This document shows positions 1 to 64,000 of a stretch of DNA of 64,000 nucleotides, piece after piece (the stretch's first letter is position 1; each line of letters opens with the position of its first letter). The notes below the pieces were generated by a model. The model had not been told where the DNA came from, searched no databases, and saw only the letters and a program-made list of their open reading frames with translations. The DNA is from Spirogloea muscicola. Taxonomy: Eukaryota. The stretch covers positions 741,502 through 805,501 of the forward strand of contig WELB01000021.1 of assembly GCA_009602725.1 (NCBI GenBank). The letters run 5' to 3'. A program made the position numbers and the translations under genes.

Positions 1-289
1 GGCACAGCGTGATAGGACAGACAGCTGAAGGCTGAAAGCTTGGGGTTGCCTTCAATACTTGATCCATTCAACTGGGCTTGCGTTTCGTCTACTTCCCTAT
101 GGACCCGGGAAGTGAACGCCTCCGCCGTCGTAGCTGCGCAAATTCCAGCTAAGGAAATGTCAAAGGGAGTCGACTCGGTCTAGGGTGCAGCCCCAAGAGA
201 AACAGCCCTTCCAACTTTCGGCAATGGCTGTGAGAGGCAGATGGCGCGCAGTGCACAATGGTGAAGCGGAGGCCAAATCACAGCACGGC

Positions 290-515
290 CAGCACCTGCG
301 TGCCGGCCGTGCCGTGCTCTAGCTGCAGCCTCTGGCTTTCGTCAGGGAGATTGCTTCCCGGCTGCTAGTCTTTCGGATTTGCGGCTCCTCACTCGTGGTC
401 ACTCGTGACGCCTAGTATCTGCTTTTTGCGCCATCCGGCCCTTTCCTAACCCGTCCATTCCTTTGGGCTGGCCTCTCACAGCCACTGCTGTCAATTCGGA
501 AGAGCTGTCTCCTTT
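290..515 (+). mobile_element. 3' remnant of CRE-like RLE non-LTR retrotransposon (ORF C-terminus plus 3' UTR)
   Basis: Translates with a frameshift to HLRAGRA..AAASGFRQGDCFPAASLSDLRLLTRGH, matching the C-terminus of the 9328-10640 and 52900-54060 elements. The 3' UTR is nearly identical to 62435-62545. Confidence 0.75.
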
Positions 516-1714
516 ACTGTGTCATCCATCCTACCCAAGCTCTGAGAGTGCTTTTCGGCCCATTCTGACCTTGCTCATTTTTCTCGGGCTGGCTGTTCAC
601 AGCCCTCGCCCCCCTTAGGAGAGCCACTTATCCTTTTGGAAGAGCTCACTTCTTCTCTCAGTCTAGGGTATTGGCTGTGAGAGGCCAGCCCAAAGAATTG
701 AACAAATTTTATAGGGCAGGAAGGCGCAGACGGACATGATTTTCAGTGACTTCTGCCAAAAGTGCGCCGTGCATGAGCTCCGCTTGGCCTCCCTTATGGA
801 TTATGCGCACCGTGCACAGTCTCCCTCTCTTAGCTATTAGGTCCCTTAGCATAGGGCTTCGCTTAATTCAGGCCCATCTTTTGCACTAGCTTCTGCCTGA
901 ACAGAGCATTTGCTTCACATGGCCTACCTTTCGTTTAATATACACCGCGCGTCTTCTCTCCTGCAGAGGAGCAGGTGTTGGTCGAGAACATCCACCCACT
1001 TTAAGAAGGTGGCTGGGTCGAGAAGATCGCCGAATAGCGGATTCACAGGCAGAATGCAATGTGTGGCTTGGGCAAGCTGTGCGCGTATGAGCGAGTAAGT
1101 GGCTTGTACTCCATTGGGCTGGCCTCTCCCTCTTCTCATAGCCATTGCCCCCATTAGTATAGCTTCTTCTGTCCGAGGTGGGGTGAAGGTTTCTACCTTG
1201 GGGGTATCCTGGGATCACGGAAGCACTGTGGGAGATATGCTAGCCACAGGCACACCGCCACTCCAGTGGAATCATTGTTGGCCGTCAGCAAGTCAGAATT
1301 ATTTTGACAAGGTCAACAAGGGGCCGGAGAGCGACTACCACGAAGCTACATCCGAGCGGAGGGGGGCGAGAAAAGCAGCTCTCAAAGGGGTGAGGGCTGT
1401 AAACAGCCAGCCAGCTTAGACTGTACAAGGTAAGGCGAGGTGGACGAGGCGAGAGGAGAAGTGACTGTTGTCAAGACCACAGCAGGCACCCGTTGTGGTC
1501 TTCAACAAATTGTCACCGGCGCCTTTGGACCTTGTTCATTCTTTGTGGGCGAAATGGCTTCTTCCCAGCCCTCGCCTTTGCACCTGAGTTGCTTCTCCTC
1601 GGCTTTGCAGTAAGACGGCGTCAGCCATTTCAGCTGGAGACGAGGCAGCCCAACCAAGTTGGCAAGTTGTGCCCGGCGAGAGTCGTAAGAAAGAAAGACT
1701 CTTCAGTAGAATGG

Positions 1715-1870
1715 AATGTGGCTCTCCCAATGGGGGCAAGGTTTGTGAACAGCCAGCCATAAAAGATTGACTATCTTCGAAGGGGCCAAAAGCGCTCTCA
1801 GAGCTTGGCCGGTAGGATGTATTACTCAGTAAGCACGAGTGAGGGCCGCAAATCAGAAAGACTAGAAAGA
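1715..1870 (-). mobile_element. 3' remnant of CRE-like retrotransposon
   Basis: The minus strand reads SLSDLR.LTRAY*, followed by the shared terminal motif (ggctggctgttcacaaaccttgcccccattgggagagccac). Confidence 0.65.
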
Positions 1871-2559
1871 AAGTGGCTCTGCCAAAGAAAATGGGCGAGG
1901 GTTTTAGGGTAGATGACGACGGCCGTGATTGGTCAGCCCAGTAAGGAATGACAATGTCCGAAGGGGCCAAAAAAACATTAAAGCATGAGAAAGTCAAGCT
2001 GCCCGGGACTGTGTGGCACGACTAAATTCTGCTGCGGGCGGCACACGGCGGCCGTCTTGTCGACGCCGCTATGAGCTTGTGCCTTACGCCTGACGTCGCA
2101 CCCAGACACCAACGTGGGCAACAACGCCGTCACTTTATTCAGGAAACGGCTCTCAAGAAATGCCGCGGCAGGAGCAGTCACCAGTGAGCACAGCGCTCGC
2201 CAGCTGGGGCTGCATACGCGGCTGTGAGCACGCCTAATCGCCGTCGCACCGACGGCAGCGTCTATACGGCTGCTGCGCTTGGTAGGGCGATGCGGAGACT
2301 GGTGGCAAGCCCTATTCAGCAAGCGCTGGTCGCCTCCAGAAACAAAATGGAGTGTGTATTTAGTGACAGAGGGCCTGAGTGGCCAAGTACAAGTGGCCGA
2401 GAGCTTCCAGGAACCCAGTCTCTCTGACCTGAGGCTGCTTAGCAGAGGTTTCTGAGTGCTTCGTAGCACCACATCTGCAGAGTGATCCAGCGCATTGTTA
2501 ATCATTGCATCAGTACTTATTCCGCAAGCAGGTCAGTGAGAGGAAATGGCTAGAGAGGA

Positions 2560-3020
2560 AGCAAAGTGCTCGAGGATTTACTTCAAAGTATTGGTCAAAT
2601 CCTATAGCTCATTTTAAGTTGGAGCTGACATTGTATGCTCATGCATCATCGGCCTGCAGAGGGTGTTGCTGAGCAAGAGGAACATTCTCAAGTTGCTTAG
2701 AGGCATGCGCGTCTGCTCGTGACTCCTAAATGCATTGTCTGGTTGAAATAAGCTCTGCGCACTTACAGCCTCACCTTAAGGAAGGATCTGCAGGCGCTGG
2801 AGGCTTCCTGCATGGCCTCAAAGAACCTCTCGAGGGCCTTCATGCAAGCTGGTGTCAATGTCATGCCCATCTTGGACAACTCGGCTTTTGCAGCTTGAAT
2901 GTCAGTGTAACCTTGGTCCAAGAGCTGAATGAGACTTTCGGCTTTCTGAGGAAGGCTCTGTGACTTCACCGACCACTGACTCAGAATCCCTTCAGCTCTG
3001 AGCTAGACGACTTTGTGGAA
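2560..3020 (-). pseudogene. Unknown multi-exon family, copy A (helical first conserved exon)
   Basis: AEGILSQW...LERFFEAMQEASSACRSFLK ends at an AAG|GTGAG donor at 2775/2774, the same motif and intron position as copies B, C, F, G and K. The next exon contains stops. Confidence 0.55.
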
Positions 3021-3549
3021 GGTCTGCGGTGCAGGACATGCCGAACACGAATCACCCTCAAGGAGAGCAAGCATACAACACATCAAGAAGCAGGCAAGAG
3101 GTACGAAGCTGCAGAAGACAGAGAAGCAGAATAAGTGCTGTGCGTGTATGCCATAAACAAAGGTCCTGCTGCCTGCAGTCTGTCTTGTGAGCACAATGTA
3201 CACACATTGCCATGTTGTACACGTGTGGAACCTTGTACACTGTGGCGCTTCTTGATGTACCCGTCTGCAAGGCAAGGTAGGCTTCCTATCAAAGTGCAAG
3301 TCCTACAACGGCTGTTTTCACCAATGCTGGCTGGCTGCAGTCATCCTGGCTGGTTGATGATGTTGACATTACTAATTTCAGTGGAGCAAGACTGAGTGGG
3401 CTCTTCCTGCCACCCTTGCTCCCGCTTGGGTCGTGACTTTGAAGTGTCTTCGTGTGCGTGCCGCTCCGGGCCTTGCCCATGTTCTGGCATGGTTCTGGCA
3501 TGGCATGCTTCCTAGCAGCCTGCTTGGGAGATTAGAAGCTCTACTGAAA

Positions 3550-3835
3550 ACGAAGAAGTGGCTCTCACAAAAGGGGCAAGGGCTGGCCCACTTACTGGGA
3601 AAGAAGTGAGCTTTCTACAGGGGGCGGGGGCAGCGAATGCCAGCCCATAAGGAATGGGCAAGGTCCAAAGGGCCGAATGGCGCTAAAACCACCAGATATG
3701 TGTGAGAGTACAGCGAAGGGGAGCTTAGTAACGCCGAGTCAGCAGCCGCAAAGGGGAGTAACGTGCAGCTGGAAATGAAGCACCCTGACGAGATCCGGCA
3801 GTAGCAGCCAAAGCGCGGCCTGCTCGCAAGTGCAC
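3550..3835 (-). mobile_element. 3' remnant of CRE-like retrotransposon
   Basis: ORF 3725-4009 ends HLRAGRALAATAGSRQGASFPAARYSPLRLLTRRY*, with terminal-motif copies at 3550-3690. Confidence 0.7.
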
Positions 3836-4479
3836 AACGGGAGCCAGGAAACTGTGGAATGGATGGCTGCGAGAGGCCAGCCCAGGAGGTGGAAAAGACG
3901 GCAAACTCCTACAACCCAAGGGCCGTGTGATGGTCATGTCGGACTTACAAATTGGGGTCTGCAGACACAACAGTGCCTGTTTCGTTGCCATAATAAGTTC
4001 GTACAACATGTTGAGCTCAAGTCTGAATTGAAAGGGTCCTAGAGCAACTTGTATGATCCCAAATCACACTAATCGCAGATGTCATGGCTAGCCCTCACAG
4101 CGAATCATATCTGACTTCAAGTTGTAAGTATCAAGTACGACCACCGAGATTGTACTAGCTTCTACCTTACTAGTCAGCATCGTCCTCGACTTGACACAGA
4201 CACAAGAGGGAGGCTCTCAAGTCACTTGGTTACTTGCAGAGCACTCCATGACAAAAGTAGCAAGTACACTTCATCAATAGCCATGTGCCGGTAATTATGT
4301 ACATCCTAAATACACCTGCTACAGAAGTCACTCAGTGTTTACAAGATTCATATGCCAAGTTGCACTGCATACTCATTGTACTCTGTAACTGCAACTAGGT
4401 AGCTGCAGCCTAAGATTACATTCAGTACACAAATGAGAAGGCCTAGGCTAGGCTGCACTTTGATGTCATTGCATCTGGT

Positions 4480-5100
4480 TGAATGTGCTCATGATTGTGA
4501 TTCCTTGGACTGCACAAGTGCCTTTTGCTCTGTTCAATGAATCTATTGAGGTCCTCGTGGGATACCAAGCCTGCATAAGATCACGGGCATGTCTCCTCAG
4601 TCAGTGCGACTGCCATTGTGTGAACTACTTAGCTTCCAAAATTGCTTTCCAGTTGTTACAGTCTGCCAGTTGACCAATTTCAGTCTGTGGCTTCAGGCTC
4701 TTGAGATACAGCAGCCTCATATGTTGCCGAGGAATATTGTCGCTGACTAGTTCCCATCAGAGACAAGACGTGCTACATTCAATGCCGCAAGTATCAGCCG
4801 TGTTGCTTGCGTGTCTCACCTGAATGATTTCAAGGCATGCACGTTGTGCATCATCCACTGCTTGCAAGAATCTTGACACAGAATCTTGCACAAGGGCAGC
4901 ATTGACAGGAGTCTGCCTGTGCATCTCCTGCATCAATGATTGTATGATATTTTCCGCTCGTTGCAACATGGGAAGCAGCAACAAGGCCTCCTGTCTTGGG
5001 TGTTGTTGGCTGTACGCTTGCCAATGCTGCGACAGATTCGTCATCGTATTGAAGATTACGGCTCGAGCAGCCAGGATGACCTGCGACCACAGAGCTAGCA
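4480..5100 (-). pseudogene. Unknown multi-exon family, copy B
   Basis: Exon ...NLSQHW...VSRFLQAVDDAQRACLEIIQ|GTGAG (donor 4820/4819). Downstream QAWYPTRTSIDSLNRAK matches QAWFPTRHALVHLNAAK of copy G. Internal stops are present. Confidence 0.6.
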
Positions 5101-6039
5101 GGTGCAAATTGGTCAAGCATGTGTATTCACACTTGACTACTTTGGAAGTCAGTTCAAGTCAACATAGTGATTATGGAAGCCTCTAGAAATACCAGTCTTG
5201 CTCATGAAAATGCTAGCTGTAGCCTCAAGATCCTGGCACTTAGGATAGTGAGAGGCCTGACTACTATCCTTGCCTAAGTACAAGGAGTACATCGAAATCT
5301 CTATGCTGCTTGGTGCAATTAGCAAAGGCGGAGAGAAGTGGCAATGCTGCAATCAGAGTGTGGCATGCTCACAGGCTGTGCTTGTGACGGGGTGAGGATA
5401 GTCGCATATCTAGTTCCACCATATGGATAATGGCCAAGACCAATGTTGGAAGCTGTGTCGAATGTCGCACTTGGCCACATTGTGTCCAGGTGCAGGAGAT
5501 CGTTGGATGCAGCACAAAGTCAGAAGCACGGAGCTGCTGGGACCTTCCCAGAACGTGTACGCAAGCGCCAAATGCTGAAGGCTTCCTAGCAGAGCCGGAG
5601 TCGGAACACCCCGTTACTTCGGAAGACTTCGACCGGACCTTGGAGCAGGCAGCTGGCAGGGTGTCAGCATTGACCTCGGGTAGCGGCGCGAGCGCAGCAC
5701 AGATGAGAGAAGGCGCCGCGGAGGATGGAGGGAGGCGGGCAAGGGAGCAGGGGTGGTGTGGAAGTGCGGCGCTTGGCTTCTGAGCAGCACTTACTGAAGG
5801 CGTACCAACGATGGCGGGCCGCCACCGCCACGCCAGGATGGGGGCCAAGCCTAGGAATGGCGGGAGCCGCTCTCCGCCATCGCGGGGTGGCCGGCCTCCG
5901 CCCCCTAGCCCTCCTTGACTAAACTTGACTAAGTGGCGCTTTTTAGCTGGCGCTATTCGGCGCCTTCCGACCTTGTCAATTCTTTCGGGCTGGCTGTTCA
6001 CAGCCCTTGCCCACTTTGGAGACTTTCCTTTTGGGAGAG

Positions 6040-6190
6040 AAGGCGCGTGGTGCGCATGAAATTGAAAGGGAGGCCAATTCTAGCCTTACAAGTGTCCCGT
6101 TAAATGGGTAATGAGCTGGCTAAGGGGGACATTAATATCCCCGAGTGAGCACATGCATATCTGACAAGCTATATTATATATCTGACAAGC
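6040..6190 (-). mobile_element. 3' remnant of a second CRE-like subfamily
   Basis: The minus strand reads SLSDMHVLTRGY*. The 3' UTR matches 34700-34832 (+) and 8035-8170 (-). Confidence 0.75.
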
Positions 6191-6589
6191 GAGGCGCCAA
6201 ACCACCACCACGGAAGCCGTTAGCCATTTGGGAGAGCCACTTTCTTTCTTGGCTACATGGCGCAAGAGCAGCTTACGTGGCGCCGTCGAAAAGAGAAGTG
6301 GTTCTTCCAACGGGGGCAAGGGCTGTGAGAAGTAGGAAAGGACCAACTAAGTCAACCAACCTCTTGGTGTTCTTGTGATCTGGCCCTTTTCCTTTCCTTT
6401 TCCTGGCTCGGTTGGCCATTGTTCATTCTTTTGTGGGCTGGCTTTTCACAGCCCTCGCCCCCTTTGCCGGAGCTGCTTTCCGGGCAAACACCATTGCTCC
6501 CTTTCACTATATACACTCTTCATCACTTAATACACACTCCATTGCCTTTTGGCCGAGCGGAAGAAGTCACATAGAGTCAAGGACCACCC

Positions 6590-6960
6590 TGCTGTCGATA
6601 TTTTCTGCCCGCTGCCCAGCGGCCCCGCGAACAGTGTGCCGCACTTCCTGGAGTCTCGGTGCCTTTGGATCTTGTGTCCTGCTAGTGCATGCGTCTATCT
6701 ACGCCCCTCCAGCGGTCCCAAGCGCTTGTTTTGCCGGCAGTGCCGGTCGCGCCCTTGCAGCAGCCTCTGGCTTGCGCGACGGGGTTGCTTTTTCCTCCCC
6801 TCGGCTTCATCTGACTTCCTGTTGCTAACGCGGGGGTACTAAGAGCCCCCTTGTCTGCCTAGCCTGTGGCTCTGCTGATATAGTCGCTGCTATAGTCATG
6901 AACACTTTCTGTATGCACCTGGCTGGCTCTTACAGCGGCTTTTCTGACATCAGCAGCCGC
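6590..6960 (+). mobile_element. 3' remnant of CRE-like retrotransposon
   Basis: Ends ...SSDFLLLTRGY* at 6842 and is highly similar in DNA to 53730-54060. Confidence 0.8.
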
Positions 6961-8034
6961 ATTCTCCTTCTGGAAGGGCTCACTTCTTCTTTGATAGAGC
7001 TATTCACCAATCACAAGAGATGCTTCATTTACTTCACAGCCATCGCCCACTGTGGAAGAGGTCCTCCTCCGTGGCTGGTGCTGCTTGCCCGGCTCTGCCC
7101 CTTAATTCCTAGGCTCGGATGGCCAGCCACCGGTCCCCAAGAGTGCTCTCTTCTTCACATTTCAGGGGCCAGGCGCTAATGGTCGCTGCAACTTTCACAA
7201 GGCATGGACCACGTCAACAGTGAGTCCATCTTTACTTTCGTACACCACAATGAAGGGGCTGTCCAGCAGAGCGCCTCCCGAGGCCGCCGCTAGCACTATT
7301 GGCATTGTCCAGCATAGCTTGCAAATTCCAAGCTGCAGCTGACATACCCTAAGGTTCCGAATGCCTCAAATTGCCGTGGAGGATGCCTACACCTGCCTAC
7401 ATCCTTGACTTGCGGTGCAAATCAGGATGGCGTGGCATCATGATAAGAAGAGCACTCGTGTTGCTGTGGAGGGACAATCTGAAATTGACTCAATGTGATA
7501 GCACGCGTATACTCACCAAGACCACTCACTCTACTGTGCATCCTTATGGTTGTACACACTAGCTAATGGTAGACATTGTCTATCTGCTCGATAAGAGCGA
7601 GGGAAACCTTACATAACCAAGTGGGCAATGGATGGCTGTGAAAGGGGAAGATAGTCATTCAGGAGTTGGCAAGGGTTGTAAAAGGCCAGCCCATACGCCA
7701 GCCCTACTTCGGCTGGGTCGGTCATGCTCGACACCGCAGCAATTCAGGAAAGATCTCTCAGGGGGGCGATCGCTGTAGAATAAAGAAAACCTCTCAAGAG
7801 GCGGCGATGGCCATGAAGGCCCGCTGAAACAATTGCAGCCAGCCCACACTCGGTCTCCTTCAATTTGTTGGTTCTCAGGCTGGCTGGCCCTTTACAGCCA
7901 TTGCACCCATTGAAGAGCTGCTTTATTTGGACCTTGTTCAGTCTTGTTGGGCTGGCCTTTTACCCGCCATGGGCCCCCTTTGACAGCACGGCTTCTTCTT
8001 TTTGGGCTGGCCTTTCCTCGACCCCTTTCAAAGC

Positions 8035-8800
8035 ACAGGCGCACGGTGCGCACGAAACGAAAGGGAGGCCAATCCGAGCCTTACAGAGTCCTGGAACGGG
8101 GCTATAAGGTGGCTAAGGGGGTCTCGAGTACCCACGAGTGAGCACTTACATATCTAACAAGCTAAGCTGAGGAGCCAGAGCACCACCATGCAAATCATTA
8201 GCCTGGCCTAGAGCACACTGGTGTATTGCGAGTGCCTTGGAGCGCTTCAGACTCAATGAACGCCGCGTTCATAGCAAGCAACTATTGCTTGCGGGAAGCT
8301 AAAACGTCCTAAGCTACCCATCCGACTACATCGGCAGTCATCCACAAGCTGTGCTAGGCGATGGAGGACGATTAGCTGAGTCTCTCTTTCACAAAGTCAT
8401 CCCCACCTTTTTGAGGAGCTTCGTAATTAGGACCTGTCCACCTGTGTGCTAGCCTCTTTCAAAGCCATCGCCTCGCGACAGAGCTCAACCTCGTATACTT
8501 GGTAGGTCTCGTTCACTCTTTTCTGGCTCTCTTCCTCTGACTGGCTGCTCGAGTCCGTGCCTTTCTACGGAGAGTGTGACTGTCTTGAAAGGGGCAAGAG
8601 CTGTGCACAGCCAGGCCGTAAAGATTTGACAAAAATTTGAAGAGGCCAAAGGTGCTATCTTAGAGCTCGGCCGGTAAGATGAAGCACTTCGTAACCACGA
8701 GTGCGGAGCCGCAAACCAAGAAAACTAGCAGCCGGAAAGCAATCCCACTGACGAAAGCCCAGAGGCTGCAGCTTGAGCATGGCCCGCACGCAGATGCAAG
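8035..8800 (-). mobile_element. Two CRE-like 3' remnants (8035-8170 and 8585-8800)
   Basis: VLTRGY at about 8130, and HALHLRAGHAQAAASG...RTRGY at about 8690-8800. Each is followed by a subfamily-specific 3' UTR. Confidence 0.65.
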
Positions 8801-9327
8801 GCGTGGGCCGTGGAACACTGGAGGGAGATGAAGAGGTGCATACAAAAGGCTAGCGAGCCAGCGGTGTTGACGTCGGCCTGCTCACCTCGCCTGCGGGACA
8901 GAGCACGTCGCGTAAGCCTGGCAACAAGTTGAGCAACTGGGACCCCAAAGCCCCGTGCACATCGACGGCTAGGAGGACGAACTTGTCCCCTGCCGGGTGG
9001 TCCCCTGCCGGCTGGTCGTCGCTTTGCTGCGAGCGCCGTTAGCCGCTGCATGGCCAGCCCTCGAGGCAGAAAGTATATGAACCAGCCGTTTGGTTAAGCC
9101 ACATGGCTCTGTTGGCAATACATGATATTTGGGACAAGTGGGCCCGGCAGGTGGCGGGCTGCCCTGCTGGGCAAGTGGCCCGCCCAGAGGCGGGCCCCCG
9201 CCCGTCCAGAAATACCCCTCGCCAGGATCCGCCCCGTTTAAGGCGAGGATCTTTGGCCCGCCGCAAGGCGGGCCATGGGGCGACCCGCTCACACGCCTGG
9301 GGGGTGGGTGGCACGGGAAAGCACGAA

Positions 9328-10640
9328 GAGAAAAGCGCGCCCATAGAAAAGAGGGGCTGGCCAAGCCAGCCCAAAAAAGAATGGACAATGTCCAAAGCCA
9401 AAGCAAGAGGAGCCGGAGAAAGGACTACACTACAACATACTGCAGAACACAGAAAGGATGCAGAGGAAAGCTCAGTACCCACGAGTGAGCAACATCAGGT
9501 CTGAGTAGCTCGCTGCAGGGAAAGAGGCGCTCCGCCGAGACCCAGAGGCGGCGGCATAGCACGGCCTGCGCGCGTATGGACGGCGTGGGCAAGGGAGCGT
9601 TGAAGCGATACGGCCAGGCGCATGCGGAAGACTTGTGCGAGCGACCCGGCGGCGTTGAAGCCGGGCATCGCCCCTGGCAGACCCGGCCGCCGGTCAATGG
9701 CCTGGCGAGCAAGCCGCTGAATGAGATCCAGCCAGCGGCTGCCGAAAGCCCCGTGTACATCCATCGCCAGGGCCGCGAATTCATCCCCCACTGGGTGATC
9801 AGCGTATTTTCGCTCCTTGCCGCGGGCCGCCTGGCCGACCGCGTGCCCTGCAAACGACGCCGATCTGGTGGGGTTGGCGGAGTCGATGCAGTCTGTTGTC
9901 ACCACATCAGCGATGATGCGGGACCGCCGCCGGGCGGGATTGCGACCAGGTCGGCGCGACGCGTATGGGGCTGGCCGTCCGCGCCCAGCTGGATGGGCAT
10001 GATGGAGGAGTTCTCCACCGCGACCTTGAAGCCCGCCTCCGAAAACACCCCCTGCATACCATCGCGCAGGAGGTCGTGGGAAGCGGTCCGCTCGCCCCCG
10101 TGTGCGCACCGGAGCATGTGGGCGGCCAGCTCCGCAGGATCAACGTGACGGGCACCGCACTCGCTTTGAGTGACGCCCACGAGGCAGGGAGGGAGGAGGC
10201 CCAAGAGCCGGTGGACCGCCGTCCGGAAGACCTCGTCGGGCATTGTGAGCGCCGCGTGGAGTGGAAGCGCCAATAGCCACGCCGCCGCCCCAGGGGAGGA
10301 GGCTGAGAGCAGTCGGGCGCGCCCTCGCAGGTCAGCCGGGGGGAGAAGCTCCACCACCTGGTCGGAGGCCGCTTGTTCAACCAACGCCGAGAAGCGTGCC
10401 TGGGCACGTCTGGTCTGGGGTGTGGGCGAGGTGGATGAAAGGAACAGCCTGTTCCGACATGCGGGGGTGAACTGCCAGGAGCCCGTCGCGGGCACGAGCG
10501 GAGGGCAACCTGAAAAGGCAGCTGACCGATCTCCACCTCAGCTGCCACCCGCTCCAGGACGCGCTGGCCGTCCACGAGGAACCTCTGGCTCATTGTGGCT
10601 GCCACCTGAGCCCAGCTACCCATGTAGGCCGAAGAGCCTT
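9328..10640 (-). mobile_element. Best-preserved CRE-like (RLE-clade) non-LTR retrotransposon fragment: post-RT region, zinc knuckle, restriction-like endonuclease and 3' UTR
   Basis: Frameshifted ORFs give SAYMGSWAQ (post-RT), ARLLSASSPGAAAWLLALP...FRTAVHRLLGL, a degenerate CCHC knuckle (ECG...HMLRC), and SHDLLRD, E, RRADL, IIADV, KERKY, FAALAMDVHGAFG (RLE pattern). It ends SYSDLMLLTRGY* (stop 9474-9472) followed by a ~145-nt 3' UTR. No RT core was seen. Confidence 0.85.
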
Positions 10641-10964
10641 GGGCTGAGGCTCGACAGGAGTTCGAACCGGTGAAGCTCAGGAGCAGCCTTGCCGCTGCTC
10701 GCCGCCGCAGCCGCCGCCGCACTCTGCTTCGGGGCCTGCTGCGGCGGCCTGCGCCCAGGAGGTAGAGTCGCCGCCGGACGGCTGCGCCACAGGGCCTGTC
10801 TTTCGCTGCGCCGATGCGCTAGTGCTTTGCCTGTGTAGTGGGTTGGTCCCTAAACCCCCCACAGCCGAATTCAACAAGGACTGCTCACCCTAAGTGCGTG
10901 TGTAGGGCGAGGTTCCTTACAGAAAGCCTCGGATTGGAACGGTTCACCCCATCTGTAGTGACCA

Positions 10965-11580
10965 TGCGGACCGCCGCCCGGCGCGGTGGCCACTAGGTCG
11001 ACCTGCCGAGTATAGAGTCCATCCGCCTTCTGCAGGATAGGCATGATGGACGTGTTTTTAGATGGAGCCCCTCCCTCTCATTGATAGTAACGAGTCTCCC
11101 ATGTCTCTGGACCTTGTTTACCCTAGCCTTCTTTGGAAGAGCCGCTTCTTCCTTCAGCTCCTGCTGGTGCCGTCCCGCTACTCACGACCGCGTGACTCTG
11201 CCTCCATTGTGCAAAGTTGGTTGGACTGGGGAAGCGCTGATACTTTCCATGACTCCGCGCTGGCTGAAAGACCGGGCCGAGGGGGCCATACATGGATGTT
11301 GACCCTCGCAGATGTAGGAAAAAATAAGTGCTCGCCCGTAGGAAAGAGAGGCTGGCAAAGCCAGCCAAAGAAAAATTGGACATTATTCAAACCAAAAAAG
11401 GAACAGATGCCGAAGAAGGAACTACACTACAAAGCAAACGACGATGCAGAGGGAAAGGCGGATGGATGCTCAGTATCCACAAGTGAGCAACAGCAAATCA
11501 GGATGTAGGAGGCTTGCAGCAGGCAGAATATGGATCTCGGCAAGTCTGCGAGTAGACGAGAGTCAGCGCTGTGACCACCT
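10965..11580 (-). mobile_element. Further CRE-like fragments (RLE piece 10965-11055; 3' end 11325-11580)
   Basis: TSIMPILQKADGLYTRQVDLVATAPGGGP matches SSIMPIQLGADGQPHTRRADLVAIPPGGGP of the neighbouring element. DLLLLTCGY* is followed by a UTR similar to 9330-9470. Confidence 0.7.
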
Positions 11581-12675
11581 GAGAAAGGGTTGGCAGCGTC
11601 GAAACCGCCACGCTTCTGCTGTTCGGCAAGCTGAGGACAAGCTGCGAGAAGGGCGCCGCGCAGTGGGGTGCGCACGTGCCTGTAATGACAAACATACCCC
11701 ACCTGAACGTGGGGATTCCTCTTCTCGAAGTGCAAGACAAAAGACCCGCTGTTGCTCTCCACCTGAAGTGTCCCGTGCGAGGGTGGTCAGGGTGGCGGTC
11801 TCCTCCCGCCACCCCACCAGCGTTCCACGCACGTTCTCCCCCTCCAGACAGATTCCTATCCCCACGGCCACCGCTGCCTTGGAGGGACTGCTGCTTTCTC
11901 ATTTGCCTCCTTCTTTTGTCATCTTTTGTCATTCTTATGACGACCCTCACTCCAGCCCTTCTCCCTTCCTTCCCGACGACACCTCTCCCAGCTCCCAGGG
12001 CCAAGCAGTGGGAGACGGGCACGAGGGAGCCTCGCCCAGTGATACGCGCATGCCAAGCAAACGGCGCGCGCCTCTTTCCCGCGCCTCGTGTCTGCCGTTC
12101 CTTTGCCGCTCGACCGGGCGTGGCTCCAGTCCACCAGCGGAGCCCGTTCCACCATCAGCAAAGCTCTGCAGCAGCTGCATCGCTGTTCCCCTGCCGCAGC
12201 TCGAGCTCGCGGTGTGGAGCTCACCGCTGCTGTCGGCCCGGTCATTGCTCTTGGCCGTCTTGCCTCTGCATCTGCACTGACTAGCACTCGAGGCCCCAGC
12301 AGTCAAGCTCGTTCAATGCCTGCTTCTTGCAGGTCCGCTGTCCCTGAATCTGGAGGTGGATACGCCACACTGCAATGTCTGAAATGGCCAATGCTGCTGC
12401 TGCTGCTGCTGGACGTGACGATGCACCGGAAGTAGAGGTGAGCTAGTTGAGCAGATCACTGACAGCTTGCAAATGACAACCGCACCTGATATGTGATGCT
12501 TGCTGACTTGCAGGTTCGACACACCACCAGCTAGCACTACAGCCTTTCTGCAGCCCTCAGCTGTCCTACTCCTGCTGTGTCGCGCATTGTTGCATTGTTG
12601 CTGCGCCTGGCTCGCCCAGAGCTTAGCAACTCATCAAACAGCAGGAGTGTCTCCCCTTGGACAGAAGAGTGACTT

Positions 12676-13510
12676 TTACTCAGCTGCCATTGTGAAAGTG
12701 GAGAATTGTGCAATCACGATCTTGCCCGGGTGGATTTTTGACGGCCATGGTGATCTGGAGAATATCAAGACCTTGTCTGAGGACCTGCTACACTGCACGC
12801 AGCAGATTGAGGAGCTGAAAGAACAGCAAAGAACTTTTGCCGAAAAGGATAATAATCTTGTCATGCATCTGGCACTGCAAGATGCGGCTGGCAAGCTTGT
12901 GGAAGCAATCAATGAAGCTCATCGGGAATGCAGTACCATATTGAAGGTCAATATACTAGCTTTGCGATTCTTTCCGCACTACTGCAAGAGTGCATGTTGT
13001 CGATCATCTGCTTCTCAGTGAAGTACCATTGATGGCTAGAAAGTGATGGCTTGATGTACGACGCATGGAGCAGCTTCGGGAGTATAAGTTTGCAGGAGCA
13101 TCTGACGCATCTGTGCCGGTGCTAACACACCGAGACTGAGCCCGTGCAGATCAATCTGTACACAGAGATGTTCATGCATGGTGCCCCTTGCAGAGTCGTT
13201 ACATCATATTGACTGTAAGAAGCTGCTGTAGGCCTGGCTCCAAGGCTGCTGTTCAAAGCGTCCCCTCTACATTGCTCGAGGAGTTTTTGAGGTCCGACAA
13301 GCTGTTCATGTGGGGCTCCTAAAGGCTGCACAGAAGACCAAGGTAACAGTCTTGCCTCAGCAGCTGTTGCTTGCGAAGGTCAGTTGACAGCTAGAATAAA
13401 TGAATGTGTTGACAATCTGATGCATGATACAGATTCAGCCTTCAGTTGGAGATCTGCAGCCTGTGAAACTGCTGTGCACAACATTGTACAGGCATATAAT
13501 TCGAAGTAAC
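12676..13510 (+). pseudogene. Unknown multi-exon family, copy C
   Basis: AITILPGW...AGKLVEAINEAHRECSTILK|GT (donor 12946/12947) matches the conserved first exon. Downstream similarity is weak. Confidence 0.5.
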
Positions 13511-13829
13511 CTGCCTGTCATCGCCTTGGTCCTGCTCGTGTTCACAAAAAGGAGAGAATTGGGCGCCAAGTCCAGCTGGGAGAGGTGCCCTCATAATCAG
13601 ATGCACATGACTACTTGTAGTATTCGCATATCAAGAGGCTTGGCTTCGGCGTGGCCTTGTCAAGGATAAGTAGATTACTTGTACTTTGTGGCAATCCAAG
13701 TTCTCTGTAGGAAATATAAGCCCTCTCATATATCTGCTAGAACGATGTTGCTTGATTGAGATGACGAGGTCAATGAGTAGAGCTGTAGATCTAGTCTAGC
13801 TACACAGATAAATGGTGTAGTGGCATCAA

Positions 13830-15340
13830 GTAACGTTCTTATTGACAAAAGTCAAATTGTGAAAGAGCTTGACAAGGACATGTGTCACAAGACCTTGTCG
13901 GAACATGAATGCTTCACACTGACAATTCTTCAGCGTCTTGTCACCAATTCCTAGAGAATAGCTAGGCAAGCTAGTAAAGCTATACCCACGATAATCTACA
14001 AGCTGTGGCTGCCACGGACCATCAGACGTCCTATCATTCTGTTGATAAACATAGGTATGTTGAGTCTCATCGCTTGCTAGTGCCCAACTATGGCGGAGCC
14101 CTGCGCCAAGCACTCACGCACCATTCTTCACAGGCAGTTGTGCACTGGATATTTTGCCCAACGTGGCCTTCAGCATAAGGATAGATCTTGTAGGGATAGA
14201 TCAGCTAGCCTCTGCGGTGAGTCCCTACCAGGTACGTTGAAACCGTAGCTTGCCCGACTAGGTAGTCTCCAGATATACTCATCAGCAGATTGACTATACC
14301 CGTGTCGAAACTGAGTATGTGGTGAAGCCCAAGCTGAAACTGCTCAGTAAGACATGGGGTGACTTGGAAGGCTTGTAAAGCAGAGCTACAGAGGGGCACT
14401 GGACTGATAATCCTCATGCGCAAGCGCCCGGGCAATTAGGATGGCACCTGAACGAAGTCGCCTGCTCGTGTGTTTCTCGTTTTCACTATGTCCCGCACCT
14501 CGATGTGGGTTTTGTTTACTTTAGTGTGAGCAGGTGTTGTTGGGTCTAAGGACAGGGAAGAAGCCCGCAGATGCAGCAATTTGTGAGGAAGTACATCTTA
14601 CGCACTTGTCAAGGAATTGTGGATGGTTGCTGATAATTACACTCGTTATAAGGATCCTTGCTAATCTCGTCTTTTTTGGTCATGGCTTGCGATCTATTTA
14701 TTTCCTCGCCGTTGTTGTTCTTGCATGAGACAGCCTACCTGAATGATGACTTCTGTTGGTGTAACTGAACATGCATTGCGCTCTCCAGGCTTGCTTTGAT
14801 CCTACACTGTTGCATATGAATACATAAAAGTTGGTGTAATTGTGATCTCTGACCTGTGCACTTTAACCTGCATGATGTTCGGCTGCCTGCGTTGTGTTGC
14901 TCAAATGCCTGCAATACTTTGCCGACGAGGAAGTCAAAACTGAATGAGAGTTCTAAGATCCAGAAAATGCTGAGCATCTCGGAGCTCCTCCTTGAGAGCC
15001 AGGTGCACAACAGCACCTGCTGATATCCAAGAAGGCCGTTGTACCAGTGAGCTGCATGTCTAGACTGCTGTTTCTTCGGGTTCCTGTGCTTAGTCCGGGT
15101 GGTCCTCCACGGCAGGTGATAACGGAAGAATTTCAGCAAGACAAGCAAAGGGAAGCCTACTGCTGGTGGCCAATCAAGGCCTTGTCTCGATCGTTGCGAT
15201 CATCTCACCATCACTTGTCTCCAATATTGAATTCCTCTGAATTCCTCTGTGTACCTCTCTCCCACACTGGCTTCTTCACAGACCTGCTGACACGTGGCTG
15301 CTGCATCTGAACAATTGGCACATCACTGACACGATAGGCG
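13830..15340 (-). pseudogene. Possible copy D of the unknown family
   Basis: HWYNGLLGYQQVLLCTWLSRRSSEML resembles HWADHGIYGMTCSMKSTWLQAWFPSRRALEHL of copy F. The rest is heavily decayed. Confidence 0.3.
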
Positions 15341-15359
15341 TGCATCTTCGCCTCCTTTT

Positions 15360-16080
15360 GGGAGAGCGGAGAGAATGGAGTGTGTATTAAATGATGGAGG
15401 GCCTATGTGGCCAAGTACAAAGGCAAGCACATTGACATATGTACATCACCTGCTGCTAAGCTGACCCGCTCAGTAACCACGAGTAAGCACTTAGAGGTCG
15501 CTAACTGATGCCCGAATACCGGACGGCAATCGATCAGCTCATGTGCCACCAGCTAAGGCTCGACTAGCTTTCTGATGCAAACCACGAGCCTGAGCTCGCT
15601 GCAGACAGGGTGACACTTGACGTCGGAAAAATGACAAGTAGGCTGCCGGCATGCCCATCTGGGCTTGAAGCACATCCTCACGTCGTGAAAACCCCAGATT
15701 TGCGAAGGGGGGGGGGTGCGCACGAAATGAGAGGGTGGTGACCGAGCCAAGGAAAACGTTCGTCGCAGACCCTCTAGTTAGCGGCCGCAAGTCAGATAGA
15801 CTAGCCGCCGTAAAGCTGTCCCCTTGACGAAAGCCAGAGGCTGCACTAGAGCACGGCCAGCACGCAGGTGCAGACGCCCATAGAGAAAGAGGGGCTAGCA
15901 AAGCCAGCCCAGAAAGGAATGGACAGAATCCAAAGGCCACAAGAAGGTGCCGGAAAGAAAAACTACACAACGAGACACGAAAGACGCGAATGGAAGCTTA
16001 GAGTGAGCATACCCGAGTGAGCAACAGCAAATCAGAATAACTCGAAGCTGGGAAAGAGGCACTGCTTGCTTCTTCGCCAT
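15360..16080 (-). mobile_element. Stack of three CRE-like 3' remnants from different subfamilies
   Basis: 15360-15690 reads FRRQVSPCLQRAQARGLHQKASRAL...VLTRGY*. 15770-15870 reads AASGFRQGDSFTAASLSDLRPLTRG. 15880-16080 reads SYSDLLLLTR followed by a UTR like 9330-9470. Confidence 0.75.
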
Positions 16081-18599
16081 TGCCTTGCAATGGATAGAGC
16101 TGCTCGCCCTTCTTTCCCTTCTTACCCTCGTTCTAAGCTGCGCGTCAAGGGAAAGCCCGGCGTGATGGCAGCCCTCACCGCTGCGTTCGGCTCCGCCTGG
16201 GCCCGCGTTCGGCTTCTACGCGCCGTGTCCAGACCTCCCCACTTCGCCCCTTTCAAAGTCATATCCCCAGCTGCCTCCCTCGGGAACGCCGACAAGACTC
16301 GCACGCGGCCCGACCGGCGCAGCCATTGCGCGCGGCATTGCGCTATCACACAATAACTGCCGTCCCTTTCACTATAGGATTAGTGTTGTGCTACATTGAA
16401 CCAATGCATGCGCCTGACTTGGGGTTGGTCGTATGCTAGTGGAAACCGGCAGACCTCGCGGGTCGCTGCGACTGTGGAGTCCTCGGCAAGCGCAAGTGGT
16501 GGCTGCTGGCTCTTGCCGCGCTCGGCAACACCAGCAGCATCATCTCTGGCGTACTAATCATCCTGCAAGTACCTGCGGGCGCTGGAGTCAAGGAGCGTGT
16601 GCGGCCCTTCTATCTGCTATTTGCTGACGCAATTTATCACCAGCAGCAGCCCAGCTTACAGTCGCCATCGTAGGTAATAGCAGCCCGGCCTCTGCTTCGC
16701 CTGCAGTCAGCCTGGTCACTTCGCTTGTCGATATAAGCAGTGGACCCAGCAGCAGTAGTAGCAGCAGCAGCACAGGTGACTGAAATCAGAAACTCCTAGC
16801 AGCCCCTACCGAACGAGAAGCACGTGTGCTATAAGGTGGGACAGCAGGATGCTTCATGTGGAGGAGATGTAGCAACATCAGTAAGTCTGCTGAAGTCTAG
16901 GCGGTGGGAGAACAGGACCAGAGGACAAAGATGGCCTTTGTTTTGCCGACAACTCTAGGTGATGGTTGGTCCACTCTTTGCCAAAGCTTATATCAGTGGC
17001 TTGCGTGTGCCGGCCAATCTAGTTGTAAATTGAACTGCTGATAGTTGACATGTCCGGCAAGCAGGTTAAGTACGCCTGTCCTCGACTCTGATCACAATAC
17101 CGGCGATGCTGACAAGGTAAGGTGTGGTTGGCACCGCTTGCTGCGGCTAGGAGCGAGGCTTGGCCCAGATCTCCGACCCAGCTGCGGAGCAGGCTTTGGC
17201 GCAGACACAGGCTGCACTGGCGCCTGCCTCTACTACTCCCGGATTGGCAGGAGGCCTCCGGTACGTACATACTGGCAGAATCTAGCCCCAGCTTGCATCG
17301 CTGCGACCCTTTGTCTGGATGCAACATTACTACGGCCGGAACTCCCATTGGCCCAGACTGCTTCCCATGCGGGATGCTCGCCAACAGTGGTTGCAAACGA
17401 TTCCAAGCTGACAAGGGCAATGAATTGGCACTTTACCAGTCCTCAGCTCCCTGCTACCTAGGAGCCTCCATCTCCAGTATCTGTCTCCTGCTGGAGCCCA
17501 CCTCCTAGAATTTCACTACCAACCCCAGAGGATGACTGACTAGGGGCTTAGAAAGGACTGACGTCGCGAACGAGGCAGGAGGGGCCGCTCACTGCAACAT
17601 GTATACAGAATGGTGTATGGTGTACGGAATGGTGCATGGCCTGGGTCTCATCCGCCATTCTATATCGCAGGGTAAGTTTTTTACAAGGCCCAGCCCCAAT
17701 AATGACAGCGGCCACAAAGCAGCTTGGTGGCACAACGGCCTTTCTCGTTTTTGTGGCGTAGCTGAAAGAACAGCTACGACTTAGACTAGGTGCCTGCCAT
17801 TGACCCCAGGTTTAGGAGCGAGCATCTCCCACTCTTCCCCTCTTGTTAACCCCTTCCCTCCTAAGCATGATGCCCCTTGTCTTGCATCAAGCACAAGGTA
17901 ATGTTTCGCTAATGTTTCGAGTTAGAGCTGCTACTTACTTTTTAGGGGCAGTTGTGAATGCTAGCAAAATGCATGAGGGGGCGTCATCTTGCCCTTAACA
18001 CGTGCTACCAGCAACCAAACGAACGCCTCTCCGTAACCATTCACCCACTCTGTAATACGAATCTGTCCATCTTATGGCCGCTGACCAAGGGTCACTGAGG
18101 CTCGGCTTAGAGTGCTGCTCTTGCTTTGATGAGCATCCCTCGCTGGTGCTGCTCGCTCAACTTTGTCTCTTCTTTGGGGTTGCCTCTCTCAGCCACCTAC
18201 ACACTCTTGGATGACGCTTCCATCGCAGATCACCACCTTTCCACTGCCTCCTACTGCGGCCTTTCGAGATGTAGGTGAAGAGGGGCCGCACGCTCCCCGT
18301 GCCCAACCTCCGGGAATGCCTAGACCGAGTGAGGGTGGCCATGTGCAGTCGTTCCTTCTGATGGGAGACAGCGGGGTTGGGGGGAGGTGCTTCTGAGTAG
18401 GTAAGGCTGACGCCTTGAGTAGACAAAAATTTTCATGCAGTTGTTGGCTTTGAAGGCCAGCTTTATAAGAATGAACAGTGGCAACAGGGACGCCAGACAC
18501 AAAACCGCAAATTTACACCCAGTAGCATTAGTGGTTGCTATACAGCTGACAGCTATTATGGTATTAATTTGACGCTGGGTAGTGGCACGAGGCTAGGCG

Positions 18600-18757
18600 G
18601 AGGGGAATGCGCGCCCATAGAGAAGAGGGGCTGGCAAAGCCAGCCCAAAAAAGAATGGACAATGTCCAAAGCCAAAGAAAGAGGAGCCGGAGAAACTACA
18701 AAACACTGCAGAACACAGAAACCTTGCAGAGGAAAGCTCAGTACCCACGAGTGAGCA
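18600..18757 (-). mobile_element. Young 3' remnant of the 9328-10640 subfamily
   Basis: Near-identical to 9335-9490, including LTRGY*. A further UTR-only copy lies at 21790-21880. Confidence 0.8.
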
Positions 18758-18899
18758 GGGCAGGAAGCCACGCCAACTGCCCTCTTCCCCCCACCTCAAT
18801 TGTCACCTCGGTCAGGCCCTCCATCACTCACCTCGGCCTTCTTCCCGAGGCCCTCCACTTGTCCGTGTTGCCTCGCCGGTTAAGATGGCATGGCTTGGC

Positions 18900-20340
18900 T
18901 CCGGTCAGAATTGCATCATTAAGGGGGCCCTTAACACTATCAGCCAACAGCCGTGTGCTTTCTTCTGCTCTCCTGTAATTCTGGCATGAACAGCGCAGCA
19001 AGCTACATACACTGCGCTGATGCCATCGGTGGTGATGCTCTCTGTACATCGGACTACAAAGAGACTGGCAGCTCCACGACAGCGAAGCTGCGGTCTCTCA
19101 TGCGTGGCTCCAGGGTCTTGAGAGTAGGCCGCCTGGTGGTACGTCCTGCCATGCCTAAGCTGGTGCTGGGCTGAACTTGGCTCCTCTGAGTCGGAAAGGA
19201 AGGCCGCAGTGCTTTCAGAGCAGACTTCCTCTCTTTGCAGGCTGTAGGTGGAGTGAGCCAACCAACTAGCGCATAGCATCAGCAGGATTGCGTCTGCAGG
19301 CGGCTTGCTCGTGGCTGCGCCGCGGGTCCGTGCTGAAACTCTTACACTGGGATCCTGGCGTAGGCGAGGCCTTTAAGAAGGCAGGTAAGCTTCACGTTGG
19401 CAGCTCTGTCCTCCATGACATAGCCAAGCCTAGCCACTTGAGGCAGCCCTGGGCCAGCTGCCTCGCTCGCTTCCTCTGTACTTGGCCGCTCTGGCCCTCT
19501 GTCACCCAAAAAACCATCTCACCCCTTCCATCCCATGGGGCAACTCAGGCCTGCCCTTCGTGGACCCGAAGAAATCCTTTCAAATAGGGCGTCAAGCTGA
19601 AAGCTTTCTATCTTACTCCACTCGATCCGCCGGACCTGGCCCGTTTCAACATTCCTGTTAGGTATGCCACGAAGACGGCCGCCTGCTGGCCTACAGTCTG
19701 CTGTCACCCGCCTCTGTGGACGTCCTGCTGCAAATGTGTTGATCTTTCAAAAAGCAAGGCAGCATATACAGAGCTACTGATTTCGTGTAGAAGTCATGCA
19801 GCTCAAAAGTCCATCGATGCTCGGGCCGCCGTGCTTGCCCTGCATAGTGAGTTGATACTGCAGAAGAATGCGTCAGTGTAATGCAGCACCATGGCTGCAT
19901 TTGGGCCTGGGAGCAAGTTCTTCCAGGATATCGTCCTCTAAGCCAGGCACCATTTAAGGAGCAAGCTAGAAAATTTGCAGCTACATGCGAGACCGACTTG
20001 CTGCCGTGGAACTTATGCATCTGCAGGAAACTTGTCCATCAGATGAATGTATCGTGGCAACACGTACAGTTGGGCACTGATATACGCTAGAATTTGCAGA
20101 GCCTAAGACTAGGAATGAACAATGTGCGGTCACTGCAAATCCGCCTTGTATTGACCGTCTTCCCGCCTTTCAAAATCTGGGCTGCGGTCATCCAGTATAA
20201 GAAAGAGTCGAGTCCAATCGCAAGTGTAGCCAGCTGCCAAGCCTCGTCACCATTTACAAGATGCAAATATTGCAAGTGCACCAGCGATCACAGGCCACTA
20301 CGAGACAGTACACCAGAGCAAAGTGGCAGCGCCAATGCAC
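18900..20340 (-). pseudogene. Unknown multi-exon family, copy E
   Basis: Ordered motifs SLVHL, WQLAT, HGSKSVSHVAANFLA, KDQHICS and AVHARITGE match copies G, J and K. Many stops and frameshifts are present. Confidence 0.45.
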
Positions 20341-22249
20341 CCCACGAATGCAGGGCACTAGCTTACCAGTCATTCAAAAATAACACAATTATGAAGCGGT
20401 TAAGAGGCACGCTCTGTCTGACCCAAACACTACACCCATACCCTAAGCCTTTACCAGCATTTAGACAGAAAGATTATGTCTTTAGCACTTGTCAATCTAG
20501 CCTGCCACCGAAAGGGGATCAGAACCGCAGCTTTCTGATGTCTCAAGGATGAAGAGCCACTTTCTCTGCAAGCAGAATCGAAGCATATCAGGAATTATGC
20601 AATCGAGTATCGGTTACCTGTGCCTGCAGGCTGATTATGCAGGCTGCGAAGCTCATGTAATTGAAGATGGTCACCATCATAGGTAGTCAGCACAGACGTA
20701 AGCATCAGGCTTGTCTGTGTAATATCTTTGTGAGCACTGCTGCCCGAATTGGACAACAACATTTGCTGTTCGTCAGACTGTGGTACGACATGTTCTTATC
20801 CAGTCAAGTCAGACCTCTGTAATTAATGCTCTAGGTAGGTGATTAAACCTTGACCCATCCATCACCTAATTCCTTAAGCCCGCTGCTCTGCTTCAACCCC
20901 CCCCCTTGGAAGCGGGCTCTCCATAGAAGGAAGTTCTGCAGAATTAGAATCTCACCGGGATCTGGAGGAATCACGCCCCAAAATGCCTGCCTCCGAGGCT
21001 GCCATTGGCGGAGTTGCAGTGTACGCCCTCTACCGGCGCGCTCGACCACCCAGGTAGGGGCCTGCGAGTTTGTAGGATTTTCTTTTCTGTGACCCACATG
21101 GGCGGCGCCAAGGGGGCTGTTGTAGGCCCCATCACCAGGGCTGTTGAGGCTCCAATTCACGGACTCGCGCCCGAATGGGCACACTGTGGGCGAGTCAATG
21201 GGGGGGGCCGCAAATGCAGAGAGGAATCTTGGCCAAAGATCCAAGAATCTCCCTGGAACCTGCGAAGTTACCCTGCTTCGGAGCGCCCATCCCGGGGGGC
21301 TGGTGCCTGGCCAGGTCACGAGACCGCCCGCACGGACAATGGGTTGTGTGTGACAACCAACGTACCTTATAAAGCACCGCATGGCCCATTTGACACCGAC
21401 CCTTCAGCTAGGCCCCCCGCAACCCACCCATCTTAGATATCCGCCCAAGTGGGGTGTCGCTCCCACATCCCCGCGATGGCCGCCGCAGAAGGCGCCGCCG
21501 GTCGCGGCAAAGTTTGATGCGTCGCCCCCCTTCGCCTCATTAACAGAAAGAAAGTGGCTCTCTCAATGGGGGCTCTCTTAATGGGTAAAATTGCACCATA
21601 TCATCAGATCACCAGCGGCTTGTACAGAGGAAGTCGGCGCTCTTAGTGATCAATTGCGCCACCCCGGCACGGCGACCCATTCACATTCTCTGAGCACGCC
21701 TTTCCACGAAAGCTTCATATCACGTGGCGATGCAACTACCACGAAGGTTGCTTGAGTCGGTTGCCGAGAAATCCGTGGAAAGAGGGAGAGAAGTGCGCGC
21801 CCATAGAGAAGAGGGGCTGGCAAAGCCAGCCTAAAAAAGAATGGACAATGTCCAAAGCCAAAGAAAGAGGAGCCGGAAAAAGAGGAAGGGCTCCCTTAGA
21901 GAAGAGGGGCAGGAAGTGGGGCGAGGGTTGTGAAAAGGCACTTCACAAACGAACGAACAAAGGGCAGCAGAACAGGGTTCAACACCCCCCATCCCGATGA
22001 AGCTCCTGATATCTTTAGACTGCCCACTTCGCGATGTGAAGCGCGTGCCGGATCTCGCGCAGTGAATCCCGCCGGAAATCGCGGTGCCGCCCTCGTGCCC
22101 GGCTCAAGCCGGGAGGGGGGCCGGTGGCGACGGCAGCGGCGGCAGTCGGCGGTCACAGTGGCCAAACGCCGGGGGGCCGCCGGCCTCAGGGCCAATAGTG
22201 AGGCGGGCACACGTGCCAGCCGGGAGGGAGGGAGGGAGGGAGACTGACG

Positions 22250-22318
22250 TACGGCTGCTGATATTTAAAGAGCGGCCAGATGCATACAGGTGTTCATGAC
22301 GGAGCCACAGGCTAGAGA
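22250..22318 (-). mobile_element. Short antisense CRE-like 3' UTR remnant upstream of the PstS-like gene
   Basis: The reverse complement, ctagcctgtggctccgtcatgaacacctgtatgcatctggc, is almost identical to about 54000-54040 and related to 6859-6960. Confidence 0.75.
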
Positions 22319-22460
22319 GGGAGGGAGGGGGCCCGGGAAGAGAGTAGGGGGAAGGGGGGGAGAGTGGGCGAGGCATGGGGGAGTGGAGAGGGAGGGGGTC
22401 GGGGAGGGAGGGGGGATGCATTTCCGGGTGCAGAGGGAAAGGGGAACAGTGACAGGGCCC
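22315..22460 (+). repeat. G-rich purine tract (potential G-quadruplex)
   Basis: More than ten runs of three or more G separated by short loops. Confidence 0.6.
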
Positions 22461-22539
22461 TGCGTGTATGAGGGCTCCCCAGCCACAGCTCTGCCACCCC
22501 AGCGCACTCGCCCTCCCTGCGCACCTCAGCCAAGCAGCC

Positions 22540-23709
22540 ATGGCTCGGCTTGCCGTTGCCGCCTTGGCCCTCGCCTGTGCCGTCTCCGCCTTTGCCGCCT
22601 GCTCCCCATCCACCGCCAAGTACTTTGGTGGCGCCACCTCCGTCCAAATCCTGGAGAACCAGGTCCTCTTCACCTACGGCACCTATGGTTGCTACGCCTC
22701 TGTCGGGTAAGGGTCTGACTACCCTGGTTTCCATTCGCGGTTTTCTTCGAGCAATACCTGCCAGAAGAGAGTCTGCCTTGTGGATGCATCCTTCATTGTC
22801 CTGACGACCGTCCGTCCATTCTGAAGGGGATCCCTTCCAATGCAAAGACTGATTGCCATGCATGTACCTTTTTTGGTGCCTGCCAGTTCCGGAGCCGGTT
22901 ACACCGGCTTCAAGGCCAATACCTACCAGGTTGCCTCATCTGACGCGGCCATGACAACCGCCCAGGAGAGTGGCTTGGGCTTCAGCAAGCTCACCATTCC
23001 TCAGGGCCTGCAGTCTTACTCCATCCTCTACAATGGCGGCACTCGGCTGGCGCTGTCTTGCCAGAGCCTTGCTGACCTCTACTCTGGCTACTCCGTCGCC
23101 ATTGGCGGTGGTGCCATTACTGTCCCAGTCGGTCGCTCCGACTCCTCCGGCACAACCTTTGTCTTCTCTTCCTACCTGAATCTGTGCACTGCTAGTGGTT
23201 CCCGCCCGTGGCCCGCGTCCAAGGTCGGCGAAACTGTCGCGTGGGGCTCCCCTCGCCTGGTCACTGCCGCCGGCTCCGGCGGCGTTGCTTCATACGTTCT
23301 CTCCCGCCCTGGTTCCCTCACCTATCTTGGTAATCCAGTTGCCGCTACCTTGGTTACCGGCAACATCCGCATCGCTTTCACAAACAACCATGCTGACCAG
23401 AACTACCAAGGTAGCTCATGCTTTGTGACCAGTGCCGTCCCCATATCTTTACCGTCTGCTACAGCCACCTGGTCTAAAGTCAGGACCATTTTCCAGCCTG
23501 GCTCCGGTGTCTGCCCTATGGTATCATTCGTCTACATCTGGGCCCGCAAAACATACCTCCCTGGCATTCCCACTGTTACTCAAACAAAAGCTTTCCTCAA
23601 CTTCACATACTCCACCTCCGGTCAAAACCTCCTCCCTCCCCTTGGCTTTGTAGGTGTACCCTCCAGCCTTCTCACCCAGAACAGGAATGCTGTTGTTACC
23701 ATTACATAG
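22540..23709 (+). CDS. pstS: Secreted PstS/DING-like phosphate-binding protein, 329 aa; exons 22540-22706 and 22887-23709
   Basis: Has a signal peptide (MARLAVAALALACAVSAFAAC). A phase-2 GT-AG intron joins the frames to give YASVGSGAG. The motifs GGATS, SVGSGAG, SSDAAMT, GRSDSSGTTFVFSSYL, GSGGVASYV..PGSLTY and PMVSFVYI follow PstS/DING order and include the phosphate-ligand residues. No stops. Confidence 0.88.
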
Positions 23710-24900
23710 TTTTGCACAATAACTGCTAGCCAGTTTGGTAAAATGACAGCTCAAATTTGATACAAATGAAAAAGTGAACACTGGTTGAACAATATGAAAG
23801 AATATTTTTTTCTGTGTAACAAAAACTCCAAAAGTTGACCAATGATGACCAATGACCAATGATACACTACAACAATAACGGATTGTACAAACGAGAAGTG
23901 AACAGGAGTCGAACAATATGAAAATAAATTTTGTAAAACACTATATTCTTCGAAAATTGACACTAAAATAAGAAGAAAAAAAAATTGTAAATATTAAAAC
24001 AATGTCACGGACATATGACTGTAACATTCCAACAATATTTAAGATGCATATGAATGAGTATATAACTATCAAAATCAACATAACAAACACGTGAAACATG
24101 AAACCTTTAAGCTAACACTCTCAGTAGACAAGCTAACTTGGTTTTAAAATATGTAATATTCAGAAAATTTGATTTTTTCAGAACTTCTTTAACAACCTCA
24201 ATACCATACATACATATGACACGCTACAAATATAATCAACTCAATGAAATGTAGTACACCTTTTAGTCGGCAAAATCTTCACCCAATACTAATATCTTAA
24301 CCAAAAAAAAGCACAACTGAGAAGTGAAATCTTCCAAATACAAAATTCTATCTCTAACTCGGTTACACAAGGATAGTTGACCATAAGGCAGAGTACGAAG
24401 CGAGAGTAGAAACTAAATGCTTCTATCCTATGGTCACAATCTTTGCAGTAACACGAATTTCCATTCTTTTTCCTTGAATAACAAACTATGAGGGGAATCG
24501 GTTAGATACGCCTTAGTAATCTTATCAATCACACCAGTATTACAGCTTGCAACCCTTCATATGACCGATTATTATGACCAAATCTTCAGCAGCGACCAAG
24601 CTACTTCATCATTACCGGATGTCATCTAGTCCGGGCTATACAATGCTGTTTCGCTGTAAATGCAGAAATCCTATCCTAGTGTATCAGATCTTTGGTTCTC
24701 ATCATAATCTCTTAAGGGTCTGCCTTTCTCATGCAAAGGATAGAAAATTTCAAATCGTTACATTGCGTCTATCGTATTGTGATTTTATTGCTAGGTACAC
24801 CAAAATTCAAAGCAACACATAATATCAACAATACTATCTGTACCAGTGGTAGCTGTTTAACTCCGCCTGTTACTACGGACCACTTTACAGGCCCGCAGAT
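23710..24900. other. Sharply AT-rich non-coding island
   Basis: Abrupt compositional switch immediately after the stop codon, with A-tracts and no credible ORF. No other part of the window looks like it. Confidence 0.7.
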
Positions 24901-25365
24901 ACACCTCTTGAATCATGTTTGAACTCAGAAGTACTGGTTAAGCGTCTTTTCCGATCTACACGAGGTGGCTGATAGATTTTCGAAGCGTGAATTTGCACAT
25001 ATCAAAAAATGTGAGAGAACACATTGTCTCAGTCGCTCTTCAGCTGACATGCAAAGAACAGAACCAGCACAAAAGGGACCTGTTTTTGCTCAGCTGTTGC
25101 TGGTAGAGCTGCTTCTTGAACCACCTGAGACATGTTGGCACCAGTACTATTCTGAAGCATGGTACTCAGTCTCTTTATCGTCCAAGCAAGATCGCTGACA
25201 TAACACTGGGTGCTGTGTGCATCCTTGTCTAGTTGTAACTCAGTGATAACAACTGACTGTGTGTACATCTGAAGCTACTCTAGCTCTAGGCAGGTGAGGC
25301 ACTTTTGTCAGTGTAGTAATTGTGAATTTAAAACTGGCTGGATAACGTGCAATTCCAGCTCCCAG

Positions 25366-25791
25366 CTAATGCTGTGATCGAATATCACTACGTTTGCATT
25401 GGAATTCAGTCGTGTCAAATTGTTTAGAGCTTGTAGCAACAATCGAAGCAAGGTGTAAGTTGTCATACTTTGGAATTTGAGCACCCTGCTTGGAGTCAGA
25501 CATCCCTGTAAACTGCTCATCGCCATCTTGCTTTCCTGCCCGAGAGTTAGCAAGTGCAGCTACTTTAGCTCTGCTAACGGCATTAGCTTGACAGCTGGCT
25601 AATGGTTTTGTCAGTTGGTCCAGGTGCTTCTCCAGTCTGTCGAACTGAGACTCATCCTTTTTCGTGAAGTGAGTAGACGAAGATCCCAGGGACTGAGCAG
25701 ACAAAGTATTTGGGTTCTTCTCCCAGTAATGTGGATCGACATGACCCGACCTTCCGCAGTAAGAACAAGTCGCTCCAAGCGTCTGATGCAA
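25366..25791 (-). mobile_element. LTR-retrotransposon gag fragment (probably Copia)
   Basis: CSYCGRSGHVDPHYWEKNP is a degenerate CCHC zinc knuckle in the usual gag context. Confidence 0.55.
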
Positions 25792-25919
25792 GGCAGTGCA
25801 AATATTACTTCATGTGACCTGTCTTACCACGACTGCGGCACTTCACAACAGCTCGTGGTTGGTAATGGTTAGCTCCATGGTTCATCTTCTGAAAGTTACC
25901 AGGTTCAGCCCCAAGCTGC

Positions 25920-27585
25920 CTCCATCTCTAAGTTGCAACCGCCACTGCATGAATGCAAGTCCTCCGCCGCCACCCCTAGTGCCCCATGCCTTCCGGCCGC
26001 TATGGATCTCAAAGCCGGTCAACATGCCTGCGGCAGATCTCAATAAAAAAGGCTGCATGGCTTATGTGAGTTCACAACTGGCACAGCAGGATCACTCCAA
26101 GCGCACCATGGGATGCATGAGCTGCACGGGCAGGCCCTCCATGAGTTTGAGGTGCCGACGCATGTGAAGGTCCTTGACATGGGCATTGCTGCAGCAGCAG
26201 GAGCTGCATCAGCGACTGCAGCAGCCCGAAGATATGGTGAGTAGGTCTTGACCACTCTCTTGCCAGTGCTTCTTGACGCAGCTGTCTGGGAAGGCAAAGT
26301 TCGCTGACAAATAAGTCTGTAGGCGTGACTGAAGCTCTTCATTGGTATTGTGAGGCTTGGATGGAGGATGCAGGCGTTGGCCTGACTACCTTTGATACAA
26401 AAGTTATGGTCCTTGAAGCTACTCAGAGACCCTGCATGCTTGACCAGAGTTGCACTGAGATAGATGGATGGATTCTCAAGTGCGACTCAGATATACTTTG
26501 TCATCCTTGCCGATCTTATAGGCCTTCTTGCTGGCACAACTGATGAGCTCCAAACAGCTGCAAAATGGAAGGCTTCATGATGAGCTCCAAACAGCTGCAA
26601 ATTGGAAAGCTTCATTACTTCCATTGCACCTTTTGGAGATGCAATCTAAAGGGTCCAAGCTTCACCTGAACGGCCAGCTTATCCCTCTCTTGGCATACAG
26701 TCCGGGTGGTTGTGAGCTGTGATTGGTATGATGCGTTGCATAGGAACGGCATTCTTGGATAGCAATGCAGAAGTGCTATCAGGATGTCAGGATTCCTTAG
26801 TCAGCCGGGAATTATTAAGATGCCTGCTGCAGACTGTCTGACCAGTGCAGAGGCTTACTGGAGTTTAGGTCAGTGCTCAGTACTTGATGCCGAAGCACGA
26901 GGAACAGATAAACGTGACATTCCAGTAAGACCACCTTAGCAGCAAGCAAATGCTCCAAGGCGCGGCGACTTGGAAACCAGGCCTGCAGCCAGGTAGATTT
27001 CATGGAGCAGGTCATGCCATATATCCCATGATCGGCCCAATGTCCAATCGCAGCAAGCAAGTACCGATGCAGAGCGTGATATCTCAACAAGAGCAAGCTG
27101 CACTGCTTAAAGGACGCCTAGCCCTAGCATTTGTACATGGCAGAAGTATGTCAAATCGGCTTGTACCAGAAGTAGGTGAATCGGACGGTTATCTACAACG
27201 GAGCGCACTGAACTAGAAAAAGACGGGCATTTACAATCTATTGACGATTCTCGCAAATGATTGTGATAGCTTGTGAAGTCAAGGAAGCCAGTAAAGCAGG
27301 GGCGCCAGCATTCTTGGGACGGGTCAACAAGGCTGGGTCAACAAGGCTATTTTCCTATTTTCACCTGGAGCACGTTGTTACACTCGTGCTTGCAGCAGTG
27401 ATGCTATCCAAGAAGGAGGACAGGACCACAAGTGTCTGAGGTTCTAGATACACTGCCGTACTTGCCAATGTGGGCCTCCAGCACTCCAGAAGCATCAGGA
27501 GGTCACTATGAAGATGTGTGGCTGTCGCTCGGGCAGTTCTGCGGAGATGCCATGCTTTCACAAGTGTGCTGCCTATGCAGAAGAC
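25920..27585 (-). pseudogene. Unknown multi-exon family, copy F
   Basis: Exon 27585-27365 reads VFCIGSTLVKAW...VLSSFLDSITAA, then a frameshift, then ECNNVLQ|GT. Next comes GHWADHGIYGMTCS..WLQAWFPSRRALEHLLAAK. It aligns in DNA with 29400-31250. Confidence 0.65.
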
Positions 27586-29084
27586 CTGCCAGAGAGTCAC
27601 GGATAGACAGTGCACACAAGTTAAATTTGCACGGCCGGACCTCCCGGATGCTGGTCGTCACTCTTCGAGCACTACAATCTGCCCTCTGGTATGCGGAAGA
27701 GGGTGTCCTCTGGCATGCGGAAGAGGGTGCCAACTGGTTTATCGAGCTCGACGAGCATTTACACACCAGAAAGACAATGGCAGCTAGAGGATGGAGTGAC
27801 GTGTGCGACGACCAATGCAGATGTGAGCATTCAGCGGAGGTGCAGGGCACGTCCAGACGTCCAAGGGCCAGAGAGGCCATACCGGGAGAAGGAGGGCGAA
27901 GCCGAAGACCGTCCAGACCATGTCACTGGAGCGCGCGCGCCAGCGGGGGAGGCAGAGAAAGGCGTGCGGTGGGTGCGAAGAGGGCAATGCACAGCTCGTG
28001 GTGAAGAGAGCCAAAGGAGAGCGGGCGAGGGGACTGCGGCGGGCGATCTGAGGGCCGCCGCGGAGCGCGGGGCGTGGGAGTGCTGCTGCGCCTGCTCGAG
28101 TCCCGTGGCTTGGGGGAAGGCAGGAGGGATGCGCCGGAGTGCCGGCTGTTTTCTCTTCCTCCCCCCTTCCTCACTTCCCTGCAGCTTCCTAGCAGCTTCT
28201 CGCAGGCGAGGCGCTGATGGGGGAGGCGGCACCTGGGGGAGGCGGCGGACGCCCCCGCCCGTGCGGGCCAGTAAGGGAGGGCCTCGAGCTCCTCCCTGGG
28301 ATGGCCTTCGGACAAACAGCTCTTCCAATATAAGGCAGTGGCTGGGTAACGCCAGCCCAAAAGGAATGAACAAGGTCCAAAGGGCCGAAAAGCGCCACCA
28401 CCACACAGCTCTGCAAGCTTTTTCCACATCTGGGAATGGCTGCTGCTTGGAAGAAAGGGGCTCTCCTCATAGCTGTGTGGCTTCAGCGCCTTCGTGGCTG
28501 CTCAACAGGGCTGCTCACCCAGTGGCCACTGAGTTGCTGTGTGCTATAGTGCTTCTCTGGCCCCTTCACGCTCTGTTCATTTTTTTTTCTGTGCTGGGCA
28601 ATCACAGCCACCGCCCTCTCCCGGAAGAGTCTTCCTTCTCCTTCTGTCGGCCCTTGTGAGCTTGGCCTCTGACAGCCATTGCCTTATATTGGAAAAAGCT
28701 GTTTCCTTTTGACCTTGTCCATCCTTCTGGGGCTGGCTTTTTATGGCCCTCGCCCCCTTCGAAAGAGCTCTTAAACCACACAGTTAGGCAAAGTGGCTGC
28801 AGCGGACGAGAGCTTACTAACCCCGAGTCAGTAGAAGAAGCCCTCCTTTCCCAGCCCCTATTCTCTGTGGGCGCTCACTTCTCTCTTTCTCCTCCAACCC
28901 TCTCCTTGCACAATCTAGCATTTGAAGAAGCTTGCTACTGGAGAGCATCCGTGTCATACTCCGCTGGGCCCTTAGTTGGCGCCGGCGAGGCGCGCCGCCT
29001 CGGCCAGCGGGAGATGCTGCGCGCTCCTCCCCTGCAGCTAAGACTGAAGCTGTGCACATGCACCGGTGCGCACGGGGAAGAAGA

Positions 29085-29310
29085 CGTGTGTGAAGTGATG
29101 GAGGGCCTAAGTAGCCCAAGTACAAAGACAAGCACATCCAGAGATATACATTACGTGCTGCTTAGCCGACCCGCTCAGTAACCACGGTTCCGCAAGTAGA
29201 GGTCGCTAGTCGACGTCCGATGGCTACCGGGTGGTACTTTGAAGCCCTTATGCGACCCATCAGATGTCGCCCAGCTCTCAAGTGCAAAGCGCATGCCTGA
29301 CCTCGGTGCA
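29085..29310 (-). mobile_element. CRE-like 3' remnant
   Basis: ALHLRAGRHL...TSTSDLYLRNRGY* followed by a UTR related to 15360-15470. Confidence 0.65.
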
Positions 29311-29399
29311 AGTAGGCTACTACACGACAAGGAGAAGAGGGGAGGTGCGAGGGGAGGGGCCGTCCACCACTTCCTATGCAACCCCATGAGGGTGTCTTC

Positions 29400-31123
29400 C
29401 TGGAGGCACCCCGCACACGGACTGCCTCCACGTCTTGATTGCCACCACCACTGCATGAACGCAAGGCTTGCACTGCCACGACACGTGCCAAATGACACAC
29501 CCCCGCTATGGCTTTCAAATCTGGTCAACATGCCTGGGGCAGATCTCAATTAGATGAGGCTGCATGGCTGACGTAACGTGACAACTGGCTAAGCAAGACT
29601 CAATCCAAGCCCACACTGGATAAAATGAGCTGCATGGGCAGGCCCTCGATGAGGTGCCCATGCTTGTGAATGTGCTTGACACAGGCTTTGCTGCAGCAGC
29701 AGGAGCTGCATCAGCAACTTCAGCAGCCTGAAGAGGGGGTGAGTGAAATTTTGCCACCCTCTTGCCACTTCTACTTGAGGCGATGCTCTGGAAAGGCAAA
29801 GTTAGCTTGCGCTACAACCAGGTCTGCGGCGTACTTTTACCGGACCGTAGGCTAGTCACAGCATACAGTGACCTATAGGCGTGACTGAGCTCTCAAGCTC
29901 TCAATCGAGAAGTGTAAGGCTTGGGTGGAGTATGCAGGGTCTTGAGCTGACCACCTTTGATACAAAAGCAGCAGTCAGGTCCTCGATGCTACTTATTGAC
30001 CCTGTATGCTTGACCTGATAGCATTGAGGGAAGATGCGCGGTGCGCAATGAGATAGATGGATCGTCAGATACAACTGGAAGTCTAGTTCGTCCTCGTTGT
30101 ATGCAATGTATGCCTTTTTGATGGCACAGCTGATGAGCTCCACCAAGCTGCAAATTATAACAGTTCTCATCACTTCCAGAGTTGCACCTCGGAGATGCTA
30201 TCTAGAGGGTCATCAAGCGTACAGTACATCGGAAAGTGAGCTGAGTGACTAGCATCATGCATTGTAGGAATGGCATTCTTGGAGAGCAATGCACAACTGA
30301 CACCAGGATGTGATACTCCCGACTATTCAGAAATTCTCAAGATGACTTCTGTGAAATGTCTATTGGAAGAAAGATCTTACCAGTATTTAGATCAGTGCTC
30401 AGCTATTGATGATGCTTCTGAAGAACGAGGATGAGGTCCAGGAGATATCTCAGCAGGACCTGCTTAGCAGCATTCAGATGCACCAAGGCGTGGCGAGTTG
30501 GAAACCAGGCCTGCAGCCAGGAACATATTATAGAGCAGGTCATGCCAAATGTCCCATAATCGGCCCAATGTCCAACCACCAGCAAGCCAGTAACCACGAA
30601 GAGCGTGACATGTCAACAGAAGCAAGCTGCACAGCAAAAGGAGGCTCTGCCACAAGGAGCAAGCCCTTGCCACCTAGATTGTTCATGTCAGAAGTATCTT
30701 GTGCTGTGCTTGTACTATGAGCAGGTGGAACAGACGGTTACGTACAGCGGAGCATACTGAACGAAGAGAGACAACCATTACAAGCGCTAGACAATCATCT
30801 CGGAAGATCGTGATAAAAGCGTACAAGTCAAATGGTCGCCACTGTATGGGGGGGCGTCAGGGTGCTCGAGACAGCTCAACAAGGCCTATTTGAAGTGTCA
30901 CCTGGAGCACGGTGGTACACTCAGAGCTTGCAGCAGTGATGCTGTCCAAGAAGGAGGACAGGACTTCAAGTACCTCAGGCTCCAACAGCAGTGCCGTGTT
31001 TGCTAGTACAGCCCCCCTGTATTCCAAAAGCATCAGGAGCTCACTTTGAAGACCTGTGGCTTTCGCTCGGGCAGTTCTGCGGAGACGCCATGCTTTCAGG
31101 ATTGCCCTGCCTATGCAGAGGAC
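29400..31123 (-). pseudogene. Unknown multi-exon family, copy G
   Basis: Has an intact 222-nt exon, 31123-30902, with AG/GT borders (VLCIGRAILKAW...VLSSFLDSITAASSECTTVLQ). Downstream are GHWADYGTFGMTCS..WLQAWFPTRHALVHLNAAK, HTGSISSIEDLTAAFVSK and EICPRH. Later exons are disrupted. Confidence 0.65.
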
Positions 31124-33179
31124 CTGCCAGAAGATTCACAGAAAGACAATGCACATGAATGAAAGAATCTTTCAGTGGAGGGCTTAACTTGCATACATGA
31201 GCTACATTACGGCCAGACACCCCGAATGCTGGTCGTCACTCTTCGACCACATCGCTCATGACAGTGTCGAGGTTCAGTACAAAGCAACAGTCCAGATGCT
31301 GAAAACAGATGCCCAAGGGATAGTCACTGATACGACCCATGATGTTGGCTAGCTATGAGCTTATGAGACCATCTTGTGACTTGAACTTTGTTTGTTTGAT
31401 GGGGAGTTGGAGCTCATGTTGACTAGACTTATGACGATTCTTTATGTTGTAGAGAGTGCCAGCTGCCTGTTAGCAGCTGCATGCAGATGTAATTATCACT
31501 CACAAGCTAATGGTTTCCCGCCTAGCAACTGTGCCCACTCTTGAAACGGTTGTCCGTTGACAGTGTCAGCACAACTCAAGAACGATAGACTCGAGCGGTG
31601 GTTCCTTGTTGAGCTACTGCATGCTCTTCTGGAGCTTGCGAAATCTTCAAATTTCCTGCAACCAGTGAACCTGCTCAGACCACCAAGATAACGCACGACG
31701 ACAGCAACGTAAGCTGTCAGACAGCTGTCACGTCCAACATCTATTTAGCACAACAATGGCGGTACTTACTCCTATGGAAAGGTATGGCAAAGTGTACTTG
31801 TCGGCTTGATAGGGGGTCCCTCTCCCTCCCTTCGGCTTATCTGATGTTCTATTGCTGACACGGGGGTAATTGAGTGGTCCTGTTTGCCCAGCCTGCGGCT
31901 CCACATAGTGTAGATGCTCTCCAAAGTTTCTCCTCATGCACTCGGCTCGCTTTCAAAGCCGCCCCTGAAGAAGAGTAGCGGCCTTTGTCATGCTGATTAT
32001 TGATGATCTGGACGGTCTTCTGAGCCAGGTCCCAACCTTTTAGGTCTTCATTCCTGGTAATGTTGCGTTCTAATGACCACAATAGGCTCACGCACGACTT
32101 GACTCGAGTTAACCTTGAATGGGGGGTAAAGAATATGGAAGGCAGGGGACCATCATTGACACACCCAGGGACTTTGCTGAGGATCACAGATTCCTGATGA
32201 CCACCAGGCTAAATGTTGCACAGAAAATACAAGCTCTGAGGCGACCAGGACGTTGAAGTGGGGGAAATTCACACTATGGAAGGACAACATGCTAGCAGGT
32301 GTAGATTGGAGATGGAGGCTGGAGACTGGGGACTGTTCGAGAGTCGCAGCTAAGATGAGTTTCAACTTCTGCAGGCTTGTTGATTTGCACTTAAGATTGG
32401 CTCTGTGGTCTCTCCTCAGTGAACGGGCGACGTGTTTACGACTAATCTATAAGCAAGCGTGCAGATAGGCAGGGATTGACGGTGGTGCAAATGGAAGCTC
32501 CAAGTGTTGACAACATCATAGGAGCCTTTGTGGCATATTCAGTAGAGCTGGGGGTATCCTCTGCAGGCAGCTAGAGTGGTTGTGGAAGCACAGTGAGTGC
32601 TTCAACGAGCACAACAGCTCGTGCTTCAATGAGCACAAGAGCTCCCCTGGCCTCCTCTTCACAGGCATCGCGTCCGGCAACTGCTCACCCGTCATCCCGC
32701 TATGGCGGTAAGTTTTTGGTGAGCTCACAAATGGATACAAGCGGAGGGATGCCTATTTGAATTCTAGGTGAAGTCCAGCCTGCCTGCACACTAGCATTGG
32801 TTCCAAAACAATCTGAAACACTGTCTTTACAGAGCTAATTTTACTTGTCCGTCATTCATTGGCCTGCTTCTCTTTGAAGTGACATGCTACGCAGTATGTT
32901 TCCACACTCGCCCCGCTGCAAGTACCTCCTACTAGCTGCAGTTGACATCATTGGTTGTATGGGTCATCGTTTTCAAACCCCGGTAGAGAGTACTGCTAAG
33001 ACATGGACGAAATGAGGATGTGCTTCCGACTGAGATGGGCTTGCCGGCAGCACTTTCTTCCTCGCACCTTCTTGTGTCAGCCTGTTTGCAGCGAGCTAGG
33101 CTCATGCTTTGCACCAGAAGGTGGACGAGCTCTAATTGTTGACAAAGGGACTTTCGGTGTGCGCGAAACATTCTTGAGC

Positions 33180-34510
33180 CATCGTGTGTTGGCGGTACAT
33201 AGACTGCAGTATCCACTTGGTGTAGTGGCAAACATTGTCCTGGATCATCTTCCCACTAGCGCAGTGGCTGTGCAGGGTGATGAGGTAGTCCTTTCCGCAG
33301 ACCATTCTCGCATCTCCACACCTTGACCATTGGCTGCAACACAAGGATTCTGCCGACTTTGCTTGCGGCCTGCGCTCACCTGCCCTTGCCCTTCTGCTGC
33401 CGCCAGCCACCGGCTGTCCAATATCAACCAAGCAATGAGACAGGCATGAATAAGTCACATGCACAGAGGTTGTTGACACCCTTTATCTAGCAAGTGTGCC
33501 CGAGTAGAGCCAGCATGCATGCACCTGCTCAGCGAGTGGCGGACGCTCCCCCACTGCAGGTCTTTGAGGAGCAGGCAGAGAGTGATCAGCCTCTGCAGGT
33601 GCCTGTCGTGCCTGTCGTGCCCTTCGTGCCTGTCGTGCCTGTCGTGTCAAGTACGGATATCTGCAGGCAGGTGATGGATGCTGTGAGCTGCATGGCAAGT
33701 GGGTATTGCTTGAGTTCATCCCTGTTGGTGCCTGGCAGGGGCAAGACACACCTGAGCAGCACGCTCCTGCCAAGGAGGTGGCGCACCAGCATAAGCTGCG
33801 GGCACTTGTTGGGCATGTGAAGCATGCTGGCCTGCTGCTTGTGGACAGGTTCCTCTCTTCAGGGCCCAGTACAGGTGTTAATGAATTCACTGACTGGACG
33901 GAGAAGGGATATAAAGTCGTCTTGAAGAGGGGCTGCAAGACAGAGAGTGCATAGAGATGGACATGCTGGGCCAGATTCAGCTGGCACTTTTGCCCATCTG
34001 TTTTCGCAGAGGGTTGAGGCACAATGTGCTGCACAGTCATATGCCACAATCCAGCGGGAGCAGGTGCTGGTCAAGGCTCATGGTGCTGTTAATATTTCTG
34101 TAACAAGCATGGAGGCTTCAGCAGTGAAGATGTTTGTGAAAACAGGCAGCACTTGCGTGCTTTGATGCACGCGAAGATTCGCAGCAGGGCGCTGGGCATG
34201 GTTTGCATTACTACCTGCTCTGGCCGGCAAGCTTGCTGCAAGATGATGCTCTGGCAGATATCCTTACTAGTGTCTGTGCAGAGGACGACGATTCTCTGAG
34301 TTGGCATAGGCTGTATATCTTCGGCCCATTGAGAGCAACTGCAGGCTTTGCACTTGCTGTGTACATCAGAGTGCCTGGGAATATGGACAACTCTTGTAAC
34401 GTTCTGAATATCAACCACCAGCTCTTCAAGTGGTGTGACTGTCTCGTGTTACGGTCTCTCCACACCATCTGTGAGTGTGGCATGCTAGCTGAATCTTGCA
34501 AGTGATACGC
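33180..34510 (+). pseudogene. Unknown family, copy H (middle and C-terminal part)
   Basis: VADAPP, FTDWTE...DGHAG and AVYIRVPGN..NVLNI match copies F/G, I and J. A CRE-like fragment precedes it at 33010-33140. Confidence 0.4.
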
Positions 34511-34699
34511 AGGAATAGAGTAGAGGCTGTCCCACCGTGGCTGCGTTCCAGTGGTTCTGACAGCCTGCAGGGGCAGGAAGCATCTCAACCTCGCATGAGA
34601 AGGTGAAAGACGTTGAGAGCCCTGGTTTGCACGCACACAGCAGTGATGCTAAGCCACATGCCCACCCTGGTGGTGGTGGTGGTGGTGGTTGGTTCCTCA

Positions 34700-35470
34700 G
34701 CTTAGCTTGTCAGATATGCATGTGCTCACTCGGGGATGTTAGTGTCCCCCTTAGCCAGCTCACTACCCCGTTAGCAGGACATTTGTAAGGCTAGAATTGG
34801 CCTCCCTTTCAATTTCATGCGCATCGCGCGCCTCCTTCTTCCAGGAGAGGGCGGTGGCTGGGAGAAACCAGCCCAGAGAAGACGATGAACAAAGTTCGAA
34901 GGGAGTTGCCCCACTTCTCCCAAATCCTAAACCCCGCAACTTCTTTCCTGCTGCTACTCTTCCTGACTGGCGGCTGCTGACTTAGGGGTGACTGAGCAGG
35001 CACCCTCACTGATCCCTCCACGTCTTTCCCGGCTCCGTTGGACTTTGTTTATTCCTTTGTAGGCTGGCTTTTGGACCCTGTCCTTCTTTTGGGCTGGCCT
35101 TTCCCAGCCCCTGCCCTCTGAGGGAGAGCACTTTCTTTCTTTGTAGGCTGGCTTTCGGCAGCCCTCCACCCTTCCGGAAAAAAGCTCTTCAAACGTAAGA
35201 AGATGGCTGTGAGCAGCGCTTGCATACAAGCTGCGAGCTACTCCGACCTGCGGCTGCTGAGGGGTTTGAGCTCCTATTTGCTGTAGTCCTCTGCATAGCT
35301 GTGTGATTTGAGCCCCAGTCAGCCATTTTGATCTCGTCCACACTTTCTTGGCTGGCTTTTCACAGCCCTTGCCCCCTTTGGACGAGCCGCATTCTTTGTA
35401 TGAGCTGCTTCCTTCTACTTGCTGCTACTTCTCAAACTTTCGGCTGCTAAATAGGCGGTTACTAAGCAGG
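34700..35470. mobile_element. Cluster of CRE-like 3' ends in both orientations
   Basis: SLSDMHVLTRGC* at about 34700-34742, FFPAATLPDWRLLT at about 34940-34985, and several copies of the gggctggc...cagccc terminal motif. Confidence 0.7.
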
Positions 35471-36313
35471 CACCTGTAGTGATCTCCAAGTTTTTCTGAC
35501 TCATTTGGCCTCCTCCTCATTTTATGCGCACCGCACACCTTCTTGCTCTCCTCTGAGCACTATTTCTGAGCAAAAGTAGTCACGGGGGATGAGTGGCAGT
35601 GGTAATGAGAAGTGTTGCCAAAAGGGGGCTATGATTGTGACAGGCCAGCCCTAAAGGGATGAACAAGGTCCGAAGAGAAGTGCTCGACCATAATGCGGGA
35701 GGGCTCGGCCTCGGGGACCAGTTGGAGGAGGAGCCCATCAGCAGCCATGTTAACGGGCGCCGCCAACAGCTCGCCGCAAAAAGATGGCGGGCTCTCGCTG
35801 GGAGCGCGCAGCTGCCGCTGGGTCGCGCCTCGGCGGACGGCGGCGCAGGCCACTCTGGCGGCGTCGTGCGCGGGCTACCGCTGGCGCTGCTGGATAGGGG
35901 CTGGGAACGGCCAGCCCAAGAACAATGAACACGGTAGTCAGTCTCCCTACAGCGGTCCATGGCCCACGCCTTGCATCTTCGTAAGTACTGAGTGGTCCAT
36001 CCTCCCCCGTTCTGACAGATCATGGTCAGGCCCCTTCGTAGCTGCTTAGCGCTGTAGGCCCCTCCGTCATTGGGCCCCTTCGAACGTAAGTCAAGTTCTT
36101 TTCGGGCTGGCTTTTTACAGCCCTTGCCCCCATTGGGCGAGCCACTTCTTATTAAAATGAATGAACAAGGTTGGAAGGGGCCAGGGGAAGCGTTGAAAGA
36201 AACATGTCCGAAGGGGCCGGTTAGAGCTAAACCACACAGCTAAGCAAGTGGCTTCCACGAAGAGCTGCATAACGCCTATTCTGCTAGTGGGGGTGCCTCG
36301 TGAGGGGTGCCCC

Positions 36314-37635
36314 TGCGCCTTCCGTCATCTGTATTTGCCATCTGGTATTCAGGAATCGCTTAGCGACCTTCATGTGTTGTCCCGTGCTTACTGAGCAGGT
36401 CAATTTACAGTAGGTAATGTACGTCGTTAAATGTTCTTGCCTTTGCACTTGGCCATTTTGGCCTTTGATCGTTTCAAATACACAAGGTTTTCCTTCCGAC
36501 CCTTTCAGACCTTGTTTGACCTTATTGAGTTGGCTCTCACAGCCATTTGCCTCGTGAGTTTATCTTTTGGGGTGCCCTGTCCCTTGCTGGGCCTCGTACG
36601 CCGCGACCACGCCGCGACGTAATCAACGCTTGCTGAGTACCTGGAATTCCGCGGGAATTCCAGGTGGGTGCACACCAGGTCGTGGCGCAGCCGCCAGAGC
36701 GTGGCGGCAGCGGCAGCGGCAGCGGGCCGCCACTGCCACCACCTAGAAGAAGTGGCTCCGTGCGCCTTCCGTCATCTGTATTTGCCATCTGGTATTCAGG
36801 AATCGCTTAGCGACCTTTATGTGTTGTCCCGTGCTTACTGAGTAGGTCAATTTACAGTATGTAATGTACGTCGTAAAATGTGCTTGCCTTTGTACTTGGC
36901 CAGTGTGGCCTTTGATCGTTTCAAATACACAAGGTTTTCCTTTCGACCCTTTCAGACCTTGTTTGATCTTATTGAGTTGGCCCTCACAGCCAATTTGCCT
37001 CGTGAGTTTATCTTTTGGGGTGCCCTGTCCCTTGCTGGGCCTCGTACGCCGCGATCACGCCGCGACGTGACCAACGCTTGCTGAGTACCTGGAATTTCCG
37101 CGGAAATTCCAGGTGGGTGCACACCAGGTCGTGGCGCAGCCGCCAGAGCGTGGCGGCAGCGACAGCGGCAGCGGGCCGCCCCACCGCCACCACCTAGAAG
37201 AAGTGGCTCCGTGCGCCTTCCGTCATCTGTTTTTGCCATCTGGTATTCAGGAATCGCTTAGCGACCTTTATGTGTTGTCCCGTGCTAACTGAGCAGGTCA
37301 ACTTACAGTAGGTAATGTACGTCGTAAAATGTGCTTGCCTTTGCACTTGGCCATTTTGGCCTTTGATCGTTTCAAATACACAAGGTTTTCCTTCCGACCC
37401 TTTCAGACCTTGTTTGACCTTATTGAGTTGGCTCTTACAGCCATATGCCTCGTGAATTTATCTTTTGGGGTGCCCTGTCCCTTGCTGGGCCTCGTACGCC
37501 GCGACGACGCCGCGACGTGACCAACGCTTGCTGAGTACCTGGAATTTCCGCGGGAATTCCAGGTGGGTGCACACCAGGTCGTGGCGCAGCCGCCAGAGCG
37601 TGGCGGCAGCGGCAGCGGCAGCGGGCCACCACCTA
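36314..37635 (+). repeat. Direct tandem triplication of a ~450-bp unit (starts 36314, 36761, 37212)
   Basis: Three near-identical units. Each begins with a CRE-like ORF end (LPSGIQESLSDLYVLSRAY*) and UTR, and contains a 27-28-bp palindrome. Confidence 0.95.
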
Positions 37636-37695
37636 ACACCCCCTATCCCTCCGCCAATTAGTCAGAAAGGCCCACCTAGAGGCCTGTGAAAGCAA

Positions 37696-37843
37696 AACAG
37701 GGTCATCGGCTCCATGTTGCCCTCAACTCCCACCTTTTTCACGACTTCTCGCGAGGCCTGCACTGACCAACAGGGTCATCGGCTCCATGTTGCCCTCAAC
37801 TCCCACCTTTTTCACGACTTCTCGCGAGGCCTGCACTGACCAA
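37696..37843. repeat. Perfect tandem duplication, 2 x 73 bp
   Basis: aacagggtcatcggctcc...gcactgacc is repeated at 37696 and 37769. Confidence 0.95.
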
Positions 37844-37904
37844 GTGTGGCTGATCGCCTTCTCATAGCCTGGGTGTTCTGAGTACCTAAGCGCACTCTTC
37901 CAGA

Positions 37905-50800: not shown

Positions 50801-52899
50801 GTAAGGGCTGCAGGACTGGATGGCGTAGCATGTGCTGGAGGTAAGCATTCGTTGTGAGACTCGTTAAGTAAGAAGTGCTGCGGCACAACTGCTTAGTACT
50901 GGCAGATTCTTGAGCAAGCTGGGCAAGCTGCAGCATGTGCTGAGCAGGATAAATGTGGGTCGCCGCTGGCAGTCGCCAGCACTGCGTGGCTGTCAACAGA
51001 CAGGTAGTCGGAAATTGCAGACCTCTTCCTAGGACAAGGCTGGATGCCCTCATACAAAGGGTGAAGGCACTGGCAAGCCTGCTGGCGGTGCTTGCGGATC
51101 TGGCTACCACCGCAATCAGCACATGTGTGGTTGCTTCTGCAGGCGGGCCAGTACTGGGCGACTGAATCAGGTATTGGTGATGTACCTGCAGTATAGGTGA
51201 GGCGAGGCTAGCCTCTTCCTTCTCACCACCCGCAAGCAGGAGAGATTCCTAGGCACATGCGAGCCTTAAGAGGGAAGGTGCTCCTTTTGCAGAGGGCGGT
51301 GGCTGAGGAGAGCCAGCCTGAATGGATGGACATGTGTCTGCAAGGAGACTATAACAAGTGACACAATTTCTGCAAAGCGAGTAGCTGTTGCAGAAGCCAC
51401 TTAGATCGATGAGTCACGACTGCAAGTCAGATTGCATCGCAGTCGGAAGAGAGTCGCCACGCGAGTCTCAGAGGTGGCGCAGTCAAGAAGCGAAGCTGCC
51501 ATAGAGATGCACGCAGAAGGCTAGCTTGTGCTACTCAACAAGAAGGGAGCTCTTCCTGAGAGGGCGAGTGCTGTGAAAAGCAAGCCCGAAAAGATCTGAC
51601 AGAAGGGCTGCGTGTAGATATGAGGAGCGTGAATGCTGGCAGAAGCGCCGTGCAGGTCAGAGTAGATGTGTGCATGGTGGATGCATGGTGGTGATTGGCA
51701 TAAATCCTTAAGCATCGAACAATTGCCTCGGAGACTTTCTTGCAGCCATTTGCGTTCCCGCCTCGAGGCCACTTCGCATCTAAACAGGGAACTCACATTG
51801 TTGTGAGACTGAAGCGGCTGGCGGCCGCGCATGTGAGTGCCATCCATGTGCCTCCAAAACGTTTCTTCACTTCTCAGCCTCCTCTCACAAGTCCAGTTTC
51901 TTGCGCACTCCACTCCATGCTGGTCACCGGACTTGGTGGGACGCATCTGCATCCTGACTGACCAAATGGTGGTCAGGACTCTTGTTGGTACACGCCGCAT
52001 GACTACCCCGAGCGAGCTCAAACTGCTCAGCGACAGCGCGGGAGGCTCAGCCAGCAACTTTGGTGGCGGCGACGACCGCTCGGCAAGCGGCAGGGGTGGT
52101 GCAGGCGCAGCAGGAGCCGGGAGTGACCCGCCTGGCCGGCCGGGTCTGGCCACGGCTCTCGCCATGGCGGAGCCCGCCCGCTCTTGGAAAAACCTCCTCA
52201 AAGTAAGGCAATGGCAGACCAGCCCAAGTAACTTGGACAATTGCCGGCCTTGTTGTCGTGTCGGGACGACCGTGCGACGACCGCAGGGGGACGACCCGGC
52301 ATGACGACCTCCAGAAAATGGCGTCTCTCTCGGCCCTTCTCTGGAACTGCCCCCTTTGAGAGAGCCGCTTCCTTCTTTTCTGGAACTTTGTCAATCCCAT
52401 TCTGGGCTGGCCTTTCACATTCCGTCTCCATGAGTTACTAAGCTCCCAATTGCTGTAGTCTCTTGCTTAGCCGTGTGGTTCTGGCGCCGGCCCTTGGGAC
52501 CGTGTGCATCCTTTCTGGCTTTCCTGGCTTTCCAGGCTTTCCAGGCTTTCCACGGCCTCTGCCCCCTTTCGAGGAGCTCACCTCTTTTCCCTTCCTTTTT
52601 CGGGCTGGCCCCTTACAGCCCTCGCCCCCTTTGGATGAGCTTAAGTTCATTCACAACCATTGCCCCGTCTAGACCTTGTCCGACTTTCTTAGGCTTGGCC
52701 TTTCACTGCCACTGCCGTACATTGGAGGAGCTGCTTCTTTCTCTCTTCTCTGTTTCTTCTTTCTTTCTTCTATCGTCGCTCTTTCACTGGGGCAGAGTCG
52801 GCCAGCTTCACAGGACGGAAGTGCCTGCGAGGAAGCTGCGACGAGAGAGGACAAAAATCCTCAGCCAAGCGAGTGGCCTCTACAGAGTCACAGGGTGCC

Positions 52900-54060
52900 G
52901 AACCATGCCAGTACAAGGCAAGCGTAGTCACAAACACCGTTGGGGTCCATCGCGATTGCTGATGACCTGCTGGACGCTCAAATGGCGTCGCCTGCTCCCT
53001 TGGGCGGCGCTGCACCCTGGCAGCGGGAGTGGATGATTGTTGGCCCGTCCCCGCACTGCTCTGGCTGCCGCCTGGTGGAGGCCCACACACGTGCCCGGGC
53101 CACTTTGTCCTCTGGCTCGTGTAAGGGAGCTCAGGCCCTGCGTGCAATGCTTTCTTTTGCGATGCTATGCGCCGCCGTCCTGGCTTACCATCCCTGTGCT
53201 TGGCAGGGGTGACTCAGAGTGAACGCGGGCTTGTTGAGCATGATGCATTGCTTATGGGTGACCACACGCTCAAGTGTGCCAAAGGCAGTGAGCGCATGGG
53301 TTCCTACAACCTCCTAGGTGACGCGATGTATGGCATCGTCAAGGAGGCGGGATATCAAGTGGCGTCATAGAGCACCGGGGTGAGGCCCGTCCATATCCGC
53401 CACGCTGTCCGTCTGACGAGACGTGTCAATCTGGTTGGCGTTCTCCTGGGAGATGGCAAGCGGCTCCTCATGGACGTCGTCCTCACCAACAGCTACCGGC
53501 GGAAGAAGAAAGAGAAGAAGTGGCTCTCCTATTGAGGATAGGGGCTGGAAAAGCCAGCCCAAAAAAGAAGGAACAAAGAAGGGCCCATAATTTCTGAGAC
53601 CGGCTATGCTGTGAAGGTGGCCGAACAGAAGAAGTTGCATTAGTACAAGGACCACCCGGCTGGTGATACCTTTTACCCCCTGGCCTGGCCATGGACATCC
53701 ACGATTGTTACAGTGGTCGGTGGTCCTCTTTACTTTCGCTGCTGGCCTCTCAAGCTGACCAGCGGCGCCGGGAACACGGTGCAGCATTTCCTGGAGGTTC
53801 GGTGCCTTTGGGTCTTGTGTCCTGCTACCGCATGCGTTTATCTATGTCCCTCCAGCGGTCCCAAGCGCTTGCTTTGCACCGCCGCGCCGGTCGCGCCCTT
53901 GCAGCAGCCTCTGGCTTCCGCAGCGGGGTTGCTCTTCCTCCCCTCACCTCATCTGACTTCTTACTGCTGACACGGGGGTACTAAGAGCGCCCTGTCTGCC
54001 TAGCCTGTGGCTCCGTCATGAAAACCTGTATGCATCTGGCTGGCCTTCTTCAGCCGCTCT
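52900..54060 (+). mobile_element. Decayed CRE-like RLE fragment interrupted by an antisense 3'-end insertion (about 53500-53640)
   Basis: CLAGVTQSE..GDHTLKCAKGSERMGSYNLLGDAM..EAGYQV, TRRVNLV, LLMDVVLT and RMRLSMSLQRSQALALHRRAGRAL...SSDFLLLTRGY* (53984) align with the 9328-10640 element. Confidence 0.85.
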
Positions 54061-54769
54061 TCTAATGAAGTGCAAGTTGCTGCCTAGGAGCTTGGTTGCA
54101 CACTTCGTCGGGTCTGTTATTGATCTTCATTCTTTCCCTCCTGCTCCCTCAGAAGACACCAGCTCCAAACCTGCTTCCTGCCGACATAGTTGGGGAGCTC
54201 ATCTTCAGCATCAATAGCTGCTGTTAAGCTGTCAGAGTAGACTTATGCCTCAACCTCCCCCTTGAAGCCCGCTGCCCAGGCGTGGCATGGTGATCGACGT
54301 GATTTAGATGTGGCATGGCTCACAACTCCCGCTACTGAGTGAGAAGTAAGTGTCTAGTTCTCGATTGAAGGTGTCTACTCCGGAAGAGAGCTGTTCTTGC
54401 GTACTTGGACTCCACCCCACCAGTGCTAGTCGCAACAAATCACGCAATGTTCAATGTATGAGACAGCGAGCACTCCTTTCTCCGGGCTGCGTGGCTGTTG
54501 GTCAGTACACTGGCTGCGTGCATACACCAGCCGGCTTGACTGTGGCGGCGTCATTCAAAAACCATGCTGCTCAATGGTGGCTCCTGCAGCCAAATGTTCC
54601 ACCCATCTGCCACTTTGGCCGCCCAATCCACTGGTTCCTTGTACAGCACCTGCTTGCTCAAGACTGGGTCGCAGGAATTACCAGAGTCTCAAATGCTTCA
54701 CATTTTTTTACCAAGGCTACGTAGGAAAGTCTTAGGAGAGGGGTCACTTGGCTTATACTAGGCAGAGCC

Positions 54770-56340
54770 TTAACCAGATGTGTCTTCTGAATGCTGAAAA
54801 TTTTGAATGTTATACACTTGCATGCCCTGTGATTCTCCAGTCATGTTTACACCTATGCTGCATAGTTGGTCGAGGTATATAGGCTTCAGCGCTTGACCAC
54901 TTGGTGAATACCCTGTCAGAAATGCTCGACCACATATTGATAGCTTGCTCAACGTTTTGCCAGGCTGACGTCTTCTGTGCGCTATACGGCCTCATAGCCA
55001 CGCCCTGCAGCCACGGGGACAGGGCGTGCATAGATATCAGTAGGCAGCATGTAACTCGGCACCTCCTCAGCAGGTGTACACTAACCAGGTACACAGGAGT
55101 GCCGACATTTAGAGAAGCATCACGTCAAGAAGCATAAGCTAGGCTCCCTTGCAAAAGAGGGACAAGGTGGCGCTTGCAAGCGTGTCATGGCTGTTGTAGA
55201 TACCATGGCTGTTGTAGATAGCATGGCAGATTCTCACCATGATTATGATCGTGCACATACTCATAGCCAACAGATGACTTACGTAACATTCAACGGGCTG
55301 TGAGCGCCAAACAGTGCTGTACTCACTTACACGGTGTCCAAATAGTTGTGAGCACGTTCCCGACCTTACCCAGATGGCCGTTAGCCTCGTGCAGGGTGGT
55401 CCATGCCGCCCTGGCACTGGTGCAGTCGTCCGTCCAGTCTGTTTCGTCCAGGCTCGTCCGGATGGACTCGCATGCCCCCGAGCATGCTCGGCCTCGGCTC
55501 AACGGCATGGCGCCTGTCGAGACACCTGTGGATCCCTCGTGAGGCATGTACTTCAGCTCCTAGCTGTATATAAGGGTGTATAAGGGGCCGAACGCTACAA
55601 CTCATCTGTGCATGCTTGTCAATCCTCTTACTAAGCAAGGAGACCATGGGCCCCGTGCAGCTTGCTCGTTCTCACGGCAGCTCATGTCAATAAGGCTGCC
55701 GGTATGATTGTCTACAGATATTGCAGGACATGTACACTTAAGGCGTACGTGCGGAGCAAGTGTTGTGTCTTCATCATTAGCAAGCGTTATCTTAGCAAGC
55801 GTGATCTAGGACATTAGCGTAAGGCTCAATGTGATCCTCGCTTCGGTCAAGTGTTGAAAGACTGGCAGAAAAAGGTTGATGGCAGTAGAGTAGCACAGGC
55901 AGGTAGGGACAAGCATGATCAAGAATAAGTTCCTCCACCTTATCATGGCACTCAGAGATGATTAGCTTGAAAATGCGTTCAATGAGTTGAAGTTGAAGTA
56001 TCTGCTGGAGAACGACTTTACTTTATGCATTATATTCACAATAACCTCAACTCTCTCCACTGATGCAGCAAGAGATGCTGCCACAAGAACTCAACTGATG
56101 AGTGGAAGTAAGAGATGCACAAAGCAAGAAGCATTCTCCTCATTGACATGCCCAATAACAGTCCTCCATTTGCATTTTGACTTCCTTGCAGGCTGTGTCA
56201 AGATCCAAGATCTCCTGCTTGCATCAATATTGCTCGCTTGCTGTCAAGACCATCAATTGCCACGCCCTCCTATATATTGTAAGAGAGTATTAGAAGCCAG
56301 ACATGCTGTCCTACAGATTGGCCGCACCTATGATACTTGC
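54770..56340 (-). pseudogene. Unknown family, copy J
   Basis: ETDWTDD...NGHLG and SIGVNMTGESQGMQVYNIQN match copies E, H and K. Confidence 0.4.
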
Positions 56341-56449
56341 AAGAAATGAGGAGACATTTGCACCTAAATGACACCATTTTGTTTTACTGAGAGATCTTGC
56401 TGTTGCAATACTGCAATTTGCTCAGCTATACTATGCTCACTGGTAGTCA

Positions 56450-58400
56450 GCATTACTATCCCGGATCCAGCAATTCTGGATTCTGAATCTGGAGTATGAG
56501 ACGTCTAACTTCTCGCGGCCTTTGATTGTAGCAATCTCCAACAAAGGCTGAGGCAACATCAGTTTCTTGACTCATATGTTTCCAGCAAGAGGAGCATATC
56601 TGTAAACTGTCTTACCCAGTGCCTGTTACTTCTTTCCGAAGTGCTCCTCACTCACGGCTGCAGCTCAGAGAGTGCTCCCACTTACAGCTGCATTCCATGG
56701 CCCCTTCGAAATTGCCTGCTTCACTTCTCTTTTATGTGATGAAGTGGAGTTGGCAGCAAAGCATCACATATAAGGTAACATCACCAAACCCATGACTGTC
56801 CTTGACCAACTTGAGAGAAGGTCTTCCAGTACCTTCTGAGGTCCTTCAATGTATATTATCAAAGGGGTAAGCTATCAAGCAAGGTAGGTAGGATAGGTAC
56901 ACTTGTAACTTTGAAAGCACTAAGTAGTCAGGGACACAGCGCGGACCACTGCAATGCTTAGCCCGGCTGCCTTCTCTGACAGGAGCACAATTCAATGTCC
57001 AAGCATACCAATGATTTCACAGCCAACCGCAGTATTACTAGCCTTGCTGTGATTGCAACTGAGTAAGCTTACACAGTGTCATACTTTGAGGTGACCTAGG
57101 GCAAGACGGCAACTTGACGTCTGTAATGCTTTGTGACTTTTGCATGGAAAATGAGAAATCTGCGATTGAGACAGCTAATTTCCGGGCTTGCATAGAAGCA
57201 AGTGCAATCAAAAGAGTGGTCAAAAGGTGGGTCATGTATGTATGGGGACCATTGTATAAAAGCTGATGCGGGCAAATGTGCCTGTCATGCATATCTAGAA
57301 AATATACATCAATCCCCTTGCGCAAGCTAACTTCTCTGCACATACAACTAGGCTTCAGCGCCATCAGTGAGGCCAAGGCGTCTTTGTCACTTGAGGCGGT
57401 TGAACAGAGCAGCAAGTGCTATTGAGATGCTGAGGAGGCCCACAACTATTGCTCCAGAATAGGGCACGTGCCTGCTGAAGGTGTATCAGAGGATTAGATG
57501 TGGTTGGTTGAACTTACTGGTGTCAGTGGCCCTTTGAGGAAGACCTAGACATCTGGGAGAGAGCTCACACAGCCATTGGCAGCGCGATGGGCAAAGCACA
57601 CATAGAGTCTATTGGAAATGAACTGGTTTGCTAAAGATCTAAAATCCGTTTGAGACCCACCGTATGAAATGAGGTCCAAACTGTGCATTACAGCTTGGAC
57701 ATATATGCAAATAAGTACAGCATTAGAAGCAAGCCTGCAACTCACCAAGACGGGGCTTGCACTTGATGGAGCAAGGGCTCAGGCAAGAGATACTGATTAT
57801 AACCTTTTGCCTCAACGTCGAGAATTCGAAGGGCTAAAAAGAGTTGAACGGCGTAGTCATTCCGTGCTGCTTTTAGAGTTTGCAACGTGCCCCATGACAA
57901 GGCAAGAGTCTGCTCGTAACCCCAGCACAACATCAGCGCAACGAAGTTACCTACTGTAAGTCCATTGCCAACAACGTTGACAAGTTTCTGCTCGGTGTAT
58001 CTAGGTTGAGAAGCTAGACCGTTAACAAATGAGCAATAAGAAAGGTTGACATAGGTAGTACGTTGTTAATCCCAGCCGTGGCAGCACAGAATGACTTGGC
58101 ATATTTACAAAGAGGAACTGACACGTACCTTGCGGCAAGAGTAGTATGCATCATAAGTAGCTGCCACAAAATTCTCAAGCACAATCTTGATTCCACTTGA
58201 AAGAACTCGACTGGTCTTACAAAACTCCACTATATTTTGCAGAACAGTAAAAATAGCCTCCGATACGAGCTCTCGAAATGCTTCTTGCGAATCTTGGCGA
58301 CTGCCAGGCCAGCTTTTCAGGACCTTCTCCCCAGACTCTTTGATGGTGGTGTACAGCTTCATGCACAAGCAGATGATCAAATTGGTGAAGTGTGCTGTCT
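56450..58400 (-). pseudogene. Unknown family, copy K (most complete motif series)
   Basis: In order: GEKVLKSW...LENFVAATYDAYYSCRK|GT (donor 58129/58128), LQTLKAARN..LFLALR, CRLASNAVLIC, GGSQTDFRSLANQFISN, HDRHICPH, IGMLG, RFRIQN. Stops and frameshifts are present. Confidence 0.55.
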
Positions 58401-59387
58401 AAAAGCCAGTAACACGAGATCACAGAAGTAGAGTCTGTCAACATGGACACCATAGGCGCTGTGTCCATGACCTCGTGCAACCAGCAACAAAGATGCGCAG
58501 ACGTGAAGGCTGTGGCAAATCGTTGGAACGCGACTGCCACCCCTTCCAGATGCAGTACAGATATGGAAGCGTGTTGCTTACATGGGATCATCTGTCCAAG
58601 ATTTGCATCCTAGAGGTCTCACTTACTGTAGCCGGCCTATCAGAAGTGCTGTCGGGAGAGCGTTGAGCGTCAGCCACACTGCTTGTCATGGACACGGGTG
58701 GCTGCCCTGAGTCCACAGGCCTTGTGTGATGGTCTCCCGCGTGGACCGCCGGCTGGTAGCTGCAGAGCCGCCAGAAGCCCGATATGGCGCCGCCAGCGAG
58801 CCGGGCGCGGCGATGAGCAGAGGGCAAAGCACAGCGGCGCAGGAGATGGGGGTGGGGTTTGTATTGAGTGACGGAGGGCGTGAGCAGGCAAGTACAAAGG
58901 CAAGCACATGACAGATGTACATGGAGGCGCGCGAGAGCGCAGGCGGCTCTAGCAGGGCAGGGAAGCGAGGACGGCTGCTGGCAGCGGTCAAGGGCGCAGT
59001 AGTTGCCTTGGAAGGAGCGCCGCTTCCGGCGACGTCGACGGCAGTCTTCTACGGCCGCTGTCCCTGACGTGGATCGACCGACCCGGTGTAAATGGCTCCT
59101 AGCCAGCGCCACTGTGTGGCAAATGTGTGGCAAACGGCGCCTCTTCGTCCTCAACGGGGGCAACAGGCGTCCTAGTCAGCGCTCGATGTGGCGCCTCCGT
59201 GGCGGGCCCCCGCGTCCGGGCACGCAAAGTTGTGACCCTCGGCCGTTCCATGTACACCGCGCGACACGTACCCCTTGGCGCGACCGCCCGACCCAAGTGC
59301 GAGTTGGCACTTCCCCGGCCCTAAATGTCAGCTGGAGCTTTCCATGGGCCCGTCGCGCCGCCTCGCGGCTCGCGCGCGGCGGCCCAA

Positions 59388-62084
59388 ATGAGCGCCACCG
59401 GCGGCCGCNGGCGGTGGTGGCGGCGGCCTCGGGGCCCCAGCTGTGGCTGCCGACGGGGGGCCCCGCCTGCGCCCGCCTGCTGGCCTGCGCCCGCCTGCTG
59501 GCCTGCGCCGCGCTGGTCGTCATCCTTGCCGCCACCGGCCTGCCCTACCTTCTCGTCGGCGACGGCTTGCAGGTGCCGCCGCAGGCGACTACCCGCCACC
59601 CTGCCAGCCTCATCCCATCTCGGGCGCAGCCCGAGATGCTTCATGCTGAGCAGAAGGAGGCCCCGTCCCGCAGGCGAGCGGCGCGGCGTCGCGGGCGGCG
59701 GCGGCGGCGCGTGACGCCGCAGGACCGCCTTCCCCGTCTTCCGAGCCCACGCTGTTGGACGAGGAGCGCATCTCCACTGTGCACAGCGCCAAGGTGGGCG
59801 GCGCATCCTGCCGTTGCCACCGCCTAATGATAGCATGGCAGAAAGGCCTGCGTGCTGCCGGCGTGTCAGCTCGGAGCGTCTGCAGCGTCTGCAATGCTAA
59901 ACTCTAAACCCTAAACCCTGAACCCCAAACCCTCACCCTAAGTCGCTAAACCCTAGCTTATAAATGGCAGAGCGGCACGCTCAGCTCGTTGAAGTTGCGC
60001 AGCTTGAGCAGTGACCTCACCTGAGGCTGATTCCTTACCAATGCCAAGTAGCTCAACAGCGTCAGCTTCCGCGCCCTCTTGCAGTTCAACAGCGTGGCCA
60101 TCTGTCTTGTTGGCGGGGCGCGCATGTTTGAGCTCACTGGACCCACCATCAAGCAGCATGTGCTACGTGCGTTCGAGGCTGCTGACATCCTCATCAATGT
60201 GCCGGTGGATGAGAACACACACAAGATGACTGTCCTGCTTGGGGCACAAAACCTCGTCTCACTGCGCTTCTTCGCGCAGACGCCCATTGGGGACCTCGAC
60301 GCTGCAAAGGCCGTGCTCATGGCATCAGGGTCCCCAAACGGCCTGCAGGTGGAATACAGTAAGCCCTTATCCTGGGAGCACAAGATTTTCGCTTGAGGGT
60401 CTCGACGTCAGGAGCTGTAGATTTTTTCCAGATCCATACAGCTCTTCACGGACTGCTATTGTGTGCATGTCAGGCAAGTACGATGCCCTGAAGAACCTGA
60501 GACAATGATGTTTATGTGTCATGTCGAGGTTTAAGAGTTGGTGTGTTTATATTCTTCTTGTATATATTCTGCTCATCTGGCACTGCTCGCCCTGTCCTTG
60601 GGTGCCCGCCTGCCGCGCTTCTGCAGGGCCTGCTGCAGTATTTCAACCTCGTTGAAGGCTGCCTGAAGCTGATCAGCGACCGAGAGACAGCAGCTGGGGT
60701 GAGCTACAGTTGGGTGCTGCGTACACGTGTGGACACGTTCTGGACGGGACCACCACACACGTTGGCGGCGTACAGTCCACGCAAGTACACTGTGCCGCAT
60801 GGCTGCAGCTACGGCGGCTACAACGACCGCTTTGGCATGGGAGACATGAACACAAGCAGCGCTGCACTGGCGCGGTTGAGCCTGCTACCCGAGATCCAGC
60901 GCGCTGGCTACAGATCGCTAAACTCGGAAAGAGCATTTCGAGCGCAGCTGGAGGTGCGTGGCGTGGCGGTTGCAAAGGTTGACCTTCCCTTCTGCGTGCT
61001 GAGCATGCGGCGCTATGGCTGGCCGCGTGGCGTGCAAGTTGTGTCACTGAGCAGCCGGGGATTCATGAACGGCGCCAAGTGCCGGCCATGCAAACCAGCG
61101 GCCGTTGGCGACGAGGCACTAGCACTGGTGCGCGTCGTGGACGGCGATTGGGCTGACCACGGCGACGGCGTGGAATTGTGCGACCCACGTGGGCCCTGGA
61201 AAGCTGGCTGGGAGGCCATCTTCGATGCAGCGGCTGGCCCCGAGGCTGCTGCATTGCGCCTTGATGTCGATGCGCGGGGCTATGGCAGGTGCGTCACCGA
61301 GATGGCAGCCCTGCAGGGCTCCGCAGCAGCCTACGATGGCCCGACGCCGGAGCTGATCTGCCTTCACGGCCGTCTGGGCGCCACATCAATCACGGGCTCT
61401 GGCGCCGGTCAGTGGCCAGCCTTCCTCAACGGGTTCCTTGGCAACAGCAGTGTCGTGTATTCGGGTGGCATCGGTGAGGACCTGTCATGGGAGTCGACAG
61501 TACCCGGGCGGTACAATTGCACAGTGCACGCCTTCGATGCCACGCCGCTTGGCGCCCCCTCTCAGGAGCTCATTGGCGCGCAATTGTTGCCCGACAACGT
61601 TGTCATCCACGACGCCTGCCTGGGGGCGCACAACGGCAATGCGACTGTGCGCGCCGTGTTGCAATCTGGAAAGCCGGTGGGCACCTTCACAATACTGCCG
61701 GCTGTTGCGGCACCGTATGAGCTCGGGCCCCAGCAGGTTGCTGTCCAGGTGACGACACTGGCGGCGGCAATGGCTAGCCTTGGCCATGCCCGTGTGGACG
61801 TGCTCAAGCTGTCTGTGGAGGGGGCGGAATTTGAAATGATCGAGGCGTGGGGTGCAAGCGACGCGCCGCCGCGAGTGTGCCAGCTCCTTGTCTCCTTCGC
61901 GAGCAGGTGGCTAGGCGCACAGGGCATAGCTCTCCGTGATGCAGCAGTGACAACTCTGCAGCGCCTTGGGCTCGAACTTGTCTCTTGCGTGCAACGGGCG
62001 GCTGATGGCAGCCCCAGCAAGTGCGTCTTCTTGTCACCATCTGAGTGCAAGTCCGGCATGTTCCGGCACGTCATGGAGACGTGA
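59388..62084 (+). CDS. Type II membrane protein: plant uncharacterised, putatively glycosyltransferase-like domain fused to an FkbM/METTL24-like SAM methyltransferase; exons ~59388-59572, 59674-59793, 60085-60348, 60627-62084
   Basis: Has a TM segment (LLACAALVVILAATGLPYLLV). The motifs VAICLVGGARMFELTGP, SPNGLQ|GLLQYFNLVEGCL, RTRVDTFW, NDRFG and LNSERAF match a conserved land-plant family (from memory). The C-terminus has VVYSGGIGEDLSWE..CTVHAFD and VDVLKLSVEGAEF. Introns are phase-0 GT-AG. The start is uncertain because of the N at 59409. Confidence 0.85.
59897..59954. repeat. Degenerate interstitial plant-type telomere repeats (CCCTAAA) in an intron
   Basis: ctaaactctaaaccctaaaccctgaaccccaaaccctcaccctaagtcgctaaaccct. 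Confidence 0.8.
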
Positions 62085-62389
62085 CAACCTTTCCACCCCT
62101 CCGCTTTCCGAGGGATGGCAATGACCTGCTGCCTGTCATTGCTTGCTTTTGGCCACCATCATCCCCCCAATCTCCCTCTACCTTGGCGCTCCGCAAGTCG
62201 CACTTGCTAGCAATTCCGCTGCCGGAAAAGGCGGGCGTAAGCAGCTGCAGCTCATGCCGTTGTGCAACAGTGCGGGCCGGCCCTTCCTGGGGACTGGGAA
62301 GAGCAGCGGCCGAATTGGGGAGGTCGATGCAACCTTGTAGCGCCTCTCTTCTCGGTGTTTGTGAGCTCGTCAGCGCTGCGTGGAGCTTT

Positions 62390-62545
62390 GCACTTGCTGA
62401 GTTGAGGTTATTGAGAGCCCCCTTGCTGACGTCCTAGACACCAGTATCCTGCTTTTTGCGCCATCCGGCCGTTTCAGACCTTGTCCATTCCTTTGGGCTG
62501 GCCTCTCACAGCTATTGCTGACACTCGGGAAGAGCTGTTTTCTTT
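62390..62545 (+). mobile_element. CRE-like 3' remnant
   Basis: LAELRLLR followed by a UTR near-identical to 412-515. Confidence 0.65.
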
Positions 62546-64000
62546 CACCTGGGAGTTGCTGATGGCAGCAGCGGCAGGCCAATGCGCCGGGCAGGGATGG
62601 GGGTGAGATGGGATGAGGGCGTCAGGGCAACAAAGACGACGCCGCTGATGGCGCACTCCGGGGTTGCCGGCTTTGGCGGGAACGGCCCGTCTGGTCAGTT
62701 CGTCGACACTCAGAGAAAGAAAGGACGCTTCCAGGAGAGGGCGGTGGCTGTGAGAAGAAGTGGCTCTCCAAAGGCAGCCAGCGTGCTGCTGCCGTCGTCG
62801 CGCCAGCGAAGGCGTGCTGACAGCGAGCTGCTGGCGAGTGTCAATACAAGCGGACGAGCAGGCTCGTCCATGGCTCACGGCTGCCATGAGAGACAGATCT
62901 TCCAACGTAAGGCAATGGCTGTGAGAGGCCAGCCCAGGGGTTAACGCAAGGTTTGTAAGGGCCGGAAGGCGCAAAAAAGCAGCAACAATGCTTCCCTTTT
63001 GCGGCGGGCAGCAAATCGCGGCGGGGGCATGCCGCGGCGGCGCGGTGGCGCTCGGCTTCGCTTTGTCGTCTCGTCGGGTTCGGGACGGGCTCCGTTTCGT
63101 TGGGGGAGTCTTCAACGCGCGCGAAGGCGGGAACGCGCCGCGTCGGTATCCTGTCGATGCCTCAGCTTTGCACGCGGACAGCCGCTCACATCGCCCGCCG
63201 GATGTTCGACGTCACTTCTCATTCATGGTGGTTATCAATCGGAAGAGTCTTCCTTCCATTCCCTCTGCTTTGCGCTTTCCGCTTGAGTTGGCCTCCATCT
63301 CAACTCATGCAAATAGCGAGCTTCTTCATGTCCGCTTCATCGCTGTTTCAAGAAGAGGCGCCTTTGGGATTGCTAGTGGGCGTTGAGGGCCAGTAGTGTT
63401 GACACATTCTGAATTCACTGAATCAGAGCACTTCAGCTTAGTGGCAAGGATACGCTGCATCTTGCACACCCTGCACAATACGGTAAGCAGTTTGTGGTCT
63501 GGTTCTCACAACCAGGCAACTCTTCAGGCCAATTACGGAGGCAGGTCCGTCCTGCTACTTGCTCGAGAATGAAGATGCCTACTGACTGCTTCCAAAGGGT
63601 CCTACTGACCATTCTAGAACTTGCCCACGCCCGCAAAGTTGGCAATCTTCTCCTCGCCCGGCCCTACAAGAGACCTTTACGTATTTGAACTTCTACTTGG
63701 CAGAGGCTTTCTGCAGCTTGATATTTTCGAGTCCATTCGAACTTTATCAAGCAAACAGTCCCCCGAAAATTGATCAAAGCCCTGTCATTGGCCTTCAACG
63801 GTCCTCTGCAGCAGCTGCAGCACAACTCTGGTCTCGGGAGAGGTAGGCTGTGGAGGCTGGGTAACGACCTTGACATGATCTTGACTTCTTGCTGGGCGCT
63901 GGGCACTGGAGCTGGTGACAAGTGCTGAGGTCGCTAGAGGCTCCAAGCTTCAAGCAGCAAGCTATGCATCATGCAACAAGATCCATCTCACAGGGAACGA

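What the first reader, a model, noticed from the sequence alone, without database searches (positions are those of the whole stretch)
2560..58400. Hidden family of about 10 diverged, decayed copies of an unidentified multi-exon gene
Seen: unrelated-looking short ORFs share an ordered motif series. (1) xxILxxW...F..(I/V)..A...C..(I/V)L(K/Q), ending at an equivalent phase-0 GT donor (2775, 4820, 12946, 27365, 30902, 58129). (2) HW..G..G...QAW(F/Y)P.R..L.HL..AK. (3) (W/C)(R/Q)LA(S/T). (4) GS.....(L/V)A..F. (5) HIC. (6) DWT...GxLG. (7) ITGE/MTGE...NI. Copies are about 2 kb, lie on both strands and are mostly not alignable as DNA. Inference: this is an old birth-and-death cluster, a pattern typical of defence or self-recognition loci, or cargo of an unrecognised mobile element. 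I do not recognise the protein, and later-motif matches were made by eye.
Basis: partly seen in the sequence, partly recalled or inferred. Interest (0 to 1): 0.75.

Follow-up and report, generated by a model that had tools for sequence, protein, structure and literature searches.

The report
Orphan algal four-helix gene family
This stretch of a green alga's genome holds six (not ten) very diverged copies of a small intron-containing gene found in no other organism searched. It is predicted to fold as a common four-helix bundle and likely acts as a protein-binding module; two copies are broken and one is intact with a predicted membrane tail.

The parts
57387..58689 (-). Copy J: intact gene, 179 codons. 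Exons 58689-58627, 58356-58129, 57909-57746, 57471-57387 (with stop). Four-helix core plus C-terminal hydrophobic tail.
   Evidence: Open under the junctions of paralog P0001. Exons 0, 1 and 3 are 100% identical to EukProt model P0003, whose 1303-nt locus equals this span; P0003 itself skips exon 2. Hydropathy 2.31 over 19 residues from residue 157.
30403..31252 (-). Copy G: predicted exons 31252-31211, 31123-30902, 30510-30403. Open 123 codons covering the whole core; stops right after helix 4, with no tail.
   Evidence: Junction 30901/30510 is the top join when G and F are left out (33.8 bits vs 5.1 unrelated). The first exon is inferred from F/G conservation.
26859..27585 (-). Copy F: pseudogene, recent duplicate of G. 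Exons 27585-27365 (1-nt deletion near 27384) and 26982-26859; no ATG at G's start.
   Evidence: F/G omega 0.68, 95% bootstrap 0.39-1.29.
12375..13669 (+). Copy C: predicted exons 12375-12437, 12665-12946, 13232-13342, 13433-13669. Open 230 codons; possibly an intact unannotated gene with a short hydrophobic stretch near 13500-13550.
   Evidence: Junction 12946/13231 is the top join when C is left out (26.7 vs 7.0 bits). First and last exons were chosen by splice-site enumeration only.
4466..5480 (-). Copy B: predicted exons 5480-5373, 5080-4820, 4570-4466. Open 157 codons through the core; no tail in frame.
   Evidence: Junction 4819/4570 is the top join when B is left out (41.1 vs 11.3 bits). 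The first exon is inferred.
2436..3002 (-). Copy A: pseudogene. Intact core exon 3002-2775; tentative second exon from 2474 with a stop after 11 codons, followed by a dispersed repeat at about 2343-2446.
   Evidence: (23.7 bits left out). The second exon is not significant on its own.
25916..31164 (-). F/G direct duplication: two units of about 1.8 kb (25916-27625 and 29422-31164).
   Evidence: 68% identity over 1829 columns. Core exons 81% and 76%, core intron 69%.

Best explanation
Six diverged copies of a small intron-containing gene, with relatives found only in Spirogloea muscicola, are predicted to encode an up-down four-helix bundle that likely works as a non-enzymatic protein-binding adaptor or decoy, probably held at a membrane by a C-terminal hydrophobic tail in the J subfamily. 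SHOWN: homology of the core, the shared phase-0 intron, broken F and A, intact J, and restriction to this species in the libraries searched. PREDICTED: the bundle (AlphaFold2 on P0001) and the tail anchor (hydropathy, and conservation in two genes). INFERRED: spread by local duplication and inversion followed by divergence and loss, with some J-type paralogs on other scaffolds possibly from the species' genome triplication. INFERRED BY ANALOGY ONLY: that the bundle binds a partner's amphipathic helix, as FAT and talin bundles do (established knowledge, recalled), or sequesters a regulator, as rice PBI1 does.
Confidence: 0.45

Rival explanations
1. The core is a far-diverged RPW8/MLKL/CC-type executioner domain that would oligomerise in membranes and trigger cell death, so the cluster would be an algal defence or self-recognition locus.
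For: Predicted four-helix bundle of about 115 residues, fast divergence, and clustering with loss. Streptophyte algae carry CC/RPW8-like bundles that kill cells when expressed in Nicotiana (PMC10952240, passages). The spacing of the hydrophobic, C and W residues resembles RPW8/MLKL; this is recalled and comes from no call.
Confidence: 0.2
2. The family derives from a trafficking protein (a SNARE Habc-like or tether bundle with a tail anchor) that lost its SNARE motif and diverged beyond recognition.
Against: No SNARE Pfam hit. The better model has four helices rather than three. Only about 25 residues separate the bundle from the tail. Trafficking genes seldom diverge to 15-25% identity within one genome (general knowledge).
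Confidence: 0.1
3. The copies are cargo or an accessory ORF of an unrecognised mobile element or virus.
For: Both orientations, a repeat-rich region (53 copies of a ~70-bp repeat), and no relatives outside the species.
Against: A conserved spliceosomal intron and an intact conserved subfamily. No long terminal repeats flank any of 6 copies; the only matches are 14-34 nt, for A, B and G. No transposase or RT hit among 96 ORFs. No viral structure match at E <= 0.001. Flanks are not alignable between lineages.
Confidence: 0.07
4. Only the J subfamily is functional; A, B, C, F and G are all dead relics of an old expansion with no present role.
For: Only J-type genes have models in the libraries. 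F/G omega is not distinguishable from 1. A and F are broken.
Against: B, C and G keep open core exons and canonical splice sites despite 15-23% identity to J. F/G exons are more conserved than their intron.
Confidence: 0.18

Closest known systems
Rice PBI1 / DUF1110 family (PDB 7x8v)
   Different: 6% identity, no DUF1110 Pfam hit, tied with dozens of unrelated bundles. PBI1 is mainly nuclear, while J has a hydrophobic tail.
FAT / talin rod / vinculin / MCP ligand-binding / PsbQ four-helix up-down bundles
   Different: Sequence identity 2-19%. These are mostly domains of larger proteins; a shared arrangement, not shown kinship.
RPW8 / MLKL / CC-NLR N-terminal four-helix executioner domains
   Same: Size, four helices, and occurrence in fast-evolving clusters (the last is general knowledge).
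   Different: No profile hit, no fused NB-ARC or kinase, and a C-terminal rather than N-terminal hydrophobic helix.
S. muscicola gene models SM000021S06510 (P0003), SM000370S13764 (P0001), SM000015S01276 (P0002), SM000021S06493 (P0004)
   Same: Members of the J subfamily; P0003 is copy J itself.
   Different: Automatic models with no function. P0003 skips exon 2, P0004 stops after exon 1 and P0002 has an insertion. None represents A, B, C, F or G.

Membership tests
RPW8/MLKL/CC executioner domain | Four-helix bundle | tested here: met
   AF2 model, four helices, pLDDT about 80; a prediction.
RPW8/MLKL/CC executioner domain | Match to RPW8, MLKL_N or MCAfunc profiles | tested here: inconclusive
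   No hit for 11 of 11 rows or for P0001-P0004; HMMER filters drop weak hits, and most rows are single exons.
RPW8/MLKL/CC executioner domain | Structural match to solved MLKL, RPW8 or CC bundles | tested here: inconclusive
RPW8/MLKL/CC executioner domain | Fusion to NB-ARC or (pseudo)kinase, which defines NLRs and MLKLs | tested here: not met
   J stops after 179 codons; no such Pfam hit in 96 flanking ORFs.
RPW8/MLKL/CC executioner domain | Cell death or membrane permeabilisation on activation | not testable with these tools
   Needs expression assays.
PBI1 / DUF1110 | PBI1-type bundle fold | tested here: inconclusive
PBI1 / DUF1110 | DUF1110 profile match | tested here: not met
   No hit for P0001-P0004 at E up to 10, within HMMER's filter limits.
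PBI1 / DUF1110 | Binds a WRKY factor and a U-box ligase | not tested
   No complex job was sent; PBI1 binds the C-terminal half of WRKY45 more strongly, which has no defined counterpart here.
SNARE (Habc + SNARE motif + tail anchor) | C-terminal hydrophobic helix | tested here: met
   J and P0001, hydropathy 2.3 and 2.2; absent in frame in B and G.
SNARE (Habc + SNARE motif + tail anchor) | About 60-residue SNARE coiled coil before the tail | tested here: not met
   About 25 low-confidence residues between bundle and tail; no Pfam hit.
Transposon ORF or cargo | Transposase, RT or integrase domain in or beside the copies | tested here: not met
   No such hit among 34 ORFs or 96 ORFs; short decayed fragments could be missed.
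Transposon ORF or cargo | Terminal inverted repeats or LTRs flanking copies | tested here: not met
   Only 14-34 nt matches for 3 of 6 copies, none for C, F or J.

The most novel reading that the evidence does not exclude
An undescribed, fast-evolving family of stand-alone four-helix immune proteins (membrane-tethered decoys or cell-death executors) in the algal sisters of land plants, with tailed and tail-less paralogs in one cluster acting as a defence or self-recognition locus independent of NLRs.
Probability: 0.15. Interest if true: 0.7.

Novelty: new member of a known kind. Interest (0 to 1): 0.3.

Why it matters
It defines an undescribed protein family in a zygnematophyte alga and shows that automatic annotation missed or mis-spliced most of it: five of six copies have no model among the hits, and the model for J skips its most conserved exon. 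If the defence reading held, it would offer a testable NLR-independent immune module near the origin of land plants. Otherwise it is an ordinary lineage-restricted gene cluster with a common fold.

Tried and rejected
No whole genome is held, so a genome-wide copy count and homeolog dN/dS could not be done. No RNA holder was listed, so no reads were laid. A search with the F/G exon-2 alignment found nothing; that alignment included intronic residues. P0005-P0008 from the representative search were dropped (4 of 8 hits) as sums of many short matches in repetitive proteins (P0006 was judged from its Pfam table and stretch count only). PDB sequence searches gave nothing under E 0.089. The ESM Atlas best score was 0.79, below its lead level; the second Atlas search did not complete. 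The related-loci scan could not run on the diverged alignment. The first AF2 model (pLDDT 47) and its fold searches were set aside. MLKL, RPW8 and CC-NLR chains are not among the 50 rows shown, which does not exclude them. The viral fold library had no match at E <= 0.001. Rfam had 0 hits. MAFFT misplaced exon-2 fragments in A3 and A6, so they were not used. A kinase reading of motif 7 was rejected because the hits have no core, no Pfam hit and no pairwise support. ROH1/BPS1 and syntaxin-6 resemblances are recalled leads with no Pfam support. No complex prediction was sent because no partner was justified. Literature searches: MLKL+Spirogloea 0, Zygnematophyceae+MLKL 0 (55), Spirogloea+RPW8 0 (77), the four gene ids 0 (78), Spirogloea+four-helix bundle 1 unrelated listing (115), streptophyte algae+RPW8+HeLo 1 review (56), orphan genes 12 of 703 listed, none on this family by title (104). 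The library lacks most subscription papers, and no supplements were read; genome-paper tables could list these genes. Earlier scan findings: none.

Full report
Setting. The window is eukaryotic, about 54% GC and repeat-rich, with a WRKY gene, a DUF7796 gene and a PBP_like_2 gene. A search with the six first exons returned one protein, P0001, labelled EukProt Spirogloea muscicola. A second search returned P0001-P0004. P0003 matches window copy J letter for letter in three exons and has the same 1303-nt span, so the window lies in that species. No whole genome was available.

The core is real. All six named donors are phase-0 GT. Leave-one-lineage-out profiles recover A, G, B, C and J above five shuffled windows; J is marginal and frameshifted F is missed. 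Acceptor scanning puts an AG directly before the conserved tryptophan of motif 2 in B, C, F and G, and at the junction used by P0001 in J, giving introns of 219-391 nt. I then built all stop-free phase-0 GT-AG joins in the window (2366). With each lineage left out, the predicted junction was the best join near J, G, B and C (14.5, 33.8, 41.1, 26.7 bits), against 5.1-11.3 for the best of 2052 unrelated joins. The true joins of A and F could not be candidates because they contain breaks. A's first exon still scored 29.6, and F only 6.6. Exon 2 alone is weak: only G is recovered above the shuffles.

The spliced-core profile finds six copies and nothing else above shuffles. A frameshift- and intron-tolerant chaining of 11 downstream or candidate regions gave 1 of 55 pairs (F/G) above the null maximum; a masked tblastn scan agreed. 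The first half of motif 2 is intron sequence shared by the recent pair F/G. In J, motif 3 begins at a splice donor and motif 5 falls in an intron and beyond the stop. Motifs 5 and 7 are more frequent than in 100 shuffles (13 vs 6.1 and 3 vs 0.85), which I cannot fully explain, but their hits are scattered and not tied to a core.

State of the copies. J is an open 179-codon, four-exon gene. It is 62, 78, 95 and 81% identical by exon to P0001, and its last exon is a hydrophobic helix with a basic end that is conserved in P0001. G (123 codons), B (157) and C (230) read open through the core with canonical splice sites; their first and last exons are enumerated guesses. F has a 1-nt deletion and lacks G's start codon. 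A has a stop and a repeat in its tentative second exon. F/G omega is 0.68 (0.39-1.29), and exons are 81% and 76% identical against 69% for the intron. Lineages are 12-29% identical in the core; the tree groups A with F/G weakly (support 77) and separates the J subfamily (99).

Relatives. HMMER over 1.84 billion representatives gave 8 hits: the four S. muscicola models and four repeat-summing artefacts. There is no Pfam or NCBIfam family and no PDB sequence match. The absence of relatives in other algae may reflect fast divergence or library gaps. P0004 lies on the same scaffold as P0003; P0001 and P0002 lie on others. A recent genome triplication in this species (PMC11604088, passages) could account for some of these, which is an inference.

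Mechanism. Shown: family, intron, broken and intact copies, narrow range. Predicted: bundle and tail anchor. Inferred: duplication, inversion and loss as the history, and non-enzymatic partner binding as the activity. I put about 0.45 on an adaptor or decoy role, 0.2 on a cell-death executor, 0.18 on everything but J being dead relics, 0.1 on SNARE or tether descent and 0.07 on mobile cargo. No terminal repeats or transposon domains were found around the copies.

Novelty. No paper on these genes was found in the searches listed; the library omits most subscription journals and no supplements were seen. Papers other than the three read as passages were seen only as search listings. The family appears undescribed, but its kind, a lineage-restricted clustered family with a common fold, is familiar. 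Interest 0.3.

Noticed in passing
window-wide, e.g. 557-629 +, 5959-6022 +, 28320-28384 -, 62467-62533 + with 62897-62963 -: A ~70-bp dispersed repeat with 53 copies on both strands at nhmmer E <= 0.01, often in clusters or inverted pairs; no Rfam hit. Possibly MITE ends or a regulatory motif.
   Followed up: partly
15373-15706, 47184-47512, 29086-29327, 32934-33144, 36311-37645, 2343-2394, 48111-48179, 58853-58922: A second repeat family of 150-330 bp; three copies lie within a 450-bp tandem triplication at 36311-37645.
   Followed up: no
43785-44678 -: WRKY DNA-binding domain ORF (Pfam E 1.6e-22), lying between copies G and J.
   Followed up: no
60052-62084 +: DUF7796 gene with a weak C-terminal FkbM methyltransferase match.
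   Followed up: no
22825-23709 +: PBP_like_2 (phosphate-binding-protein-like) ORF (Pfam E 1.1e-09), with a hydrophobic signal-like stretch upstream.
   Followed up: no
38143-39130 +: A helical, apolipophorin/DUF948-like exon below cut-off, followed by an exon with a weak NCLDV capsid hit (E 0.023, probably chance).
   Followed up: no
40900-43000 +: Fragments that by eye resemble a decayed Ty1/copia element (recalled motifs); no Pfam hit in the ORFs scanned.
   Followed up: partly
9899-10537 - and 53125-53393 +: Two related Cys/His-containing ORF remnants (62% DNA identity) that by recall resemble the C-terminus of a non-LTR retroelement; no supporting Pfam hit.
   Followed up: partly
25369-25809 -: An ORF with a short Cys/His knuckle-like motif just beyond the F duplication unit (weak zinc-finger hits, E 0.039).
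   Followed up: no
47568-47870: A long GA microsatellite containing an N.
   Followed up: no
57746-57909 -: J's exon 2 is 95% identical to P0001 while exon 1 is 78%, yet the public model P0003 skips it: a likely annotation error.
   Followed up: yes

What the first reader, a model, noticed from the sequence alone, without database searches (positions are those of the whole stretch)
22540..23709. Intron-containing PstS/DING-like phosphate-binding protein gene in an algal nuclear genome
Seen: an intact two-exon gene with a signal peptide, whose intron splits the SVGSGAG motif, embedded among host repeats. It is therefore not bacterial contamination. Established: PstS is the substrate-binding subunit of the prokaryotic Pst ABC transporter, and DING proteins have been reported from plants and animals although their genes have been hard to find in eukaryotic genomes. 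From memory, GGAT, the N.Y after GSGxG, RSxSSGTT, YLNxC and GSxGV..TY look more like DING than E. coli PstS, and the phosphate ligands (T, S, D, R, S, G, T) are all retained. The signal ends in FAAC, which resembles a bacterial lipobox. No pstCAB genes occur in the window. Inference: a horizontally acquired, domesticated extracellular phosphate scavenger that works without its ABC transporter.
Basis: partly seen in the sequence, partly recalled or inferred. Interest (0 to 1): 0.85.

Follow-up and report, generated by a model that had tools for sequence, protein, structure and literature searches.

The report
Secreted PstS-like phosphate binder of algae
A gene split by a predicted intron, likely from a green alga close to land plants, encodes a bacterial-type phosphate-binding protein that is predicted to be secreted and likely catches phosphate in the cell wall; it likely belongs to an old algal family rather than being a fresh bacterial import, and it lacks the DING signature.

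Summary
The gene is real. Joining 22540-22706 to 22887-23709 across a GT-AG intron gives 329 aa that align without gaps, at 79% identity, to Spirogloea muscicola gene models. Splicing is inferred, as no reads were available. The protein is PstS-like: Pfam PBP_like_2, a PstS fold, and all phosphate-ligand positions kept. It is not DING (no DINGGG, about 60 aa shorter, DING structures score lower), and the lipobox idea fails. It is not a fresh import either. There are 24 Spirogloea models, plus relatives in Mesotaenium and Netrium and many unnamed sequences. They form a clade of soluble, basic, single-domain proteins that joins tandem, membrane-anchored PstS-like proteins, apart from the prokaryotic PstS sampled. 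A plastid origin and a separate transfer from Gaiellaceae-like bacteria were both rejected on a small sample. Algal PstS genes are already in print for Chlamydomonas (PSR1-induced) and diatoms (signal peptide, P-stress marker). I found no paper on this soluble, expanded zygnematophyte subfamily, some of whose paralogs have altered binding sites. Most likely role: wall-held phosphate capture feeding ordinary symporters (untested).

The parts
22540..22706 (+). Exon 1 (aa 1-55 plus 2 nt of Gly56): signal peptide and first phosphate loop GGATS
   Evidence: 52 of 56 aa identical to Spirogloea model P0023 (sequences)
22540..22596 (+). Predicted signal peptide, aa 1-19, A-F-A cleavage site (inferred by the -3,-1 rule, recalled)
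   Evidence: only hydrophobic peak; pLDDT <50 for aa 1-17 in the paralog model
22636..22641 (+). T33 and S34 = E. coli PstS T10 and F11 (F11 binds through its backbone, recalled)
22707..22886 (+). Predicted GT-AG intron, 180 nt, phase 2, with in-frame TAA at 22708-22710
   Evidence: paralog model spans and 56-aa unspliced models
22887..23709 (+). Exon 2 (aa 56-329 and stop): most of the two-lobed binding domain
   Evidence: PF12849 E 6.3e-9; TIGR00975 80.7 bits, cutoff 205; PDB PstS hits
22888..22944 (+). S57 (22888-22890) and D75 (22942-22944) = E. coli S38 and D56
23134..23154 (+). R139-S-D141-S-S143-G144-T145 = E. coli R135, D137, S139, G140, T141
22262..22529 (+). Possible promoter and 5' UTR: TATA-like TATTTAAA at 22262-22269 and an acceptor-like CAG ending at 22529, so perhaps a 5' UTR intron (speculative)
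   Evidence: sequence; acceptor scan
21777..21882 (.). Dispersed host repeat about 660 bp upstream of the ATG
   Evidence: blastn self-matches at 9316-9422, 18599-18695, 15875-15956 and 11326-11402

Best explanation
This gene encodes a PstS-fold protein with every phosphate-ligand position kept, which is predicted to be secreted, is likely held in the acidic cell wall or mucilage by its positive charge, and likely captures phosphate there for ordinary plasma-membrane symporters instead of an ABC transporter. Shown: gene structure in the DNA, family, conserved site, no membrane anchor, basic charge, expansion in Spirogloea and relatives in other Zygnematophyceae. Predicted: the fold (modelled on a 79%-identical paralog), signal cleavage after Ala19, and three disulfides (C21-C51, C114-C156, C234-C265). 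Inferred: splicing, secretion, phosphate binding, wall retention, induction by low phosphate, hand-off to PTB/PHT-type symporters, and descent from an ancient prokaryote-derived gene already present in early algae.
For: Family. Fold: paralog P0013 pLDDT 92.4, best matches PstS at Z 32.5-36.6. Site: T33, S57, D75, R139, D141, S143, G144 and T145 match E. coli T10, S38, D56, R135, D137, S139, G140 and T141; PMC7922408 gives the same eight-position site and names the Asp as the phosphate-specificity residue. No anchor: one hydrophobic peak. Charge: mature pI 9.3 with 7 acidic residues in 310, fewer than in any of 149 prokaryote-type homologues; 25 of 26 subfamily members have pI >= 8.5. Disulfides: C114 and C156 are lost together in P0003; the six Cys are confined to the Spirogloea rows. 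Age: relatives in Mesen1 (Mesotaenium, name recalled) and in a Netrium transcriptome; subfamily A 100/99, A plus intermediate plus tandem-anchored groups 96/85, eukaryote-type side against the rest 99/94. Analogy: Chlamydomonas PSTS rises up to 7.9-fold on PSR1 over-expression; diatom pstS tracks low phosphate; one bacterial replicon has pstS beside a Na/Pi symporter with no annotated pstCAB in 16 kb.
Against: No expression, secretion or binding data for this gene. No P1BS motif (recalled GNATATNC) within 2.7 kb upstream of the ATG; 3 matches in the window against 7.1 expected by chance. High pI is not unique: 40 of 149 prokaryote-type homologues reach 9.3. A soluble binder cannot raise free phosphate by itself; without a hand-off it only buffers pulses (physical reasoning). 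10 of 26 subfamily members, against 4 of 36 prokaryote-type rows, have lost at least one of seven ligand positions, so the family may be drifting to other jobs. This copy has a longer end branch than P0001 and P0002 (0.16 against 0.075 and 0.045). The model was folded on an alignment dominated by PstS homologues. Most tree rows are unnamed; calling the tandem group eukaryotic is my inference from architecture. pstCAB elsewhere in the genome could not be searched.
Confidence: 0.55

Rival explanations
1. The protein binds phosphate outside the cell but works as the soluble sensing partner of a surface receptor, reporting external phosphate rather than supplying it.
For: Its relatives include tandem PstS domains with a C-terminal membrane helix, some fused to Kelch or Fea1 domains. 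Bacterial PstS also takes part in sensing (PMC11528361). Two unchecked notes of this scan describe membrane-tethered eukaryotic PstS domains as receptor-like (leads only).
Against: No anchor or signalling domain here. A 24-model expansion fits a bulk product better than a sensor. No partner is known.
Confidence: 0.15
2. The family has become a cell-wall or mucilage protein with other jobs (binding other oxyanions or phosphorylated or sulfated polymers, adhesion, mineral control), and phosphate uptake is not its main role.
For: 10 of 26 subfamily members have changed ligand positions; paralog P0003 has D75T, S143A and T145A yet is full length. Very basic surface. Bacterial PstS and DING moonlight in adhesion (PMC7922408).
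Against: This copy and four of the five full-length Spirogloea models keep the whole site. Other algal pstS genes follow phosphate status.
Confidence: 0.17
3. This particular copy is a silent or decaying duplicate in a fast-turning gene family.
For: 19 of 24 Spirogloea models found are partial, over-spliced or chimeric with repeats. This copy diverges faster than P0001 and P0002. No identical model was among those retrieved (best full-length identity 79%).
Against: Open frame over 329 codons, canonical splice sites, all ligand positions and six mature-chain Cys kept, and C-rich third positions like a coding gene.
Confidence: 0.08
4. One reading: a DING-like protein, or a recent lineage-specific transfer from bacteria that kept a lipoprotein signal.
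For: Prokaryotic-type family; GGAT resembles DING's GGGAT; extra Cys as in DING; an early tree with few eukaryote-type rows put it near a Gaiellaceae-like group (SH-aLRT 96).
Against: No DINGGG; mature 310 aa against 372-378 for DING chains; DING absent from the sequence hits and lower by fold. Best prokaryotic identities are only about 30%. With more eukaryote-type rows the Gaiellaceae-like grouping is rejected (p-AU 0.005). A canonical lipobox pattern is found in 1 of 26 members and not in this one.
Confidence: 0.05

Closest known systems
Prokaryotic PstS (TIGR00975, PF12849; E. coli 1ixh/2abh, M. tuberculosis PstS-1 1pc3/7dm1, cyanophage 7xg7/7xg8)
   Same: Fold (Z 32.5-36.6, rmsd 1.9-2.5 A over 287-297 residues), length, and the phosphate-ligand positions.
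   Different: About 21-33% identity, below the TIGR00975 cutoff; intron; no pstCAB operon in the window; GGATSV in place of GAGATFP; six mature-chain Cys; very few acidic residues.
Algal PstS-like genes in print: Chlamydomonas PSTS Cre01.g044300 (PMC10413257) and diatom PstS cluster A03NE22, e.g. Phaeodactylum JGI 44639 (PMC3237598)
   Same: PstS-type genes of eukaryotic algae. The diatom cluster has a signal peptide, a prokaryote outgroup and a green gene-sharing partner. Linked to phosphate stress.
   Different: Their sequences were not in hand, so orthology is untested. The unnamed group I take to include such proteins is tandem and membrane-anchored, whereas this one is single-domain, soluble, basic and highly duplicated.
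DING proteins (PfluDING 2q9t/4f1u, HPBP 2v3q)
   Same: Same superfamily and phosphate site; extracellular; extra cysteines.
   Different: No DINGGG N-terminus, about 60 aa shorter, 22-24% structural-alignment identity against the 70-80% that defines true DINGs (PMC7922408).
Automatic gene models SM000365S13721/13725 and SM000014S00249/250 (Spirogloea muscicola), ME000013S00800 (Mesen1)
   Same: Same subfamily; 79% identity to the Spirogloea models, same length and inferred single intron.
   Different: Public but carry no functional name in the sources seen; no paper on them was found.

Membership tests
PstS / PBP_like_2 phosphate-binding superfamily | PF12849 match above the gathering score | tested here: met
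   36.4 bits against 27, exon 2 alone
PstS / PBP_like_2 phosphate-binding superfamily | Two-lobed Venus-flytrap fold | tested here: met
   model of the 79%-identical paralog P0013, pLDDT 92.4; top matches are PstS
PstS / PBP_like_2 phosphate-binding superfamily | Eight-position phosphate site | tested here: met
   7 identical to E. coli; the F11 position is S
PstS / PBP_like_2 phosphate-binding superfamily | Binds inorganic phosphate | not testable with these tools
   needs a binding assay
Bacterial PstS equivalog (Pst ABC subunit) | TIGR00975 score above cutoff | tested here: not met
   80.7 bits against 205, exon 2 only
Bacterial PstS equivalog (Pst ABC subunit) | Works with PstC/A/B | tested here: inconclusive
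   no match in the 64-kb window with ORFs from eight pstS loci as queries; rest of the genome not held
DING | DINGGG N-terminus | tested here: not met
   the N-terminal loop reads YFGGATSV; definition from PMC7922408
DING | 70-80% identity to other DINGs | tested here: not met
   22-24% in structural alignments to DING chains; no DING chain among 20 PDB sequences matched at E<=1
DING | Four protruding loops (about 375 aa) | tested here: not met
   mature length 310 aa against 372-378 for DING chains; target-normalised TM 0.62-0.65 against 0.74-0.85 for the PstS chains ranked above them
DING | Two conserved disulfides | tested here: inconclusive
   six mature-chain Cys, but confined to the Spirogloea rows; not mapped onto DING Cys because no DING sequence was in hand
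Bacterial lipoprotein | Lipobox [LVI][ASTVIG][GASN]C (recalled) with conserved Cys | tested here: not met
   FAAC does not match; the pattern is found in 1 of 26 members and C21 in 3 of 26
Eukaryotic algal PstS-like proteins | Nuclear, spliced gene in a eukaryote-type clade | tested here: met
   intron inferred; clade support; named members from three zygnematophyte sources
Eukaryotic algal PstS-like proteins | Orthology to Chlamydomonas or diatom PstS | not tested
   their sequences could not be identified among the unnamed hits
Eukaryotic algal PstS-like proteins | Induced by phosphate starvation | not testable with these tools
   no expression data in hand; no nearby P1BS

The most novel reading that the evidence does not exclude
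The algal sisters of land plants run an undescribed wall-bound phosphate-capture system. An ancient prokaryote-derived PstS shed its membrane anchor, became strongly basic, was amplified to dozens of copies in Spirogloea, and feeds non-ABC symporters, while paralogs with rewired pockets bind other anions. It would be a terrestrial-nutrition strategy that land plants later dropped (their lack of it is recalled, not tested).
Probability: 0.3. Interest if true: 0.65.

Novelty: new variant of a known kind. Interest (0 to 1): 0.38.

Why it matters
How the first land-going algae gathered phosphate is an open question. The review PMC11528361 mentions PstS once, in its bacterial section. A secreted binder that works without an ABC transporter would add a missing piece and is easy to test with recombinant protein and starved cultures. 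Natural pocket variants such as P0003 would also probe how PstS tells phosphate from other oxyanions. It does not solve the missing-DING-gene puzzle, and a eukaryotic PstS is not in itself new.

Tried and rejected
No genome is held for the window, so there was no genome-wide pstCAB search. The look-up of sequencing runs: no RNA holder listed. Word-indexed protein searches made the family look confined to Spirogloea plus one unnamed protein; the full HMMER search overturned this. One search missed even the Spirogloea relatives, which shows how limited those searches are. The first tree hinted at a Gaiellaceae-like donor; this was rejected with more rows (p-AU 0.005; the hypothesis was taken from that earlier tree). 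Plastid origin was rejected (p-AU 0.002), but with only three cyanobacterial-type rows, one of them named. Scans of metagenome, genome and viral contigs found only ordinary prokaryotic pstS at 26-34% (8 loci and 1 locus) or nothing. 4 of 21 genomes drawn from the phylum of handle G001 matched, which was uninformative. A DINGGG pattern scan of viral contigs, run to obtain DING sequences, gave 51 loci and none with a PstS-type match, so DING is not in the trees. The ESM Atlas gave only generic PBP clusters. P1BS and sigma-70 scans gave nothing above chance. Contamination was rejected on the intron, repeats and neighbouring genes. The Spirogloea genome paper (PMID 31730849) and the plant HGT survey (PMID 35235827) are not held; their supplements may list this family. 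No complex prediction was run, as no partner is known.

Full report
Observation. Exon 1 runs 22540-22706, a 180-nt GT-AG intron 22707-22886 and exon 2 22887-23709, giving 329 aa. Unspliced, the frame stops at once in a TAA at 22708. The donor is the only GT[AG]AG site in 22201-23710. The junction rebuilds GSG, nearly invariant in 143 prokaryote-type homologues. The spliced product aligns without gaps at 79% to Spirogloea muscicola model P0013. Of 24 Spirogloea models found I checked the spans of 17: 11 imply 209-252 nt of intron, one 302, two 430, and three are 56-aa unspliced stubs ending at the same TAA position. Splicing of this copy is inferred, since no reads were in hand.

Host context. 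The window holds WRKY (43785-44678, minus) and DUF7796 (60501-62081) matches among 29 long frames scanned, dispersed repeats, one of them 660 bp upstream of the ATG, and a CTAAACC array. Repeat-derived parts of two chimeric Spirogloea models also hit repeats in this window. The closest named relatives are Spirogloea muscicola (Zygnematophyceae), so the host is likely Spirogloea or close to it. No identical model was among those retrieved. ORFs from eight prokaryotic pstS loci, including three ABC ATPases, matched nothing in the window but this gene.

Protein. Exon 2 passes Pfam PBP_like_2 and scores 80.7 bits on TIGR00975, below its cutoff of 205. All 17 PDB sequence hits are phosphate-binding proteins of the PstS type. 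A family profile at E<=1 matched 20 sequences, none of them DING. AlphaFold2 of paralog P0013 on a 148-row alignment gave pLDDT 92.4. Foldseek ranks PstS first and DING from rank 20; VIA-align gives PstS Z 32.5-36.6 and DING 29.1-29.8. The alignment was PstS-rich, which may bias this, but the missing DINGGG and the 60-residue length gap are direct. T33, S57, D75, R139, D141, S143, G144 and T145 align to E. coli T10, S38, D56, R135, D137, S139, G140 and T141, and F11 is S34 (E. coli numbering assumes a 25-aa signal; the ligand list is recalled and agrees with the eight-residue site in PMC7922408). There is one hydrophobic segment, at the N-terminus. The mature chain has pI 9.3 and 7 acidic residues in 310, fewer than any of 149 prokaryote-type homologues, though 40 of those are as basic. 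FAAC misses the canonical lipobox; C21 occurs in 3 of 26 subfamily members, the same three that have C51, and C114 and C156 vanish together in P0003. Three disulfides are the simpler reading (inferred; distances were not measured).

Family. Two word-indexed searches and their cluster look-ups gave 24 Spirogloea models, five of them full length. The full HMMER search found 2681 representatives at E<=0.001 and 44 at <=1e-30, and listed 150. By motif and architecture the eukaryote-type hits fall into A (single domain, GGATSV, basic, no anchor), I (GSGATTV; Spirogloea, Netrium) and B (tandem domains, GSGTTNP, mostly with a C-terminal membrane helix; unnamed).

Trees. I used 93 rows (FastTree) and 48 rows (IQ-TREE LG+C20), chosen by hand from about 290 candidates; labels of unnamed rows are mine. 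In one search, A has support 100/99, I 99/96, B 99/96, A+I+B 96/85, and these with two further rows (P0203, P0278) stand against the other 24 at 99/94. Holding A with Gaiellaceae-like PstS is rejected (p-AU 0.005; hypothesis drawn from the earlier tree). Holding all eukaryote-type rows with three cyanobacterial-type PstS is rejected (p-AU 0.002). The trees are unrooted, branches are long, DING is absent and prokaryotes are thinly sampled, so no donor can be named. What they support is an old eukaryote-type family, not a recent transfer into one alga. In A, 16 of 26 keep all seven scored ligand positions, against 32 of 36 prokaryote-type rows. B scores 0 of 19, almost wholly because it has Ser for the Gly (18 of 19).

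Literature. PMC3237598 (one passage, part 1 of section 7, supplement search): diatom PstS cluster A03NE22, two proteins, signal peptide, prokaryote outgroup, green partner. [quoted passage not shown] PMC11409870 (passage): PstS listed among transporters of picophytoplankton genomes. PMC7922408 (passages, section 2): DING definition. PMC11528361, PMC3429862, PMC3322482 and PMC8465370 (passages) had nothing on this family. Ten searches listed no paper on a zygnematophyte PstS; 'Spirogloea' with 'PstS' gave 0 and 'Zygnematophyceae' with 'phosphate' and 'PstS' gave 2, one read in passages (PstS only in its bacterial section) and one seen as a listing. The two most relevant subscription papers are not held, and their supplements may list the family. 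Two earlier AI notes point to membrane-tethered PstS domains in other protists; these are leads only.

Mechanism. Most likely (0.55) the protein is secreted, sticks to the polyanionic wall or mucilage, closes on phosphate as PstS does, and releases it near plasma-membrane symporters, buffering pulses in a wet-dry habitat (habitat and wall chemistry recalled). One bacterial replicon with pstS next to a Na/Pi symporter and no annotated pstCAB in 16 kb shows such pairing may exist; it is a single case. Against this: no nearby P1BS, no expression data, and a binder without an energised hand-off cannot concentrate free phosphate. Rivals are a sensing role (0.15), a wall protein with shifted ligand (0.17), a silent duplicate (0.08), and the DING or recent-transfer reading (0.05).

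Verdict. Observation confirmed; interpretation partly supported. Eukaryotic algal PstS is a known kind. The soluble, basic subfamily, expanded and Cys-rich in Spirogloea, is a variant I could not find described. Interest 0.38; if the wall-capture system is shown (probability 0.3), 0.65.

Noticed in passing
P0003 (SM000336S12813), P0016, P0017: Spirogloea paralogs with altered phosphate sites: full-length P0003 has D75T, S143A and T145A and loses the C114/C156 pair; P0016 has D75V and P0017 T33D.
   Followed up: partly
window 43785-44678 (-): WRKY domain with the WRKYGKK variant (Pfam E 1.6e-22).
   Followed up: no
window 60501-62081 (+): DUF7796 frame (E 1.7e-88) with a weak FkbM methyltransferase match downstream.
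   Followed up: no
window 59897-59955: 8.4 degenerate copies of CTAAACC, a rotation of the plant telomere unit (recalled), inside the window.
   Followed up: no
window 36314-37633; 25916-27616 and 29422-31155: A 451-bp tandem repeat (2.9 copies, 95%) and a 1.7-kb direct duplicate at 68% identity, probably mobile-element remains.
   Followed up: no
L072:6741-9692 (NZ_CP119567.1): Pararhizobium replicon with pstS directly followed by a Na/Pi symporter gene and no annotated pstCAB in 16 kb.
   Followed up: partly
P0180, P0266, P0288: PstS-like domains fused to Kelch propellers, and to Fea1 plus somatomedin B, in unnamed eukaryote-type proteins.
   Followed up: no
P0311, P0240, P0226: Unnamed rows that lie nearest the eukaryote-type branch in the trees; leads for the donor question.
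   Followed up: partly
L016-L066: An internal DINGGGAT string occurs in a family of about 350-aa viral-contig proteins with no PstS-type match, so the DING motif alone can mislead.
   Followed up: partly
P0005 and P0021 (s144): Two overlapping Spirogloea models on opposite strands suggest an inverted duplicate of exon 1 at that locus.
   Followed up: no
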